DNA from: a virus
Taxonomy: Duplodnaviria > Caudoviricetes
Length of the DNA: 64,000 bases
IMG/VR virus record: IMGVR_UViG_3300048598_000287
Coordinates: 160,001 to 224,000 of that record
Reading direction: 5' to 3' (one strand)
How positions within the stretch are numbered: the first letter of the stretch is position 1; each line of letters opens with the position of its first letter. This document shows, piece after piece, positions 1 to 64,000 of the stretch. A program made the translations under genes and the position numbers. The notes below the pieces were generated by a model. The model did not search any database and had not been told where the DNA came from. It saw only the letters and a list, made by a program, of their open reading frames with translations.

Positions 1-3000
1 GTCATTATATTCATGCGAAGTAAGATATCCTGATGGAAGGCGGCTTTCATAAATGGTAATCTCATGCGCCGTTATAAATGCGTTTTTTTCTGAATTTATT
101 ACTCTTTCGGAATCATACATGTGCATCGGCATCTTCTGTGAATACATAGGAAGAAGGGATTTGGAATATCCAATGATTCCGGATGTGTCATTGGTATCAT
201 CCGAATACATCGATATTAATTCCAATGGATTATTCGACCCATCGGTAAGATCCTTTGTAGCGGAAGCAGAGAATGCAACAACCTTGTCAGGAAACCCTAG
301 GATAGCCTTACGTATTTCCGAATCGCTGCTGGAAACCATCGCTTTTACATCTGATGATGGAAGGTCAGGAAACGCGGTTCCGTCAGTTGAAAAAACATGA
401 GACATCGGGCAGAATGGATCCATCGCTCCATTTTTAAATTCGTCCGCTATATTTTCAAGATATGATATGCCACGGAGTCCTCTATTTATCTCATTTATGG
501 TAAGAAATCCATTTACCATGCTGCATGCTCGGTTGATGGTAAGGTCAGAGGACGATGATCCATACGCTGCGCGTATTATGCTATGGTTTGCCGCATAATT
601 AAAAGGCGAGGAATTTTCGATTCCAGAAAGTGAATCCCCTGTAAATGTTTCTTCAGTCTTCTGCGTTGTCCCGCCCTGCGTTTTGGAACTGACATACATT
701 ATGTTTCCACTTGCCCCGGATAGGACAGAACTCATGTCAGTATCATAAAAGATGTCAAATCCCGGAATCTTGGTTATCTTATCCCATCCGGCATACTCAA
801 TGTTCCGTTCGTCTCCGTTTGGATAAACGCCAAGCGTATAATCAGGCGTATGTATAAGTTTTATAAGCCATTCGTTTATTTTTTTAAGGGTAGTTGCATC
901 ATTTGTAACAGGAAGAAGACCATCAGGGGGCCACGATGTGTCCTTAACTGAATATGACGTCCCGGAATACTTATAGCCAACCCTCGATATTTTAAAATCT
1001 CCTATTAGATCCCAATACGCGAGTTTTGCCTGAGATGTCACTGACATGGTGTCATCATCTCCGGAATAATCCGTATCTATGGATGACGCCAATGCCACCC
1101 GGGTAAGCTCGCCAAGGACACTTGCCGATGGAGTAAGATCATAATTTATCCTGATCTTATCAGCCGAAGCTCCACTTATGCCAAGGGGTTCAGATAGTTT
1201 AGCAAATATATCAGAGTTGACATCAAACATCATTTTTGCCACGGATGTTTCACCGGAAGAGTCCAGCCAGTCAACATCAGCTCCCGATGTCAATCCTAGA
1301 TGGCGTATCCTTTTTCGACCGTTAAGCCGCCATGGAAATGTTCCTGTTGATGTAGGATACACAGTGGCAATCACTGCATCAGGATCATTAAAAACAGTAT
1401 CGGAATTGTCAGCAGTAGATATGAATACCGTACTGTCTCCGGCTGCCCTTTCAGTAAGGCCTTCCTTGTCATCCGAACTATTTTTAAGATATCTTATATC
1501 CATCATGCAGTTGGTGTCTTTCGTCAGCATAGACCATTTTCTAGATGTCGTGCTATATGGAAATGTTCCATCGACATATACCGACGTAGTATACAATTTA
1601 ATGTTTTCCATGGATGGATCTATCAATGTTTCAAATTTAACTAACATTCCATCCGATGAAATAGACTTGACCGTATAGTATCCTTGATAAGCCGTTCTGA
1701 CGCTGAATTCAATAATCTCCCCAATGGAATGGCCATCCTGCGAAAATGTATATTCATAATCATTTCCAGTGGAAGTAAGCGTTATTGTATCTGCCCCTAT
1801 TTTAACGATATCTGAAGAAGTAACTGCACGTCCGATAAGAACAGTAACCGTTGATCCGGAAACCGAACTTACTTTTCCTGATGCCATGATCTCTATAGTG
1901 CCGTCAATAATTACCTTTGATTTTGCCTTTACCCCGGTCAATGCAGAGGCAAAGGTTAAAGCGTCATATTCGGTATTTTCAGAAGAATCTACATAAAAAG
2001 TTCCGGAAACCGAAGAGACGGTAGCAGATCCCTCATATGTATATTTTTTATTACATTCTCCGGTGTTTATTATGGAAAATGCTATGCTTCCTACATCATC
2101 TGATGTAAGCGTGCTCATTGTATAAAACCTAAAATGTCCATCGGATACGGACACAGTATCGCCATTTATCCTGTTATCTGAAAGTGAGTATTGCTTTCCG
2201 GTAAGTATATATGCCCTTGGCTGACGTATATAAGAATAATACCCCTTAAGTCTGTCGGAAGATGTTCCGGAAGATGGCTGTGCGGTTATTGGAAGGGCTA
2301 TATTGAATTCTCTTTTCTCTCCATCAATGACGGTAAGAGGCGTAGTAAGATGTATATACGTTTTGCGAGGAGGAGTCGATGCTATATTTGATAGGTCCGT
2401 ATTTATTACTATTGTGTCACGTCCTCCTATCCAAGGAAGATTAGGTTCACTTATTGTTATGTTATTATTGTAACTTCCGGTGAATTCATCTTCAGGATAG
2501 TCAGGAACAGGTGTATCGGTCCCTGAACTATCAATAGCCATTGCATTCATCTGGCGTTCATATTCGTTTTTTTCAATTATGCCCGCTGAATTTATATTAG
2601 ATATCAGACATCCTTCGGAAGAAGTGTCACTAGGTATCTTACCAAAAGAATCAATGAGAAGTATCCGGCGGCCCGATGATATCGCAATAGGAGAATCGCC
2701 GAGAAACCATTTGATCAGAAGTCCGTTAGCTACGGTAGGATATTCTTTTCCATAAAATTTTCCACAGCTAATGGCATCCCCTAACCGAGAACGTAAATAG
2801 TCCCCCACCTCCTTCCGGCTCTCCGCTTTCCTATAATGATTAAGCGTTCCAGAATCATCATATACACCGCCTTCTACATTATCATTTTCAGTTCCATCGA
2901 AAGTAAGTTCAGACAAGCAGTCAGCCGGAAGGGCAGATATATATAGCCATTTATATGATATAATAGATCCGCTAGTGGAAAGGTAAATTTTATATATCCC

Positions 3001-3534
3001 GTTATCATCTCCACATCCGGTAAATTTAAGTATATTGTGATTATCATCCGGTATGAATGCAACAGTGATTGGTATTCCTTCATCAGGAAGCGACATTGAT
3101 GACGGTGATGATATGTAATTTCCAGTCATCACCTCATATGTTCCATTAAATTCCAAATATGCCTGATATGAATTTCCTACGGCTATCTTTACGGTCACGC
3201 CGGCGGTATATTCAGCATAATCAGTAGTAAATTTATATCCCTCTGTATCATGCCGAAGCGTTCCATCGATGGAAAATCCATCTCCGGAATTATTTATCAA
3301 AGGAAAAGAAAACACTGACTTATGGACATATATGGCGTCAGGAAGCGGATCGGAAGGAACTACGGAAACCGTGGGCACGAAAAGAGTTGGAATCTTACCG
3401 GACGGCTCTCCGTAATCGCTTACATTTACATTGGGAAATCCCAGAGGGCTTATAGTGAAATTGCCGGATGTATCACCGGTTATCTTCGCTGGCTCTCTGG
3501 AGACGTAATCCTTTATTTTTTCAATACTTGCCAT
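1..3534 (-). CDS. Large virion structural protein (>=1178 aa, runs off the window's left edge)
   Basis: Absent from the ORF track because there is no stop in the window. Manual translation from ATG 3534 (GGAG RBS; MASIEKIKDYVSREP...) stays open to position 1. S/T/D/G-rich, preceded by late promoter 3556-3564. Confidence 0.8.
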   Translation of the reverse strand, partial: MASIEKIKDYVSREPAKITGDTSGNFTISPLGFPNVNVSDYGEPSGKIPTLFVPTVSVVPSDPLPDAIYVHKSVFSFPLINNSGDGFSIDGTLRHDTEGYKFTTDYAEYTAGVTVKIAVGNSYQAYLEFNGTYEVMTGNYISSPSSMSLPDEGIPITVAFIPDDNHNILKFTGCGDDNGIYKIYLSTSGSIISYKWLYISALPADCLSELTFDGTENDNVEGGVYDDSGTLNHYRKAESRKEVGDYLRSRLGDAISCGKFYGKEYPTVANGLLIKWFLGDSPIAISSGRRILLIDSFGKIPSDTSSEGCLISNINSAGIIEKNEYERQMNAMAIDSSGTDTPVPDYPEDEFTGSYNNNITISEPNLPWIGGRDTIVINTDLSNIASTPPRKTYIHLTTPLTVIDGEKREFNIALPITAQPSSGTSSDRLKGYYSYIRQPRAYILTGKQYSLSDNRINGDTVSVSDGHFRFYTMSTLTSDDVGSIAFSIINTGECNKKYTYEGSATVSSVSGTFYVDSSENTEYDALTFASALTGVKAKSKVIIDGTIEIMASGKVSSVSGSTVTVLIGRAVTSSDIVKIGADTITLTSTGNDYEYTFSQDGHSIGEIIEFSVRTAYQGYYTVKSISSDGMLVKFETLIDPSMENIKLYTTSVYVDGTFPYSTTSRKWSMLTKDTNCMMDIRYLKNSSDDKEGLTERAAGDSTVFISTADNSDTVFNDPDAVIATVYPTSTGTFPWRLNGRKRIRHLGLTSGADVDWLDSSGETSVAKMMFDVNSDIFAKLSEPLGISGASADKIRINYDLTPSASVLGELTRVALASSIDTDYSGDDDTMSVTSQAKLAYWDLIGDFKISRVGYKYSGTSYSVKDTSWPPDGLLPVTNDATTLKKINEWLIKLIHTPDYTLGVYPNGDERNIEYAGWDKITKIPGFDIFYDTDMSSVLSGASGNIMYVSSKTQGGTTQKTEETFTGDSLSGIENSSPFNYAANHSIIRAAYGSSSSDLTINRACSMVNGFLTINEINRGLRGISYLENIADEFKNGAMDPFCPMSHVFSTDGTAFPDLPSSDVKAMVSSSDSEIRKAILGFPDKVVAFSASATKDLTDGSNNPLELISMYSDDTNDTSGIIGYSKSLLPMYSQKMPMHMYDSERVINSEKNAFITAHEITIYESRLPSGYLTSHEYND

Positions 3535-3553
3535 TATGTCTCCCATTAACACA

Positions 3554-3597
3554 AATAGTTTATATGGCCGGAATATTTCGCGGCGATATAAACTATT
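3554..3597. promoter_or_regulatory. Divergent pair of late promoters (TATAAACTA at 3556-3564 minus and 3587-3595 plus)
   Basis: aatagtttatat...atataaactatt between divergent genes. The motif recurs before structural genes and resembles the T4 late TATAAATA. Confidence 0.75.
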
Positions 3598-3621
3598 GCA
3601 AGAATATAACGAGAGAAAAAT

Positions 3622-4056
3622 ATGACGTTCATCGATTTCATTCACGACAATGTATCAGACGAAAAATTCAAAAAGACCATCGATTCATTATACATCCTAT
3701 GGAAAGAATCTTACCCGGACTCTGACGTGCAAATGGAGGCGGATGACGGATCATCTACGGATACCAATGGTAATTCTGTAATTCCAGGAAATACTGCATC
3801 TACTTCAACTGAAGGTGCTAATACATCGGCAACTTCTTCTGATACAGACTGGAAAGGAGCGTTTAATCTTAATAATCTGGATGCGACTGCGGCAACTACA
3901 GTTGCCTCCCGGCTCAATGATATAGAAAAGGCAAAGGCTGATGCCGAAAAATATGCTGCATCAGCAAAGGACAATATTGACAAGCAATATGCAGAGGCGC
4001 AGAATCTGCTAAATGCATCCGCATCGTCAAAAAGCACTACGAATACCGTAGGGTGA
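3622..4056 (+). CDS. Hypothetical protein, possible internal head protein (divergent leader, low-complexity body)
   Basis: 144-aa ORF after late promoter; MTFIDFIH...VQME|ADD. Confidence 0.7.
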   Translation: MTFIDFIHDNVSDEKFKKTIDSLYILWKESYPDSDVQMEADDGSSTDTNGNSVIPGNTASTSTEGANTSATSSDTDWKGAFNLNNLDATAATTVASRLNDIEKAKADAEKYAASAKDNIDKQYAEAQNLLNASASSKSTTNTVG

Positions 4057-4063
4057 GGTAATC

Positions 4064-4570
4064 ATGATGACATTTAAAGAACAATTACGAAAGATGCAGA
4101 ATTCTGATCCTGAGCTATATGAATCGATTTCATGCGCATATGCAAAAATATTGACTGAATCATCCGGAAATCAAGCTTCTCATAATTCGTCATCAAATGA
4201 TGACGACACTATAATGCAAAGCTCGACAAAAGGCGTAGAAAGCATAATGGATAAAATTCATTCCATGGTGGGAGTGAATGAGAAAAAGAAAGAAGGGGAA
4301 AAAATTCTAGATACATCCAACGATGATGTCGATACAGTAAAGCCAGATGAGGAACAGACTGCGGATCTAATGGGCAAATCGCCCGACGAATCGGCTAACT
4401 TATCTGATAATGCGCAAACTGCTTTAGATAATCTATTCGCAGATTCTTCAGCATCAGGCGAAAACAGGGAAGAATCCCAGGATGACTATGATCCATTCGC
4501 AGAAGGAGAATCTGAACTGTTTGGAGATTCTGACCAGAGTGAATCACAGGATAAATCGGACGCCGTTTGA
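4064..4570 (+). CDS. Acidic hypothetical protein, possible internal head/core protein with leader
   Basis: 168 aa, GAGG RBS, leader MMTFKEQLRKM...KILTE|SS, very D/E-rich. Confidence 0.7.
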   Translation: MMTFKEQLRKMQNSDPELYESISCAYAKILTESSGNQASHNSSSNDDDTIMQSSTKGVESIMDKIHSMVGVNEKKKEGEKILDTSNDDVDTVKPDEEQTADLMGKSPDESANLSDNAQTALDNLFADSSASGENREESQDDYDPFAEGESELFGDSDQSESQDKSDAV

Positions 4571-4572
4571 AA

Positions 4573-5121
4573 TTAATCGGATTCCTCACAAAATGATGAG
4601 GCATCCTTTTCAGATGAAAAACAATCGGAGAATTTTGCCAGTCCGCTGGTAAGCGTATCGATCTCGCGGTTATATTTTACCCTCTTCCAATATTCCTTAT
4701 CAGTAGGGTGATCATTCATTATGATTGCCCTATTATCTGATAAATCGGCAATTTTTACCAATATCGCAGGTCGGCTTTCCATTATCTGGGCAAAATATTC
4801 TTCTCTGCAAGATGTCTTATTATGTGAAAGATGAACTACGGCTTCCCATACGTTCTCCGGGAAAAACATGCTTAGATCTCCCTGAGTGAATCCGCCATTA
4901 TCAAGTATATCATGAAGATAGCCTATTGTTATAATGGAATCATCCCGCTGATCCCCCTTCAAAATATCCACTACCCGCTGAATGTGGGAAAAAAGTGTAT
5001 TTCCCGCTTTGTCTTTCTGGCCAGTATGGGCAAATTCAGCAAAATCAGATGCGGTGCGCTTCATATCGCCGGTAGATTTATAAGTCCTAAGAAACTTATT
5101 TATATCTGTTCTTGTATACAT
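4573..5121 (-). CDS. HD-domain protein, Mesh1/SpoT-like (p)ppGpp hydrolase family
   Basis: AHTGQKDKAG, SHIQRV, YLHDILDN and VKIADLSDN motifs. Confidence 0.8.
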   Translation of the reverse strand: MYTRTDINKFLRTYKSTGDMKRTASDFAEFAHTGQKDKAGNTLFSHIQRVVDILKGDQRDDSIITIGYLHDILDNGGFTQGDLSMFFPENVWEAVVHLSHNKTSCREEYFAQIMESRPAILVKIADLSDNRAIIMNDHPTDKEYWKRVKYNREIDTLTSGLAKFSDCFSSEKDASSFCEESD

Positions 5122-5208
5122 CAGTTCTCCGTATTTAACTTACATTTACAAACCAACATGGAATATCCATCCTGCTTCATCATTAAAATATATTTTTTTA
5201 CGCGAATT

Positions 5209-6987
5209 CTAAATCCTAGTTAAAAATACTTTATCAAACGGATCAGAAAACATTGGATATCCGGCAGTTTCCATCCCGCTGAATGCATTTCCAGGTTCAT
5301 CCGAATTGGAAATGTTCCCGGGATTGGTGGGATCGACGAATCCAACAGGCCCAATGAATACATGATCAGGTAATTGATAATAATCGAATATCTTCCATGT
5401 TCCTGAAGATGCCGAATATATGAACGTCGCCCGGTACATCACCGGTCTGTTAGCTATCCCTATGTTTTCATCATATACATAGAAATTAGTCAGTCTAGCC
5501 ATGGAAAATTTAGCTATTGGATTGGTTAGGCATGATCCAGAATATGCTTCGCTGGCATTTTTAACTGAATATACATAAATCTGCGCCTTGTTTATTATGA
5601 GATCATTGGTAACTTTCCCGTTAAGTGATGGGTTAGGCCATATACGGAAGAAAAATTCGAACGTATATCCGTCTTCTGGAAGGCTTATACCGGAGGACGT
5701 ATCCGATTCCACCGGAAGATATATGCACAGTCCCTGGTCAAGATCAGGGCCATCATAATTTATATAATTTATGGTAGATACGTTTTCAGCAGCATGGTCG
5801 AATAACATTCCGGCAGAATATGACTGCCGTTCAGTCCCGGGAATGGAATCATCGAACGCCGATGTCTTTCCAGATGTCCATACTGGAGATGATGCCACAG
5901 GATACATGGCATAATTAGACGTGCTTATGACTCCTACCTTTCGGTTATATATAGATTCAGGTTTTTTATATGATACATTTCCATCAATTGATATATTGAC
6001 ATTAAGACTGGCATAAGAATCGCCGGAATTTTTAAGCATGATTCCCTTTATATCTACATCAGGAGAAATCCTGACTATCGTAGATGAGGTGAATTTTTCG
6101 CTGATAGGAACGGCAACTATTTCCTTCCATCTATCGGAAGCATCAGATTGCTCAGTATAATTTCCGGATCCGTCATACGATCCTATATAATCAGATGGAT
6201 CGCTTCTGTTTATTCCATCATCGATTAGATTGACAAACATATGGTAATTTCCGTAGTCCGACAATGCCCTGACGACGAGGCTTCCTTTATTATATACACT
6301 GGTAGAATCCCATACTGATCCTACCTTAACTAATGAAGACGTCCCGAACATTCCCGTGTTAAGTGAAGTGACATCTTCCGTTGCGACATATATGTTTCCC
6401 GCATAAATCACAAAATGATTTTTAAGAACGGATGTCATCGATACGGCATAATCAGTTATAAGATCGGATACATATCCTAGAGTTACCAGTTCATCCCATG
6501 TTTTAGGAGAAACTGAATCCTGCTGGGTGACTATTTTTAATTCATTTGCCGAATTTCTGACTATGCTTGACTTAATATAATCAGTGGATGACGCATTGGC
6601 GACAAATATATACACATCTTCGAATGCCATCCACGAGGTTCCGCCTGAATTAGATACATTAATCCTAAGAACTAGGGTGTCCTTTTTTGCAGAATCAGAA
6701 CTGGTCGTTACCATGATCGGATATTCATTTGTATAGGCATATGAATCGGCGGCTACTGGAGAAACACTTGTTGTACCAGCTGTTATAAGCTGTGACTTTT
6801 TAGTGGGAAACGTCCATGTGTTATAATAAGGCGGACTGTCTTTTGTCAGACGAACTGTTACCGTATCTTCCGTTGAATTGTTCCATTCAACTATCGCATT
6901 GAATATCGCCTCGAAATTATAATTGTTCCTGGAAATATCTCTGCTGATAGATTCAAGAGGAAACGCATTTACATAACTAGCATTCAT
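5209..6987 (-). CDS. Putative tail/baseplate structural protein
   Basis: ~592 aa S/T/Y-rich, directly downstream of the tail-fibre-like gene; CBM5/12-like WDSTSVYNKGSLV; AGGAAGG RBS before ATG 6987. Confidence 0.6.
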   Translation of the reverse strand: MNASYVNAFPLESISRDISRNNYNFEAIFNAIVEWNNSTEDTVTVRLTKDSPPYYNTWTFPTKKSQLITAGTTSVSPVAADSYAYTNEYPIMVTTSSDSAKKDTLVLRINVSNSGGTSWMAFEDVYIFVANASSTDYIKSSIVRNSANELKIVTQQDSVSPKTWDELVTLGYVSDLITDYAVSMTSVLKNHFVIYAGNIYVATEDVTSLNTGMFGTSSLVKVGSVWDSTSVYNKGSLVVRALSDYGNYHMFVNLIDDGINRSDPSDYIGSYDGSGNYTEQSDASDRWKEIVAVPISEKFTSSTIVRISPDVDIKGIMLKNSGDSYASLNVNISIDGNVSYKKPESIYNRKVGVISTSNYAMYPVASSPVWTSGKTSAFDDSIPGTERQSYSAGMLFDHAAENVSTINYINYDGPDLDQGLCIYLPVESDTSSGISLPEDGYTFEFFFRIWPNPSLNGKVTNDLIINKAQIYVYSVKNASEAYSGSCLTNPIAKFSMARLTNFYVYDENIGIANRPVMYRATFIYSASSGTWKIFDYYQLPDHVFIGPVGFVDPTNPGNISNSDEPGNAFSGMETAGYPMFSDPFDKVFLTRI

Positions 6988-7001
6988 TTTAAACCTTCCT
7001 A

Positions 7002-10000
7002 TCAAAGAGTTATTATAGTCCCAGACGTGGGACCGGTAGGACTATAATAATAAACATTTTTAGATACACCATTTGCTTGCGTGAAGTTCCACGTTAGGGA
7101 GCCATTTCCGCCGGCTCCTGTTCCTACCAGATATACATACATATCCATTCCAGTAGATGGCTGCATCCATAACTGATATTTAGATGGAGAACTTCCGCCA
7201 GATTCTTGTGTTCTGATGAGCTTTGCGTTAATACTAGGAGTATATGTAGACAGAACATTGGACCGGGTTGAACCAGTCTCTCTTCCATTTCCGCTTCCGG
7301 TGGTTATAGTCTCTGTAACATAGGTACCATACGGATGCGCCTTTGTCGGATTTCCTACCCAGTGTGAAACGGTATAATAGTTCGTTGATTCCGATGTAAC
7401 TAATTGAGATTTTAATGCATCTGTAAGATTACTTAAATCGGTTTGATCAGGCGCATTAGCCGTTGTTACCTGCGTCCGTGTGAAGGATGAGCATACCGTA
7501 TTTTCCACAGATAAATTATCTACCGTAGCGCCTAATGTTTTTGCTACTTCAATGCTAAGCATAAGACTATACCGCGCCCCGCCTCTAGGGCCTATACCCA
7601 TGACATCCGCGACAAAATATAATTCGCCGTTTACGAGCACATACTTTCCATTATCATTCACTACAGTTATACCAGGGACTTGTATGTCTGCCACTCTATA
7701 CCAGTTAGTGTCATTTTCTCCGTTGGTTCCTCCCCATTTCAGCTTATACACTACATCATCCAATAGGGCAAGCTTATCCACCTGCATTATTTCAGCCCGG
7801 GTTTCCGTTCCAGCTGAATTTACCTGATGCTGCTTATATCGTAGCATGAATGGGTGCACACCTTCTACATAACTTGGTCCGGGAAGAACAAGTTTAACGG
7901 ATTCATCCGAACAGCTACTATCATAATCTTTAATGTCATTATTTCCGCCCACCGAAGAAAGAACATGGGCAGATGTGCTTCCCGTAAGAAATTCGTCAAA
8001 TCCCCAGCAGGAATCCTCTCTGTTAGGAAGAATGTAATCGGTTCCCATCGTTCTGACTTTTCCGGCAGATGCAATAAGGAATCCGCCGTACATTGTTCTG
8101 GCGATATCTCCGTCAAACCAATAGCTCTGGCTTTTTGCATCTCCGGTAAGAGAAAGAGTGCCTAAAGTTTCAGTATTCTTTTCTATATCAAGATATTTTC
8201 CTTCCATATAGATAAGGCTTCTGGAATTCAGGGCTACTTTATTAGAAGAATACAGGGATAATGTATTAGCTGAACTAATCGCTATATATTCACTATCAGA
8301 ATACAAATTAGAATATACCGGATTATCTTGCCATACCCCATAACTATTGGCAGTAGAATATCGGCTGGTGCAGATGTAGCCGTTTGCATTTACAAATCCA
8401 TTAGTTATATTGATATTACTTTTAAGATCCCGTATTCCGTTTTGCGCGATTATTTCAATTATGGTATTTCTCGGCTGTCCATTGGAATTTACATCTTTAT
8501 GGTCTTCAAACCAATCTTTATCATAGAAATTGATGGATCCTATGCAGTTATCTGTTTTCGTCCGTGTAGTGTATCTTCCCATTGACATCTTTGTGTCAGA
8601 CACGCCGATATGATTTGTATGATATACTTGATAATTTGTAGTGTCCGGATTTATGTCAGTTGCATTGTTTATTGCAAATTCATACGTGCCTTGCGTCACT
8701 TCCATGTACATGTCGGCATGCGATGCAATATCGCTTGTGTTTACCCATCTATGCGGCCCGTCCGGATTGCCATTCAATATTATTCCGGATTCTATATAGC
8801 CATTAACCTTTTCTACGACATAGTTTCTGGCTACCATGAACCCGTTGCTACGGTATACGCCATTGGTTATGTATTCACCGTCTATATATTGCGTGGCAAG
8901 AGTGTTTCCATCCGGAACATATCCGGTGCCAACGATGAAGTTAGGATCTTCCATCGGGAAATTAGCAATGCCCGCTACCGTCTGATTAGCGCCTATGGCG
9001 CAGGTGAGGTAATTAAACGATGTTGAATTTATTCCGAACGGGTTGTCTAGATCAGATGCCGGGGCATATCGGGCAATCCGCCCACCGTTTACTCCATATT
9101 GGGAATAGTTTACATTTGCATCAAGAAATATATCCTGGTAAGTAGGGTATTTTTTTACCGATGTGACGATGGCGATCTGTTTTAAAAATTCTATTTTATC
9201 CCAGTATAGATAATTTCTGCCGTTAATCGACTGATCATATATTATTACCTTATCTCCTGCAGAAATTTTCTGAATTGTATATGGGGTAGACTTATTTTTA
9301 GTATAATACAGTCTGACGACATTTTTAGGCGAATATGTCGCGGACACCTGGTTTGCATCTGAGCATGTGTTAACTATGCTTTCACATCCTTCTGTAAGTT
9401 TAGTCAAATCAGGGACATCGAATACCATTCCGTAATATCCTACGGAATTCATCCGGTTGGCAGAAAATCCATGGTCACCCAATATGACAATATCCTCTCC
9501 TCCGGAAATAGCGCCATTAGAATTATATACCTGATTCCTGTTACCTGCATATATTCCGGAATATCTTCCCTGTACCATGGAGCTAGCGGATATGGCATGC
9601 GCATTGTCGCAGTTAAGGACATAGGTGCTGTCTCCTCCAGCCGTGCAGAATCTTCCTACTATCTTTGTGTTGTATCCATATGCCAGACTGTATGAATTAA
9701 GAGATCCGCCAACATTTTCAGAAACCCGGGTATCATATCGATCGCTTCCATCATTCCCACCCAAAGCTATATTAGGAGAATTAAGTGTAAAATATTCATC
9801 TATGTCAAACCGCCATGTCTTTCCCCCAGCAGAATGTTCGGTATCGTCCCCTTGAGATCCCATGATGGCCTGCATATAATATCCCATGGGTAGCAGATAT
9901 GTCTCATATTGACTATATTCTGCGGTGGACATGTTTTCGTCAAAAACCGGAGTCCGCAAATTTATGGGGATTGGGCATGAATTAAGAAGCTCCATCTTAT

Positions 10001-10409
10001 TTACTGACGAAGTTATCTTATCTATCCAATACTGATTTCCAGAATCCTTATTACTGGATGTCATATACAGTATTTTAGAATGCGTTATCACGGAGCCAAG
10101 CAAGTCGTCGTTCTGTGCATCGGATATTAAAACGGTGCCAGAAGCAGAGGCCGGCATGAAATTAGTCCTGACATTGGTGCACGCCTCGGAAAATGTATCG
10201 GAAGTGAAGCCGAGTCCAGACCATTCATTATACAACCTATATAGAAGATATATTCCCTTTCTGGATAAGGTAAGCGTGTTTCCAGCTTTTACTACGCTAT
10301 ACCCGTCTGACGTGCCATATCTTAGGACAGATCGTATAAGAGCGTTAAGCACACTTCTTGAATTATATGTTAGTACGTCTATTTCCTTTACTAATCTATC
10401 CAACGACAT
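7002..10409 (-). CDS. Putative tail fibre / receptor-binding protein
   Basis: 1135 aa with G/S/N-rich beta-roll-like repeats (GRYSGIYAGNRNQV..SNGAISGGE); late promoter at 10436-10444. Confidence 0.55.
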   Translation of the reverse strand: MSLDRLVKEIDVLTYNSRSVLNALIRSVLRYGTSDGYSVVKAGNTLTLSRKGIYLLYRLYNEWSGLGFTSDTFSEACTNVRTNFMPASASGTVLISDAQNDDLLGSVITHSKILYMTSSNKDSGNQYWIDKITSSVNKMELLNSCPIPINLRTPVFDENMSTAEYSQYETYLLPMGYYMQAIMGSQGDDTEHSAGGKTWRFDIDEYFTLNSPNIALGGNDGSDRYDTRVSENVGGSLNSYSLAYGYNTKIVGRFCTAGGDSTYVLNCDNAHAISASSMVQGRYSGIYAGNRNQVYNSNGAISGGEDIVILGDHGFSANRMNSVGYYGMVFDVPDLTKLTEGCESIVNTCSDANQVSATYSPKNVVRLYYTKNKSTPYTIQKISAGDKVIIYDQSINGRNYLYWDKIEFLKQIAIVTSVKKYPTYQDIFLDANVNYSQYGVNGGRIARYAPASDLDNPFGINSTSFNYLTCAIGANQTVAGIANFPMEDPNFIVGTGYVPDGNTLATQYIDGEYITNGVYRSNGFMVARNYVVEKVNGYIESGIILNGNPDGPHRWVNTSDIASHADMYMEVTQGTYEFAINNATDINPDTTNYQVYHTNHIGVSDTKMSMGRYTTRTKTDNCIGSINFYDKDWFEDHKDVNSNGQPRNTIIEIIAQNGIRDLKSNINITNGFVNANGYICTSRYSTANSYGVWQDNPVYSNLYSDSEYIAISSANTLSLYSSNKVALNSRSLIYMEGKYLDIEKNTETLGTLSLTGDAKSQSYWFDGDIARTMYGGFLIASAGKVRTMGTDYILPNREDSCWGFDEFLTGSTSAHVLSSVGGNNDIKDYDSSCSDESVKLVLPGPSYVEGVHPFMLRYKQHQVNSAGTETRAEIMQVDKLALLDDVVYKLKWGGTNGENDTNWYRVADIQVPGITVVNDNGKYVLVNGELYFVADVMGIGPRGGARYSLMLSIEVAKTLGATVDNLSVENTVCSSFTRTQVTTANAPDQTDLSNLTDALKSQLVTSESTNYYTVSHWVGNPTKAHPYGTYVTETITTGSGNGRETGSTRSNVLSTYTPSINAKLIRTQESGGSSPSKYQLWMQPSTGMDMYVYLVGTGAGGNGSLTWNFTQANGVSKNVYYYSPTGPTSGTIITL

Positions 10410-10435
10410 ATTACGACCACCTAATTTACTGCCAA

Positions 10436-10480
10436 TAGTTTATATAAGATGTGCGGAAGAAAACTCCCAGACGTTAATCT
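10436..10480. repeat. Late promoter abutting an IS200/IS605-end-like hairpin remnant
   Basis: Reverse complement is close to 40366-40410 (gtc.gg.agttttcttccgca.atcttatataaacta). Confidence 0.6.
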
Positions 10481-10540
10481 AAAGTCGAGTGGTCGGAACG
10501 GTCATCCATTGAGGTAATTACCATGTATGACAGGAGTGGT

Positions 10541-11815
10541 TCACAATGCGTGCGGAGTTTGCATCATGTCATTAAGATCGATGACATGCCTTGCATATTT
10601 TTCCGGCGGATTTTTATCACTTCTGGTTTTTACCCACAGTATACGGCCTGCCCGGTATTTTTTAGCAAGGTGAATATCCGGATTGAACTGCATGTCACTC
10701 ACGATAACTATGGCGTCATATCTGGAATGACATTTTTCGAGCATTCTGAACAGGCAATTGCAGTCCGTTCCTCCTCCGGTGGTAGTGGAAAATCGCTTAC
10801 CTGAGACATCGCGTTTATATAGTTTCTTTGGAAGGGTACATTTTGTGTTCCACCAGCAATAATCAAGGGATATTCTTTTTCCAGTGGAAATTATCAATTC
10901 GGCGATCTTTCCTACGGATGATGCCGGCATAGAGTTACTTACATCTCCGGCTATCAATATATTTGACGTATATTCATATCTATGCCCAGGATACATTAGC
11001 CCGAATCGTCTATTGCGTTTCATTCTGGTATCTTCATATCCGCATTCTATTGATTTAGATATGAATCTTTTTATCATTTTTCTGGGGTTTATCTGTTCAT
11101 GAGAAGCGGATATCATGCTTATTGCTCCGGATGATGCCGCATTACCCCATGCAGTGTCTCCTGATATCGCGGCTGAATGAGCTTCCTGAGTTATACATGA
11201 ATCAGATTTCCATTTACCTGCCCTGCTAGTGTCATTTAAGTAAGATGAAAGAGGCGATCCATCGGAATTGCTTTTTGATTCATCAGAGTCATTACCATCG
11301 GAATCTTTTTTACCTGATTCATAGTTTGACAACAGCCTATATAGAATTTCAATACTAACTGAACGGAAATCATAGTCCTTATAAAATTCCGAAAAATAGA
11401 TTCCTCTTATCGTTGATTCCATTTCCGTGACTTTTTTAAGAATCTTGCTATATGCAGGATTATTGACGCCAATGTCACTCATAAGTCCTAATCTAAGCAC
11501 GATAAGGTCGGATGCCTCAAGAGACAGTTTCCTATTGCTATACATTCTATTAGTTACATGCCCTAGCCCTATTCGTACTGCCTCTATATATAATATTACC
11601 GCCATTTCCTGTGGCTCTATTTCCTCTGCAAACTTTTTATTGATCAATATTTTCAGATGTCCGTTATCAACAGAACTGGCAACTGTGGAAACATCTGAAA
11701 ATTCAAATTCGGCGTATCCCAATATTATCTGGGTTATCGGTGCATATCTGAATAATAGATATTTTGCCAGTCTTAGCTGGTATTCTACGTTTTTGCTTGT
11801 GCTTATTGCGTTCAT
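10541..11815 (-). CDS. VWA-like domain / DUF2201 putative metallopeptidase
   Basis: EAVRIGLGH N-domain, MIDAS DVSNSM, GGGTD, IVSDM. Confidence 0.8.
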   Translation of the reverse strand: MNAISTSKNVEYQLRLAKYLLFRYAPITQIILGYAEFEFSDVSTVASSVDNGHLKILINKKFAEEIEPQEMAVILYIEAVRIGLGHVTNRMYSNRKLSLEASDLIVLRLGLMSDIGVNNPAYSKILKKVTEMESTIRGIYFSEFYKDYDFRSVSIEILYRLLSNYESGKKDSDGNDSDESKSNSDGSPLSSYLNDTSRAGKWKSDSCITQEAHSAAISGDTAWGNAASSGAISMISASHEQINPRKMIKRFISKSIECGYEDTRMKRNRRFGLMYPGHRYEYTSNILIAGDVSNSMPASSVGKIAELIISTGKRISLDYCWWNTKCTLPKKLYKRDVSGKRFSTTTGGGTDCNCLFRMLEKCHSRYDAIVIVSDMQFNPDIHLAKKYRAGRILWVKTRSDKNPPEKYARHVIDLNDMMQTPHAL

Positions 11816-12080
11816 ATTTTATCTTTTCTTGCTTTTTAAGAAAAATATATTCTTTGGATGACAATCCGGCGAAATAATATGACCTGCATTTTCCCATGCG
11901 GAGGAGAAGAAGGTGACATATATGATGTTCCTTCATTGTTAAATCAATTAAATTGACTTTTTTGTTACTTCCTCCGCATGACCTGGGGATGATATGATGC
12001 ATTTCGCATGGCTCCCCATAAACGAATTCTCTTTTCTTCGCCCTAGTTATTATTTCATTATATATTTTTTCCGCGTTCAT
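11703..12080 (-). CDS. Small HNH endonuclease-family protein
   Basis: EMHHIIPRSCGGSN..NLIDLT.KEH..CH motif. Confidence 0.8.
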   Translation of the reverse strand: MNAEKIYNEIITRAKKREFVYGEPCEMHHIIPRSCGGSNKKVNLIDLTMKEHHICHLLLLRMGKCRSYYFAGLSSKEYIFLKKQEKIKYERNKHKQKRRIPAKTGKISIIQICTDNPDNIGIRRI

Positions 12081-12091
12081 TACGACGCGGC

Positions 12092-13057
12092 CTATTTATT
12101 GTATGTATATCTTGATGAATCAAAATTAGTTTCTACTCCCAATGCGGCAAGCGCATCAAGAGCATGCAGAATCTTTCCTGGATAATCAAGAGACTCTACC
12201 ATGCTTGGATTGATCGATATGGCATCCTGACGGCTCATTTCTCCGTCGGCGACCGCTCTGTAAAGCATAGGAACACTCCATGATTTACCAAGTTTTGACG
12301 TTAATCCTATGCCTCCATTATAACATGCGAACGCATATCGTATATCCCCTTCGCTATGATTATCGCGTCCATCACTTAGCACGGCATTTGACCTATCAGT
12401 CGTATACATTATTCTCAAAAGATATGCCGCTGCAGCGGAAGCCGCCTGTTCTACATTTTCAGGATCGTTCATTTCAGCAGGGTTAAGTCCGAATTGCGTT
12501 GCATATTTCCGGGCGTCTATAAGCGCACTGTCGCCCATCTGAGCGATCCCCTTATATCCTCTAGGGTTATATGGAGCAGGATTGAAATTGCTTTCAACAA
12601 GCATAAGCGCGACAAGTTCAGCCTTTCCCACCTTATATTTATTTGTTACCTTTGCAACTCTATCTACCGCATCATATACACGTTTCACATATGCCGCATT
12701 AGAATCGGAATCATTTTGGCATTTATATTTTCCACAAAGATTATCCATTATGAATTTTCTTATCGCCGTCTCATCCTCGCTAGCCGGTCGTGTTATTTCC
12801 TGAGTCTGTTCCGCCGGACTAGTCTCATTATACAATGCAGCTGTAGGGAACAGGGTAGACATCCCGATGAGTCCTGCGGCGGCAAGCTGTTTTGCCCTTG
12901 GATGTGACTTAAGAAAACTGTCCTTATCATATAGTGAACGTATCCTATCGGAAATGCCATTTTCATATATTGCACTATATAGATTGCACACTGCCTCATA
13001 CTGCGCTTCTGATAGATTAAGCTTCCTTATGCTTTCAAACAATAATTCTTCGTTCAT
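12092..13057 (-). CDS. Lytic transglycosylase (SLT domain) with N-terminal leader
   Basis: ALMLVESNFNP, GIAQM and ACYNGG SLT motifs. Confidence 0.85.
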   Translation of the reverse strand: MNEELLFESIRKLNLSEAQYEAVCNLYSAIYENGISDRIRSLYDKDSFLKSHPRAKQLAAAGLIGMSTLFPTAALYNETSPAEQTQEITRPASEDETAIRKFIMDNLCGKYKCQNDSDSNAAYVKRVYDAVDRVAKVTNKYKVGKAELVALMLVESNFNPAPYNPRGYKGIAQMGDSALIDARKYATQFGLNPAEMNDPENVEQAASAAAAYLLRIMYTTDRSNAVLSDGRDNHSEGDIRYAFACYNGGIGLTSKLGKSWSVPMLYRAVADGEMSRQDAISINPSMVESLDYPGKILHALDALAALGVETNFDSSRYTYNK

Positions 13058-13084
13058 TATCCCGCCATATATCGCGTCAATATC

Positions 13085-13162
13085 AGTTTATATAAGATTT
13101 GTGGAATTCATCTCTCCGGACTAAAGTCCGGGTATATTCTTTTGTAAATCTTATATAAACTA
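13085..13162. promoter_or_regulatory. Divergent late promoters flanking an IS200/605-end-like hairpin (ccggactaaagtccgg)
   Basis: agtttatataagattt...aaatcttatataaact inverted repeat; 13104-13162 is homologous to 40352-40410. Confidence 0.7.
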
Positions 13163-13185
13163 GATAGTGAAACAAGAGAATATAT

Positions 13186-14745
13186 ATGAAACCCTTCTAT
13201 TATGTAAGGACAATAGAAAAAATCCTTATCGGATTAATAGACATGTTCAACAACATGTACGTCAATAAATATGACGATATGTCTAGAACTACATATTCAA
13301 GAAGTGTAAAGATACCTATAATAACGCATAATAACGCTAATTTTACGAATTTCTGGTCCATTACACAATACAAGCAGCTTACCGTACCATATCCAATAGG
13401 GGCAATCCGGTTTGTGTCGAACAGCATGGATTCAACTAACCGCCCTCAACCAGCATATGCGAGAGAGATATTCTCGACTTCCAAAGACAAATGGATACGG
13501 GACATACAGCCTACCCCATATGTGTTTAACTTCGAATTACAGTTTCTGGCAGACAATATATCAGATCTTTTCCAGATAAAAGAGAGCATAGAGCCATATT
13601 TCAATGAATACAGGACAATAGTAATAAAGGAATGGGACTTCGCCCCAGAAATTTCTAGACCGGTTGTCATCCATCTGTTAGGAAACACCACTGAATTAAC
13701 AGAGGAAATAACGGATGCCGATGCCGCGCAGCAGATATATAAAGTGTCATACAATCTAGTAGCATATGGGGTATACCATCGTCCTTATGAGCATCCCGAA
13801 ATGATAAAATATGCTGAAATGAACTTCAACATAAATGAGGATTTAATCCATCGTGAACAGATTCTTGTATATCCGAATGAAATAATAGAGCAGAAAAAAA
13901 AGCTATGGGAAACGGTATGCCCCACTATCAGGGACGGATATTCCATCCTGCATACGCTTTCAACTACGCTAATGGCAAAACAAAATTCCGAAGGTAATGA
14001 TTATTACGAAGATATTTCTTTGAAACAGCTTCTGCTATATGATAAATATATTAGTTCGACATATCATGAGGATCAGAAACAATGCGGGGATGCCTCTTAT
14101 GATGCTTCCGGACTGCCGGTATATACATATTGCGAATCAGTTGTGGATGACATAACCAAGCCTTCAGAGGTGCCATCATTCAATCTCCTTAAATTAAATT
14201 TTGACTATGATTCCGGAACTGAAGCTGACCTTAGCGGGTTCGGAAGGGATTTTGTAGCAGTCAATGATGATACCCGGGAATTCGTTCCTAGCATGGCTCC
14301 GGGAAATGGGCAGAAAATAACCGGTGGATACGCCGTAGGAGACGCCGTTGATTGGAGTAAGATTCTGAATTGGTTCGGAGATAACGCGTCAGGGGACGTG
14401 GAATCATCATATACATTCAAGGCGACACTACAGTTCGTGGAAGAATCGCCAGGGGATACTATTTTTCAGTATCTAAGTAATGATGAAGTCGCCCTTTCAG
14501 ACGGGACGACAATACCGGAAGGAGAAGTATTCTTCGACTGGGGAATGATGAATGGAAGACTGTATTTCACCTATCATACATCATCAAAATTCAAAACGTT
14601 TATCTCTGATGCGATTGATCCGAATAATCAGACGATATATTCTTTCTATTTCGCATTGTATAATAATGGAGACAATGGAATATTCGGGGTAAAGACTAAT
14701 CTGAGCGATACAATGATAGTGCTCAATACCATAGAAACTACTTAA
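13186..14745 (+). CDS. Tail sheath stabiliser/terminator (T4 gp15-like) with C-terminal extension
   Basis: FYYVRTIEKILIGLIDMFNNMYV, VKIPI, PTPYVFNFEL and QIKESIEPYF match the gp15 pattern. Confidence 0.75.
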   Translation: MKPFYYVRTIEKILIGLIDMFNNMYVNKYDDMSRTTYSRSVKIPIITHNNANFTNFWSITQYKQLTVPYPIGAIRFVSNSMDSTNRPQPAYAREIFSTSKDKWIRDIQPTPYVFNFELQFLADNISDLFQIKESIEPYFNEYRTIVIKEWDFAPEISRPVVIHLLGNTTELTEEITDADAAQQIYKVSYNLVAYGVYHRPYEHPEMIKYAEMNFNINEDLIHREQILVYPNEIIEQKKKLWETVCPTIRDGYSILHTLSTTLMAKQNSEGNDYYEDISLKQLLLYDKYISSTYHEDQKQCGDASYDASGLPVYTYCESVVDDITKPSEVPSFNLLKLNFDYDSGTEADLSGFGRDFVAVNDDTREFVPSMAPGNGQKITGGYAVGDAVDWSKILNWFGDNASGDVESSYTFKATLQFVEESPGDTIFQYLSNDEVALSDGTTIPEGEVFFDWGMMNGRLYFTYHTSSKFKTFISDAIDPNNQTIYSFYFALYNNGDNGIFGVKTNLSDTMIVLNTIETT

Positions 14746-14761
14746 TGTTGGAGGATGATAG

Positions 14762-15133
14762 ATGCGTTTGCCATTCAATTCGTATATATGTAAGCTTGAC
14801 ATGCCCAATGAATTGCAACATGCCGTGATAGATCTGCGCAAACTATGCATGGAATCGGAAGATACAAAACAGTTATCGGAAGAAATTACTTCTGAAGAAA
14901 GCGCAATGATTAACGCAATAGGAAGAGACATTGTACGGAAAGTGACTGAATATATGAATGAACATGCGGAAAGCTTAGCCGATGTGGAGAAATACATGAA
15001 TACGCTATTCAATGAAAGATCTGGCGAGCTGAAGAAAAACTCAGCAAAAGGCGATAAATATGTCGATATGCTCAAGAATTCATTATGCAGTTTTCTTAAA
15101 ACGGCAGGCATAAATCCTGATCTTATAAACTAG
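14762..15133 (+). CDS. Leader-family protein (putative internal head protein)
   Basis: FNSYICKLDMPNELQHAVIDLRKLCME|SE; GGAGG RBS. Confidence 0.7.
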   Translation: MRLPFNSYICKLDMPNELQHAVIDLRKLCMESEDTKQLSEEITSEESAMINAIGRDIVRKVTEYMNEHAESLADVEKYMNTLFNERSGELKKNSAKGDKYVDMLKNSLCSFLKTAGINPDLIN

Positions 15134-15155
15134 ATATATCATAACATCAGGTGAA

Positions 15156-15605
15156 ATGATGAAGGAACTATTCGAATCTTATATAGGTAAGCTTACCATA
15201 CCGGAAACGCTAAAACAGTCAATCATAGACATACATAAAATATGTCTTGAAGCAGAGGAACTTACTCCGGAAGACGAGCAAAAAATGACTGACGTGCCCG
15301 CACCCGGGGACAATTCAGAGGATCCTGCAAAACCGATACGTGATGTGGGAAATCAAATAGTAAATGATGTCAATACCGCTTTTGTAAACCATAAAGGAAA
15401 CGAAGATTTTGATTATAAAACCGCAATCATTGATTCAGTAAAAAGTAAAAAACCCAAAATAGACGAATGTTTAAAACTAAACAAAAACGCATTGACGGCA
15501 ATAGCGACAATAATAGACCGGCAGACTAAGCAGATGGCTGGAGGAAACCGAGTTACATTGGATGAACTTACAAATGCGCTTGGATATCAGCAAAGTAAAG
15601 AATAA
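15156..15605 (+). CDS. Leader-family protein (putative internal head protein)
   Basis: FESYIGKLTIPETLKQSIIDIHKICLE|AE; late promoter 15124-15132. Confidence 0.7.
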   Translation: MMKELFESYIGKLTIPETLKQSIIDIHKICLEAEELTPEDEQKMTDVPAPGDNSEDPAKPIRDVGNQIVNDVNTAFVNHKGNEDFDYKTAIIDSVKSKKPKIDECLKLNKNALTAIATIIDRQTKQMAGGNRVTLDELTNALGYQQSKE

Positions 15606-15690
15606 TTTACATAATTTAATGAATCGCCACTGAGTTAGTTATATTCAGTGGAATACCTTCACAAATCTTATATAAACTAGTATCAGATAT

Positions 15691-17802
15691 ATGTCTTACG
15701 GGTACATAATGGGCTCCATATTTGAACATTCAATCAATAACCTTGGTATTCCTGAATATTTAAAAACCGCAGTTAAAACCATACGCAAAATATGTATGGA
15801 AGCCGAAGAAGCATCCGGAAATAGTAAAGAATTGGCAAAACAAGAAGAAACACTGCTAAATAATATAAAAAACGTAGTCGTGAATGGAAGCGATCTAAAT
15901 CAATATAATAAAGCAAAAAAAGAATTAATTGACTTTTATACTAAGACAGGAAATCATACAGCAATTAATGCGTATAATACCAATGTAGAAGCAAAGAAAA
16001 CTAATAAAGATATAGAAACCGCATTAAATTCAATGATTTATTCTGCTAGATCAGCGCAGTCAGAAAATATGCAGACCGCACCTGCTACGGCATATTCAAA
16101 TAATAAGACCGGAATAATCGTTTCGACAATAAACGGAAATAAAATAACTGTATATCCGAACGGAACCTCGTATATAAATGGCAATGAAACCGATAAGGCA
16201 ACGGCAACAAAAGCATTGGTGAATGCAGTTAAAATGGCTAATATAAATAAGGCAAAGGCAAAGATGCCCGCATTGGATGAAAACGGAACTCTTCCGGCAG
16301 GTGACCAGTTCATCTATATAAAGGGAGAAAAAATATTCACATCCATTCCATCAGATAAGCAGAAATGGAATAATGTAAAATCTGCGTCAGACGCATATAT
16401 GGCAGAAATGGATAACATCATAACGCCGGCTAAATATGCATTGACTTATCTAGGAGAGGCCAATGCTATTCCTGCAGAAGTTGCACAGACTTCCGCAGGA
16501 GAACCATCAGCGCAGTCAAAGGAGAATAATAAGGTAACTAATCAGAAACCCGATGTAGTAAACCCCGCATCCGGAAAATCAACGAATGCAGCCCAGCCTA
16601 AAAAGGAAATGCGTGAAAATAAATATTCTCCGGTGCAAGTAAAGATGGTGCAGATGCTTCTTAATAATGACAAGTATCATAATTTCCTAGATACTGATGG
16701 AATTATAGGAGAAAACACCTCTGGTGCAGTAGAATTTGCTAAAAATCTAGATGCCGACGGTAAATTCGGTCCTAAAACCGATGCCGCATTCAAGGAACTG
16801 CTCAAAGAAGCTACCGATTTGGTTAAAAATAAGCAGTCCGATCTTAACAAAAATAATAAAGCCGGGATAAAAGAAGATGGGCTGCTTGGTCAAGATACCA
16901 TAAATGCGCTTAAAAAAGCTGGAATAAATGATCCGCAGACCATATTCGGAATAAATCCTGACGCTACGGAAAAAGATGAAACTAAGGAAGAAGATAAATC
17001 TGTGAATGTAGGTAATCCATCGGCGAAAGACTGGCGGCATTCTGAAGAAGCTAAAGCCCATAAAGTTGAAACTGATTTTCTGAATAGTGTTCCTAACACT
17101 ATATCTGCTATGTCCGCCGACAACTCAGTAAAGGAAGACCTTAAAAAGAAATACTCAGCCGCGTTAATTACATTGAGAAACAATATAAGTGCAACTGTAA
17201 AAGAGGAGTCAACACCAGAAATTGCTGCCGGACAGATTCTATATTATCTAAATAGTGGAGTAAAAGGCGGACTATCGTATGAACAGATGTATGACCAGCT
17301 CAAAGAAGATCATATATTAGGTAAATACGTAAGCTCAGGAACAAAGGATCTGAAGAAGAGTCTTCTCCAGCTGACCGATATATGTGAAAAAATAAATCCC
17401 AAAAATGAGCCAGTAGAAGATTCACGAAACCGAGCGGCTGAATCAGTGAACGGGCAGCATGCAAATAGTGCAGAGCCAACCAAAGCATCCGGAGAAAAGG
17501 CAAAAAATCTAGCAAATAGATCATGGGGAGATTTCTTCGAACATCCAGAAAAATATCCAAAAGACTATGCAGGGAAAATAAAGACTGCCACCGAAATGTT
17601 TGCCAAAGATGCCGATTCTAACACAAATGGAACGGATTATACGAAAAGCGCATTAGAATATGCCACAAATAACATGTCATTCAGACGCCCTGACGGAACT
17701 ATTTCATATATGGGAATATCCAATGATGAGCAAACTGCTAGAAGTCAGTTCATTGATGACATGAATGCCATTGTTAAATCTTCTGCCAACGGGGTTAAAT
17801 AA
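15691..17802 (+). CDS. Leader-family protein with peptidoglycan-binding (PG_binding_1-like) repeats
   Basis: Leader ...TIRKICME|AE; LDTDGIIGENT, LDADGKFGPKT, IKEDGLLGQDT; late promoter 15671-15679. Confidence 0.75.
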   Translation: MSYGYIMGSIFEHSINNLGIPEYLKTAVKTIRKICMEAEEASGNSKELAKQEETLLNNIKNVVVNGSDLNQYNKAKKELIDFYTKTGNHTAINAYNTNVEAKKTNKDIETALNSMIYSARSAQSENMQTAPATAYSNNKTGIIVSTINGNKITVYPNGTSYINGNETDKATATKALVNAVKMANINKAKAKMPALDENGTLPAGDQFIYIKGEKIFTSIPSDKQKWNNVKSASDAYMAEMDNIITPAKYALTYLGEANAIPAEVAQTSAGEPSAQSKENNKVTNQKPDVVNPASGKSTNAAQPKKEMRENKYSPVQVKMVQMLLNNDKYHNFLDTDGIIGENTSGAVEFAKNLDADGKFGPKTDAAFKELLKEATDLVKNKQSDLNKNNKAGIKEDGLLGQDTINALKKAGINDPQTIFGINPDATEKDETKEEDKSVNVGNPSAKDWRHSEEAKAHKVETDFLNSVPNTISAMSADNSVKEDLKKKYSAALITLRNNISATVKEESTPEIAAGQILYYLNSGVKGGLSYEQMYDQLKEDHILGKYVSSGTKDLKKSLLQLTDICEKINPKNEPVEDSRNRAAESVNGQHANSAEPTKASGEKAKNLANRSWGDFFEHPEKYPKDYAGKIKTATEMFAKDADSNTNGTDYTKSALEYATNNMSFRRPDGTISYMGISNDEQTARSQFIDDMNAIVKSSANGVK

Positions 17803-18477
17803 ATGGCATCGATGTTCGATACATATGTGTCTAAACTAGATATGCCGAAGTATTTTCTGGAATCAGTGATATGCCTTAGAAAAATATGCATGGAGGCTGA
17901 TGATGTAGTTCAGTCAGACACGGGTGGAAAAGTAGTGCAAAATAAATCAGCATCAACTACTAATGATATCCCAAGAAAGGCTTCCGGAAAACCGGAACAG
18001 CCAGTTAAATCAGGAAATGAACCATCCACCGCTACAGTAAATTCTGACATAAAGACTTCAGGCAATGTAGAAACTACACCGGAAAATCAAAAGGAAACCC
18101 AGGCAGCAGATAAAGATTCTACGGCTGGAAAGGAACCATCAGATAAAAATGCCGAAGATAAAGATAAAAAGTCAGGCGATAATATAATAACAGCAGATAA
18201 ACTAGATGGAGACAAATTGCTAACGATGTTCAATCAATTTGCCGGCGCACGGCAGGCTGACGTTAACAAAGCACTTATGCAGGCATGCGGAGATCAGAAT
18301 GCAAAAACTATAATAGAGCATGCAAAAAGCTATCAAAAGTCGCATGAACCGATCGATGTTAATCAACAATTCAGTCCATGGATGAAAACTGGAGATGGAA
18401 AACAGCTTGATAAACAAGAAGCCATCCATCTTATTACCAATATACTTAAATATTATGGATTAAAATCAACTAAATGA
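17803..18477 (+). CDS. Leader-family protein (putative internal head protein)
   Basis: FDTYVSKLDMPKYFLESVICLRKICME|AD. Confidence 0.7.
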   Translation: MASMFDTYVSKLDMPKYFLESVICLRKICMEADDVVQSDTGGKVVQNKSASTTNDIPRKASGKPEQPVKSGNEPSTATVNSDIKTSGNVETTPENQKETQAADKDSTAGKEPSDKNAEDKDKKSGDNIITADKLDGDKLLTMFNQFAGARQADVNKALMQACGDQNAKTIIEHAKSYQKSHEPIDVNQQFSPWMKTGDGKQLDKQEAIHLITNILKYYGLKSTK

Positions 18478-18944
18478 CAAGCGCAAAATATATATACATA
18501 GCAGCAAACAACATGGCTGACCATCCACTGTACAAGAAAAGCTTCATTCTCGGTGAAGCAGATGATTTGCGCATCCGCCAGATGCAGTATAACAAAATGC
18601 AGAAGGGATTTCAAAAAGTCCACACCGGAGATTTAATATCAATGGACGGGCAAGATAGCCTTCCCTTTCCATTTATCGATTGTATGAAATTTCTTATAGA
18701 AGTGCCCCATAGTAATTCAAAAAACAGACATGATACACTGATCCATTCAATGCTGACGCATGAAAAGCCATTCACGGACTTCATATATAACGTGAAAGAT
18801 AAATCATTGATGAATACCAAGGAAGCATATGCGTTCTATAATTCTTACGATTTCATTAGGGATATAGAAAGAATCAAGGAATTCATAATAGACCGTCTTA
18901 CCGACGGTTCAGGATATGCGTTAACTGAATTTAAATATAAATAA
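18474..18944 (+). CDS. Hypothetical protein
   Basis: 156-aa ORF overlapping the upstream stop. Confidence 0.65.
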   Translation: MTSAKYIYIAANNMADHPLYKKSFILGEADDLRIRQMQYNKMQKGFQKVHTGDLISMDGQDSLPFPFIDCMKFLIEVPHSNSKNRHDTLIHSMLTHEKPFTDFIYNVKDKSLMNTKEAYAFYNSYDFIRDIERIKEFIIDRLTDGSGYALTEFKYK

Positions 18945-18951
18945 GGAATGT

Positions 18952-19428
18952 ATGTACGTTAAAATAGTCACCCCGGCTGAAATAAAATCAATATTATCAA
19001 ATGAGGTTCAGATTCATAGATTTCCTATGATTTGTTATGAAAGGATAGATCTCCGGATTTCCGGAAAGACACCTGCACAGATAATGGATGACGCCAAAGC
19101 AATGGCTTATGATGCTAATTGGATGGTATTCATCCATGGCGAAAAAATAATCGGACTTGCATGCGTGAAGATATATTATGAAAAGAAAATAGCCAAAGGG
19201 ATGGAATTTGAAGTGGCTGTAGATGCGAAAGGAAATGGATTTTCAAATCAGATGTTGCAATACATTTTCAAGTTTGCCCTGAAAAATGCATGCATATACC
19301 TTGTTCTAACTGCATTTGATAATTCCGCATATAGCTACTGGAAACATCAGGGATTTTCCGATAGCGATACATCGGATGATAGATGCAAAAACCTGTTCAT
19401 ACGCATTCCAGGATCTATCATGGCATAA
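18952..19428 (+). CDS. GNAT-family acetyltransferase
   Basis: FEVAVDAKGNGFSNQML (motif A) and SAYSYWKHQGF (motif B). Confidence 0.75.
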   Translation: MYVKIVTPAEIKSILSNEVQIHRFPMICYERIDLRISGKTPAQIMDDAKAMAYDANWMVFIHGEKIIGLACVKIYYEKKIAKGMEFEVAVDAKGNGFSNQMLQYIFKFALKNACIYLVLTAFDNSAYSYWKHQGFSDSDTSDDRCKNLFIRIPGSIMA

Positions 19429-19654
19429 GATATTTCACGCATGCTGAAAACAGGGTAAGCAAGAAAATGATTGCCGGAATACATATAATTAACGACCAGC
19501 ATATTTTTCTCTTATTATATATATTTGTTTCAATATTGTACAGCTTAAGATAAACAAGAGTGACAAAAAACTCATTTATCAAAAACATCCCTATCGTTTG
19601 AAAAATATTACGGTATTTGCTTATATTATTTCTTTCCATTCTTATCGATATCAT
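19418..19654 (-). CDS. Small membrane protein
   Basis: 78 aa with two hydrophobic segments; AGGAA RBS. Confidence 0.5.
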   Translation of the reverse strand: MISIRMERNNISKYRNIFQTIGMFLINEFFVTLVYLKLYNIETNIYNKRKICWSLIICIPAIIFLLTLFSACVKYLMP

Positions 19655-19668
19655 ATTTTCCTACCTAA

Positions 19669-20091
19669 TTAAATAGCTATGTATATAAGATCATAATCAG
19701 AAACAACCGGTTTTCCAGAAACATCACGGGCGATCCCTCTTCCTACAGGAAATAAGTTTAAGTTTCGGATGCCAATGCTTTCGCATAGATTTTTAAGACG
19801 TTTACCGTATTTATTAGAGGCACATTTGAAAGTCATTAAAAGTTTGCCGTCCTTTTTTTCAGCAGCGATGCACGTTCCCATTATTGTCTCCGTCCATACC
19901 ATATCTGCACGTATTTTTTTAATCTCCCGCTCAAGCGGAGAATATTCCTGAATTATGTACTTTTTACCATCTATGACGGATTTAACTATATCATCTATAG
20001 CAGATTCCGCATACCATCTTCCGGAAGCTGTTGGATGGGTTGAATCAATAACTTCTCCGGTGAATGCGTAGTCTATTTTAGTTCTTGGCAT
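19669..20091 (-). CDS. Degenerate prohead-protease (gp21-like) paralogue
   Basis: ASGRWY, QEYSP, YGKRLKNL, FPVGRG and VVSDYDLI are colinear with gp21 motifs, but the catalytic His and Ser are absent. Confidence 0.5.
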   Translation of the reverse strand: MPRTKIDYAFTGEVIDSTHPTASGRWYAESAIDDIVKSVIDGKKYIIQEYSPLEREIKKIRADMVWTETIMGTCIAAEKKDGKLLMTFKCASNKYGKRLKNLCESIGIRNLNLFPVGRGIARDVSGKPVVSDYDLIYIAI

Positions 20092-20380
20092 TTTTAACTC
20101 TCCGTATGCAGTCTTCTCCGCATAATATCTCCATACTGCGTTCCATTGCCTTCATCCTTCTTTGCCAGTAATCGCTGATCCCGCGAAGGAATAGCCGCAT
20201 CTGCGGACCGGTGTCCTTATCATTTATCACATCTATCGCATCGCCATAGAATTTTCGGCACATGGCGAATTCTTTGCTAAGCCGGTCTTCATTACCTACG
20301 AGATTATCATACACTTCTTTCTGCTTAGGAGTGAATGATTTCATCAAATTGGATCTTACCTCATCTGTCATATTAGTCAT
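20078..20380 (-). CDS. Hypothetical protein
   Basis: 100-aa ORF within the operon. Confidence 0.65.
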   Translation of the reverse strand: MTNMTDEVRSNLMKSFTPKQKEVYDNLVGNEDRLSKEFAMCRKFYGDAIDVINDKDTGPQMRLFLRGISDYWQRRMKAMERSMEILCGEDCIRRVKNAKN

Positions 20381-20381
20381 A

Positions 20382-21239
20382 TCACTTCCTCATCGGAAAA
20401 TTTTCTATTAAATATTTATGAACGGTCACCGCATCATTTAGATCTTTAAGAAACGTTGAATGCGCATATTTATCTATTGGCCTAGGATGATCTATATGGG
20501 TTATTCCAGATCTAGGAAACCCCATTGCCATCAGGGAAATATTTTCATCATAAAAGCATTCGATTCCTAGAAAGCTGTCCTCTCCTCCCCATCTTCCTGA
20601 AAATATAGAAGAAAACACCTCCGAAATACCATAATATTTCTTATTTATTTCTTTTATTCTTCTAACGGCAAGTGCATTCATTCCAATGTTACATGACCAA
20701 AGAACCGCAGAATCCAAAACAGCGGCTTCATAAGAAACTTCAGATATGTTATCACTGAATATATTAGGATATTTATTATGTTCACGCTGGTCAGAAAATC
20801 CTAGAACGGCATCATTTCGCTTTCCGCAAACAACTGATGGAGAATCCTTTGGGAGGAATTTGTTATATCCCTCTATTATACAGCATTCAGGAATGCAATC
20901 GCCGTCTATGCATACGATACGGTCGCATCCATCAGAAATAGCCTTATCAATGCAAACATTCCGGCAGAATCCAGAAAGGAAATACGGCATTCCTGCAGTC
21001 ATCATTGGACGGCGAAGTCCACACGGAACGTCATAATTTTCAATTAGATTGATGAAATCAAATCCAGAATCATGTATTATATTTCTAGCCGTACTAACAT
21101 CAGATTCGACATCTCTGTCCATCAGGTAATATATTGCATCTGGGCGTAATGTCATATCAGATATTTTGCCTATGATGTAAGGCAGATATCGTATCTGGCC
21201 TTTACTTATGATTATTAATCCGGTCATTTCAGAATACAA
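20382..21239 (-). CDS. Glycosyltransferase family 2
   Basis: CRN..I, CIDGDCIP, WSCN, WGGED. Confidence 0.8.
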   Translation of the reverse strand: MYSEMTGLIIISKGQIRYLPYIIGKISDMTLRPDAIYYLMDRDVESDVSTARNIIHDSGFDFINLIENYDVPCGLRRPMMTAGMPYFLSGFCRNVCIDKAISDGCDRIVCIDGDCIPECCIIEGYNKFLPKDSPSVVCGKRNDAVLGFSDQREHNKYPNIFSDNISEVSYEAAVLDSAVLWSCNIGMNALAVRRIKEINKKYYGISEVFSSIFSGRWGGEDSFLGIECFYDENISLMAMGFPRSGITHIDHPRPIDKYAHSTFLKDLNDAVTVHKYLIENFPMRK

Positions 21240-22170
21240 TCCCCGCGATTCCTAAGATAATCGCAAGTATAGACAGCGAAATACATATAATTGGGATGTT
21301 CGTTTTATGAACATCCGCCTCAATGGCGCCGATCCTGTCACCCATTGATGCTATGCATGAAACAACTGACCTGTCTTGAACTATAACCTTATTAAGTTTG
21401 TCAACTACCTGACTTTGATTTGATCCATACTTTCCCAAGATGTCATAAATCTCATCCATTTTTCCTGCTAGTTCAACTATAGCGAATTCATTAGGAGGAT
21501 CAAGTACGTCCCCATCTTCATCAGATTGATTATAATCGGAAAATACCGATTTAAGCATATTGTCAGCAATAGAATAATCTTCTGAATATGGATTTCTAAT
21601 ATTCCTTCTATCAATTATCTTATCAGTTATTTTTTCAGACGGAAGTTTAGGCGAATCAAAGTTATCTATCGGTGTGGTAGGCAATATAGATGCCGGTATA
21701 GAACTATAATATTCTATAGAGTATCCGGATTTTTTCTCTACATGGGTAAGTGAAAAATTTCCAGGACCACTGTTTATGAATTTTATTCCATCATGTGAAG
21801 ATGATACCGAATACAGCATTATTTTCGTTATTAATCCTTCAGAAAGAAATGATCTGGCGGTTTGATTACCACCTAGAATGAATACATCATTCCCTATTTT
21901 TTTTGCCATAGCAAGTGCAGTGTATACATTATTTGTATACGCAGTATTTTTTTGTTTTGCCTTGAAATTTCCAGAAAAAATTATTCTACCAGAAACGCGC
22001 GTCCTATGAAAGCAGCTAAGTTCATTGTATGCATTTTTCCCTAGTATAATTGTTTTTCCCTTAATTACACTTTCCATTGCCTTATGAATTTCCGTGCAAT
22101 CCCATGGAATCTTAGTTCCGTCTCCTATCGTATGATTGGCATCTATTGTAAGCATCAATGTTATATTCAT
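21229..22170 (-). CDS. DHFR-like domain fused to a coiled coil and C-terminal transmembrane helix
   Basis: IGDGTKIPW, IILGK and VFILGG DHFR motifs; C-terminal IPIICISLSILAIILGIAGIVF. Confidence 0.7.
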   Translation of the reverse strand: MNITLMLTIDANHTIGDGTKIPWDCTEIHKAMESVIKGKTIILGKNAYNELSCFHRTRVSGRIIFSGNFKAKQKNTAYTNNVYTALAMAKKIGNDVFILGGNQTARSFLSEGLITKIMLYSVSSSHDGIKFINSGPGNFSLTHVEKKSGYSIEYYSSIPASILPTTPIDNFDSPKLPSEKITDKIIDRRNIRNPYSEDYSIADNMLKSVFSDYNQSDEDGDVLDPPNEFAIVELAGKMDEIYDILGKYGSNQSQVVDKLNKVIVQDRSVVSCIASMGDRIGAIEADVHKTNIPIICISLSILAIILGIAGIVF

Positions 22171-22207
22171 ATGTTCCAGATAATATCACATACTTAAAAT
22201 ATAATTT

Positions 22208-23587
22208 TCACCGGAAATATATATGAAGATTCTTTGACGCTCTGGTAAAAGCCGTATATTTAAGCTTGTTACGCTCAACGATATCCCAGTCTAACCTGTT
22301 TATATCGTTTTCCACCACATATACATTATCTATAGTAGATCCCTGTGCTTTGTGCACCGTCATAGCATATGTGTAATTTACATAGCAGAAGGAATTTACG
22401 AAATCGTAATAATTAGACCAGGCTTCCCTCCGGGTATACATTTTCCCTCCGCTTATTGGATCCACCTGTGTACAATGCATTCTTGCAGTATTTATAAGGT
22501 TATTCTTTGCTATGATATATGCAGAACGTCCTGCAAAAGACAGCACTTTAACATGCCGTTCACTACGTTTCTTACTGTTTGCGGCATAATTATCAACTAG
22601 TAAATCCCACGATGGAATTGCATTTTCTGAATCAAATGTCTTTACTGCCGCTTTAACCGAAAGCCGTTCTCCGTTTGCATATACCTGCATATCAGCTCCA
22701 CCGGCCAATTTAACTGTATATCCCTCTGTAACGACAAGATCGTCTCCTGGAACATATTCATCAACATCATTGCCAAATATGTTACGTCTTATATATCCGT
22801 TAGATGCATCTACAGCTTCGTTAGTATAAGCTAGAAGCCGGCAATAATTTTTATTCTCCACATAATTGTCTGATTTAAAATCGGAAAGAAGATTATCAAA
22901 AAAAATCGGCTTCATCGTATAAAAATGAACTCCATTTCCTAACGAGTTTACCTTGTCCTCCCGAACGAACAGGTCATTTGGGCATAGAAGGTTTTCTCTG
23001 ATTGGAGTAACTATATCAAGTATAGGATTATCATCAGAAACCCGCATGACTTTTGTGAGCTTATATATATGGCTAATGGATTTGAACACTGCCGAACTTT
23101 TATATTTCACAGGAGGAAGCTGTGCTTCATCACCGACATATAGTAGTTTAAGCTCGTTATATTGGGCCATTACCGAATGTATCATGACAAGAAGTTCATC
23201 ATTTATCATTGAAGCTTCATCTATGACGATTAGCTTATATTTTCCGGCAAATCCAGAACTATCGCGGATGAGAATTTTACCTTTATCTTCGTTATTTTCA
23301 AGTTTAAGTCCAAGAATGGCGCATATTGTCTTATCATATTCTTTTCCGCTTCTTTGCGAAAGTACGCGGACAGCTTCATTCGTATATGCAGTACAATAAT
23401 ATTTTATATGAAGCTCTTTAGTGACTTCTTTTAAAAATACATTCAGCAGTGATGTCTTTCCAGTACCTGCGGCTCCTGTTAGTACCATTTCTCGCTCTGA
23501 TTTATCCTTCATGAACGTCATCATATCGGCAAGACCGTTACGCTGATCCAGGCTTAGCTGTTTTTTCGTTATAAGATACGGGGTCAT
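22208..23587 (-). CDS. dda: Dda-like SF1B DNA helicase
   Basis: GAAGTGKT, DEASMI, GDEAQLPPV, LAYTN, YAMTVHKAQGST, YTAFTRA. Confidence 0.9.
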   Translation of the reverse strand: MTPYLITKKQLSLDQRNGLADMMTFMKDKSEREMVLTGAAGTGKTSLLNVFLKEVTKELHIKYYCTAYTNEAVRVLSQRSGKEYDKTICAILGLKLENNEDKGKILIRDSSGFAGKYKLIVIDEASMINDELLVMIHSVMAQYNELKLLYVGDEAQLPPVKYKSSAVFKSISHIYKLTKVMRVSDDNPILDIVTPIRENLLCPNDLFVREDKVNSLGNGVHFYTMKPIFFDNLLSDFKSDNYVENKNYCRLLAYTNEAVDASNGYIRRNIFGNDVDEYVPGDDLVVTEGYTVKLAGGADMQVYANGERLSVKAAVKTFDSENAIPSWDLLVDNYAANSKKRSERHVKVLSFAGRSAYIIAKNNLINTARMHCTQVDPISGGKMYTRREAWSNYYDFVNSFCYVNYTYAMTVHKAQGSTIDNVYVVENDINRLDWDIVERNKLKYTAFTRASKNLHIYFR

Positions 23588-23641
23588 ATTGCCTTCTTAT
23601 GAATTTGCATCAAATATACACATTTGCATAGCGTTTGGCAA

Positions 23642-24730
23642 TCAATATATTGTTGTCATGAACTGTGTGGCGTCAATCGCATCGCCTATGGAATCATATA
23701 TTCTTGCCTCATGATTAATGCTCTGATGATCGTATTTAAGCCTGGTGCATAGATCTTCTATGCGAGCTTCTCTATCTTTAGCATTATATGCCTTTTCATT
23801 TATTCCTATCCGTGATCTTTCCGGACGAGGCAACGTCCGTAATTTCAACAGGCATCTTAGCGCATTGTCAAGCTTGTTCATCTTGACATCATAGATATAT
23901 CGATAATAGAATCCTTCTGCCCTGTCAGGAGAATTTTCTATCATATCCATAGTGAGTTCATTAGCAAGATCAAATTTCCCATTAGTCAATGCCGCACTGG
24001 CAACATAGTCAGCGGCAATCAATACTTCCTCGAATTCCCAGTATGGAAATTCAGCCAAGCAAATTTCATACCATATTCTGGCCAAATGCTTGTTTCCCAT
24101 GTCCTTATATGTGGTTGCTATATAATATGCAGTACGAAGAGAATGTCCGTCTTTCCACCATTTTATAAGAGCTCTAAGATTTCTGGATACATCACGTTTA
24201 CGCTTAAAATTTATAAAGTCATTCCTGAAAGTTATCACTTTCTTGTTTTCACATGAATCTATTACATATTCATGTATAGGATTCACAAAAGTCGAGCTTT
24301 TTCGAAGAGATATTCTAAGCCTAGGAAAATTGAACCGTTTCGTTATGGTGGTAAACATGACGATATTAACTGCCGGATATTTAGACGTAGCTTTATCAAA
24401 TTTATTTCTTACTTCAATAGGATTGGTAAGCATATCATTTACATCTACCCACATCGCATATTCTTTAGTAGCAAGTGAATATCCATAATTTTTTGCCTTT
24501 CCAAAATCAAAGTTACCGTCATCATCTGAAAATGCCGAGCCAACCGCATCTATAATAACCGGAATACGTGCCGATTTCTTAAATTTTCTTGCTTCATCAA
24601 TGGTGCCATCAGTAGATCCAGTATCCACCACTATGATCTCATCGGCAAGACCTACTAGTCGGTCAAGGCATTCGCGTATTTTACCCGCACCATTTTTTAC
24701 AACCAAAGATACTGAAAGTTCGTGCCGCAT
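23642..24730 (-). CDS. Glycosyltransferase family 2 with TPR-like C-terminus
   Basis: VVKNG, DEIIVVDTGSTDGT, FDFGKAKN, IHE; helical repeats. Confidence 0.8.
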   Translation of the reverse strand: MRHELSVSLVVKNGAGKIRECLDRLVGLADEIIVVDTGSTDGTIDEARKFKKSARIPVIIDAVGSAFSDDDGNFDFGKAKNYGYSLATKEYAMWVDVNDMLTNPIEVRNKFDKATSKYPAVNIVMFTTITKRFNFPRLRISLRKSSTFVNPIHEYVIDSCENKKVITFRNDFINFKRKRDVSRNLRALIKWWKDGHSLRTAYYIATTYKDMGNKHLARIWYEICLAEFPYWEFEEVLIAADYVASAALTNGKFDLANELTMDMIENSPDRAEGFYYRYIYDVKMNKLDNALRCLLKLRTLPRPERSRIGINEKAYNAKDREARIEDLCTRLKYDHQSINHEARIYDSIGDAIDATQFMTTIY

Positions 24731-24733
24731 GAG

Positions 24734-25432
24734 TTACCCATTATTATATCCGTCATCAGACAATTGCTCTATGATTTTCTTTGATTCTTCATCAGGAGAT
24801 GAACCCGTCTGCCCGGAAGAACCATCAGTAGATATATCACCGGATTCCTTGGCATTCTTTTCGTCTTCATCGATCTGCTTATTTGTATCAACGGCGAATT
24901 CATCTATTGATGAATATGTGCTCATCGTTCCCTCGTTAAGAGGAACGAAATGAATCTTTTTACTTCTCGCAGAAAGTTTATTATGAGCCTGAATGAAAGC
25001 GCAAAATGTGATTTTACCAAGATAATAATATGGATCGGCATTTTTAGCTTTTTCCATCTTTTCAGGGTCAAAATTATGCGAATGCTTTATAAGAAGTTCT
25101 ATTGCGCGGTCACGCATTTCCTGCTTCCAGTCATTAGTATATCCACGCCATTTATGATTGCCAAGATTTTTATCAATTACTACATTAAAAACGTATCCAA
25201 GGGCATTAGATACTGGATAATCATTTCCATATTTCCGTCTCTTATCACGAAGTTCTACAAGAAGGTTAGTAAGGATCTTCTTATCTATTCTTCCGCTTCT
25301 CATCTGAAAATCGAATGCGGCCAGCTGTACAGGAGACCAGTCATATCCGCTATCGGGATATGTTTCTTGCTGATATTCGTGCATGCCTGAATTTGCGTCT
25401 TGTGCCATGTATTCCTCAATACTTGTATACAT
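24734..25432 (-). CDS. gp55: Late-transcription sigma factor (T4 gp55-like)
   Basis: GYTNDWKQEM...HNFDPEK...DPYYYLGKITFCAFIQ matches gp55 GYT.SWKQEM..HNFD..NP.AY.T..FNAFVQ. Confidence 0.85.
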   Translation of the reverse strand: MYTSIEEYMAQDANSGMHEYQQETYPDSGYDWSPVQLAAFDFQMRSGRIDKKILTNLLVELRDKRRKYGNDYPVSNALGYVFNVVIDKNLGNHKWRGYTNDWKQEMRDRAIELLIKHSHNFDPEKMEKAKNADPYYYLGKITFCAFIQAHNKLSARSKKIHFVPLNEGTMSTYSSIDEFAVDTNKQIDEDEKNAKESGDISTDGSSGQTGSSPDEESKKIIEQLSDDGYNNG

Positions 25433-25452
25433 TGATAAAATACATTTTACAA

Positions 25453-25478
25453 AAAACGCCAGCTTATGCTGGCGTTTT
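25453..25478. terminator. Rho-independent terminator
   Basis: aaaacgccagc-ttat-gctggcgtttt. Confidence 0.75.
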
Positions 25479-25498
25479 AATCTAATGTAAGATAATGG

Positions 25499-26032
25499 TT
25501 AAGATGCAATTCCGGATTCAGGAGATATGCATTTTTCCTGGTCATCCTTTGAAAGAAGAGAAAGAACGCCACGGCTAGGAAGACTGGCAATAGTGCTCCT
25601 AATCTTTTCGAACTTCCATCGTTCTATGCCAGAATATCTATCATACCATGCCGATTTACCTGACATTTTCTTGCTATAAAACTGATACAATACATTCATA
25701 TAGCAGAACACTGGGAACACTGCCTTAGACGATTCTTTTTCCTGATAAAATGTTACTTGCGGAAATCGTTCACTAAGTTTATCAATTGTTTCATCAGTAG
25801 GAATCAAAAACCGGTATTTCCACGGATAGGTGAATTTTCCATCAGAATCGATGTCAATTCCCCTGATGTTAAATTTACCATCCTTGTTTACCCTAAGCAC
25901 CGCGGTGTTAAACTGTGTGAAATTCATGTAATATCCACCCTGGAATACATGATCGTCAACTACGGTTGTTTCTATTCCTGATTTTTCTTTAAGAATGCCG
26001 GCGAGAGAATCTAGAAATTGTTTTACATTCAT
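25499..26032 (-). CDS. Hypothetical protein
   Basis: 177-aa ORF with GAGG RBS. Confidence 0.7.
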   Translation of the reverse strand: MNVKQFLDSLAGILKEKSGIETTVVDDHVFQGGYYMNFTQFNTAVLRVNKDGKFNIRGIDIDSDGKFTYPWKYRFLIPTDETIDKLSERFPQVTFYQEKESSKAVFPVFCYMNVLYQFYSKKMSGKSAWYDRYSGIERWKFEKIRSTIASLPSRGVLSLLSKDDQEKCISPESGIAS

Positions 26033-26038
26033 ATGACC

Positions 26039-26581
26039 TCATTTATATTCGTATGATACTATGTCTTTAATGGTTTCGTTTTCTTTTACCGGAATAAACA
26101 TAGGAAACATATGGTCATAAATCAAGGCTCCTTCGTCGCCAGATATTTCCGGGCAGGTGTCAGCAGTAACCATGGAAAGGTCTATCTCGATTTTTTCTTT
26201 AAGAAAGGCATCGAGCTCAGCATCAATGGCACGCTGACGTTCAATTGCGTCTTTATATTTATCCGCCAAATCAGTCTGCTGCTTAGTAAATTCAGCACCC
26301 TGGTCAGGGCTAAGCGCCTTTAATTTAAGATCGAACTCCCTTGGATTGTCTATATGATCAATTCCATATGCTTTTGCAATTTCACGAAGATCCGTACGAT
26401 ATTTACAATATTCCTCATCTGGAGGAAAAGCATCTATCATACTATCGACTTCCTTTTGCGTAGTTTCAATGTTTTTATGCATGGCATATCTGAATAGGCT
26501 GCTAATTTTTCCTGAAAACTTAGCTCTCTTGAAAGCCTGATTCATATCAAATATAGCCTGGTGTGTCATCAATCGTTTCAT
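26039..26581 (-). CDS. Hypothetical protein
   Basis: 180-aa helical ORF. Confidence 0.7.
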   Translation of the reverse strand: MKRLMTHQAIFDMNQAFKRAKFSGKISSLFRYAMHKNIETTQKEVDSMIDAFPPDEEYCKYRTDLREIAKAYGIDHIDNPREFDLKLKALSPDQGAEFTKQQTDLADKYKDAIERQRAIDAELDAFLKEKIEIDLSMVTADTCPEISGDEGALIYDHMFPMFIPVKENETIKDIVSYEYK

Positions 26582-26621
26582 ATGGTTATCCTATGATTAT
26601 ATTTCATAACTAATATATATT

Positions 26622-28853
26622 TTAATTAACGTTTTCAGATATATTTTCCAGTTTTCCCATACTAGAAAATAGTCCGTTATTATCAATATTCTGCTTATAA
26701 TCGAAAAGATCTTGAATTATAGTCGCTCGATGGGTAACGGCAAATATAACCGGGGTTTTCTGAACGCGATTTCGTACTAGAGTAACCATTTCTCTCAAAG
26801 ATTTGTCATCTGTAGAAATATCCAGTATTTCATCAAGGAAAAGGCAGTTAATTTTAAAATCAGCAATATTAAAAACGAAATCGCAGAATGCCATGGCTAT
26901 TGCAAATCCTACTTTACGTTTCTGCCCTTGGGATAGCATCACATATTCAGGGGCAGTACCTAATGAAGAATAGAATGTATATTTCATTGTTTTATCAAAT
27001 ACGAAATCAAACGGAAGATCAAATAACCTAAGGTTTTCTACCACAGCAGCATTGAAATATGGGACAAATAGCTTTATTATATAAGATTTAAGTCCATCAT
27101 CAGAACACATATAATTTATGTATTTGCATAGGCTAATCTTATCAGAAAACGCCTTTACATTTTCAGTAGCCGATTGTAAGTCGTTTGTAAGTTCGTCTAA
27201 GCGCTGTTTAGACGCATTCATAACGGCATCATCTGAATTATTTTCTTCGGACGATATGATGGATTTAAGCTTGTCAATTCCGGCATTATTGGAATTACGC
27301 ACATATACGGCAGTATTATATTCATCAGAAGCCTTCTGATATATATCCGAAGAAGATTGTAACTCGGATATCTTATGTTCGGCAGATTCTTTAATTCCGG
27401 TGACTTCATCTATTTTTTTCTGTATGCTTAATTCATCCGTGCCATATTTTAAAATCGCCGACATATTAATGCGTATCCGTTCAGACACGCTTTGAAGTTT
27501 ACCCTTTATCGGAAGATATGAAGATACGTACTTTGTATATTCGTCTATTTTTTTTGTTGTATCGGAAAGTTTATCCTCGGATTGTTTCTTAGCTAAAGAT
27601 AACTCAGATGCGGAAGTTTCCGCCGTTGAGATATTTAACACCAGCATTTTTTGCTGATCATCAAGATCACGCCATGATTTTCTAAGAGATGCCTTTATTT
27701 TTTCAACATCATCTTCGGTAGATAGTTTTCCACATGTTTTGCATGGAATTCCTGGTTTAGCCATGGCAGCTTCGGATTCAATATCCTTTTTTTGCTTTCC
27801 AATGGAGGATATATTTGCCTTAGTTGATGTTATAGAAAATTCAATCTGGTTTATTTTATAAGTAAGCTTTGTTATTTCCGAGTTCAATTCGGAAGCGGTT
27901 TTATTAAGAATGGCTATTCCAAATTCACCGGCCTTTTCTTCGGCTGAGGAAACGGCGGACGAAAGCTCGGCTTCCACCTTCTTATCAGCTGCTATATCGG
28001 AAAGCTTCTGTATGCATCCAGAAAGGGCATTTAATTCAGAAAGGGAAGATGATAATTCAGATTGAGCTGAAGAATATATGGAAAATGCCTCGTTTGCCAG
28101 TTTTTTAGCTGCTTCGGTTTCCGATACTTTTGTTTCAAGGGCAGATGAATTCTTTTGCAGTTCATAAAGTTCATCTCTAAGTTTTTGAATTTCCGCACGT
28201 TTCTTGCTGTTAAGCGTATTTATTATGCCATTTGTGTATTGCATGTCGCTAGTTATTCTAGAAATCGACTTTTCCGCAACATCAAATTGCAATTCAGAAT
28301 CACCAAGCACCTTATTGTTACATTTTTTCCATTTATCCGTGCTTACTGATATAACGCTTTCAATAAGTTTTCTCTTTTCCTCTGCCTTCATTTCAACGAA
28401 AGGAACGGTCTCCTGTGAATTAAGGGCAACAACATACTTAAAAAACACTATGTTGAACCCTAATATGCGATTTTCAAAATCCTTCTGAGAAAGCGTAGCG
28501 CGGCGATCCTGTTCAACATTGTCTATTATTATAGAGAACGATGACTTCATATTCGGCTTAACACGTCTCTCAATATGATATGAATGATGATCAGCACCAA
28601 AATCAACATCAAAATCAAGGGTAGTTAACATGTCGGAATTCTTATTTTCTGTATTTTTTAGATCTCCTATAGTCCCGCCTCTATAAGAGGTACCGAACAG
28701 CACGAAAGTAAGTGCTTCTATAATAGTAGACTTTCCATATCCATTAGCAGCATTAAGATAGGTAAGCCCGGGCAAAAACTGAACAGTATTAGGAATATCC
28801 CCATATGACATGAAATTTGTAAATACTAGTTTTTTAAAGTTTACATTATGCAT
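26622..28853 (-). CDS. gp46: Recombination endonuclease ATPase subunit (gp46/SbcC/Rad50-like)
   Basis: NFMSYG, NGYGKST, CKTC zinc hook, LSQGQ, FLDEILD; likely start MHNVNFKK. Confidence 0.9.
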   Translation of the reverse strand: MHNVNFKKLVFTNFMSYGDIPNTVQFLPGLTYLNAANGYGKSTIIEALTFVLFGTSYRGGTIGDLKNTENKNSDMLTTLDFDVDFGADHHSYHIERRVKPNMKSSFSIIIDNVEQDRRATLSQKDFENRILGFNIVFFKYVVALNSQETVPFVEMKAEEKRKLIESVISVSTDKWKKCNNKVLGDSELQFDVAEKSISRITSDMQYTNGIINTLNSKKRAEIQKLRDELYELQKNSSALETKVSETEAAKKLANEAFSIYSSAQSELSSSLSELNALSGCIQKLSDIAADKKVEAELSSAVSSAEEKAGEFGIAILNKTASELNSEITKLTYKINQIEFSITSTKANISSIGKQKKDIESEAAMAKPGIPCKTCGKLSTEDDVEKIKASLRKSWRDLDDQQKMLVLNISTAETSASELSLAKKQSEDKLSDTTKKIDEYTKYVSSYLPIKGKLQSVSERIRINMSAILKYGTDELSIQKKIDEVTGIKESAEHKISELQSSSDIYQKASDEYNTAVYVRNSNNAGIDKLKSIISSEENNSDDAVMNASKQRLDELTNDLQSATENVKAFSDKISLCKYINYMCSDDGLKSYIIKLFVPYFNAAVVENLRLFDLPFDFVFDKTMKYTFYSSLGTAPEYVMLSQGQKRKVGFAIAMAFCDFVFNIADFKINCLFLDEILDISTDDKSLREMVTLVRNRVQKTPVIFAVTHRATIIQDLFDYKQNIDNNGLFSSMGKLENISENVN

Positions 28854-28912
28854 AGTATACCTATTGATAATACGATTATTAAATATACAAAAATATATCC
28901 ATGCCGGCAATG

Positions 28913-29851
28913 TTAATCGTTCAAAAGATTAATGGAATATCTCAATATCTGCAAGGACTTCTCCGGGCATATTATTGGACTCATACATAGAGTGGTGTTT
29001 CCATATTTAACGAACTGCCATGGAAATTTGGTTCCCGCAATATTAAACGGGCGTCGTGAAATTATAACAAAAGGATCATATGTACTCGTCTTATTAAGAT
29101 CTATAGATTTGATATTTTCGGAAAGGGCCAGATTTGTAAACCCGTTAGAGGACGATATTACCTTTACATATCCGGGATTACCATCGCTTTCAAGAAGTAT
29201 GGTCGGCTTTGTTTTTTTCTTTGCCAGAGGGCCAAACACCAGGTTCGCCTTTGATTTAATTATCCGTAGATATTCATGGAAGTTAAAATATCCTATAGGC
29301 ATGATGCGGGTATCACGCATCTGCTCTGTGATTGAAAAATATCGGTTGATCATTGGTTCATAATACTTGCCATTATCATAATTCAGCCGGGCAAGCATCT
29401 CATTTATTGCTTTAACATCCCGTAATCTTTTACATGTTAGCATTATATGTTTTCCTGAAGAATCCATTATTGTATTTTTTGATGATCCATTGGCAAATGA
29501 AAATGGACCTATATAGGTATTTTCCGATATAATTAGCCTTGATTTAGGGAAAAAATTAAGCCCATCAAGAATGGCCCGGAATGTAGAATCATCGGACACA
29601 TCGGACGATTTAATGTCAAGCGTTACGGAATCGTCTATCACATAATATTCAGTATCACCATATCCATGTATAATGACTGCTTTAACGACACTGCCATACG
29701 CATTTTCGAATTCCGTGTGCGATGCTATAACGTAGCTTTTGAGCACAGTACCTTCGCATAGTCCAAGTGCTTTTGCAATGGTCATGTAATCTTTGTTTGC
29801 ATTTTTAGTATATATGTATTGAACTGTATCGGTTATCTGTTGAACGATCAT
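28913..29851 (-). CDS. Hypothetical protein
   Basis: 312-aa ORF coupled to the baseplate gene. Confidence 0.7.
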   Translation of the reverse strand: MIVQQITDTVQYIYTKNANKDYMTIAKALGLCEGTVLKSYVIASHTEFENAYGSVVKAVIIHGYGDTEYYVIDDSVTLDIKSSDVSDDSTFRAILDGLNFFPKSRLIISENTYIGPFSFANGSSKNTIMDSSGKHIMLTCKRLRDVKAINEMLARLNYDNGKYYEPMINRYFSITEQMRDTRIMPIGYFNFHEYLRIIKSKANLVFGPLAKKKTKPTILLESDGNPGYVKVISSSNGFTNLALSENIKSIDLNKTSTYDPFVIISRRPFNIAGTKFPWQFVKYGNTTLCMSPIICPEKSLQILRYSINLLND

Positions 29852-32800
29852 GTTGACTTCCTGAACGTAAGAGCTATCTTTCTTGCACTTCCCCTAGGCA
29901 GTCTGACATATAAAACGATGTCTATCGCATTTTTATTACTCTGAAGGGAAATGTAACTTTTATCTTGTAAAATTACTACTCTGGGCTCATATTTTTCTAC
30001 TAACGTGATGCACTCGGAAAGTATCTTGGCTTCTCCGTTTATATCAGTTATTATTTCGAATACCCGCTTTTCCAACGTAGATCCGAATTCGTCATCATAC
30101 AGTCTCTCTCCGGCATTGGTAAGAAGGATAGTATATACATTCTGCATCAGATTATTTTCATCTGCCGTTATAGAAAATGAAGAATATGCAAGATCCTTGG
30201 TATATACTGGTTCAAGATTAACCTGTGAAAATTTCGATATTGAATTCGTGCCTATTATGCTTGATGATATATCCTTACTGGCTTCTCCTGGAGAAACTAT
30301 TGCTATGTATGTAACATTAGTCCATTCGCATTTAGGATATCCGTCGTTATCAAATCCGACAAATGCCTGCACTGCTATTTTACTGCCTATTATTCCAGGA
30401 TTTTCGACCGTTATACTCTTTCTATCAGAGGTAGCGGAAATTATTGAAGATATCACATCCTTTCCTTCGATCTTAAAGTGAACTATGTTATTAAGATAAT
30501 TCTGATTAAATAGGCCTCCCTTTATTTCATCAATGAGCAGAACGATATTTTCCGAAGAAGAATAAGACGGCTTAGAAGACGTTATATATACCGGACATCC
30601 GGTAGATACAAATATTTCGCGGATTTCCACATTAGATTTCCTTCCGCATGAATCTATCACATAATATTGCCTATATTGAGAACCTAGAACATTGGTATCT
30701 ATAACTCCGCTCATGACGATTTTTGATGAGAGATCATTTCCGTAGTAATCAGTCGCAGTTATATCATTCGGTTCCACCCATTCGGAATATTGTTTAACTT
30801 CCATGTATTTATCATCAGACGATATAGATATTGTAGGCGCTTGTGCAACTCTCTCGGATAGATAATAGCCAATGTCTACCTGTGGAGATATAACTTCTCC
30901 GGAAGTAGGACCGCTCCATAAAACCGCAAATGAATGCGTCCCTATAAATGCATCTGCTAACTTTATTTTCATGGTGCTTGCATCATCTTGAATGATATCA
31001 GAAATGGCGAAATTTGTAGTATCACTTACGGCAAGCGTATATGAAGTGGTTTCTGTTGTAGTATTCTGCGTTATGCTATTTCTTTCCTCTACTGTTATAG
31101 ATCCACTGGGGTTTTCCGGAGTAGATGGATTTATATAGAATACGAACATCATGTCATCATACGATGTATCCCCATGGGAAACCGATAATGCATCATTCAT
31201 CTGTAATTCATACGTTATGGAGTTATTATCGCCATCAAGATCAATATTTTTAAATGCTGCCGTATTTGTTGAATAGGCATATCCATATTGTTCTAATTTA
31301 TCCGGATGGCATGTCCTGAAAATAGGAAGTCCATTGACATAGGCCACATTATCTATGTATTTATCATAGACGGAATCGTCTTCTGACGGCGAAAGAAGTG
31401 ATCCTGACGTTTCTGCAGCAGAGGTAATGGCATATGCCTCTTCGCCTGTATATTTAGTAGTATGTGTAGAATCTGTATAGATATTACTATAATTAATGAC
31501 GTCCGTTTCATTAATCTTAGTATTGAATACTTCCACCCAGGACTGCTCGTTGGTATTAGGATCTACTACAAGAACTTCAGTGACAGTTGTCCATCCAAGC
31601 CATATCCACCTTAAATGAAACAAGGCAGATTTAAGTGTAACCGTGGCCGTATCAGTTGCGTTTACAACAATGTCATCCACGGTTGAAAATGATCCGTTCT
31701 GCGTAGATCTAGTGATGTCCATATTTTGAAGATTAACTCCACGGAAACTTAATATATCACCTGAAGAAACACATGCTTTCGTTGAAGGAAACGACACTGG
31801 GCCATACCACTCAGCATATTTATGCAGAAGAGTATCCGTATATCTATTGCCGACACATATCTTAAGTATTCCTGTACTAAGCTCAGAATCATACATTCTA
31901 ATATTGAATGTAAATGATGATTGTGCAGAATTTCCGGATACAGATCCGATAGTCCCGATATTGCTAATTCTTCCTATAGATGAATATATTCCAGGATTAC
32001 CATATGCCAAAGTAATCGTCCTAACCGTATCGTCTATGGCGACGGCTTCTCCGGTTACCGTAAATGTCATCACATGCTCATTATCACTGGTATTAGCCAT
32101 TCCAGTAAGTTCTACTGATATGTCAGTATCTACGTTTGGAATAGATATGACTACCTTGCTATGATTTCCGGCAGAATCAGTAAATTCGAATGATGAATTC
32201 CCGAATTTCTTTATCGTTACTGATAATTTTATGAATTTATTTCCGACAAGCTGTATATCGGTAGGAATTTTGCTTCCATTAAGCAAAACGATATCATTAA
32301 CATCAGACACATACATATCAAATGGCGTATTATATGACTGAATGAGAGAATTAACATAAATTACAGGCGGCTTCTCATCTATCTGAATATACATACGGTT
32401 AGAATAACTTCCGGTATCAATTCCGGTATCTTTTATAGTAATGGATGTAAGCGGATTATACATGTATAATGGCTGTACCCCAGCACCACCTATCTTGCCA
32501 TTTATATAAGTGATCTCATCATCAGAAAACTTGACGTAAGTGATCGCCGAAGGATCAAATTCAGTGTCAGAATATCGGGGAACATATGATTTCGTAATCT
32601 GTATCCAGTCATAATCCGATCCATCTTCAGATATAACCATATAATAATTTTCAGCATAGTGGATATACGATGGATCATTAGAATCAATGGGAAAATTTGA
32701 TCCATGTCCAGCGGCATATATTCCGGTAGATATGAAAGTGACAATGTCTCCGCTAAGAAATTCGCTGCTCACCTTAAATTGAGTCGCCGTTGCCGTATTC

Positions 32801-35298
32801 CTGACTTCAAGCACTGGTAATTGCTTCTGTAAATCAAAGTCACTCCTGTAATTGAACGTCCAGTTTCCTGATGTATTTTGTAACTGAGCGGTCACACCTG
32901 ACGCCGATACTCCATCTTCCCATGTAACAGATCCAAGAACAGCGGTGGCGGTTCCGCTCAATGATCCCATGTTTATTCCCTTTAGAGTCAATGTATCATT
33001 TGGCCCTATATGTTGGAACCTGTCTCCATCATCTCCTATGGTGACATCCGTTAAGATGACCGGCGCGACAACTTCCGAGGCTTTTCCGTCTTCGGTATAT
33101 CTAACATTTAGCAAAGTATTTATGTTATTAGTGTGTCTTAGATCAAATTCAGAACTTTGCGGATAAGGAAACTTATCGGACTCAGAGACGGATACTGTGG
33201 AGCTAGGGGTGGATATAAGCGATGCGTCAATTGATACTTCAACATCGGATACATTATATGTTGATATCATTCTGGACTTATTTCTGATTATTGCCCCGCG
33301 TTCCTCTCGAAAACTTGTTGATGAATATGGACATGTGAAGTATAATTTATTTCCGGAAAGTTCAGAAACTACGGCCTCAGTGGTGTCATATCCAGTAGTA
33401 TTCAGAACTTCTATTATATCGCCAGGGGAAAACATTGGCCAGCTTCTTACGTACATGATTTTTCCGCTAGTCAAAACATCAGTATTTATAGTTGCGGCAA
33501 ACCTAGAATTAGCCAAATCAATGTCGATTGAATCACAGACTACATACATATATGTATTGTCAATCGATACGACCGGAGTTTTCTTCGCAAAAATTCCGGT
33601 TGAAATGACCATATATGGCCATTCTTCATTATTTTCCTTTGTAAGAAAGGTAAGATTAGTTGCAGTAGAAGTATCCGATATAGTGACATACAGAGATCTG
33701 CTAGACTTTCCGGTAATCATGTTAAGTGTGAAGTCCTGGTTTATCTCGAATCTTGAATATGTATTTGTAAATCCTGTAGTATAATTTCCAAAATCGCGTG
33801 TCGATAATGTTCCTACATTAGAATCCTGTAGATTTATCTTAGATGCAAAAGATGAATTGATTGCGTCTTCATTCCATGCATCATCAGATACGGAAAATGC
33901 CCTAAGATTCATGCTTGCATTATTAGCATTCGAACTCTTTCCATATATGCTGAATTCGGACACTATACCGGAATTCACCGCGCTATCATAATTATTAGGA
34001 ACAGGAAAATGAACTATCGGGTATGCCTGCCCTTTTATCGCCGATATAGGTGTAGTATCGCCATAAATGGCAGTATCCGCCGACTGAGTGGAATAATATG
34101 TATCACGGTCAGCATAAAATAATGAGGTCATGTCACAATGGGAAACCGCAGTTGCCGGAGCAGCTATGGAGGAGTCCAGATTATAAGGCACGCTTCCGGA
34201 TGGAAGGCGAGGCGTATATATAAGAGTGCATTCCGTTCCTGCAGGAATTCCTGATGAATCTGAATATATCGCCGATATAGAATTACCGCTTACAGCAGAT
34301 ATTTTAATCATCTTTATATATGAAGAATCGCCGAACTTTACTGATATATTATCGCCTGATTCAAAATTATGCGCTCCGCTGGATGTGGTCAATGTAAGAA
34401 GATTTCCTGAATATGAATATGTAGCGCTTTCTTCATATGGACTTAGCTTCCAGACTTCTAGATAAAGATCATTCCATGTGGAGCTAGTGTATTCTATAGC
34501 CGATGTAATAATTTTAGGATTATGATATGTAGAATATGTGAATGTGGTAGAAGTAGGAACCCCGGTAACATAGAAATCGCCAAGATATCTTTCCCCGGAA
34601 GCCTTTCCAAAAAGCCGGTTGGCAGAAACACTGCTGGAAAATATTGTAGCACACATCCCGACCGAAAGCCCATGAGGAGAAGATGTAGTGACGGTCACCT
34701 CAGACGTATTATTTATATCTGTTGCCAGCGTAGTGGTCTTTATATCTGAAATCTGTATCGATGACACCCGCTTTTCGACAAGAAGATTCATTGGATTTAT
34801 TATCTGTGTATTATATTCGTTATATGAAAATGAAGTAGTCAGATCATATGGGTTAAAATATATATTGTCCGCATTTGATGCGCTTATGAGCTTAAACCAT
34901 GCCTCCGAATTAGATGGCATGTTCCCTACCGTGAGAGAAGAATTTATTCTAAGACTAATTTCAGCATCAAACCGCTTTCCGCGGGTTGATTCTATGATAT
35001 TTTCATAATCAACAGATAGGTCTATCCTAGGCGGTCTTCCCGGAATTCTCCAGTCATTGTATGATCCATATACAGATAATATTTGAGACCCACTATCTAC
35101 GTTTATTCCAGTATTTGCACTGATGGATGACAGAAGCGCGAACGTTCTGAAAAAATGCCGTATTCTGAGATTTTGTATTACGGTGTCTGCATCGGGATCA
35201 CCGGCATTTGTGAAAAAATCGTATTTTTCTTTATAATACTGGGCATCTCCGCTAGAGAAAACGTCCTTAGAATTTTGCACTTTTAAATTTATTGCCAT
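29848..35298 (-). CDS. Giant baseplate protein with Ig-like (DUF5011-like) domain and C-terminal gp25-like domain
   Basis: C-terminal LMQNVYTILLTNAGERLYDDEFGS...YEPRV; ITATDYYGNDLS..IDTNVLG.Y; late promoter 35332-35340. Confidence 0.75.
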   Translation of the reverse strand: MAINLKVQNSKDVFSSGDAQYYKEKYDFFTNAGDPDADTVIQNLRIRHFFRTFALLSSISANTGINVDSGSQILSVYGSYNDWRIPGRPPRIDLSVDYENIIESTRGKRFDAEISLRINSSLTVGNMPSNSEAWFKLISASNADNIYFNPYDLTTSFSYNEYNTQIINPMNLLVEKRVSSIQISDIKTTTLATDINNTSEVTVTTSSPHGLSVGMCATIFSSSVSANRLFGKASGERYLGDFYVTGVPTSTTFTYSTYHNPKIITSAIEYTSSTWNDLYLEVWKLSPYEESATYSYSGNLLTLTTSSGAHNFESGDNISVKFGDSSYIKMIKISAVSGNSISAIYSDSSGIPAGTECTLIYTPRLPSGSVPYNLDSSIAAPATAVSHCDMTSLFYADRDTYYSTQSADTAIYGDTTPISAIKGQAYPIVHFPVPNNYDSAVNSGIVSEFSIYGKSSNANNASMNLRAFSVSDDAWNEDAINSSFASKINLQDSNVGTLSTRDFGNYTTGFTNTYSRFEINQDFTLNMITGKSSRSLYVTISDTSTATNLTFLTKENNEEWPYMVISTGIFAKKTPVVSIDNTYMYVVCDSIDIDLANSRFAATINTDVLTSGKIMYVRSWPMFSPGDIIEVLNTTGYDTTEAVVSELSGNKLYFTCPYSSTSFREERGAIIRNKSRMISTYNVSDVEVSIDASLISTPSSTVSVSESDKFPYPQSSEFDLRHTNNINTLLNVRYTEDGKASEVVAPVILTDVTIGDDGDRFQHIGPNDTLTLKGINMGSLSGTATAVLGSVTWEDGVSASGVTAQLQNTSGNWTFNYRSDFDLQKQLPVLEVRNTATATQFKVSSEFLSGDIVTFISTGIYAAGHGSNFPIDSNDPSYIHYAENYYMVISEDGSDYDWIQITKSYVPRYSDTEFDPSAITYVKFSDDEITYINGKIGGAGVQPLYMYNPLTSITIKDTGIDTGSYSNRMYIQIDEKPPVIYVNSLIQSYNTPFDMYVSDVNDIVLLNGSKIPTDIQLVGNKFIKLSVTIKKFGNSSFEFTDSAGNHSKVVISIPNVDTDISVELTGMANTSDNEHVMTFTVTGEAVAIDDTVRTITLAYGNPGIYSSIGRISNIGTIGSVSGNSAQSSFTFNIRMYDSELSTGILKICVGNRYTDTLLHKYAEWYGPVSFPSTKACVSSGDILSFRGVNLQNMDITRSTQNGSFSTVDDIVVNATDTATVTLKSALFHLRWIWLGWTTVTEVLVVDPNTNEQSWVEVFNTKINETDVINYSNIYTDSTHTTKYTGEEAYAITSAAETSGSLLSPSEDDSVYDKYIDNVAYVNGLPIFRTCHPDKLEQYGYAYSTNTAAFKNIDLDGDNNSITYELQMNDALSVSHGDTSYDDMMFVFYINPSTPENPSGSITVEERNSITQNTTTETTSYTLAVSDTTNFAISDIIQDDASTMKIKLADAFIGTHSFAVLWSGPTSGEVISPQVDIGYYLSERVAQAPTISISSDDKYMEVKQYSEWVEPNDITATDYYGNDLSSKIVMSGVIDTNVLGSQYRQYYVIDSCGRKSNVEIREIFVSTGCPVYITSSKPSYSSSENIVLLIDEIKGGLFNQNYLNNIVHFKIEGKDVISSIISATSDRKSITVENPGIIGSKIAVQAFVGFDNDGYPKCEWTNVTYIAIVSPGEASKDISSSIIGTNSISKFSQVNLEPVYTKDLAYSSFSITADENNLMQNVYTILLTNAGERLYDDEFGSTLEKRVFEIITDINGEAKILSECITLVEKYEPRVVILQDKSYISLQSNKNAIDIVLYVRLPRGSARKIALTFRKST

Positions 35299-35377
35299 AT
35301 TTCACCAATACCGACGTATCCCAATCGGAAATAGTTTATAATGCCGGCGAGAAACCTGGCAGATGAACTTTGGACCG

Positions 35378-36238
35378 TCACCAACACTCGCGATCTGATT
35401 CTAACTGATTTTTACGCAAATGCATAAGAATATGGGATCCTATGGCGGAAGTCATGTCGGTAAGATCATTTTCAATAGAATCCACCGGAAAATATTTAAG
35501 CATTTCTTCTGCAATTGTAAAATATTCGGGACTGTTATTTGTCCATGCAGTATATACGAATCCATCGCTTCCGCTAACGAGGCCTATATTCCGTACGGCA
35601 GGATTACCCCCCACTCCGATAAGATAGATGATCCCGTCAGGATTGTCAGAATATGATATCGTACGTCCTTCAGCGCTATAATTTTTATCTAGTTGAAGTG
35701 CATCCATGGAAGATCCATCCAATGCATATACATCTATTATTCCGCCATTAGGAAGGGTAATCGTCCTGATTGCGGATAGATTAGAATCAACTATCACTGT
35801 GCCAAGCATAGACTTGTCAATCTGAGCATCAGGGGAAACATTACCATTCCTTGCCGGAGAAAGCGCCTCATCTATGTGTTCCATGTCATATGCAGATCCT
35901 AGATTATAGACGTTATCATTATTGTAATTAAATACGTCACTGATGAATGTTCCTCCATCAGGCGATTCTGCAATTGAATCTTTATCTTTTCCATACAGCC
36001 TATAGGCAGTGGAAAAAACAAACGGGATGCCGGCAAAATATGAAAAATAGATGGGTTCAAGAGAATATTCACCAGGACCTCCACGAACTATGAATATCGG
36101 CACTATCTTATTTGCAAATGTTTCATCTGAAATAATGGTATCCAGACATGATGCAAATTCTTCCACCAGGCCATTATGGGCAAAATCGTCTGCATGATTG
36201 GTGAAATCCGATAAATATATATAGAAGTCAGACATCAT
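35378..36238 (-). CDS. Hypothetical protein
   Basis: 286-aa ORF. Confidence 0.7.
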   Translation of the reverse strand: MMSDFYIYLSDFTNHADDFAHNGLVEEFASCLDTIISDETFANKIVPIFIVRGGPGEYSLEPIYFSYFAGIPFVFSTAYRLYGKDKDSIAESPDGGTFISDVFNYNNDNVYNLGSAYDMEHIDEALSPARNGNVSPDAQIDKSMLGTVIVDSNLSAIRTITLPNGGIIDVYALDGSSMDALQLDKNYSAEGRTISYSDNPDGIIYLIGVGGNPAVRNIGLVSGSDGFVYTAWTNNSPEYFTIAEEMLKYFPVDSIENDLTDMTSAIGSHILMHLRKNQLESDRECW

Positions 36239-36576
36239 TGCACAAGCTTCTTCAATGGTTTGATAACGGTATCGATGTAATTTGGCGTAATATTTTTATT
36301 ACCTTCTTTCGAAGAGATAAAATCGTTTACTCCCGTGCGGATAGCCTCCGGAATGTCGCTTTTATTAAATTCAGTAGAAAAATCATTCGTTATCTCAATA
36401 AGCTTTCCCTTCTCGATAACAGCCCCCGCCTTCTTGATATCGTTAGCCGTCGGAAGAAATATATCGTTGAACCGGTCTATGCTAAGACGTATTTCAATCG
36501 TGCATGGAATGACATTTATATATCGTCCTATAGCGATTCTGTCTGTCATTGTAAGTTTCAATTTTCCATCATCCAT
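36235..36576 (-). CDS. Hypothetical protein
   Basis: 113 aa, AAGGAG RBS. Confidence 0.7.
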   Translation of the reverse strand: MDDGKLKLTMTDRIAIGRYINVIPCTIEIRLSIDRFNDIFLPTANDIKKAGAVIEKGKLIEITNDFSTEFNKSDIPEAIRTGVNDFISSKEGNKNITPNYIDTVIKPLKKLVQ

Positions 36577-36706
36577 TGTTGTCTCCTTGGTTTAAAACTA
36601 GCGCAATCCATACGCGGTTTAAATTAAAATACATTTTTACTGACAATAGCATCCGCGAATATTATATAAACTACTATAGAATATAGAAAAATAATTTATT
36701 TCAGCC

Positions 36707-36922
36707 ATGAACGAACATTTGCAGACATATAATGGAATTCCTGTTTTTGACGTTCCGATAGGGGATTTTCTGATGGTGATTGATGCCGAAGCCAATGGAA
36801 AACGGCTTTTGTCAAAAAACTTATCAGATGAATCATTGCGCGCGTTTTATATAGCGGAAAGAAAGCCTGCATTTTATGTGATCTTTGGCGGAGTAAGGGT
36901 AAGATACCCTAAAAAGGAGTGA
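36707..36922 (+). CDS. Small late protein upstream of the portal
   Basis: 71 aa after late promoter 36665-36673. Confidence 0.6.
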   Translation: MNEHLQTYNGIPVFDVPIGDFLMVIDAEANGKRLLSKNLSDESLRAFYIAERKPAFYVIFGGVRVRYPKKE

Positions 36923-36924
36923 CC

Positions 36925-38625
36925 ATGCTTTTTAAATCTAAGAAAAAACCAGAAAACATAGCTTCCCTGGTAATGACTCATGTAAGGGATTATGGAGAAA
37001 ATAATCCCAAGGGAGAACTGTTTGACCGGGCATTTAACGGAGAAGACACCCACCGAAGCATTGTAAATTCCAGAAACTCCGTCGGACAGGGATCCAGTCA
37101 GATGATGTATCCCAACGGTCTTTCTCCCGATGGCTTCTCCACATACATGCCGTCGATGATGATAAATGACGGAACGGTAGATCCATCCAGAGTCCAGGAC
37201 GCCATAGCAGAAAACCAAGTACAGCTATACTGGCGTAATAATGTAGAACGAAAAATGAAGTACAATATCATCGCTACACGATCCGAGGTGAACGAAGCAC
37301 TTACTCAGATATGCAACGAAGCTGTATATACCGATGATCTTGGAGATATATGCTCCCTTGAAATAAATTCCTATGCAAACCTAGGCGAAACTACCAAAAG
37401 TGGGTTGCAGACCGTGTTCAAACGGGATGTATTGAGAAAGATATGCAAATTTCAGCGCACCGCATGGAATTACATGAAAAAAATGCTTACAGAAGGCCGA
37501 CTGTTCCTTGAAGTCATATATGATGAGCAGTCTCATGAGATAACAGGCCTTAATCTTCTGCCGGAAGAGAACATGATCGTAATTGTGCAGGATAACCTAA
37601 TAATAGGCTATAGGCAGATGATAACAGGAAATTATTCACATACCGGAAAGAACTATATAGATTTTTCGCCTAACCAGATTCTTTTCCTTTCTCTTGACTT
37701 ATATGGACCGGGTGGGGTAAATGATCCTAGATCCATACTTGAGCCGGCAGTCAAGGCTCATAATCAGCTTAGCACCATAGAGGATTCCGTGGTTATGTAC
37801 CGCGTGCTATGGGGATCTGAGAAAATGGTACTTAAAGTGGACGTCGGAGGGATGCCCAAGCCTCAGGCAGAAAAGCATATGAAGGATCAGTCCAAGATAT
37901 TCTCTCGGCAGATTGACTATAATACCACCACAGGAGAAATAACTAACTGGGGAAAGGCAATAGGGTTGTCGGAGCACTTTATTATTCCTGTAACTGGAAA
38001 CGGAAGCGGATCTAATATAGAAAGATTGGCTGGCGGAGATCAGCTTGGAAATATAGACGACCTTAAATTTTTCAAGAGAAATCTGGTGAATTCCATGATG
38101 GTTCCTCTTGGAAGGATAACTGCTCTTGCCGGAGATTCAGTAAATTATTCAAACGGAAAGATAGGAGAGGTCACCCAGGCGGAAGCATCGTTTGCACGTC
38201 TAATCCAAAGATATCAGGCTCCGATAGAACAGGCATTGGTAAGACTATTCATCATGGTGCTTAATACAAAGAAGGAATTTTCCGACACATTAAAACTAGA
38301 AGAAAACTTTGACATAAAATTCAAACGCAGCAATGGATTCCAGAGCTATATCGATGCCGATGTATGGACATCTCGCCTAACAGTATTCAGTTCAATGATG
38401 GAATTCTGCGTAAAGGATGATGCCCCGAATAACCCGCTTTCACAGGAATATGCCCTTCGATATGGATTGCGTATATCCGATGCCGATCTTACGCTGAATA
38501 AATCCTGGAAAGAGCATGAACAGAATGTCATGCTAGGAGAAAATTCAGGAAGCGGCAATGCCGGAGGATCTAACGAATTCGGCGGAGGAGATATGGCCCC
38601 TGCGCCTATGAGTGGAACAATTTAA
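36925..38625 (+). CDS. gp20: Portal protein (T4 gp20-like)
   Basis: EVNEAL..ICNEA, HNQLSTIEDSVVMYR, VDVGGMPK..AE, GNIDDLKFF. Confidence 0.92.
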   Translation: MLFKSKKKPENIASLVMTHVRDYGENNPKGELFDRAFNGEDTHRSIVNSRNSVGQGSSQMMYPNGLSPDGFSTYMPSMMINDGTVDPSRVQDAIAENQVQLYWRNNVERKMKYNIIATRSEVNEALTQICNEAVYTDDLGDICSLEINSYANLGETTKSGLQTVFKRDVLRKICKFQRTAWNYMKKMLTEGRLFLEVIYDEQSHEITGLNLLPEENMIVIVQDNLIIGYRQMITGNYSHTGKNYIDFSPNQILFLSLDLYGPGGVNDPRSILEPAVKAHNQLSTIEDSVVMYRVLWGSEKMVLKVDVGGMPKPQAEKHMKDQSKIFSRQIDYNTTTGEITNWGKAIGLSEHFIIPVTGNGSGSNIERLAGGDQLGNIDDLKFFKRNLVNSMMVPLGRITALAGDSVNYSNGKIGEVTQAEASFARLIQRYQAPIEQALVRLFIMVLNTKKEFSDTLKLEENFDIKFKRSNGFQSYIDADVWTSRLTVFSSMMEFCVKDDAPNNPLSQEYALRYGLRISDADLTLNKSWKEHEQNVMLGENSGSGNAGGSNEFGGGDMAPAPMSGTI

Positions 38626-38663
38626 CATACTGAAAATTTTCTGAACATCGTTGATTTAATTAG

Positions 38664-38690
38664 AAAAATCCCGCAAAAATGGGATTTTTT
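38664..38690 (+). terminator. Putative terminator after the portal
   Basis: aaaaatccc-gcaaaaat-gggattttt. Confidence 0.5.
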
Positions 38691-38790
38691 AATTTCAATG
38701 CAGATTTTTGCCATATTTTTTTGCTGCGTAAATAGCTCAATAAACTTAAAGTAGAAACCAAGAACAGCGCCAGTGTGCGCAAGGTATATT

Positions 38791-40284
38791 ATGCAGCAAT
38801 TCAGACCAAAATGTGCAACGTCAAAGTGGAGACCCATTCTAGAGTCCAACCTTGGCAAGAAGATCACCTCCCGTGCCGATGCAGCAGTGATATCCACTCT
38901 GCTTGAAAACGAGTGCCGCCTCAATAAGGGATTCCTCCCAGAATCAGCGAACATTTCCGCTGATGTGGCGCAGTATCAGCAATATGCGCTTCCCCTCGTG
39001 CGCAGACAGTTTCCTGAACTGCTTGCCATGCAGACGGTGGCCACCATTCCGACAACGACTCCTAACGGAATTTACTTTGCCCTTCGTTTCCTCTATGATG
39101 ACGAAGCCCCGAAGACCGTCGGTTTCCGTAAGGGTCTCAAGAAGGAAATCGGATATGATCTCGTAGCTGATCATACCGGAGTAAAAGGAACGTTCAATCC
39201 CTGGACGACAACCTCTGGAGAAATGCTTTCCAACTATTCCGAAGGAACCTTCGGAGGCGGAACGTTCAATGGCATGTCCAAGAATTCCGCAAATGGTACT
39301 GGCGATGCATATCTAACCAATAACTTCGGCGATCAGTCCGGCGTTGGCGATTATTATGATGCTGAATCAGGCCATTATAATATCAAGAAAGCCTCGATCA
39401 AGGTTGTTTCCGGTTCGATAAGAGTCGGTACAAAGGGCATCAAGTCCCATTACACCCTTGAACTTCAGCAAGACATGGCAGCTGCTCATGGTCAGGACGT
39501 GGAAGCTCTTCTCCTTGAAGGCCTCCAGTTCGAAATCCAGCAGGAAATCGACCGTGAAATTCTTGCCGCTATGGTTTCTGTAGCCCAGAATCCAAAGTTC
39601 GGTGGTGAATCCGCGATTACGGTTGACCTCTCCGCAAAAGCCAATTTCAACGACGGTCGTTGGGCGGCTGAAAAGATTGCCGGCGGTATCGTCAATACCA
39701 TCATCGGCGTGGCCCGCAAGCTTTCTCTGACGACCCGCATGGGCTCAGGAAACTTCGCGATTTGCTCTCCGAGCATCGTCGCTGCAATTTCCACGCTTAA
39801 TAACGGTATCTACATCCCGACTTATCTCGGAACGGATGCAGCTGTACAGCCGGGTGGCGGAGTAAGCGATGCAGGATCTCTTCTTAATGGTCAGATCAAG
39901 CTCTATCAGGATATTTATTCCTGGCAGGACTATGCGCTGGTCGGATTCAAGGGACCACGTCAGGGAGAATCGGGCATCATATTCATGCCGTACATCCCAT
40001 ACATCTTCTGCAAGACCGCAGGTCAGGAAGATGCATCTCCTCGTCTCATCGTGAAGTCCAGATACGCGATCGTCGCTAACCTTCTCGGTTGCGGACTCTT
40101 CTACCGTGTCGTGCGCTTCATCAACAATGACCTCCTCGGTGTCTCCTTCACGGGCGACATTCCTTGGGAATCCAATGAAGGTCCTACGACCGAAGTGACC
40201 CTGGATACTGTCGGCACATCCGATAATGCCGGGCATACACTTGACCGTCCGTTCAATACGGCGGCTCAGGAAGAGGTCTGGTAA
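38791..40284 (+). CDS. gp23: Major capsid protein (T4 gp23-like)
   Basis: KWRPILE, LLENE, LPLVRR.FP, YTLELQQDM.A.HG.D.E, EIDREI, FMPYIP, KSRYA; highly expressed codon bias. Confidence 0.95.
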   Translation: MQQFRPKCATSKWRPILESNLGKKITSRADAAVISTLLENECRLNKGFLPESANISADVAQYQQYALPLVRRQFPELLAMQTVATIPTTTPNGIYFALRFLYDDEAPKTVGFRKGLKKEIGYDLVADHTGVKGTFNPWTTTSGEMLSNYSEGTFGGGTFNGMSKNSANGTGDAYLTNNFGDQSGVGDYYDAESGHYNIKKASIKVVSGSIRVGTKGIKSHYTLELQQDMAAAHGQDVEALLLEGLQFEIQQEIDREILAAMVSVAQNPKFGGESAITVDLSAKANFNDGRWAAEKIAGGIVNTIIGVARKLSLTTRMGSGNFAICSPSIVAAISTLNNGIYIPTYLGTDAAVQPGGGVSDAGSLLNGQIKLYQDIYSWQDYALVGFKGPRQGESGIIFMPYIPYIFCKTAGQEDASPRLIVKSRYAIVANLLGCGLFYRVVRFINNDLLGVSFTGDIPWESNEGPTTEVTLDTVGTSDNAGHTLDRPFNTAAQEEVW

Positions 40285-40306
40285 TCGCAAGGTTGCTGAA
40301 CTTATG

Positions 40307-40336
40307 AAAAGGGTCCCTCGAAAGAGGGCCCTTTTT
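40307..40336 (+). terminator. Rho-independent terminator of the MCP gene
   Basis: aaaagggtccctc-gaaa-gagggcccttttt. Confidence 0.85.
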
Positions 40337-40351
40337 GTATTTTAAATGGCT

Positions 40352-40410
40352 GAATTCATCTCTCCGGGATAAAGTCCGGAAGTTTTCTTCCGCAAATCTT
40401 ATATAAACTA
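40352..40410. repeat. 59-bp unit: IS200/605-end-like hairpin plus late promoter
   Basis: Homologous to 13104-13162 and 10436-10480. Confidence 0.65.
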
Positions 40411-40432
40411 TATGCGTATTATATTGCATATA

Positions 40433-41719
40433 ATGAAACGAGCACTTGAATTATACGAATCGGTTAAGAGAATGGGCATGAATGAATCCCAGTGCAGGGC
40501 CGTGCTCAAACTATCGGCAGCCATATTCGAAAATGCAAGCGAATTCGAAGATCTAGAATTCGCTGACACAGTAATCAATGCAGTACGTGATTCAGATATA
40601 TATTCTGACATATCCATTGCAATAAGCAGCAAATTTAATGGAAATATCTCAGAAATGCAGGAAGAGTTCGGCTTCCTGTCAAAACGGATTGTCATTTTCA
40701 TTGACGATGGAAAAATTACCGGGTTCCCTGATACGACGCAGAAATATTCATATTCCATCATGGAATATATGTCATCCATAAATAAGGGGAATGCGGTCAA
40801 ACCCGATTTCATGAATCATCAGCACGTCATCTGCATAAATTATAGCATGTATAAGCATGCCAATGCAACAGGAATGTTCTACCCAGGATATGGGAATCTA
40901 GCATATATCGATATATATCTGTTAAAACTAATGAAAAGCCCGTATTTTATTACTTTGCTAAATGAGGCATCTGGGAAATCTCCGTCAGGCAAAATGTACG
41001 ACGCCATGATGCAGCTATTCTCTGACTCCGAAGAAATACTTATACATGAAATAAGCCATTATATAACGGCATATAAAGAAGCCGGAAACACAAAAGGAAC
41101 CCGCCACGATTATAAAAAAATATTGGGAAATCTTGACGAAAAGGAATCGGAACGGTATAAAAAAGGAGACATAAGTCATTTTTATTCCAGTGATTCCGGT
41201 GATGACGAATATTATAAATTGTTATATAACACCGATGATGATGAAATAAACAGCTGTATAAAAGAATGCGCATATTGGTCGATAATTAAAGAAAAAGACA
41301 TAATTAGCAAATCATCGGAATTAAATTCAGACATGTCAGATGAATTCATGAAAAAAACATATGAAACAATATATAAGCGAATGTCAAATGAAATGATATC
41401 ACGGGTAAGCGAAACGCTGGATTTCAAGCGAAACAAATACCCGGTTAACCTTAGAAACAAGATAATGAAACGTATATATTATGTATCAGTGACATTTGCC
41501 GAATATGCAGTACGGTTTCCTGATCAGGCAAAAACGGAATCCCTGGCGGATACTTTGCATGGTATAAGCAAGATGGATTCGGCAGGATTTGATTTCGCCA
41601 TGAAAATAAATCCCGACTCGCCTTATGCAGAAGATATAAATAACGATGCCATGAATATAAGGAAAAAATCACATGGAATGAAAGGATTTTTTGCCAAGCT
41701 GTTTGGAAAAGAGGAATGA
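40433..41719 (+). CDS. Leader-family protein with HExxH putative metallopeptidase motif
   Basis: LYESVKRMGMNESQCRAVLKLSAAIFE|NA; LIHEISH...YNTDDDEINS. Confidence 0.65.
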   Translation: MKRALELYESVKRMGMNESQCRAVLKLSAAIFENASEFEDLEFADTVINAVRDSDIYSDISIAISSKFNGNISEMQEEFGFLSKRIVIFIDDGKITGFPDTTQKYSYSIMEYMSSINKGNAVKPDFMNHQHVICINYSMYKHANATGMFYPGYGNLAYIDIYLLKLMKSPYFITLLNEASGKSPSGKMYDAMMQLFSDSEEILIHEISHYITAYKEAGNTKGTRHDYKKILGNLDEKESERYKKGDISHFYSSDSGDDEYYKLLYNTDDDEINSCIKECAYWSIIKEKDIISKSSELNSDMSDEFMKKTYETIYKRMSNEMISRVSETLDFKRNKYPVNLRNKIMKRIYYVSVTFAEYAVRFPDQAKTESLADTLHGISKMDSAGFDFAMKINPDSPYAEDINNDAMNIRKKSHGMKGFFAKLFGKEE

Positions 41720-42297
41720 TGAAAAAGACATATGCAATATTTACAGAATCCGTCATTAAAATCGGATTACCCTATGTTCAGGAAACCGCGATCATTGCGC
41801 TTGGAAATACATTATTGGAATTTGTTGATCCAAGAAATGATGTTGATCATCCGTCATGTTCCTCCGGTCTTCTTATAACAGATGGAAAGGTATTCCTTGC
41901 GGAACTTCCATATGGAAATATGAAAGGGAAATCTAAACAATATGATCTACCTAAAGGTCATGTGGAAAACGATGGAGAAACCGTAAAGGATGCGGCATTC
42001 CGGGAAGCCCTGGAAGAAACAGGATATAACTGGCAGAAGTATTATGAAAATGCTCATGGAGTATTCCGTAAGCCAGTTCCTTTTCGCAAAGGAAATAATC
42101 TGATGCTATATCGCATTAATCTAGAAGAAATGCCGCCACTTGATTCATATGCATGCAAAAGTTACTTTCACGATGAAAAAAAGAACGCGGCAATGCCTGA
42201 AGCTTGCGCATATGAATATCTACCGCTTAAAGAAATAGGAAAATGGCTATGGCCAGAATTTGACAAGACATTCAAACGGGAAGGAATACGGTTTTAA
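41716..42297 (+). CDS. Nudix hydrolase with N-terminal leader
   Basis: PKGHVENDGETVKDAAFREALEETG Nudix box. Confidence 0.9.
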   Translation: MMKKTYAIFTESVIKIGLPYVQETAIIALGNTLLEFVDPRNDVDHPSCSSGLLITDGKVFLAELPYGNMKGKSKQYDLPKGHVENDGETVKDAAFREALEETGYNWQKYYENAHGVFRKPVPFRKGNNLMLYRINLEEMPPLDSYACKSYFHDEKKNAAMPEACAYEYLPLKEIGKWLWPEFDKTFKREGIRF

Positions 42298-42307
42298 AAG
42301 TAAAACT

Positions 42308-42343
42308 CATATTAAAATGTTTCACGTGAAACATTTTAATATG
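42308..42343. promoter_or_regulatory. parS-consensus site (TGTTTCACGTGAAACA, 42318-42333) inside a perfect 36-bp palindrome
   Basis: catattaaaatgtttcac|gtgaaacattttaatatg. Confidence 0.75.
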
Positions 42344-42390
42344 ATGTGCGAAAACCCACCCCGATCTTTAGGAACGGGGTTGCTAGTTCA
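42343..42390. repeat. IS200/605-end-like miniature palindromic element (possibly also a terminator)
   Basis: gatgtgcg...accccg-atctttagga-acggggt...tagttca; start matches 10448 onward. Confidence 0.45.
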
Positions 42391-43086
42391 TTTATTATCA
42401 CAGAGCGGCGGATCGCTCTTTGTGGCAGGTTTAGCGGCTATGGAATTGTCCCTTGGCTTCGATATTTTCTTTTTAGTGGTTGGACTTTTCTTTTTTATAA
42501 ACTTTGGCAATTCTTTATCTATATTAGCGCACTGTTTAATTGCTTCAATATTTTCATACTCTTTCTTCTCTAAATATTTTCTATATGAGTCATTACTCAT
42601 ATTGGGATCCCTAAACGGGGCCTCGGCAGCACTTGGGGTATCACGATCCGTATCACCACCACCATTACTGATGCGAACATTTGGATCCGGAATTGTATTA
42701 ACTGTATCGGATGGATCTGTTTGAGCCCCTATATGACCGCTGAACTGATTAATGAACGATGGCATATCATTCACCCGGTTTATTCCAGTTTCAGATGCCG
42801 ACCAATTTTTTACATCGTCCACGGACATTGCCTTATGCGATGACATATCATTCACTCGGGTTATTCCCCGTTCAGATGTTGGCATTTTTTTTACATCGCC
42901 CATGTGCATTGCCTGATGGTTACCATATGTATTACCAGTCGAAGGACGCGGTTCTACGGTTGGGGCAGTAGAACCTGTCGGCGTCTTATCAAACCCGATT
43001 TTTTTGTAATAATGCAGCAGTATCTCTGATATGTTGCTTGTAGCCGATGCAAGATCGGCGAGAGTTTTAATCATGCTAGTTTCCAT
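42388..43086 (-). CDS. Hypothetical protein with a tandem 27-aa repeat
   Basis: Likely start METSMIK (GGAG RBS); HQAMHMGDVKK...RVNDMSS / HKAMSVDDVKN...RVNDMPS. Confidence 0.7.
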   Translation of the reverse strand: METSMIKTLADLASATSNISEILLHYYKKIGFDKTPTGSTAPTVEPRPSTGNTYGNHQAMHMGDVKKMPTSERGITRVNDMSSHKAMSVDDVKNWSASETGINRVNDMPSFINQFSGHIGAQTDPSDTVNTIPDPNVRISNGGGDTDRDTPSAAEAPFRDPNMSNDSYRKYLEKKEYENIEAIKQCANIDKELPKFIKKKSPTTKKKISKPRDNSIAAKPATKSDPPLCDNK

Positions 43087-43158
43087 ACAGTCTCCTGAAA
43101 AAAATGTATATTCAACTGATGATAATATATATTTTATGCTAAACAATAGGATACTCAT

Positions 43159-43608
43159 ATGATATCGTCAGGACTTCTTATAACAGATGGAATCCGTTTC
43201 TTGGCAGAGCTTCCTCTATACCAATCTCCCATAGATCATGGATATGATCTTCCAAAAGGACATGTCGAGCCATTTGATGCCGATTATAGAGCCAGTGCAT
43301 TCCGGGAAGCCAAAGAAGAAACCGGGCATGATTTTGATGCATACATGGATATGGCCGTTCCACTATCTGATTCGCCCGTTAAATATATAAAGGGAAAGCA
43401 GATAATTATTTATCTACTTAAACTCTTACCGGAAGATATGCCGGAAATTTCAGAATATCATTGTGACAGTTTTTTTGCCGATAAGAAAACAGGAAAGCAA
43501 TCACCCGAAGTAATTGCATATGAATACAAGCCGCTTAAAGAAATACGCAGATGGCTTTTCTCAAGTTATGGGAAAACTTTCGATATTCTTAAAATATTCA
43601 CAGAATGA
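43159..43608 (+). CDS. Nudix hydrolase (leaderless paralogue of 41716-42297)
   Basis: SSGLLITDG, FLAELP, YDLPKGHVE, AFREAKEETG. Confidence 0.9.
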   Translation: MISSGLLITDGIRFLAELPLYQSPIDHGYDLPKGHVEPFDADYRASAFREAKEETGHDFDAYMDMAVPLSDSPVKYIKGKQIIIYLLKLLPEDMPEISEYHCDSFFADKKTGKQSPEVIAYEYKPLKEIRRWLFSSYGKTFDILKIFTE

Positions 43609-43635
43609 AAAATCCCGGCAATGCCGGGATTTTTT
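43608..43635. terminator. Bidirectional terminator
   Basis: aaaaatcccggca-a-tgccgggattttt between convergent genes. Confidence 0.8.
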
Positions 43636-44791
43636 AATCCTGATCGCTTACCATATTTCTTTCATGCCTAGAACCTATATATAACAATCCGATGTTGATT
43701 GTATATAGCAAAACACATACAGGAAGCAAAACATTAATATCAAGGTGTTTTAGAAACAACGCCGCTATCCCTGCGAATCCCCATCCGCTAAGAGTAAACG
43801 AATGAATTGTTGATGTATTGTTTATGCCGTATTTATCCGCGATAAAACTAGGAAGAAGAGAGAATCCTCCGCCGTAATTCATATTAAGTATCATAATCAT
43901 TATAACGAACATTATAGTAGATGGAAAGAAAATAGATCCCATGCATATCAGCGCGCTTAATGCAAATACGATAACATACGGAAACCATCTGTTAGTATGA
44001 TCACTTATCCATGCGAATCCAAACCTTCCGCCTGCATTGAAAACTGCGCTCAATGTGCAAAATACCGTTGCAAGTCCTATTTCTACCCCTAAATGCTTAT
44101 ATAGTTGGGCTTCCTGTGAAATGAAGGCAAGACCGCATGCGATGTTCAGGAAGAAGAACAGGCAGGTTGAAATATATGGCAACGTGAATGCAATATTCTT
44201 AAGCTTTACAGTTTCGACATTTTTTGCCATATAGTTAACGGGAAATTTACAGAAAAGAAAGGCGCAGATGACCAGCGGTATAAGATATATCCCGGTAAGT
44301 ATGTAAAATGCATTATCTATTGAGAAATTACTTGTCAGATATGTGTAAAGCGGACTTGAAAATGATTTGGCAAGTCCGAACGAAAGTATAGCTATTGCGC
44401 TTGCTACCGCTTTGTTATGTCTGAAATACAGCATCAACGTTTTTATTGGTGCCACATATCCAAGTCCGCAGCTGCATCCGAACAGGAATCCGTAGGAAAT
44501 GTAGAACAGTGTAACGCTATGTATATGGCAGGCTAGTCCGCTAAGCATGAATCCAGATGCGAACAGAACGACTGACATGACATATACCTTTTTAGGATTC
44601 TTCTCGACGAATTTTCCCATGAACGCCGCGGATAGTCCAAGAAACAATATTGCAAGAGAAAACGCAAATGACATGTCATGATTTAACACTGCTGTCACAT
44701 GGCTTGAAAGAAGACTCCACGCATATACCTGACCTATGCATAGCGAAAGAAAAATTGTTGCCAGGACTGTCCTTATCTGAAGGATTTTCAT
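43634..44791 (-). CDS. MFS transporter, oxalate/formate antiporter (OFA)-like
   Basis: GQVYAWS, GLGYVAPI, FNAGGRFGFAWISD, YGGGFS.LP..IAD.YG; about 12 TM helices. Confidence 0.85.
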   Translation of the reverse strand: MKILQIRTVLATIFLSLCIGQVYAWSLLSSHVTAVLNHDMSFAFSLAILFLGLSAAFMGKFVEKNPKKVYVMSVVLFASGFMLSGLACHIHSVTLFYISYGFLFGCSCGLGYVAPIKTLMLYFRHNKAVASAIAILSFGLAKSFSSPLYTYLTSNFSIDNAFYILTGIYLIPLVICAFLFCKFPVNYMAKNVETVKLKNIAFTLPYISTCLFFFLNIACGLAFISQEAQLYKHLGVEIGLATVFCTLSAVFNAGGRFGFAWISDHTNRWFPYVIVFALSALICMGSIFFPSTIMFVIMIMILNMNYGGGFSLLPSFIADKYGINNTSTIHSFTLSGWGFAGIAALFLKHLDINVLLPVCVLLYTINIGLLYIGSRHERNMVSDQD

Positions 44792-44876
44792 ATATACCTC
44801 TCTATTTATGTTATTAGACGCCGTATGATATTCTTTGAATGCACATAATTCAATGATTCTATAAGAAGTCTAATAA

Positions 44877-45570
44877 CATGATACAGAAAATATAATGAAT
44901 CAATGGAATATATGCAAGACTGGAAGTTAATAAAGATATAATTTATATGAAGGATATAAACTATTAATATGATTGTCCTATCGACACAACATACACTCAA
45001 GTTCGCTAATGCAAGAAAGCAGGATGAAATTCTCATCCTGCTGTCTGAATGGCGCAGAGTGATGCAGCTGATCTGTGACGACCTGTGGAGTAACGGATAC
45101 TGCTGGATGGAAGACGGATGCATCCATGAGTTCAATGTACGCAAATTCAAGCTCTCATTACCTAAATACCTGGACTACAACCGTTTCAGCATAGACACGT
45201 GGCTAAGCGGACGTATGCTCAGTTAATTGGTCACGTGGCTAAGCGGACGTATGCTCAGTTCATTGGTCACGCAGCTAAGCGGCAAGCTCCGTGCAATGCT
45301 AAGCAAGCAGTCGGCGCGGATATATGTATTTGACAGGCTATGCGGACAGGGCGAATACAGCGAACGGCTCTGGGCAAAGATAGAAGAATCGATGCCGAAG
45401 AAGCCGGATTTAAGTGATGCGGGAATAGAGATCAGCTCTAAATGCGCGGATTTCATGGAAACGCCCGGTGGAAAGTTCTACGGATACGTCAGGATCAAAT
45501 CTACGGGACGAGAACACGTCAGGATTCCCATCTGCAGGCATTCCAGGCTGAAGAAATACACGGACGGAAC
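44877..45570 (+). mobile_element. 5' part of a TnpB-like element (left end plus truncated tnpB), copy 1
   Basis: 44877-45026 is homologous to the reverse complement of 56878-57027; carries late promoter 44955-44963. Confidence 0.65.
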
Positions 45571-45592
45571 CCGGGAACGCCCGGAAAGGTGA
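44969..45592 (+). pseudogene. tnpB: TnpB-like RNA-guided nuclease pseudogene (N-terminal ~190 aa; RuvC part missing)
   Basis: STQHTLKFAN..K, RRVMQLICDDLW, DTWLSGRML, KPDL and IPI.RH resemble phage TnpB N-termini; in-frame 36-bp duplication with TAA; truncated near 45571. Confidence 0.6.
45196..45282 (+). repeat. 36-bp tandem duplication (two copies plus a partial third)
   Basis: cacgtggctaagcggacgtatgctcagtt(a/c)attggt x2, then cacgcagctaagcgg. Confidence 0.9.
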
Positions 45593-45737
45593 CGATGTGC
45601 TCAAACGTTCCCGGAGGCTCATTGCACCGGCCCCGCGGGAAATGTAGATTAGACACGCGGAGCGGTGCCGGATCCGCCCGGGGTCGCTGGGCGATGAACC
45701 TCGGGATCTTGCGCCGCAGGTTAGCTAGTCGTTAGGC
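45571..45737 (+). repeat. GC-rich attC-like structured repeat (left copy, ends GTTAGGC)
   Basis: Imperfect inverted copy at 50677-50826; internal hairpin ccgggaacg...cgttcccgg. Confidence 0.55.
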
Positions 45738-45856
45738 GAACAAAAAATAAAGCCAGAAAACGCCATTCCTAATATCAAAACAGTCCAGTCGTCCATGACT
45801 GGGCAATATGCATCAGGAGCCCATATTTGCCAAAAAAAATGTATATTTTAAGTAAC

Positions 45857-47509
45857 ATGATAGCTAATATAAACGAACACAAAAGTCGCATAGCGAAGCA
45901 CATCAAGGATAACGGGGTTTATTACACACCTGACAATCTTGCTGACTTTGTTGCACGCGCAGTTTGGAGGAATATTGGAAATCATAAAGTCGGCACCGTA
46001 TTTGATCCTGCTGTAGGCGAAGGGAGCTTATTGAAGGCATTGTTTAAGTATGCCCCAAATAAGACCATTAGTTACAAAGGTTCAGATATAGATCAAGATG
46101 CTATTCAATCATGTATTACGAATGAGGCATTTGGTAGTGAGTTTAAATTTTCAGTTAAAGATTTTGTAGAATCAATTGACCAATCATTTGGCCTGTTTCA
46201 AGATATTAATGTTGAATATTCTGATGTTATAATTATGAACCCGCCTTATGTAAGAACTCAGAATCTTTCAAATGAAAAAATTAAGACTGTTGCAAAAGAG
46301 CTAGGATTAACAGGGCGTGTTGATTTAGCACATGTATTTATTGCTGGTTCTGCACGGTTTTTGCGAGCAGGTGGAATACTTGCTGTAATTACTTCGAATA
46401 AATTTATGCAAACTCTTGCAGGAGAGGGTCTTCGAATCGTCATAAAGAATGAATTTGAAATCTGTGAAGTCTGGGACTTTGGAGATACAAAACTATTTGG
46501 CGCGGCGGTTCTTCCAATGGTTATGGTTTTGCGAAAGAAACCATGCGAAAATGGACAGGGTGAATTTTATTCTTGTTATAAATGTAATGAAAATCAAAAC
46601 AGGAATTTACCAGTCGAAAACGACAGTCTAATTAATGAACTTATTAGCGCGGGCTTTACTATCAACTGCGGTTCATTACTTAATGGAGCTAGCGAAAATC
46701 GTAAAGTCTGGGTATCTTCAGATGAACAAACAAATAAGTTTCTTGATTCAGTGAAAAAGAATTGCTGGAGAACATTTGGAGATGTATCAAAAATATCTGT
46801 TGGAATCAAGACAACTGCCGATGATGTATTTATCAAGCAAAACTGGAATAGCTTTATACCAAGACCAGAGCTACTTAAACCGCTAGTGACACATGAAGTG
46901 GCTGGAAATATTTATCCTTCCGATATCCAGTCAACCCGCTCCGTATTGTACACACATGAACGTGATGGCGCAAAAAAAAGACCTGTAGATCTTTCTCTAT
47001 ATCCAATCTCTAAAAAATTCCTAGAATCCAATAGAGCACGCCTTGAATCTAGAGATTATATAAAGAAAGCAGGTAGACTTTGGTATGAAATTTGGGTGCC
47101 ACAGGATCCAGCAGTATGGTCAAAGCAAAAAATCGTATTTCGTGAAATTTCAGAGTTGCCACAATTTTGGCTTGATAATAGTGGCTCTGTTGTAAATGGC
47201 GATTGCTATTGGATTGCATTTGATGAATCTGCTCATCCAGATCTTATTTGGTTAATGCTTGGAATTGCCAATTCTGCATTCATTGTTAAATATTACGATG
47301 TTGTATTTAATAATAAAATATATGCTAATCGTAGGCGATTTATGGCTCAATATGTTCAAACATTTCCAATACCAAATCCTGAATCAAAAAGCTCTAAGGC
47401 CATTATTGATTTAGTCAAAGTGATTTTCAACGATAGACTTCCTCAAGAGTCTTGGGCTCATAAGTTAGATACACTTGTTAATAAATCATTCGGATTAGAT
47501 AAATCCTGA
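45857..47509 (+). CDS. Type II N6-adenine DNA methyltransferase, M.BseCI/M.BanIII/M.ClaI-like
   Basis: GVYYTP, FDPAVGEG, NPPYVRT, GRVDL, ITSNK, GDTKLF, GIKTTAD, W(Y)EIWVPQ; likely start MIANIN. Confidence 0.85.
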   Translation: MIANINEHKSRIAKHIKDNGVYYTPDNLADFVARAVWRNIGNHKVGTVFDPAVGEGSLLKALFKYAPNKTISYKGSDIDQDAIQSCITNEAFGSEFKFSVKDFVESIDQSFGLFQDINVEYSDVIIMNPPYVRTQNLSNEKIKTVAKELGLTGRVDLAHVFIAGSARFLRAGGILAVITSNKFMQTLAGEGLRIVIKNEFEICEVWDFGDTKLFGAAVLPMVMVLRKKPCENGQGEFYSCYKCNENQNRNLPVENDSLINELISAGFTINCGSLLNGASENRKVWVSSDEQTNKFLDSVKKNCWRTFGDVSKISVGIKTTADDVFIKQNWNSFIPRPELLKPLVTHEVAGNIYPSDIQSTRSVLYTHERDGAKKRPVDLSLYPISKKFLESNRARLESRDYIKKAGRLWYEIWVPQDPAVWSKQKIVFREISELPQFWLDNSGSVVNGDCYWIAFDESAHPDLIWLMLGIANSAFIVKYYDVVFNNKIYANRRRFMAQYVQTFPIPNPESKSSKAIIDLVKVIFNDRLPQESWAHKLDTLVNKSFGLDKS

Positions 47510-48104
47510 TGGTATTGGTATTTGTAGCTTTGTATTCTTGACCTTTCCTTCAAATCGAGGAAAGAACTTAAAGAACTCTTTACCAGAGCACAAATAGTAA
47601 TTTTCAATAGTTAGGCTATCCTCAAGAATTGATGCGTAAATAATGAGGTAGCGAACCATATACGCAAGATAGGGTGTTTTCCAAGCAGCATCAATTACAA
47701 AATCCTCATCAGGCTGATGGAGCCCCAAATCAATTGTTGGAGATGTTTGAAGCTTAATCTCTAAAAGTTGATTTGGGATATCTGGAAACTGACCACTATC
47801 TTGCCCAATTTCATAGCAAAGTAAGCGACAAATCTTTTCATGAAGATAATATCCTCTATTTCGATCATCGGTCATTCCTCCATAAGGAAATTGCATTAAG
47901 AGCAGAGGCTTGAGTTGCTGGCCAATCTCATCAATTGTTAATAGTGTTCTCGGGATTGGTTCGTCTAAGCACGATGCTTGAGAATTAAATTTAAGAGATG
48001 TTCCTTTTGGCCTTACTTCAAAACTATCAGAAGAAAGTATACGAGATGTAAGTTGCTTAGGCTCTAGTCTTGCTTGATATTTATGTGTAAGTGTTCCAGT
48101 TTTA
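47495..48104 (-). pseudogene. Cognate Type II restriction endonuclease, N-terminally truncated by IS256
   Basis: Frame stays open up to the IS end (KTGTLTHKYQAR...RNRG...GQFPDIPNQLLEIKLQTSPTIDLG); convergent with the MTase; no start codon. Confidence 0.75.
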
Positions 48105-49449
48105 GATAATGCAACCCTTTTTTCTGTAAATTTATTTCTTCACTTTCTTCATCGCTTTGGGGTTTAAGTAAATCTTACCATCAGTCCATTCGTCGTTTTG
48201 CTCCATAAGTAGAGCACCAACAAGCCTTAGACATGATTCATCATTAGGGAATATCCCTACGACACGGGTTCTACGACGTATTTCTTTGTTCAGTCTCTCT
48301 AAACAGTTGCTAGTCCTGATCTTGCGCCATGCATCCTGTTTGAAGGCATAGAAAGTCATTCCGTCTTCATAGTTCGCTTCTAGCCAAGAGCTGAAATCGG
48401 AGGCCCGCTTGCGGTACTGCCCTATTATTTTCTTGGCCACGGCTCTGGCTTGTTCGAGGGTCTCTTGTCCATAGATACGGCGCATGGCTTCGCCTATCTC
48501 TTTGCGCATGTCGTTTCTTGGCACCCTGTTCTGGGCGTCTTGTGCCATATGGAAAAGGCATCGTTGCCAAGGGACTGATGGAAATACTGCTTTGCGGGCA
48601 TTACGAAGTCCTGCGTGATCATCGCTTATAATCAACTCCATTCCTGTAAGACCCCTACCGGTTAATGACTCTAAGAATTGTCTCCAGTTTGTTTCGGCTT
48701 CACTGCTAGAAGTGTCTACACCTAAAATCTCTCGCTGGCCCTTCGCATTGAGTCCAACTGCGATCAGTATGGCCCGATCGCATACTTGACCGTCCTTGCG
48801 TACTTTCTGATATTGAGCGTCCAGCCATACGACTTGCATGGGGCCCAGTTCTCGGCTCCTGAATTTCTGCACCTCCGCATCAAGGCCCTGCGCTGCCTTG
48901 GAGACCTGGGATGAGCTTATTTCAAGCCCGCAGAGTTTCTCCAGTATCCTTGTGACCTTTCGGGTCGATACGCCTTGCACATACATTTCTGCCAGAGCTA
49001 AGCGTAACGCCTTTTCAGATCTTGTGGCTGCCTCTAAAGACTTGGGATAAAACCCACTTTCTCGGGTTTGCGGAATGTCTAAGGCTACTTTTCCTAAACC
49101 TGTCGTTATTGATCGAGGTTTAAACCCATTAGCATAGTCCATACGCTCATCAGTACGCTCATAGGGTTGTGCTTTCAGGTAGCTTGATCGTTCCACTTTC
49201 ATTGCCTCATTCATCATAATCCGAAATAAGTCGAGGATTGCATCAGGGCCTCGCTCCACAAGCATGTTTAAAATGTCTGCGGAATTTGTATATTCAGCAT
49301 TGGAGTTCTTCATCTGTTTTCCTTTAGTTGAAGTTTGTCGTAATTCCAAAACTAAAAGAATTGAAGGACTCCATCTGGCCCTTCCCCAATCACCGTAGGG
49401 TGACTTGGTGGAGGGGCTGATGAATTTACAGAAAAAAATTTACACTATC
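48105..49449 (-). mobile_element. IS256-family insertion sequence
   Basis: Terminal IRs GATAATGCAACCCTTTTTTCTGTAAATT / GATAGTGTAAATTTTTTTCTGTAAATT; flanks are not duplicated. Confidence 0.9.
48132..49313 (-). CDS. IS256-family transposase
   Basis: NGFKPR, MYVQGVSTRKV, WLDA, ISDDHAGL, WQRC.FH, TSNCLERLNKEIRRR. Confidence 0.95.
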   Translation of the reverse strand: MKNSNAEYTNSADILNMLVERGPDAILDLFRIMMNEAMKVERSSYLKAQPYERTDERMDYANGFKPRSITTGLGKVALDIPQTRESGFYPKSLEAATRSEKALRLALAEMYVQGVSTRKVTRILEKLCGLEISSSQVSKAAQGLDAEVQKFRSRELGPMQVVWLDAQYQKVRKDGQVCDRAILIAVGLNAKGQREILGVDTSSSEAETNWRQFLESLTGRGLTGMELIISDDHAGLRNARKAVFPSVPWQRCLFHMAQDAQNRVPRNDMRKEIGEAMRRIYGQETLEQARAVAKKIIGQYRKRASDFSSWLEANYEDGMTFYAFKQDAWRKIRTSNCLERLNKEIRRRTRVVGIFPNDESCLRLVGALLMEQNDEWTDGKIYLNPKAMKKVKK

Positions 49450-49850
49450 GAATCTTCGGCAGAGACGTAGTTGATTTCGAATTCGTTGACACCGAAAGAA
49501 TGGATGATGTTTTTTAGTTCCGAAATCAGTTTCTGCTCAATGTAAGTCCTGGCATTTTTGCGAAGCTTGTCACGCTGATTCTTGTTACTTTGGGTTATAC
49601 CGAAAAAAGATTTGTCAATGGCAATGTCGATATCTTCGGAAAAGCGTCGAATGAGCTTCCATCCTTTGCTGAGGGATGTTCCTCCTTTGAACGAAAAGGA
49701 TCCTTTGCAGGAGGACAAGGAAAGAGCCTTGAGAAGGGTGGTCACCCACCAGTCTTTTTCGATGATTGTGTCACTGACACCGGTTTTCTCCGAGGCTTGC
49801 TCGAGAAGTGTCCTTTTTTCGGAGAGGGTGTATTTGCTCCATGAACTCAT
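49450..49850 (-). pseudogene. abiEii: AbiEii nucleotidyltransferase toxin, C-terminally truncated by IS256
   Basis: IIEKDWWVT, FKGGTSLSK, RFSEDID; only ~133 aa before the IS end. Confidence 0.85.
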
Positions 49851-50458
49851 GTCAAGGCTCCTTTGACTGTGCAGCGCATCCACGTCGGCATTAAAAGGAT
49901 GTCTTTTTCAAAGGATTTTTCTTTGGAGCAGGCTAAAACGAGTTCTATTATCCTTGCACGTTGTTTTTCGGAAATATCATTTTCTCCGATTTCCTTGAGT
50001 GCAAGCATAAGCAGTAGCATTCTCTTGTCATTGAACAGAGCGTATTTCGCGGTTTGTCGCTTTAAGATAATGCTTCTTTTGCCAATTTTGATAGTTCTTG
50101 ACGATCCGGTGGTGACGAATTCTTCTTTTGTCGGAACCTGGTCGGAAAGGCCGAGAGCGTTTGCCGCGGTGACCCCAGCAGGAACAATGTCGACTTTGTC
50201 CCTTTCGGCAATTGCATATGCGATTTCTTCAAGGGATGGGAATTCTGTCCCGAAACGATTTTTTTTCGGATACAAGTAAACGCCGCCATATAGACGAATG
50301 AGATCTCCGCCCTTTGCCATTCTCGAAAAGGCTCGGGTTATGGCGGATTCCTCGCCAATGGAAGCGTAGTCCTTGACACAATGAATCTTGCCTCGGCCTT
50401 TGGCCTTGATGACTTCCTGAAGTTTTTTTGTCAGGTCTTTTTGCATGTTTTTATTCAC
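49847..50458 (-). CDS. abiEi: AbiEi-type antitoxin (DUF6088-like)
   Basis: AFSRM...LIRLYGGVY.YP, AANALGLSDQVP, TTGSSR.I; coupled to abiEii. Confidence 0.85.
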   Translation of the reverse strand: MNKNMQKDLTKKLQEVIKAKGRGKIHCVKDYASIGEESAITRAFSRMAKGGDLIRLYGGVYLYPKKNRFGTEFPSLEEIAYAIAERDKVDIVPAGVTAANALGLSDQVPTKEEFVTTGSSRTIKIGKRSIILKRQTAKYALFNDKRMLLLMLALKEIGENDISEKQRARIIELVLACSKEKSFEKDILLMPTWMRCTVKGALT

Positions 50459-50497
50459 CCTTATGTCCGAAATTTAGTAAAAAAATCAGACATAAGG
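50459..50497. promoter_or_regulatory. Inverted-repeat operator upstream of abiEi
   Basis: ccttatgtccga...tcagacataagg; AbiEi proteins are known to autoregulate at promoter inverted repeats. Confidence 0.6.
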
Positions 50498-50676
50498 AAA
50501 TCTCGCCATAAATAACTATCATATTCTGTTTTTGAATTTAACATTCATTTTAAATTCCCGCTTAAACATTTTTCCCACTTATGTTATTATAGTACCTTTT
50601 CCTTTCTCCATTGGTGTAAAAATAAATTTTCTCACCTTTTTCCCCAGTTGTGCTATCATATTCTACGCTATTATAA

Positions 50677-50826
50677 TCATAACGACTAACTAACTCACAG
50701 CGCAGGATCCCGAAGAAGTCCATCGCCTAACGCCCCCGGGCGGATCCGAGCCAGCTCCGCGTTCCAAATCTACATTTTTTGCGGAACCGGTCCAATGAGC
50801 TTCCGGGAACGTAAGAGCCCATTGTC
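50677..50826 (-). repeat. attC-like structured repeat (right, inverted copy, ends GTTATGA)
   Basis: Aligns to about 45591-45737. Confidence 0.55.
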
Positions 50827-51450
50827 AGGCAGGTCCTTTATGTCAAGGGAAGAATATTCTTTATCCAGGTCTATGGCATGCTGCTTAAGCCATTCGGATT
50901 CTTCGGGTGTCATTTCAGTATGTCCGTCAGAATATGCCTGTATCCATGAGTCGAAAGTATATTTTTCCTTGAACAGTTCAGTTATTTCCTGCGCCTTCGC
51001 AAATCTTGGATCATTTTTCTGCCACCGATCAAACACGTCCACATATCCGATAAGTACAGAAAGATGGATAAGGTCAAAATGCGCCTTGAAAAAATCATAG
51101 CATAGCATAGCTCCGCACTTTGATGTATCTATGATGATTCCATTGGCCGGATCATTATATTTCATAGCCGTGGGGTGATGGTCAAGGACAAGTATAGGAA
51201 GTCCGGTGCCACGAAGTATCCCCATTATCTTTTCAGGATAATAATCAGATGCGATTATACAGTCATATCCATCGGATATGGCAGGAATCTGTTCGCCTAC
51301 GCTTTCTTCTACATACCCATACCGCATTTCAATATACGTTATGTCATGATATACATTCTTCAGAACTAGATGCGATGCAGCGCCGTCCAAATCATAATGG
51401 GTAAGGTTAAGCACTTTAAGCGTAGGATTTTAAAAATATTCAAGATTCAT
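50770..51450 (-). pseudogene. DHH-family phosphoesterase, truncated at the island border
   Basis: THYDLDG, LDHH, CGA.L, D.FDRW; C-terminus runs into the repeat; ATG 51450 frame has TAA at codon 7. Confidence 0.75.
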
Positions 51451-51500
51451 ATGTTTGTCCTATTGGGTTTTGAATGGATGAAAGGGAACTATATAATTTT

Positions 51501-51878
51501 CTAACGAAGGCATTCACATTTTTTAAGTGCATCTGATATCTCCTCACGGTCGGCAAGAGATGCTGAATCGGGAAGATGATCGAGTACGAAATCAATATAT
51601 GTATGCATTGATTCACATTTTGATTGATCATCCATATTTGTGTCAATTTGTTCTTCCAGGTCATCAATGTGGCCATCGATATCGCTAAGGCATTCCTTGA
51701 TGGATACTGCATCAAGCTGATTAACGATTTCGGTAAGCAGATCGGTAACCTGTTTCATTGTATATGTAGAACCCGGATCCGTTTTAGCAATCTGGGACAT
51801 CTTTTCAGACAGCAGTCGGCTCGTGTTGTCTATATATTCTTCGGCATCATCGGTATGTACTGCTAAATAATGATACAT
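51501..51878 (-). CDS. Hypothetical acidic coiled-coil protein
   Basis: 125 aa, AAGGA RBS. Confidence 0.7.
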   Translation of the reverse strand: MYHYLAVHTDDAEEYIDNTSRLLSEKMSQIAKTDPGSTYTMKQVTDLLTEIVNQLDAVSIKECLSDIDGHIDDLEEQIDTNMDDQSKCESMHTYIDFVLDHLPDSASLADREEISDALKKCECLR

Positions 51879-51914
51879 ATGAATCCTTTTTTGAATGGGT
51901 ATCCGTTAATATAG

Positions 51915-51944
51915 AAATACATAGCCACGAGTGGCTATGTATTT
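51915..51944. terminator. Hairpin/terminator
   Basis: aaatacatagccac-ga-gtggctatgtattt. Confidence 0.7.
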
Positions 51945-51956
51945 AAATTAAACGCA

Positions 51957-52271
51957 TCATCGCTTTGCAAATTTTGTCATCTTATCGCAAATCGTGCATA
52001 TAAGCTTGACATCATCAACGCGCATATGGCTAAGTTCTTTAATGCCAGATATGGCGTCTACGTTTTTCTTAAGTTCTTTCATGGTCTCATCGGCATCAAG
52101 CGTAACTCCGCTCAACTTAGCTGATTCAAACAATGCATCGATGAGTCCGGAGGATTTAAGCACCGCCATCCTACGATCACTGTCCCATATATCATCATTT
52201 TCTGATGAAGTTGTATTGCTAGACGTATTCCTAGAAAAGAATGCGTCTATTATTGATTTTATTATGGTCAT
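51957..52271 (-). CDS. Hypothetical protein
   Basis: 104-aa ORF, AAGGAG upstream. Confidence 0.65.
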   Translation of the reverse strand: MTIIKSIIDAFFSRNTSSNTTSSENDDIWDSDRRMAVLKSSGLIDALFESAKLSGVTLDADETMKELKKNVDAISGIKELSHMRVDDVKLICTICDKMTKFAKR

Positions 52272-52283
52272 TTTATCATCTCC

Positions 52284-54086
52284 TTATGGTTTAATGAAAT
52301 TTCTTAATATTATGCAATTCGGAATTTTCTGAATATCCGTATTATCGGCGCGCGTGTCACTTATACTCTTGCTATCGACTCTGTCATAATAATTGCATTC
52401 TTTATTATCCGGTTCGTTTACCGTCAATGGCATTACGCGTTGACTATCGGCGGCAACTTTCTTCCTTATATGCTCCATGGCGGCGCATAGGAATTTTTCG
52501 AATCTTTTTGATAGCTCGGTTGTTTTATCAAATGCATCGTAGCATTGGAAAACCGGGGATTTTTTATCCGATTCGGTGAAAAAATCAAAATTAACTTCAG
52601 CGCATACAGTTTTCCAATTGAAAAACATGGATTTCCTATTTATGAGGGATCCAAGGCAATGGTGAAATTTCACCACATATGCCCTCATCTGAAAGGTAGT
52701 CTTTATACGGAAATGTTCAATATACCACGGCATTTTATATGGGCATTTCATTATGTCATCATTAGGTATTATATTAAGTGCAGATTCGGCCATCGCCCTT
52801 TCATGTATTTCAGAACATTGCTTTAAAACAGTTTTCGCCGTCTTTCCTGAAGGAATGCATAATGGTATCTTTCCGTCGAGTTCCTTTATTATAGTTAACG
52901 CATCATTTAGATATGTATTAAAATCATGGATAAGCCCTAGCCGTATATGATATTCAGTTGTATCTTTTGAGTCTGGCTTAAAAAATTCAAACATTGATAA
53001 AAATGCACGTTTATCAGTAGATATTTTGATAAGGATTTCGGATATTGTTTGCCGGTTTAATTCAGTCATACGGTAATATTCAGCATCAACAGGCTCATCC
53101 GCAGCCTCCATACTATCATCTATGTCCGTATCCTCCATGATATCGTGCTGGTTACCATGGATTTTTCCTAAATTTTCATATGCTGAATTGATGATAAGCC
53201 GTGAATCATTGTTCAAAGCCCTGCATGTTCCCGTAGCATTTGCTTCCGATGTGAACGGTATGTTAAGAAAATTTTTACAATAGTATATAGATGGGATTTT
53301 GAGAAGATACCTGGATGTTGCTGGTTTACATAATACAGTGTCATATGAATCAGAAGAACAATATTTATGCGGGTTTTCATCAGGTAAAGAAGACGTCAAC
53401 TTATATGTCCATTGTTCCATGGTATCAAAGAAAAGAACATATTTAGGAAACTTTCTGTTCATCTTCTGAAAAATATTCTTTATTTTCTTATTTACTGCTG
53501 CACGAGAAGAACATTCTTTAACATCTATTGCTGTATTATTAATACGGCAGATCAGGACGCCAAAATTAGGTTCCGAATGTTTAGAAATATCTGCTAAAAG
53601 CTGCATCCCGCAATCCGATAGCATTGCCAATTTAATAATGTTCTCTTCAAGCCAATAATGAGTCATATATGACGCATTGATGTTCATTGACCTAGCGCGA
53701 GAAAGTATTTCCTGTATACGGGCAATCATTAAACTGTCAATGCCTAGCCAAGGTGCATATTTATCGATGATGAGCCTTTTAGCTGAATCAGATAATACAT
53801 ATTCATAGATATCATTATTGTCACTGGAATCAGTATGACAATTTATTCTTAGCGGATCGTTATATTTCACATCAATATATGTCCGGTATTTATCGCAGGC
53901 AAAAAATAGTCGCATGTTATCATCAGACATGTTGCAGTCTACATAATCAGAAACGCACAAGATTTTATTTGCATTTAAAGCAGGAGCATCAGAGGCATTT
54001 ATGAAATCAGACCAGTGTAAATAAAATGTTCCATTTGATATACTATCTTTGCTATAACGCATTTGGCATCCTGTATTTGCTTCCAT
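52284..54086 (-). CDS. Hypothetical protein with a C-terminal PcfJ-like motif
   Basis: IKTTFQMRAYVVKFHHCLGS resembles the PcfJ L..E...M.HCVGSY motif. Confidence 0.5.
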   Translation of the reverse strand: MEANTGCQMRYSKDSISNGTFYLHWSDFINASDAPALNANKILCVSDYVDCNMSDDNMRLFFACDKYRTYIDVKYNDPLRINCHTDSSDNNDIYEYVLSDSAKRLIIDKYAPWLGIDSLMIARIQEILSRARSMNINASYMTHYWLEENIIKLAMLSDCGMQLLADISKHSEPNFGVLICRINNTAIDVKECSSRAAVNKKIKNIFQKMNRKFPKYVLFFDTMEQWTYKLTSSLPDENPHKYCSSDSYDTVLCKPATSRYLLKIPSIYYCKNFLNIPFTSEANATGTCRALNNDSRLIINSAYENLGKIHGNQHDIMEDTDIDDSMEAADEPVDAEYYRMTELNRQTISEILIKISTDKRAFLSMFEFFKPDSKDTTEYHIRLGLIHDFNTYLNDALTIIKELDGKIPLCIPSGKTAKTVLKQCSEIHERAMAESALNIIPNDDIMKCPYKMPWYIEHFRIKTTFQMRAYVVKFHHCLGSLINRKSMFFNWKTVCAEVNFDFFTESDKKSPVFQCYDAFDKTTELSKRFEKFLCAAMEHIRKKVAADSQRVMPLTVNEPDNKECNYYDRVDSKSISDTRADNTDIQKIPNCIILRNFIKP

Positions 54087-54186
54087 ATATTCTTTTGCTA
54101 AAGTTCATCAGTAATTCTTTAATATAGTAAAAAATAACCGTTATGTCAATGCTATTTTAAAAAATCGCCTGATGTTCCGAATTCCA
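53999..54186. repeat. 188-bp direct repeat, copy A (intact promoter and gene start)
   Basis: Matches 57023-57207 with 5 transitions and 2 small indels. Confidence 0.95.
54121..54149 (-). promoter_or_regulatory. Sigma70-type early promoter TTGACA-17-TATATT
   Basis: Reverse complement ttgaca taacggttattttttac tatatt upstream of the 600-aa gene. Confidence 0.7.
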
Positions 54187-56935
54187 CTTTGGGGAGGGCA
54201 TCGACGATGTCCATGGTTTTGATGCTTAGGTCGATGACAGAAAGGAGGGTGTCGAGGATGTAGCGGGGGTTTTGGTGTTCTTTTGCCCAGTCGTTGCAGT
54301 CGTTTGTGATTAGGCTCGCTTTGTCCTGGGTGACGGCATAGCGCTCGACTATCCAATCGATGGCGGATTTACCGTTTACGATGTAATCGTAGGCACGGGC
54401 GGGAATGTTTTCAATGGTGATCTGAGGGTTGTAGAGAATCTTGAATTTGTCGGACTTGCCTGCGAAGCGCATTTTGTCAGGAATGCGGAAATACTTGTAG
54501 TCTTCAGGGGTGCCGCTTGCGCTTTTGTCCCCTGCGATGTTTATGCCGAGTTTTTTGGCGAGCGCCCTGGCCTCGGCGGTGGATTTCTCATAATTCAGAT
54601 GGAGACCGGCTAGGGCGCGGCCCGCTTTTTCAAAGGCGGCGAAATCTTCGTAGCCGGAGACGAAAATGATTTTCGGGAGCGATTTCTTGAGGTCGTCTTT
54701 GAAAGTTTCCCGGTAGTCCTTGCTGTGGAGGAACCCGTAGACGTAATAGAAGATGTTTTCTTTGGTGATTTTTTTGTTTGCACCGTAGATGCGTCTGGCT
54801 TCAGCTAGAGCCCAGTTGGAGACCCCGTCTTTCCTTTCAAGTTCCTGTGCAAAGAGGTCGCCTTTATTTTGTTCCGAATAGTAATGGAACGGGAAACATT
54901 GACTTTTCCCTATGAGTTCAAGGTCAGGAAGAGTATTTGAAATGATACAGGAAAAATCTTTGGTTACGCCAATTCCAGAAACGCAGATGACGAGGTTTTG
55001 CGTATCGGGGGTGGGGAAAAGACGAGGGCTAAGGCCAAAGCACTCTATTAAATCATTTTGAGCATATAAATTTTGTTTTTGAAAGGGTCGATAAGATCCC
55101 AATCTTACAAAATCATCGGAATATTCAATATTTTTTCCATTGACTAGTGATTTTTTTAGTCCGCGTGTCCAACTTATTTTTGTTGGATCACTGCTGAGAA
55201 TGTCTTCCAGTTTCTTTCCTGATTTTACTGCTTTTTTATATAATTCCCGCTGAGAATTGTAGAAATCTACACATGATTTCATATTCTTTTGCAGGTTTTT
55301 CTCCGAGAATGAATAAACCCAAGAATCTCTATTTGTAGCCACACCAATAGCATTTGTTTCAAACAAACTTTTTGTTCCCGTGTCAAATTTCTTTTCAGGA
55401 GCAAGTGGTGTTAGCGTATCAAATACGCCGCCACGTTGGTTGATCCAGTCGGCTTTTTCGTTGGGTGTAATTTGTTCCCACTTTATATGTTGAATGGATA
55501 CAGCTTCTTTCAATATTTCCAGTTTACGCTCCCGGGTCAGGTAGTCGCCGATGTCGTGGTAATGGATTTCGCAGGGCCGCCCTTTCTTCGCGGGATTGTA
55601 AACGAGGAAGGTGATGGTCACGGGAGTACGGCTGCCGCTCCCGAATATTTTGCCGCCTTCTTTCCTTGAAAGTTCTCCGCTCGTCCGCTGGTTCCCTCGT
55701 AGGTTGAGTACCCAGATGCCCGTGAACTCTTCGACCAGACATTTCCGCATACCGTCCTGCCCGTTGCCGTCCAACCAGCCGCCATTGGAGATAAAGGCGA
55801 CGATGCCGCCTTCCTTGTTCTTTTGAATGCGGTCGCTTGCAAAACGGAATGCCTTGATATAGGAATCGTAAAGGGATTTTTTCAGGTTTGCGGTGGATTT
55901 CGCGGCATAGCTATCTTCAACCCTGGCGTCCAATACAGGGTAGCTTAAATTCTGGGCGTTGTCGTTTGCGCTTTTTTGCCCTACGGAATAGGGCGGGTTC
56001 CCGATTATCACGCGGACAGGAATTCTACGCTGCCGTTCCACTTCCCTGTAGTTGTCATCAAAGTAGCCATCCAGCTTCGCCGCCTCCTGGCTGCTTCCGT
56101 CATCGCTTTCCGCCGTCTGGAAGGTATCGGTCAGGCAGATTCCGTTAAAGGGCAGGTATGCGGCCGACTTGTTCAAATCGTGGTAGACGCTTTCGATGTT
56201 CACGTCGGCAATGTAATAGGCGAGCAGCACGATTTCATTCGCGTGGAGTTCCTTTTTGTATTTGCGCTCCATGTCCTCCTTTTGAATGAGTCCGCTCTGA
56301 AGGAGCCTCGTGATGAACGTGCCCGTTCCCGTGAACGGATCCATGATGTGAACGTCGCGGTTCGTCAGATCGGTTTTGAATTCATCGTGCAGAAGAATAT
56401 TCACGGAATGGATGATAAAGTCAACGCACTCGATCGGCGTATAGACTATGCCCAGTTTTTCAACCGTGGTCGGGAACGCGGATTTGAAGAACTTTTCGTA
56501 GAGTTCCTTGATGACTTTCTGCTTGCCTTCGAGGTTATCGAGCTGTCCGACGTTTGTGCGCACGGAGGTATAGAATTTTTCCAGTTCCCCGGCCTCTTCG
56601 TTCACGCCCTGCTTCTGGAGTTCCCTGATGACGCGGGCCATGGTACGCGATATGGAATTGTTGTCGACGAACTTGTAGTCGGCGAACAGGGCGTCGAATA
56701 CAGGCTGCGTGATCATGTGCTGGGCGAGCATCTGCACCGCGTCGTTTTCGGTCACGGAATTGTTGATGTTCTTCCGGAGCGCCGCCAGATATTTTTCAAA
56801 GAGCTGCTTTGTCCGGCTGTTCTGCTCCGCTCGCAGGTAGTCAATCCGGGCGATGTATTTCTTCGCGATGACGCCGACATCCTGCTTTCTTGCATTCGCA
56901 AAATTGATCGTATGATTTGTTGAACGGGCCATCAT
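54152..56935 (-). CDS. Chimeric Type ISP (LlaGI/LlaBIII-like) MTase-TRD lacking nuclease and helicase, fused to a TnpB N-terminus
   Basis: LGIVYTP.E.VDFI, DPFTGTGTF, GNPPYS, LYDSYI, NLRGNQRTSGE, NGKSAIDW; first 19 aa match the TnpB N-terminus; last residues come from the phage repeat. Confidence 0.9.
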   Translation of the reverse strand: MMARSTNHTINFANARKQDVGVIAKKYIARIDYLRAEQNSRTKQLFEKYLAALRKNINNSVTENDAVQMLAQHMITQPVFDALFADYKFVDNNSISRTMARVIRELQKQGVNEEAGELEKFYTSVRTNVGQLDNLEGKQKVIKELYEKFFKSAFPTTVEKLGIVYTPIECVDFIIHSVNILLHDEFKTDLTNRDVHIMDPFTGTGTFITRLLQSGLIQKEDMERKYKKELHANEIVLLAYYIADVNIESVYHDLNKSAAYLPFNGICLTDTFQTAESDDGSSQEAAKLDGYFDDNYREVERQRRIPVRVIIGNPPYSVGQKSANDNAQNLSYPVLDARVEDSYAAKSTANLKKSLYDSYIKAFRFASDRIQKNKEGGIVAFISNGGWLDGNGQDGMRKCLVEEFTGIWVLNLRGNQRTSGELSRKEGGKIFGSGSRTPVTITFLVYNPAKKGRPCEIHYHDIGDYLTRERKLEILKEAVSIQHIKWEQITPNEKADWINQRGGVFDTLTPLAPEKKFDTGTKSLFETNAIGVATNRDSWVYSFSEKNLQKNMKSCVDFYNSQRELYKKAVKSGKKLEDILSSDPTKISWTRGLKKSLVNGKNIEYSDDFVRLGSYRPFQKQNLYAQNDLIECFGLSPRLFPTPDTQNLVICVSGIGVTKDFSCIISNTLPDLELIGKSQCFPFHYYSEQNKGDLFAQELERKDGVSNWALAEARRIYGANKKITKENIFYYVYGFLHSKDYRETFKDDLKKSLPKIIFVSGYEDFAAFEKAGRALAGLHLNYEKSTAEARALAKKLGINIAGDKSASGTPEDYKYFRIPDKMRFAGKSDKFKILYNPQITIENIPARAYDYIVNGKSAIDWIVERYAVTQDKASLITNDCNDWAKEHQNPRYILDTLLSVIDLSIKTMDIVDALPKVEFGTSGDFLK

Positions 56936-57027
56936 ATAAATAGTTTATATCCTTCATATAAATTATATCTTTATTAACTTACACTCTTGCATATATTCCA
57001 TCAATTTACTATATTTTCTGTATTATG
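56878..57027 (-). mobile_element. Left end and first codons of the TnpB-like element, copy 2
   Basis: Homologous to 44877-45026; late promoter 56941-56949. Confidence 0.7.
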
Positions 57028-57207
57028 AAATCAGACCAGCGTAAATAAAATGTTCCATTTGATATGCTATCTTTGCTATAACGCATTTGCATCCTGTATT
57101 TGCTTCCATATATTCTTTTGCTAAAGCTCATCAGTAATTCTTTAATATAGAAAAATAACCGTTATGCCAATGCTATTTTAAAAAATCACCTGATGTTCCG
57201 AATTCCA
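57023..57207. repeat. 185-bp direct repeat, copy B (degenerate promoter and frameshifted gene stub)
   Basis: Matches 53999-54186. Confidence 0.95.
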
Positions 57208-58699
57208 TCCGTTCCTCTTCGGTAAATGTAGGAATTTCAATATTTGAAAGGGCGTCGTCAAAAATTTTCTTAGCTGCTGAAGCATATCGTTCATCTACGA
57301 TAATGCTGTCATGAACGGTGCAGACAGGACAATGTAAGTTATTTTTAATATTTTTGTAAACTATTCCAAATACAAGATGGCTTTCTGTACGTTGAAGTTC
57401 ATGCGCCAAAGCTGTATGATTTTTATATTTAATTAGCTGTATTACCTTATAAAGAGAAGGAAACTCTGCTTTCCATATATATTGAATGGCTTTAACGAGC
57501 CGATGCTTCTTGTGAGAGAAGAACGGTCCGCAGAAAAGGCATGTGAGAAATTCTTTCTTGACTTCAGAACGGTCGCATGAAAGACACATAGAATCATTAA
57601 GAAAAGAAAGAAAATGTTCATAAAGAGAACCAGAAACAAGAAGTGAACGATAGGAAGAGAGGTCAGAGTGGAAAGTTTTAATGAAAGAAGAAGTAAATAA
57701 AGTGGAATAATGTGAGTAATCAAATTTCATATCTATATATGAATCCACAATATGTTCTCGCCCGTCATAATGTGATATGAAGTTATCGAACACCTTGTAT
57801 AGAAAAGCTCCCTGAGAACTTTTAATGTCAATTCCCACAGTTGGACGTCCATCACATAATATACAGTTTTTTCTGACTTCTTTTTTTATCTGCGTTATGT
57901 TTGTATGGACTCGTCCATATGCGTCTCTTTTGCAATATATAGAATATGGATCATTGACATATCCGTCAAATGCGTCAACCTTGTGCAATTCTTCAGACAT
58001 TCGTTCGGCTGATATCTTATTTTTTGATACCATATCTGATAATATTCGATGGCTTTTATCTTTATCTATTGAAAAATGCTGTAAATCTTCATATAGTTCC
58101 CTGATTTGTGGAAGACTCATCTGTTCTTTCTTTACTTCTTCTGCATGAAGCGAAAGCCTTCTATAAAGTCTTGGATTTGAAATTTTAATTACCCGGACTC
58201 CGCCCTGCCTTTTTGGAATGTCGCCTGATGTCTCCTGATTTTTTGTAATCAGATATCTATGGACATATAACAGGAAATCTGAAGTGAACCAATAGTGCTT
58301 ACATTTTCCTTTCACTTCTTTCGTACCTTTTATATATGAGTCGCTTCTACCGATGATGCCCATTTGTATAAGGATTTTTACATATTTTAGATAGTTAGAT
58401 CCTATTATTCGATTGTATATGCGTGAATATATAGGAACCGCCCATCGTGTAAGATCTATAGGCCATCCATGTTTCATTGCTATGTTGAATGCTATCTGAT
58501 ATCGTCGATATATCGTATTTATGATGTACAGAAGGTATTCATAGTTTTCCGCTATGCTTCCAGATAGCTCATTATTGGTTTGCATATATTCAAATATACG
58601 GTTAGGCACAAGCATCTTGTCGAAAGTGTATAAGCTGTCCGACTCTGCGAAGTGGTCTAGTACGTTTATTGAAGAAAATGCGTTTTTTGTCATCGCCAT
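57173..58699 (-). CDS. PolA/T7-RNAP-superfamily polymerase-like protein (TV-Pol-like)
   Basis: DAYGRVHT, IDIKSSQ (motif A), RSEVKKEFL (motif B), LQRTES, TVHDSI (motif C); likely start MAMTK. Confidence 0.65.
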   Translation of the reverse strand: MAMTKNAFSSINVLDHFAESDSLYTFDKMLVPNRIFEYMQTNNELSGSIAENYEYLLYIINTIYRRYQIAFNIAMKHGWPIDLTRWAVPIYSRIYNRIIGSNYLKYVKILIQMGIIGRSDSYIKGTKEVKGKCKHYWFTSDFLLYVHRYLITKNQETSGDIPKRQGGVRVIKISNPRLYRRLSLHAEEVKKEQMSLPQIRELYEDLQHFSIDKDKSHRILSDMVSKNKISAERMSEELHKVDAFDGYVNDPYSIYCKRDAYGRVHTNITQIKKEVRKNCILCDGRPTVGIDIKSSQGAFLYKVFDNFISHYDGREHIVDSYIDMKFDYSHYSTLFTSSFIKTFHSDLSSYRSLLVSGSLYEHFLSFLNDSMCLSCDRSEVKKEFLTCLFCGPFFSHKKHRLVKAIQYIWKAEFPSLYKVIQLIKYKNHTALAHELQRTESHLVFGIVYKNIKNNLHCPVCTVHDSIIVDERYASAAKKIFDDALSNIEIPTFTEEERMEFGTSGDFLK

Positions 58700-58827
58700 A
58701 CAATATACATTTTTCTGAATCATTTTTGGCAAAATTCATGAAAAATGGCAGTTATGCTCATTAAAAACGTATTTTAATGGTGCAGAGCACCTTGGTAAGG
58801 AAATGCTAATGGTTTCGGAGATAACAG

Positions 58828-60549
58828 ATGAACGCATATTTTGATTTTTTAGAAGGAAATTCGTCGGTTGTGACCGTTTCCGGAGGAAGTGACACGGCAA
58901 TGCGTCGCGTATATAGTTTTATGAACGGGGCCATAAAGTATCATGACAAGCAGGCCGAATATAGCGATGAATATAAATATGGTTTCGGAGATAATTTTGT
59001 TAATTTTTATGATAGAAAAACCAATTCGCTGCCAATAGGACTTATTCCGAGATTATGTTCTCTTATAAAGGGACAGTTTCCTGATATTACGATAGGGCTT
59101 TCTCCTCGCATCCGTTCGATGTTCACCCCTCCGGTTCACCTTAGCAACGAAGACATACTTAAGTATGCAGATACGCTTAATATACATGACCGTAAGAGTG
59201 GACACGCGATGTCTCTTTATGATCATCAGCTTAAGCTAATATATGAGGCGATGAATCATAGAAGAGGATCATTGAAGGCGTGCACATCGGCAGGTAAATC
59301 ATTGGCCATGTATGTCATGACAAGATATTTGAATGAAGTCGAGCATAGGAAAGTACTGATCGTAGTTCCTAATCAGGGTCTGGTACTTCAGCTTTACAAT
59401 AATTTTTATGACGATTATGGCTGGGATGATGCTGGAAATACATGCACGCTTATATACAGTGATTCCAAGGATAAGGTCACCGCTGCTAAAAAGAAGAAGC
59501 TGGCTGAGCTTAACATGGGAGAACAGGCGATGCTTAAGCCGGTGACTATTTCCACATGGCAGAGTCTTCAGCATAAAGAGCCGGAGTTTTTCAAATCATT
59601 TCAGGCAGTCATAGTGGACGAGGCGCACGGTACCAGGGGAATTAAACTACGGACGATACTTGATTTATGTATTAACGCAGATAATTTCAAGATAGGCGTG
59701 TCCGGAACGCTTCCTGATGATGGTCTTGACGCAGGATATATAGAATCATCATTAGGTAAAAAATACGACATAGTGAATCTTAATGAATTGGTCGAGAAAG
59801 GACTGCTTACTCCTGTTAAGGTGGTCGCTCTTTTTGTGCCTTATCCTGTGGATTGCCGCCCTATGATATGTTATTCCAAGTTCGATGAAGAATACTCCAT
59901 CGTTACTGGAAACCGTAGCCGGCTTGACATAATGGACATGCTTATCGGAAGCGGAAAAATAACGACATCGCAGAACACCGTTATACTTTTCAGAAACATA
60001 ACTCCTCTTGAGACGATGCTGTCTTATTTATCTGAAACACATCCGGAATTCAAATATCATGTGATAAAGGGAGAAATAAAGGCGTCTGAAAGAGAGTCCA
60101 TAAGGAACATGATGGAAGACAGTTCTGGAAATATACTCATCGGTACATATGGATGCCTACAGGCCGGGATGAACATAAAGAATCTGGATAATCTGGTTTT
60201 CGGAGATCCTGGAAAGTCAATGTATATGATTTGCCAATCGATAGGAAGAATTGTGCGGAAGAATTTTGGAAAAGAGGTGGCTACTTGCTATGATATAGTT
60301 GATGATGCATCCTATCTAGTTCATGGACGTAAAAGAGGAAATTACATGAGGCAAAACTGCATGGTAAGGCATTTTGGAGAGCGGATGAAATATTACGAGA
60401 ACGACCATATTCCGGTTACTACGGTTGATCTTTCCGGGATTGTAGATGCCGATATAAAAATAGATGACATAAAGAAAAAGCGGAAGGAAAAGGCCGATAG
60501 GAAAGGCAAAAAACCCAATAAAATGAAAGGATACCGTAGGCAGTTTTAA
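58828..60549 (+). CDS. uvsW: UvsW-like SF2 helicase
   Basis: TSAGKSL, VPN.GLV.Q, ISTWQS, VDEAH, SGT, QSIGR, YDIVDD. Confidence 0.9.
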   Translation: MNAYFDFLEGNSSVVTVSGGSDTAMRRVYSFMNGAIKYHDKQAEYSDEYKYGFGDNFVNFYDRKTNSLPIGLIPRLCSLIKGQFPDITIGLSPRIRSMFTPPVHLSNEDILKYADTLNIHDRKSGHAMSLYDHQLKLIYEAMNHRRGSLKACTSAGKSLAMYVMTRYLNEVEHRKVLIVVPNQGLVLQLYNNFYDDYGWDDAGNTCTLIYSDSKDKVTAAKKKKLAELNMGEQAMLKPVTISTWQSLQHKEPEFFKSFQAVIVDEAHGTRGIKLRTILDLCINADNFKIGVSGTLPDDGLDAGYIESSLGKKYDIVNLNELVEKGLLTPVKVVALFVPYPVDCRPMICYSKFDEEYSIVTGNRSRLDIMDMLIGSGKITTSQNTVILFRNITPLETMLSYLSETHPEFKYHVIKGEIKASERESIRNMMEDSSGNILIGTYGCLQAGMNIKNLDNLVFGDPGKSMYMICQSIGRIVRKNFGKEVATCYDIVDDASYLVHGRKRGNYMRQNCMVRHFGERMKYYENDHIPVTTVDLSGIVDADIKIDDIKKKRKEKADRKGKKPNKMKGYRRQF

Positions 60550-63437
60550 AATCCGAACACTTCCCGCCTCGCTTTAGTTTTGCGAAGTTTTTGCTTATCT
60601 TCCGACATCCTGGACTTTAGTTCTTCATCTTCCTTCTTGCGGGCCTTTGCCTCGATGGATTTTATCGACGGAGAACTGTTTCCATATAGGTTGATTCGCA
60701 AAGATGCTTCGGTTATCGATATTTTTTCCATTGCCGATTGTATGTTATCGGAATCCATGGAATTTGACAGCTTTGACGATATTATAGGAATAAGTTCCGA
60801 TGATATGGAAGAATCAAGAAGATCTATCCTTGACTTGACCATTGTTAGCAAGGATTTCAGATGAGTAGCGTAGTTGAACGTTATTCCTGAATTGATTGAT
60901 ATGTATTTTTTAATGTCGCCAATTTCAGACGCAGATATTATGCCATCCTCATCTGTTCCATTAGAATGCTTGATGAGATATATGGACCTAGCAAGAATAT
61001 CATACATCATGGCGTTGAATAAATATTCTTTTTCGCATGGGGATCCTCCATATGTATATCTTTTCCCGGTAAGGGTCATTTGTCCACTGGATATTAGGAT
61101 CAGTGTCTGAGCGGTAGGATATGTGTATGACTGTTCGAATGCTGGCGGGATGTCATCTGAATTCCGTATGGCATCATTATAAAGTCTTATTATGGATTCT
61201 ACCAAGGTTCCTATTGAAAGCACATGCTGCTTATGTTCGTCCTTTGCGTCTTCCGTTTCTGGAAGAGTCCTTGCAGAGAAAATCTTTTCAACTATTCGTA
61301 TTGTATCATTATCTTTTCCCAGTTCGGCATAGATGGATTGCTTTGTTTCTGCATTCATCTTTCCTGCCGCTTTTAATGTCTCCTGTATTTCATCGCATTT
61401 GTTATCGATGACCGTGTTATATTTTAACGATATGGATGAATAAAAGCCCTGCTGTGATACATTCCATTGATTCAGATGGCTATTTGAGCTGAGCGTTTGC
61501 TGTATGACGGACTTATAATTGGCGAGATCTTTCTTGGATATCTGGGTCGAGTTTATCGGAGATATGTTTTCTCCGATTCCCGAATTTATGACATCGATGA
61601 CTTCATTGAGAGTGCCGATTTTTTTAATACCATCCATGAACGGCGCCGCTGCGGCTTGCAAGGTTTTCAATAGAATGTCTTTTCCTTCCGCCAATGAAGG
61701 CTTATCTGGATACTGGATGTCTTCTTCTGAAAATGACCCTAGTTCACGCTGAGACATATGTCTCCAGGTATCATTCGTATTCATCGCATATCCACAATTA
61801 CGCATTGCGGTGGATATCGATTCATTATATCCTGACGGTATGGGCTTTCGTTTAATTGAATCAATTTTTTCCGGCGCATCGGACGATATGGATGCCTTTC
61901 TTTCATCTTCGTCTAGCATTTCATTGTTTTCAAGAAATTCTATTGTTACACTTAAATCGCTGTCTCCTGAATATGATGCTATTGGGATATATTCTCCATC
62001 TTCTGCAATTCTGATGATTTTCTCAACTACGCCGTCAAATCCGGACAGGTCATATGATATTCCGTTTCTTAATATTTTCGGATTGAACGATGATCCGCGA
62101 CGTAGATTTGCAACATCAAGTTTAGCCACTCTTGCCATGGCATATAGGGTTTTAGCAAAATTTGTCATTTCGGTTTCATTTCCGAATTCCACTGTTTTGT
62201 TATTTTGTAACTCATTTGAATAACCGTCAATGATCTGTTGTATTTCCACTTTTTTCTGGCATATGGGGGCATTACATTTTCCTGCAGGTTCTCCGGAAAG
62301 GATATTTTCCAGAGCGGATACATTCTCCGGCCCGGCAGACACGATTTGCCCTATTAGGGACATTATGACCGGAACAGCCATATGTTCGGAATCTTCCTTT
62401 CCTATGGAATCGTCTATATGACCATTTGTCACTGTTTCAAGCATCTTTCCTATGGCCATCTGCGGATTATTCGTTGGAGTAAGAGTTTCCGGCTGTGCAG
62501 TTATGTCAGTGTTGTCTGAATTACTAGATTCTGGACCGTAGGTCAATGAATTAAATACGGAAGATGACTCGCCATCATCATTTGTATGGGCCATCCCGGA
62601 TTCGGTATTATTGAATTCGTTCTTGCTGACGAACATCACGAAATAATTCTTGAACGCATCATACTGATCCTTTTCAAGGAGTATTTTTTTTCTCTGCCCG
62701 TCCATTATTTTTGGCGATGGCAATCCAAGAGGGGACATTATATTGTACATTACCTGCATGAACAGTTCTAGATTAGATTTTCCGCTGAATTGCTTATCTT
62801 CTTTTGCCAGGACAAGCTCTATGACTGGTATGGTAGTTCCATTTTCTCCACTACCGTTAGGGTTCATCTTGAATGTTCCGTCAAATCGGCTGTCTGCAAA
62901 GTTTTTAAGCGTATCCACTATGCTTCTTGCAGTTTTAATCGCGGTGCGGGTCTTGTCAATAGAAGCATATTTATATTTTTCGTCGAATGCAGCGAATTCA
63001 GATGATGCGAACACTGATTTTGTATATATAGAAACGAAATATCCAGCTAGTTCACCGCCTGTAGAAAGCGCATCTTGGACGAATGCTCTCGGTTGGAATG
63101 CTTTTATTGCATTGGCTATTTTTTTACCTTCATATAGACGGATCATTGATTTTGGCGTTTCTGGAAGAAATTTGAATGATGAATCCGATTTGCTAGGATC
63201 CGTTAGGGATGGAATTATAGCATTCAACGAAAGCCGTTTCTTTATCTCTCCTATGCTGGCAGATGATGTTTTCTTATCGGTGTTTCCAACCATGGCGTTG
63301 ATTATTTCGTCGGTGAGAAGATCGACGGTTTCCGGGGTATAGAGCTCGTTAAGATATCCATTATGCAGTTCCTTTCCCGGAATCGTGGTTCTTATATAAT
63401 ATATCAATGCATATAGTTTTTGAAGAGTATTGAACAT
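60546..63437 (-). CDS. Large hypothetical late protein
   Basis: 963 aa; late promoter 63464-63472. Confidence 0.75.
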   Translation of the reverse strand: MFNTLQKLYALIYYIRTTIPGKELHNGYLNELYTPETVDLLTDEIINAMVGNTDKKTSSASIGEIKKRLSLNAIIPSLTDPSKSDSSFKFLPETPKSMIRLYEGKKIANAIKAFQPRAFVQDALSTGGELAGYFVSIYTKSVFASSEFAAFDEKYKYASIDKTRTAIKTARSIVDTLKNFADSRFDGTFKMNPNGSGENGTTIPVIELVLAKEDKQFSGKSNLELFMQVMYNIMSPLGLPSPKIMDGQRKKILLEKDQYDAFKNYFVMFVSKNEFNNTESGMAHTNDDGESSSVFNSLTYGPESSNSDNTDITAQPETLTPTNNPQMAIGKMLETVTNGHIDDSIGKEDSEHMAVPVIMSLIGQIVSAGPENVSALENILSGEPAGKCNAPICQKKVEIQQIIDGYSNELQNNKTVEFGNETEMTNFAKTLYAMARVAKLDVANLRRGSSFNPKILRNGISYDLSGFDGVVEKIIRIAEDGEYIPIASYSGDSDLSVTIEFLENNEMLDEDERKASISSDAPEKIDSIKRKPIPSGYNESISTAMRNCGYAMNTNDTWRHMSQRELGSFSEEDIQYPDKPSLAEGKDILLKTLQAAAAPFMDGIKKIGTLNEVIDVINSGIGENISPINSTQISKKDLANYKSVIQQTLSSNSHLNQWNVSQQGFYSSISLKYNTVIDNKCDEIQETLKAAGKMNAETKQSIYAELGKDNDTIRIVEKIFSARTLPETEDAKDEHKQHVLSIGTLVESIIRLYNDAIRNSDDIPPAFEQSYTYPTAQTLILISSGQMTLTGKRYTYGGSPCEKEYLFNAMMYDILARSIYLIKHSNGTDEDGIISASEIGDIKKYISINSGITFNYATHLKSLLTMVKSRIDLLDSSISSELIPIISSKLSNSMDSDNIQSAMEKISITEASLRINLYGNSSPSIKSIEAKARKKEDEELKSRMSEDKQKLRKTKARREVFGF

Positions 63438-63542
63438 CCGAAATCTCGGCTTAACGTCGAAGATAGTTTATATATGCGGCGTGCCGGAATTGCTTCAGAA
63501 TAATGTATATTCCAATATAGCGGAACATGCGGGAAAATACTT

Positions 63543-64000
63543 ATGTCATATGAAGTAGAAACATATAAATACGATACACGCCGGCTGATGGTTGTCGATT
63601 GGTCGAGCGTTGCATACCAGAACATTTTTTCCATAGGATCCGGAAGAAATGCGGGAAAATATGGGGTGCTTACTCAGGAAGATGAACTTCGCCTATGGCG
63701 AAACAAGATGGTAGTTTCTATGTATGAATTCATCCAGGCGTTTAATCCACTGAATATAATAATAGCGGTAGATGGAGAATCTTGGAGAAAATCGTATGTA
63801 AAGCAATATTATAATGACAATGCCATTGTATATTACGATGATCATGCGATGTATACTGAAGCTGATAATTATGGCTATAAGATAATGAAATGCGGTGAAA
63901 CATATATAGTTGAACGTGTTGAAACCAAGAAGTTTTCAATATTCAGGAATCTTAAGCATTGCTTTCTTGGGCAGCTTCCTGCTGACAAAAATGCGCTTAT
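63543..64000 (+). CDS. rnh: RNase H / 5'-3' exonuclease (T4 rnh-like), partial
   Basis: Manual translation MSYEVETYKYDTRRLMVVDWSSVAY...IIIAVDGESWRK; runs off the right edge. Confidence 0.75.
   Translation, partial: MSYEVETYKYDTRRLMVVDWSSVAYQNIFSIGSGRNAGKYGVLTQEDELRLWRNKMVVSMYEFIQAFNPLNIIIAVDGESWRKSYVKQYYNDNAIVYYDDHAMYTEADNYGYKIMKCGETYIVERVETKKFSIFRNLKHCFLGQLPADKNAL

Follow-up and report, generated by a model that had tools for sequence, protein, structure and literature searches.

A shared N-terminal leader on unrelated late proteins of an uncultivated giant myovirus: a candidate T4-type capsid-targeting propeptide

Why should late phage proteins with unrelated sequences begin in the same way? 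In a 64,000-nucleotide stretch of viral DNA (the window), seven unrelated late proteins share an N-terminal leader of about 33 residues (31-36), which the original prediction had read as a tag for packaging proteins into the phage head. The window belongs to a 277-kb record, and the related complete genomes are ~420 kb long. The phage is an uncultivated giant myovirus and a distant member of the T4 superfamily; no cultured relative was found in the phage collection, where the top capsid-protein identity was ~30%. As the packaging reading would lead one to expect, the phage has head genes of T4 type and an S77 protease of the gp21 family, located by matches to phrog families and PF03420: a gp20-like portal protein (36919..38625, plus strand; phrog_213, E 1e-65), a gp23-like major capsid protein (38773..40284, plus strand; phrog_138, E 2e-68), and a gp21-like S77 prohead protease (PF03420, E 5e-15; 30% identity to T4 gp21). 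Beside a putative scaffold gene, which gave no significant match to T4 gp22, lies a small ORF that looks by eye like T4 gp67.

The first of the seven leader genes in the window lies on the minus strand and encodes an SLT lytic transglycosylase of 321 aa (12092..13057; leader HMM E 1e-13; Pfam SLT E 3e-10), whose leader comprises residues 1-32 (12962-13057) and ends in AIYE|N, the bar marking the predicted cut. A divergent late-type promoter pair (CAAATCTTATATAAACT[A/G], 13084..13162) flanks a GC-rich hairpin and drives this gene, 13057(-), as well as 13186(+); the promoter of the SLT gene is the variant TATAAACTG at 13084-13092(-). Gene 13186..14745 (plus strand; promoter 13154-13162) encodes a gp3-like tail sheath stabiliser (phrog_227, E 1e-14) and is the first gene of the late unit containing 14762-18477. 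Downstream of it in the same unit, on the plus strand, lies the gene for an acidic ORFan of 123 aa (14762..15133; HMM E 2e-15), with no Pfam or PHROG match and a leader at residues 1-31 (14762-14854) ending in LCME|S. There follows an ORFan of 149 aa (15156..15605; HMM E 9e-15), with a promoter TATAAACTA at 15124-15132 and a leader at residues 1-32 (15156-15251, ICLE|A). The next ORF encodes a peptidoglycan-binding-domain protein of 703 aa (15691..17802; HMM E 1e-14; PG_binding_3/1). Its true start is probably M7 at 15709, because the HMM match begins at residue 7 and the promoter at 15671-15679 lies 11 nt from the first ATG and 29 nt from M7; the leader then covers 15709-15801 and ends in ICME|A. 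The same ending closes the leader (residues 1-31, 17803-17895) of a low-complexity protein of 224 aa without a family match (17803..18477; HMM E 7e-15).

The remaining two members lie close to the capsid gene, also on the plus strand. One is a protein of 428 aa (40433..41719; HMM E 5e-13) with an HExxH motif reading HEISH and a leader at residues 1-33 (40433-40531) ending in AIFE|N; an upstream ATG at 40412 was excluded as its start by the promoter at 40402-40410. It belongs to no recognised family, with no Pfam or PDB match and weak leads to LPD-type domains from the Atlas. The other is a Nudix hydrolase of 193 aa (41716..42297; HMM E 3e-13; Pfam NUDIX), whose leader spans residues 1-35 (41716-41820) and ends in TLLE|F; relatives carry tagged orthologs of this protein.

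To define the family, we built an HMM from the seven strong leaders and iterated it over all ORFs of the 277-kb record. The iterated HMM recovered the seven at E 1e-11 to 1e-15, with every reversed-sequence decoy at E about 1 or higher. A broader HMM gave 13 firm (E < 1e-5) and four borderline members in the record, with the first decoy at E 7.7; six firm and four borderline members thus lie elsewhere in the record, beyond the seven. The complete ~420-kb relatives hold about 20 tagged proteins, compared with 13-17 here. The scan of the rest of the genome proposed in the original prediction matched leader genes alone, all in late units, and none of the other proteins of the 277-kb record. The match is N-terminal in 16 of the 17 members; in the remaining one, an ORF of 79 aa, the leader occupies the C-terminal end, which counts against a targeting function. 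Seven to nine leader-bearing ORFs had been proposed for the window, and the profiles upheld seven. The ORF at 3622..4056 (plus strand; late promoter 3587-3595; LWKE|S) had no profile similarity in hhalign or in either HMM and is unsupported as a member. The ORF at 4064..4570 (plus strand), which encodes a very acidic protein of 168 aa with ILTE|S at residues 29-33, was likewise passed over by both HMMs; hhalign aligned it in register, albeit weakly (E 0.018 for a single comparison, probability 2.6%), making it at most a possible divergent member.

Against 1.84 billion representative proteins, the leader HMM gave 29 matches, 26 of them at or near the protein start, within the first 23 residues. 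One further protein had its best match internally and an N-terminus that is leader-like by eye; the last two matches were false positives from repeat proteins. Judged by these sequence matches, the leader is restricted to this phage lineage among the proteins searched. More distant clades, with capsid proteins 61-68% identical, gave zero to one weak match. De novo clustering of one distant-clade genome did reveal three proteins whose N-termini resemble the leader (F-M-E-S-V ... A-F-C-E|A), but the HMM of these N-termini and the leader HMM gave no cross-hits.

The late character of the genes, asserted in the original prediction, was borne out throughout. The late-type motif TATAAACTA was counted 39 times where about 7 would be expected, and most copies precede a start codon by 23-27 nt. 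All 17 leader genes are directly behind such a motif or in an operon behind one; several members are internal operon genes that lack a dedicated promoter. Beyond the leader, the proteins are unrelated: their bodies past residue 40 showed no pairwise BLASTP similarity at E < 0.01. Pfam confirmed the SLT, PG_binding and Nudix assignments of the original prediction, whereas the presumed peptidase at 40433 has the HExxH motif and matched no family. Client folds include SLT, PG_binding, Nudix and Amidase_2, three of which (SLT, PG_binding and Amidase_2) act on peptidoglycan, and ORFans are also among the clients. The pI of the bodies ranges from 4.1 to 8.3, acidic to neutral, and the proteins reach 1346 aa. 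That the leader is an add-on module follows from the Nudix paralogs: an untagged copy of 149 aa (43159..43608, plus strand) starts where the body of the tagged copy starts, and its residues 2-141 are 47% identical to residues 48-186 of the tagged protein (BLASTP). The split into tagged and untagged Nudix proteins is preserved in related phages.

Paralogous leaders average 30% amino-acid and 44% nucleotide identity (nucleotide maximum 62%), and their conserved residues are written in differing synonymous codons. By this comparison, conservation of the leader acts at the protein rather than the DNA level. Comparing orthologs from three genomes gave 56% identity for the leader and 37-39% for the cargo (p about 0.003), and the cargo set itself turns over quickly among relatives despite 88% identical capsid proteins. 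One member, at 266617-267303 of the genome, belongs to the operon for head morphogenesis, where the gp67-like ORF, the protease (genome 267640-268362) and the scaffold genes follow just downstream, and this position is kept in relatives.

AlphaFold2 (AF2) predicted the leader as a confident helical hairpin, with confidence dropping at the predicted cut site; in the leader of 15156, helices at residues 2-11 and 17-35 are joined by a loop (pLDDT 90). The full-length model of the tagged Nudix protein was of low confidence (pLDDT 65), its leader included, which counts against the packaging reading; its one informative feature is a disordered stretch at residues 35-49. When the leader model was compared with the PDB by Foldseek, the matches were generic helical hairpins at most (best E 0.9), none of them significant. 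We also considered a leader copied from the N-terminus of the phage's own scaffold and rejected it, as hhalign against six scaffold N-termini gave a probability of 0.1%, a result that likewise counts against the packaging reading. The leaders also lack a membrane-spanning hydrophobic stretch. Their runs free of charged or polar residues extend to no more than 8 residues, and no 19-residue Kyte-Doolittle window scores above 1.28; this is too low for a signal peptide, SAR or membrane anchor, and these were rejected.

We then examined how the leaders end. The hydrophobic-x-E terminus described in the original prediction was confirmed as [C/L/I/V]-[F/L/M/Y]-E at residues 25-42 in 46 of 53 leaders from three genomes, compared with 8.5% of background ORFs, although this terminal Glu motif belongs to the family conservation and hence gives no independent evidence of cleavage. 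The next residue is A, S or G in 35 of the 46. P3 is C in 26, L in 12, I in seven and V in one, and never A, S or G. The prevalence of Cys at P3 (26/46) is unlike the L/I of T4 and the L of the phage's own capsid protein, and counts against a cut by the gp21-like protease. The site in the capsid protein had also been called compatible with gp21-type cleavage; indeed, in a BLASTP alignment its FLPE|S falls exactly on the T4 gp23 cut site FLTE|A, and maturation is predicted to cut after E57 (codon 38941-38943).

On balance, the leader is probably a lineage-specific, extended form of the T4-type capsid-targeting propeptide. We infer that the leader would dock about 20 late proteins, unrelated to one another, to the core or scaffold of the prohead as it assembles, and that the gp21-type (S77) prohead protease would then remove it after the [C/L/I]-[F/L/M/Y]-E with which helix 2 ends. 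Once matured, the proteins would remain in the head, whereas core components would instead be degraded and expelled, and the clients remaining in the head would be delivered with the DNA. Some clients, namely the acidic low-complexity ones and the one in the protease operon, may be prohead-core components and not injected cargo. The packaging-tag interpretation is thus partly supported: its checkable predictions all turned out as expected, and the evidence is circumstantial. A bolder version, which we advance only tentatively, is that the leader is a self-folding helix-loop-helix address domain, unlike the linear T4 10-mer, docking ~20 clients to a specific prohead receptor. It would then form an independent, orthogonal loading code by which a myovirus delivers cell-wall hydrolases, together with a Nudix hydrolase and a putative metallopeptidase, from the head instead of the tail.

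Alternatively, the leader could stay on its clients as a permanent docking or oligomerisation domain that is not cut off and that gathers them in a common complex or in the virion, be it in the head interior, the portal or the tail lumen. Such a domain would suit the predicted self-folding helix-loop-helix, which is not a linear peptide, as well as the P3 Cys, atypical of gp21-type sites. The main leader cluster also adjoins a tail gene, the gp3-like 13186, and the cell-wall enzymes of myoviruses are usually tail-associated, as is T4 gp5. We nevertheless regard permanent retention as unlikely, since the near-invariant Glu marks the very end of helix 2 and leads into A/S/G and then a poorly conserved stretch, the capsid protein of the same phage has a T4-homologous L-x-E|S site, and one member is located within the head-protease operon.

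Still less probable is that the leader sends proteins to a site outside the virion, be it export of cell-wall enzymes at lysis, an intracellular compartment or a chaperone such as GroEL, which the N-terminus of T4 gp23 has been reported to recruit (as cited in PMC10052503, ref 29). The action of the SLT, PG_binding and Amidase_2 clients on peptidoglycan and the late expression of all clients would fit this reading, but the leaders do not have the hydrophobicity of a signal peptide, SAR or membrane anchor, a Nudix hydrolase and many low-complexity proteins of acidic composition are also among the clients, and one member is part of the head-morphogenesis operon. Finally, a mobile cassette of promoter plus 5' coding sequence, with the shared N-terminus a recombination by-product without tag function, is very improbable and was rejected on the codon evidence: many members follow a conserved promoter box of 18 nt (CAAATCTTATATAAACTA), in places with a hairpin, and promoter cassettes are a known means of gene shuffling in T4-type phages (PMC2839356), but the leaders differ in DNA and synonymous codons as described above, several members in operons have no promoter of their own, and the leaders of orthologs are better conserved than the cargo.

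If the targeting propeptide is real, this ~420-kb phage clade would show the reach of the T4 principle of an address tag plus a protease, with one longer, folded tag reused on about 20 fast-changing clients, enzymes included. The leader would provide a sequence-based readout of the probable head-packaged proteome in giant phages that cannot be grown, and it would mark likely first-strike proteins for host takeover or anti-defence.

How does the leader compare with known loading systems? Encapsulin cargo-loading peptides and the C-terminal helix-turn-helix of the P22 scaffolding protein are likewise short, portable elements that address cargo to the inside of an HK97-fold shell, and the P22 coat-binding domain is a helical hairpin of a size similar to the leader. 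These elements occupy the other terminus, are not removed by a protease and have no sequence relation to the leader.

The phiKZ-like phages such as SPN3US are also giant myoviruses with a T4-related prohead protease, cut after Glu (as predicted here) with Ser/Ala preferred at P1', and have propeptides proposed to target proteins into the prohead (PMC10052503, PMC7411985). In SPN3US, about 20% of the head proteins are cleaved, and the propeptides of gp245 substrates have 20-254 residues and an A-x-E motif with no single shared module (PMC10052503). In our phage, one conserved module sits on many proteins with C/L/I at P3, and the phiKZ/SPN3US-type motif A/S/G-x-E (PMC10052503) does not describe its leaders, where P3 is C, L, I or V.

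The closest parallel is T4 itself. [quoted passage not shown] Diverse internal proteins of T-even phages share the CTS alone, and those of T4 likewise evolve quickly as a cargo set (PMC3012670, PMC9026906). As in T4, an N-terminal tag ending in hydrophobic-x-Glu is found on otherwise unrelated late proteins, a gp21-family S77 protease accompanies a gp23-like capsid protein with a homologous cut site, and the leader cluster is close to a gp3-like gene, as ipI is close to gene 3 on the T4 map. By eye alone, helix 1 resembles T4 MKTYQEFIAE and the whole leader resembles T4 gp22 residues about 18-43. However, no sequence homology to the T4 CTS could be detected in the leader, and its HMM gave no significant score against the CTSs of IPI, IPII and IPIII or against gp22, gp67 and gp68. 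The leader has 31-36 residues and a predicted helix-loop-helix, compared with 10-19 residues for the T4 CTS; it serves about 20 clients instead of four, and its P3 is mostly Cys. Its clients are acidic to neutral, whereas T4 internal proteins are basic, which counts against the parallel, as does the presence of peptidoglycan enzymes, alongside a Nudix hydrolase, among the clients: T4 lysozyme rides on the tail (gp5), and head-borne cell-wall hydrolases would be unusual for a myovirus. The principle is already known, as it is textbook knowledge that the internal proteins of T-even phages have just a CTS in common, and no concept would be overturned. What is new here is the 33-residue helix-loop-helix form, the roughly 20 clients and the cell-wall enzymes among them; if the reading holds, the leader would be a second capsid-loading tag, apparently unrelated in sequence to that of T4.

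The record, IMGVR_UViG_3300048598_000287, spans 277,197 bp with a CheckV completeness of 66%; bases 160001-224000 form the window. Profile matches in the window identify a major capsid protein (38773-40284; phrog_138), ~28-30% identical to its gp23 counterparts in distant T4-type phages, a portal protein (36919-38625; phrog_213) and, at 13186-14745, a gp3-like tail sheath stabiliser. A prohead protease of the Peptidase_S77 family, sharing 30% identity with T4 gp21, is encoded outside the window (genome 267640-268362). The protease gene is preceded by a conserved 59-aa ORF (genome 267445-267624; L006:9445-9624 in locus numbering) resembling T4 gp67 by eye (…NND..V.AKLV..YMES…), and followed by a putative scaffold gene, assigned from position and conservation in relatives, whose product did not match T4 gp22 significantly. 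Among the IMG/VR relatives by capsid protein are two complete genomes of 422 and 419 kb, both with terminal repeats, at 88% identity. From the T4-type head genes and these relatives, we infer an uncultivated T4-superfamily myovirus of ~420 kb.

The same N-terminal pattern opens seven ORFs of the window (13057(-), 14762, 15156, 15691, 17803, 40433 and 41716). Starting from an HMM of their leaders, iterative searching of the record's full set of 1660 ORFs settled on 12 members with E values of 1e-11 to 1e-15, and no reversed-sequence decoy fell below E ~1, bearing out the leader originally noted for the seven. Two weaker members, 3622 and 4064, had also been proposed; this was not upheld, as leader HMMs detected neither, and hhalign against the leader profile found no similarity for 3622 and, for 4064, a weak alignment that is in register. 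A broader HMM including the relatives' leaders found 13 firm members in the record (first decoy at E 7.7) and four borderline ones (genome 109748, 108611, 140180 and 138565), all N-terminal. The sole exception to this placement is a 79-aa late ORF (genome 100332-100571; L003:2332-2571), where the leader forms the last 29 residues. Its stop codon lies three residues past the conserved Glu (LYE|TCF), and it could be a member that lacks cargo or is tagged at its C-terminus, or else a gene in decay.

As first noted, the leader genes belong to late-promoter units. The TATAAACTA motif occurs in 39 copies against ~7 expected, mostly 23-27 nt upstream of a start codon, and precedes large structural genes; ten leader genes lie directly behind it and the others downstream in the same operons. 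The promoter-to-start spacing sets one start at 40433, not 40412, and that of the 15691 ORF at M7, 15709. The late-type box also takes an extended form, CAAATCTTATATAAACTA (11 copies genome-wide), and a CCGGCATTATAAACTA form, with examples at 13058-13185, 3564-3595 and 40360-40410. Several copies stand back to back as divergent pairs, some adjoining GC-rich hairpins, an arrangement that recalls the promoter-stem-loop cassettes by which T4-type phages shuffle genes (PMC2839356).

One leader gene (genome 266617-267303; L006:8617-9303) directly precedes the gp67-like ORF and the genes for protease and scaffold, an order retained in both complete relatives; its protein has a CxC…CxH motif of the SWIM zinc-finger type. 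The main group of leader genes (13057 to 18477) lies on either side of the gp3-like gene; T4 ipI is likewise close to gene 3. Interspersed with the late genes, but lacking the leader, are an HD-type phosphohydrolase (4573-5121(-), phrog_990) and a GNAT-like acetyltransferase (18952-19428(+)). An accessory block (43634-58732) interrupts the late region with a membrane-transporter-like ORF, DNA methyltransferase-like ORFs, an IS256-type transposase-like ORF (48132-49349) and other accessory genes.

The capsid protein had been noted to carry a compatible cleavage site, FLPE|SA, and BLASTP indeed placed its FLPES on FLTEA of T4 gp23, an annotated gp21 substrate. The bond cut there is Glu65|Ala66. 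Cleavage by gp21 is after Glu (PMC9026906). Among 53 leaders from three genomes, 46 bear [C/L/I/V]-[F/L/M/Y]-E at residues 25-42, followed by A, S or G in 35 of them, and 8.5% of other ORFs have the motif at that position. The often acidic stretch after it is the least conserved part of the clients (37% ortholog identity). AlphaFold2, given a 12-sequence alignment, predicted a helix (2-11), a loop and a second helix (17-35) with a mean pLDDT of 90, confidence dropping at the predicted cut; a PDB fold search with this model gave no significant match. Beside this recurrent motif, a leader serving as a permanent docking domain seems unlikely. A role in directing proteins elsewhere, or to a chaperone, is more doubtful still, and no leader contains a membrane-type hydrophobic run.

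By sequence comparison, the leader is a module rather than a mark of shared ancestry. The bodies behind it had been called unrelated, and we found no pairwise similarity among them; the SLT, PG_binding and Nudix folds differ, Amidase_2 occurs outside the window, and the remaining bodies are mostly ORFans. The tagged Nudix protein (41716) is 47% identical to an untagged paralog (43159) that begins precisely at the start of the tagged body, and both forms recur in related phages. The leader is conserved as protein, not DNA: paralogous leaders share 30% residue and 44% base identity (maximum 62%), with several synonymous codons for conserved residues, which makes a by-product of recombination highly improbable. 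Over 23 ortholog pairs from three genomes, leaders show 56% identity, compared with 37-39% both for the 35 residues that follow and for the remainder of the protein (p ~0.003, the pairs not being mutually independent).

The leader also recurs in relatives. Profile searches of the complete 422- and 419-kb genomes gave 19 and 18 matches, and ~20 leader proteins were confirmed in each, all N-terminally tagged and of 64 to 1346 aa. Although the capsid proteins of these genomes are 88% identical, many cargo bodies lack an ortholog or reach only 26-64% identity. No copies recognisable by HMM were found in clades where capsid-protein identity is 61-68%. In one relative, G004 (63%), three proteins (L113 and L119; 12344-13240 and 124420-124899) share a different ~44-residue N-terminus of the same architecture (…F-M-E-S-V-C-K … M-L-P … A-F-C-E|A), whose HMM did not cross-match that of the leader.

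Searching 1.84 billion representative proteins gave 29 matches at E 0.001 or better. Ten correspond to the phage's own proteins (nine by sequence or exact length, one a 71-aa fragment differing at two positions). A further 16 are unnamed proteins, diverse in size and body, in which the match falls at the start or close to it (within the first 23 residues). Another, P0014 (479 aa), matches best internally (residues 304-341); its N-terminus looks leader-like only by eye, below the reporting threshold. Two client genes may have fused here, or the product may be a polyprotein with an internal cut. The other two were rejected as repeat-protein false positives.

Taken together, the leader is probably a T4-like capsid targeting sequence (CTS), its docking, cleavage, head residence and ejection all being inferred. 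This reading builds on several features: the head module is of T4 type and includes an S77 protease; the capsid protein has a homologous L-x-E cut site; the leader is a portable N-terminal module with a motif of that kind at its end; its clients are expressed late and turn over fast; and one of them is encoded within the protease operon. In T4, internal proteins dock to the prohead core through the CTS, which gp21 removes (PMC9026906, PMC7411985), and diverse internal proteins have only the CTS in common (PMC3012670). Likewise, the leader would dock clients to the core and then be removed by the S77 protease; the clients would reside in the head, and ejection would follow. Some clients may instead belong to the prohead core and undergo degradation in place of injection; candidates are the member in the protease operon and the small, acidic proteins of low complexity.

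The leader is unrelated to the N-terminus of the phage's own scaffold, and an HMM search against T4 proteins found no sequence homology. By eye, it resembles residues ~18-43 of T4 scaffold gp22 (…IFESV-NISPEA…VFE|A; T4 locus L107:2118-2927), and its first helix resembles the T4 CTS MKTYQEFIAE (ipII/ipIII residues 1-11; T4 locus L007), both likenesses lacking statistical support. Our literature search found no paper on this particular long leader. It has 33 residues and a predicted hairpin, whereas the T4 CTS has 10-19 residues; its P3 position is mostly Cys and its clients are acidic to neutral, both unlike T4. The clients are also far more numerous than in T4 and include three peptidoglycan-active proteins, of a kind that T4 would place on its tail. 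The principle is already known from T4, and this long leader differs as a variant of it.

What the first reader, a model, noticed from the sequence alone, without database searches (positions are those of the whole stretch)
44877..57207. Two independent captures of host defence DNA, both starting inside the same TnpB-like element and keeping only protective modules
Seen: 44877-45026 and 57027-56878 are diverged copies of one element end (late promoter, start, ...FANARKQD). In both, tnpB is cut short and continues into compositionally foreign DNA: island 1 (45571-50826) and island 2 (56877-54187). Three defence systems are represented, and each has lost its toxic part: Type II MTase intact with REase truncated; AbiEi intact with AbiEii truncated; Type ISP MTase-TRD without nuclease or helicase. 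Inference: a recurrent route by which the phage turns host defence loci into anti-defence genes, with TnpB elements acting as break hotspots or dispensable promoter-bearing landing pads. Whether the element is mechanistically involved or merely tolerated cannot be decided from this window.
Basis: partly seen in the sequence, partly recalled or inferred. Interest (0 to 1): 0.9.

Follow-up and report, generated by a model that had tools for sequence, protein, structure and literature searches.

The report
Phage hotspot collecting disarmed host defence genes
A giant wastewater phage has a fast-changing genome region where pieces of bacterial defence systems, stripped of their harmful parts, have been joined onto broken copies of a small selfish element (TnpB) or moved about by bacterial jumping genes, showing step by step how a phage can build counter-defence genes.

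Summary
The 159-bp repeat (44868-45026 / 57036-56878) is the left end of a 1.44-kb phage-resident solo-TnpB element whose intact copy lies elsewhere in the genome. All the domain calls hold: MTase intact with REase cut, AbiEi intact with AbiEii cut, and a Type ISP coupler-MTase-TRD with no nuclease or helicase.

Other assemblies of the same phage population (99-100% identical) give a natural series. There are empty sites for both modules, a full TnpB-A next to an intact DHH gene, and at least six arrangements of the MTase side.

The Type ISP chimera is one clean, widespread capture. It has TnpB codons 1-20, then ISP residues ~752-1657, then 7 codons of a neighbouring gene. It is made through microhomology joints and bracketed by a 188-bp duplication.

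"Island 1" is not one capture but a mosaic. The MTase travels as cargo of an active IS256 compound transposon with an 8-bp target duplication, the same IS truncates both REase and AbiEii, and the AbiE part is seen only in this assembly.

Four independent breakpoints fall in TnpB elements. Two are IS-associated and one TnpB was already a pseudogene, so the evidence favours TnpB elements as tolerated, promoter-bearing landing pads over an active TnpB mechanism. Anti-defence function is inferred, not shown.

The parts
44868..44968 (+). Left end (LE-A) of solo-TnpB element copy A, including the phage promoter-like motif TATAAACTA 5 nt before the ATG
   Evidence: The empty site in L130 and the occupied site in L131 fix the insertion point at 44867/44868. 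Motif enrichment.
44969..45580 (+). tnpB-A pseudogene: the 5' ~205 codons, with a 36-nt tandem duplication (45196-45267) carrying an in-frame TAA
   Evidence: L122 shows the same gene continuing past 45580 as tnpB.
45571..45580 (.). Left joint of island 1: ~10-nt overlap (CGGGAACGCC) shared by tnpB-A and the incoming DNA
   Evidence: L122 matches the window up to 45580, and L125 matches from 45571.
45590..45734 (+). Unit 'c': GC-rich ~145-nt repeat, an inverted copy of 50680-50827 (78%)
   Evidence: No Rfam match.
45827..47509 (+). Type II gamma-class N6-adenine MTase (Eco57I/TaqI_C type), full length, with the DPAVGEG and NPPY motifs present
47498..48104 (-). C-terminal ~58% of the cognate Type II REase. 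The frame is open up to the IS end and the N-terminal ~147 residues are missing
48105..49449 (-). IS256-family insertion sequence, 1345 bp, with imperfect terminal inverted repeats starting GATA. The transposase gene is 48132-49349. No target duplication in the window
   Evidence: An 8-bp duplication appears at another site in L122.
49450..49883 (-). N-terminal remnant of the AbiEii toxin, cut by the IS right end
49847..50458 (-). AbiEi (DUF6088) antitoxin/regulator, full length
50680..50827 (-). Unit c' (inverted copy of c). Its last 9 nt (50819-50827) overlap the DHH sequence, forming the right joint of island 1
50819..51414 (-). Backbone remnant: the N-terminal ~2/3 of a DHH phosphoesterase gene that is intact (320-330 aa) in relatives and in sister genomes
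51501..54086 (-). Three phage genes of unknown function (125, 104 and 600 aa)
53999..54186 (.). Direct repeat copy 2: the last 8 codons of the 519-aa gene, the intergenic region, and the first 29 codons of the 600-aa gene
   Evidence: It is single-copy in the empty allele L141.
54152..56935 (-). Chimeric 927-aa MTase: TnpB residues 1-20, then Type ISP residues ~752-1657 (54187-56877), then 7 codons copied from the end of the 519-aa gene
56878..57036 (-). LE-B: TnpB left end with TATAAACTA, the ATG and 20 codons. Its outer 14 nt (57023-57036) are the native 600-aa-gene sequence
57023..57207 (.). Direct repeat copy 1 (96% identical to copy 2)

Best explanation
Window 44.8-57.2 kb is a hyperplastic accessory region of a ~420-kb T4-like jumbo phage common in wastewater. 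It holds two decayed copies (A and B) of a 1.44-kb tnpA-less TnpB element that is resident in this phage group and carries the phage's own promoter-like motif.

Module B is a single, widespread capture. The coupler-MTase-TRD half of a bacterial Type ISP restriction enzyme was joined in frame behind TnpB codon 20, and its 3' end was joined to the last codons of the neighbouring 519-aa gene. The joints that can be read against a partner sequence lie in microhomologies, and the event left a 188-bp duplication. This pattern fits template switching or illegitimate recombination during recombination-dependent replication (inferred). The product is most likely a stand-alone site-specific adenine methyltransferase, expressed from the TnpB left end, that pre-methylates phage DNA against the cognate enzyme (inferred).

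Module A is a mosaic. A Type II MTase with a REase stump is cargo of an active IS256 compound transposon. In this assembly that block, together with an AbiEi/AbiEii-stump segment, replaced the 3' half of the already dead tnpB-A and the end of the DHH gene, through two microhomology joints.

TnpB elements act mainly as dispensable, GC-rich, promoter-bearing landing pads. Selection then keeps the insertions that lack toxic parts.
For: Relatives and sister genomes show the backbone order MFS|DHH|519-aa gene. The empty A site is L130, and the full element A next to an intact DHH is L131, with base-exact, duplication-free insertion. The empty B site is L141, with a single 188-bp segment.

The parent Type ISP enzymes are 1657-aa bacterial proteins, 79-81% identical over 97% of the phage protein. 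The joint falls at the start of the coupler domain. The 3' joint lies in GGAATTCGGA, which is shared with the end of the 519-aa gene. The chimera is exact in 9 contigs and is bridged in 4 studies. The catalytic motifs are intact, and 15 of 22 changed codons are synonymous. The MTase-TRD clamp is the target-binding and methylating unit of these modular enzymes (PMC4872093).

The IS256 compound transposon has an 8-bp duplication, GCATGATT. IS ends lie in tnpB-A at 45114 and in a second TnpB family. tnpB-A already has its stop codon in L122, where the rest of the gene is still present (gene table). The island-1 joints are 10-nt and 9-nt overlaps. The TnpB family sits on 400-470-kb contigs, and no close relative was found in the cellular genomes. 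TATAAACTA is enriched 6-fold and lies upstream of ORFs.
Against: No methylation, expression or plating data exist. The Type II MTase is frameshifted in several populations, so it is not always maintained. No close donors were found for the MTase (45% at best) or for AbiEi (44% at best). The AbiE segment and its joint to DHH are seen only in this assembly. Four of four or five breakpoints in TnpB DNA, which makes up about 1-2% of the genome, is more than neutral tolerance alone easily explains. Both island-1 joints fall at the outer edges of the inverted c units, which this model leaves unexplained.
Confidence: 0.6

Rival explanations
1. TnpB is mechanistically involved. TnpB-omegaRNA cuts the empty site in a co-infecting genome. 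Repair synthesis copies inward from the left end, stalls (for example at the 8-bp hairpin in codons 17-27) and switches template into host DNA. Captures therefore start just inside tnpB and keep its left end.
For: Both modules keep the LE side and lose the RE side. The copy B joint falls exactly at the hairpin CAGGATGA-n5-TCATCCTG. Empty and occupied alleles coexist, so homing substrates exist. TnpB-C keeps RuvC-like motifs and the zinc-finger domain. Free-standing nucleases are known to mark boundaries of exchange in phages (PMC13565253).
Against: Two of the four TnpB breakpoints are IS256 ends. tnpB-A carried a stop codon in a sister genome that keeps the rest of the gene. The outer 14 nt of LE-B are native 600-aa-gene sequence, and the module is flanked by a 188-bp duplication. 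This suggests that a 159-nt LE piece was copied in, not that an element once resided there. No omegaRNA or TAM could be defined, because the LE flanks of the three copies differ.
Confidence: 0.2
2. Part of island 1 is an assembly artefact. The path through the multi-copy IS256 joined two different molecules, so the order REase stump-IS-AbiEii stump is not real.
For: The IS is multi-copy in these communities, with its exact transposase in 179 collection blocks. The exact AbiEi protein is not on record anywhere else. All long sister contigs show other arrangements.
Against: The AbiE segment is joined on its right to phage DHH sequence through only a 9-nt overlap, which is too short to mislead an assembler. 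So AbiE DNA is physically linked to phage DNA. The left joint (tnpB-A|c-MTase) recurs in L125.
Confidence: 0.15
3. Island 1 is a discrete mobile cassette bounded by 145-nt terminal inverted repeats (attC-like or transposon ends) and was inserted as a unit.
For: Both island-1 joints lie within 10 nt of the outer ends of c and c', which read 5'-TGAC...GTCA-3'. Each unit sits upstream of a cargo operon.
Against: In L125 the DNA continues for another 411 nt beyond the outer edge of c. There is no tyrosine recombinase in the 277 kb held, no RYYYAAC box, no target duplication and no fold signal (z -0.9 to -1.8). No other copies were found in the viral or cellular collections.
Confidence: 0.1
4. The island-1 genes are neutral debris of IS traffic in a dispensable region and are not anti-defence genes.
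For: The MTase is split by a 1-nt deletion at 46972 in runs X1 and X3 and in contigs L119, L127 and L128. AbiE is absent from all sister contigs. The region also collects ISL3 and DDE_Tnp_1 elements.
Against: The MTase is intact in the window and in L121, L122, L124 and L125. An unrelated second MTase was acquired at the same locus in L129, which suggests recurrent selection for methylases.
Confidence: 0.3

Closest known systems
Phage orphan DNA methyltransferases acquired from host restriction-modification systems (for example T4/P1 Dam-type anti-restriction methylation)
   Same: A phage carries a methylase without a working nuclease. The expected role is self-protection of phage DNA.
   Different: Here one methylase is carved out of a single-polypeptide Type ISP enzyme at the coupler boundary and fused in frame to 20 codons of a TnpB gene. 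The intermediate alleles (empty, occupied, captured) are all visible in one natural population.
[quoted passage not shown]
   Same: The coupler, gamma-class N6A MTase (NPPY) and Type_ISP_C TRD are 79-81% identical to full-length bacterial enzymes.
   Different: The Mrr nuclease and SF2 helicase domains (parent residues 1-751) are absent, so the protein cannot translocate or cut.
Solo TnpB (OMEGA) elements of the IS200/IS605 family and free-standing homing nucleases of T4-like phages
   Same: A 1.44-kb tnpA-less element with insertion free of target duplication. It is polymorphic between co-circulating genomes and sits at the edges of variable DNA.
   Different: Its left end carries the phage's own promoter-like motif. 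Two copies are reduced to 5' stumps that now head foreign genes. No guide RNA or TAM was defined.
IS256 compound transposons of bacteria
   Same: A Mutator-type DDE transposase, imperfect inverted repeats, an 8-bp target duplication, and cargo mobilised between an outer IS end and a full IS.
   Different: It is transposing inside a jumbo phage genome and carries an R-M remnant. In the window it has no duplication and joins two truncated toxic genes.
Phage capture of host antitoxins (for example the PhiTE pseudo-ToxI/ToxI capture, or T4 Dmd)
   Same: An antitoxin-type gene (AbiEi) sits in a phage without its active toxin.
   Different: It is seen in only one assembly, and whether AbiEi neutralises a host AbiEii in trans is untested.

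Membership tests
Solo TnpB / IS200-IS605 (OMEGA) element | TnpB protein with a RuvC-like triad and a zinc-finger (TNB) domain | tested here: met
   Copy C scores 53 bits on Pfam Cas12f1-like_TNB (cut-off 26.3). NCBIfam guided_TnpB scores 67.9 bits, below its cut-off of 100. GADQG, IALEN and DADINAAKN can be read in the translation. Copies A and B are stumps.
Solo TnpB / IS200-IS605 (OMEGA) element | Discrete element inserted without target duplication | tested here: met
   The empty (L130) and occupied (window LE, L131 RE) alleles are base-exact. Removing ~1440 bp restores a 288-aa ORF at copy C.
Solo TnpB / IS200-IS605 (OMEGA) element | omegaRNA at the right end and a conserved TAM next to the left end | tested here: inconclusive
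   There is no Rfam match in the window. The LE flanks of the three copies differ (TAAGAA, GTCAAT, ACGCTG), while the RE flanks of A and C both start CTCTYAT.
Type ISP restriction-modification enzyme | N-terminal Mrr-family nuclease and SF2 helicase-like ATPase | tested here: not met
   The protein aligns only to parent residues 752-1657. No Mrr_cat_2, ResIII or Helicase_C domain is present.
Type ISP restriction-modification enzyme | Coupler, gamma N6A MTase and Type ISP TRD | tested here: met
   ISP_coupler scores 5.5e-40 and Type_ISP_C 2.9e-105. NPPY and DPFTGTG are present.
Type II restriction-modification system | An intact MTase and an intact cognate REase | tested here: not met
   The MTase covers 7-575/579 of its profile. 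The REase covers only 148-356/359 and has no start codon near the IS.
AbiE (Type IV toxin-antitoxin / abortive infection) | An AbiEi antitoxin together with a full AbiEii nucleotidyltransferase | tested here: not met
   AbiEi covers 3-192/202. AbiEii covers only 2-120/309 and is cut by the IS.
IS256 family | Mutator-type DDE transposase, terminal inverted repeats, 8-bp target duplication | tested here: met
   Transposase_mut scores 9.5e-113. The inverted repeats start GATA. The 8-bp duplication GCATGATT is seen in L122. The window copy has none.
Integron attC cassette boundary (for units c and c') | RYYYAAC / GTTRRRY core sites, direct orientation, and a cognate IntI | tested here: not met
   Only one GTTAGGC is present and there is no RYYYAAC. 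The units are inverted. No PF00589 hit in the 277 kb, although the genome is only 66% complete.
Phage anti-restriction orphan methyltransferase | Methylates phage DNA and protects it from the cognate nuclease | not testable with these tools
   This needs a methylome or a plating assay.

The most novel reading that the evidence does not exclude
Phage-resident TnpB elements are gene-capture platforms. Homing breaks made by the RNA-guided nuclease are repaired by synthesis that starts at the element's left end and switches template into host DNA. This yields expression-ready, in-frame chimeras, and so a general route by which jumbo phages create anti-defence genes from host defence loci.
Probability: 0.15. 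Interest if true: 0.85.

Novelty: new variant of a known kind. Interest (0 to 1): 0.66.

Why it matters
Phages are known to carry orphan methylases and antitoxins, but the birth of such genes is rarely caught in the act. Here one natural population holds the empty sites, the selfish-element insertions, and the finished product: a methylase cut out of a single-chain restriction enzyme exactly at a domain boundary and wired to a phage promoter through a TnpB stump. The same region also shows bacterial insertion sequences actively transposing inside a giant phage and carrying an R-M remnant as cargo. It therefore gives testable material on how counter-defence genes arise, on whether a Type ISP MTase-TRD works alone, and on what TnpB elements do in phages.

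Tried and rejected
- **No near-identical DNA elsewhere:** megablast of the region against the phage and plasmid collections gave no match.
- **Element end and TnpB in other viruses:** exact-pattern scans of viral contigs for the LE core and the FANARKQD-coding stretch found none. The TnpB protein scan of viral contigs also found none.
- **Type ISP fragment in other viral contigs:** none.
- **Is unit c the element's own right end or omegaRNA?** No similarity to copy C's 3' region; the score equals that of shuffles.
- **Rfam on 44-58 kb:** nothing at E<=1.
- **Fold of c and c':** not better than shuffles (z -0.9 to -1.8). Two sequences are too few for covariation.
- **Pattern scans for c:** one chance hit inside a signal-peptide coding region in cellular genomes and none in viral contigs.
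- **AbiEi donors in metagenomes:** only relatives at <=44% identity.
- **Run cover over AbiE:** the four runs laid gave no cover over 49.6-50.5 kb.
- **T4 late-promoter consensus TATAAATA:** not enriched. The sigma-70 scan was uninformative.
- **Host-TnpB homology-anchor idea:** no close TnpB relative was found in the cellular genome collection.
- **Exact look-ups of the window's own 600-aa protein and AbiEi:** not on record.
- **L104:** this contig has fold-back ends typical of a low-coverage artefact and was ignored.


Full report
**What the window is.** The window is bases 160001-224000 of a 277-kb IMG/VR virus record estimated to be 66% complete. It encodes a T4-type portal, major capsid protein and a gp15-like protein. 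Relatives with 88% identical capsid protein are 419-422 kb long with terminal repeats. Near-identical DNA is held in wastewater, landfill and sludge metagenomes from 16 studies.

**The repeat and the element.** Window 44868-45026 (+) and 57036-56878 (-) are 159 nt and 86% alike. A third copy heads an intact 432-aa TnpB at genome 96072-97370.
- Removing ~1440 bp there restores a 288-aa ORF, so the element is a 1.44-kb solo-TnpB insertion.
- Relatives at 60-67% identity sit on 400-470-kb contigs. No close relative was found in the cellular genome collection. The family therefore looks phage-resident.
- The left end carries TATAAACTA 5 nt before the ATG. This motif is 6-fold enriched in the genome, and 32 of its 39 sites lie just upstream of ORFs, including structural genes. 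The T4 consensus itself is not enriched.

**Backbone and empty sites.** Five relatives have MFS | DHH (325-330 aa) | 512-aa gene | helicase, so the 12.4 kb between 44.8 and 57.2 kb is extra. Window ORF 50770-51414 is the N-terminal two-thirds of DHH. Contigs of the same population (99-100% identity) give the missing stages:

| Locus | State |
|---|---|
| L130 | MFS next to an intact DHH, with no element |
| L131 | a TnpB right end abutting the intact DHH at the same base |
| L141 | the 519-aa gene followed directly by the 600-aa gene, with a single copy of the 188-bp segment |

**Module B.** ORF 54152-56935 (-) encodes 927 aa: TnpB residues 1-20, then coupler, N6A-MTase and Type ISP TRD.
- Full-length 1657-aa bacterial enzymes match at 79-81% over 97% of it, from parent residue ~752. 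The nearest named ones are Fibrobacteraceae MAGs, with Bacteroidales at 58%.
- The last 7 codons and the following DNA repeat the end of the 519-aa gene. A 185-188-bp direct repeat (53999-54186 and 57023-57207, 96% identical) brackets the module.
- The 3' joint lies in GGAATTCGGA, shared by both partners. The outer 14 nt of LE-B are native 600-aa-gene sequence.
- The joint with tnpB is bridged in four studies, and the exact protein occurs on nine other contigs of up to 69 kb.
- The catalytic motifs are intact. In a divergent patch carried by three runs, 15 of 22 changed codons are synonymous.
- The MTase-TRD clamp is the recognition and methylation unit of these modular enzymes (PMC4872093).

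I infer a stand-alone methylase, made by template switching or illegitimate recombination.

**Module A.** tnpB-A has a 36-nt tandem duplication with a stop codon. L122 carries the same stop but continues as tnpB beyond 45580. After 45580 come, in order:
- unit c (45590-45734);
- a full Type II MTase;
- the C-terminal 58% of its REase;
- a 1345-bp IS256-family element;
- the N-terminal 40% of AbiEii;
- a full AbiEi;
- unit c'.

The IS has no target duplication here, and it alone separates the two truncated toxic genes. The left joint is a ~10-nt overlap and the right joint a 9-nt overlap. GC content differs by module (R-M 36%, IS and AbiE ~45%, c 55-63%), which suggests several sources.

**The MTase side is in flux.**

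| Form | Where seen | Arrangement |
|---|---|---|
| V | L101, L102, L119, L124, L127, L128; runs X1, X3 | IS right end joined to tnpB-A at 45114, inverted; 47773 joined to the IS left end; 45730 joined to 51402 |
| NUDIX insertion | L122 | [IS-left-end fragment-MTase-REase stump-IS256] in the NUDIX gene with an 8-bp duplication, a true compound transposon |
| ~19-kb site | L121 | the module at window ~19 kb, beside the last 82 nt of a second TnpB family |
| 600-aa gene | L125 | c-MTase and IS256 inside a DDE_Tnp_1 composite within the 600-aa gene |
| Other MTase | L129 | an ISL3 element and an unrelated MTase (24% identity) at the locus |

The MTase is frameshifted in several form-V genomes. 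The exact AbiEi protein is on record nowhere else.

**Reading.** All the observations stand. The Type ISP module is a genuine, clean, probably selected capture. Island 1 is an IS-driven mosaic, and its AbiE part is unverified outside this assembly. Four independent breakpoints fall in TnpB DNA. Two of them are IS ends, and one TnpB carried its stop codon in a sister genome that keeps the rest of the gene. I therefore favour dispensable, GC-rich, promoter-bearing landing pads plus selection (0.6) over an active TnpB route (0.2). Two things remain unexplained: both island-1 joints coincide with the outer edges of the c units, and the copy B joint coincides with a hairpin in tnpB.

**Earlier notes of this scan.** Unchecked first-reader notes flagged the IS, the duplication, the inverted units and the copy C insertion. 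I checked each of these independently.

Noticed in passing
whole genome; in the window e.g. 13154, 15671, 40402, 44955, 56949: TATAAACTA is enriched 6-fold (39 sites vs 6.6 expected). 32 of the 39 sites lie within 60 nt upstream of an ORF, often at 23-27 nt, including structural genes. It is a candidate promoter motif for this phage.
   Followed up: partly
window 54551-54781: Runs X1, X3 and X5 carry a ~230-nt patch of the Type ISP gene with ~40 differences, mostly synonymous, inside otherwise identical sequence. This looks like gene conversion from another Type ISP allele.
   Followed up: partly
window 46972: A 1-nt deletion splits the Type II MTase into 376 + 137 aa in runs X1 and X3 and in contigs L119, L127 and L128. 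The gene is intact in the window and in L121, L122, L124 and L125.
   Followed up: partly
genome 45525-46721 (outside the window; L118:1026-2222): A second, unrelated solo TnpB (398 aa, OrfB_IS605 + TNB). In sister genomes (L121, run X5) an IS256 end lies 82 nt from its right end.
   Followed up: partly
L129:7545-10705: In a 69-kb sister contig the locus carries an ISL3-family transposase and a different Eco57I-type MTase (537 aa, 24% identical), together with a deletion of the 600/104-aa genes.
   Followed up: partly
L125 (inside the equivalent of window 53794-53797): A composite bounded by DDE_Tnp_1 IS ends, with a 4-bp duplication, carries MTase-c-411 nt-IS256 inside the 600-aa gene. Coverage is low (1.8x).
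   Followed up: partly
window 45017-45046 and the equivalent in copy C: An 8-bp hairpin (CAGGATGA-n5-TCATCCTG) lies in tnpB codons 17-27. The copy B joint lies exactly at its first arm.
   Followed up: no
window 44806-44848 vs L130: Between the MFS start and the element A insertion site, the window has ~43 nt where L130 has ~150 unrelated nt. This is a further small replacement polymorphism.
   Followed up: no
window 43159-44791: The phage encodes a NUDIX hydrolase and an MFS transporter next to the hotspot. The NUDIX gene is the target of the IS256 compound transposon in L122 and run X2.
   Followed up: no
L100:6001-7520 and 14877-15593: In the bacterial contig holding the closest full-length Type ISP enzyme, AbiEi/AbiEii genes flank it. 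This is a defence island of the kind the phage pieces resemble.
   Followed up: no
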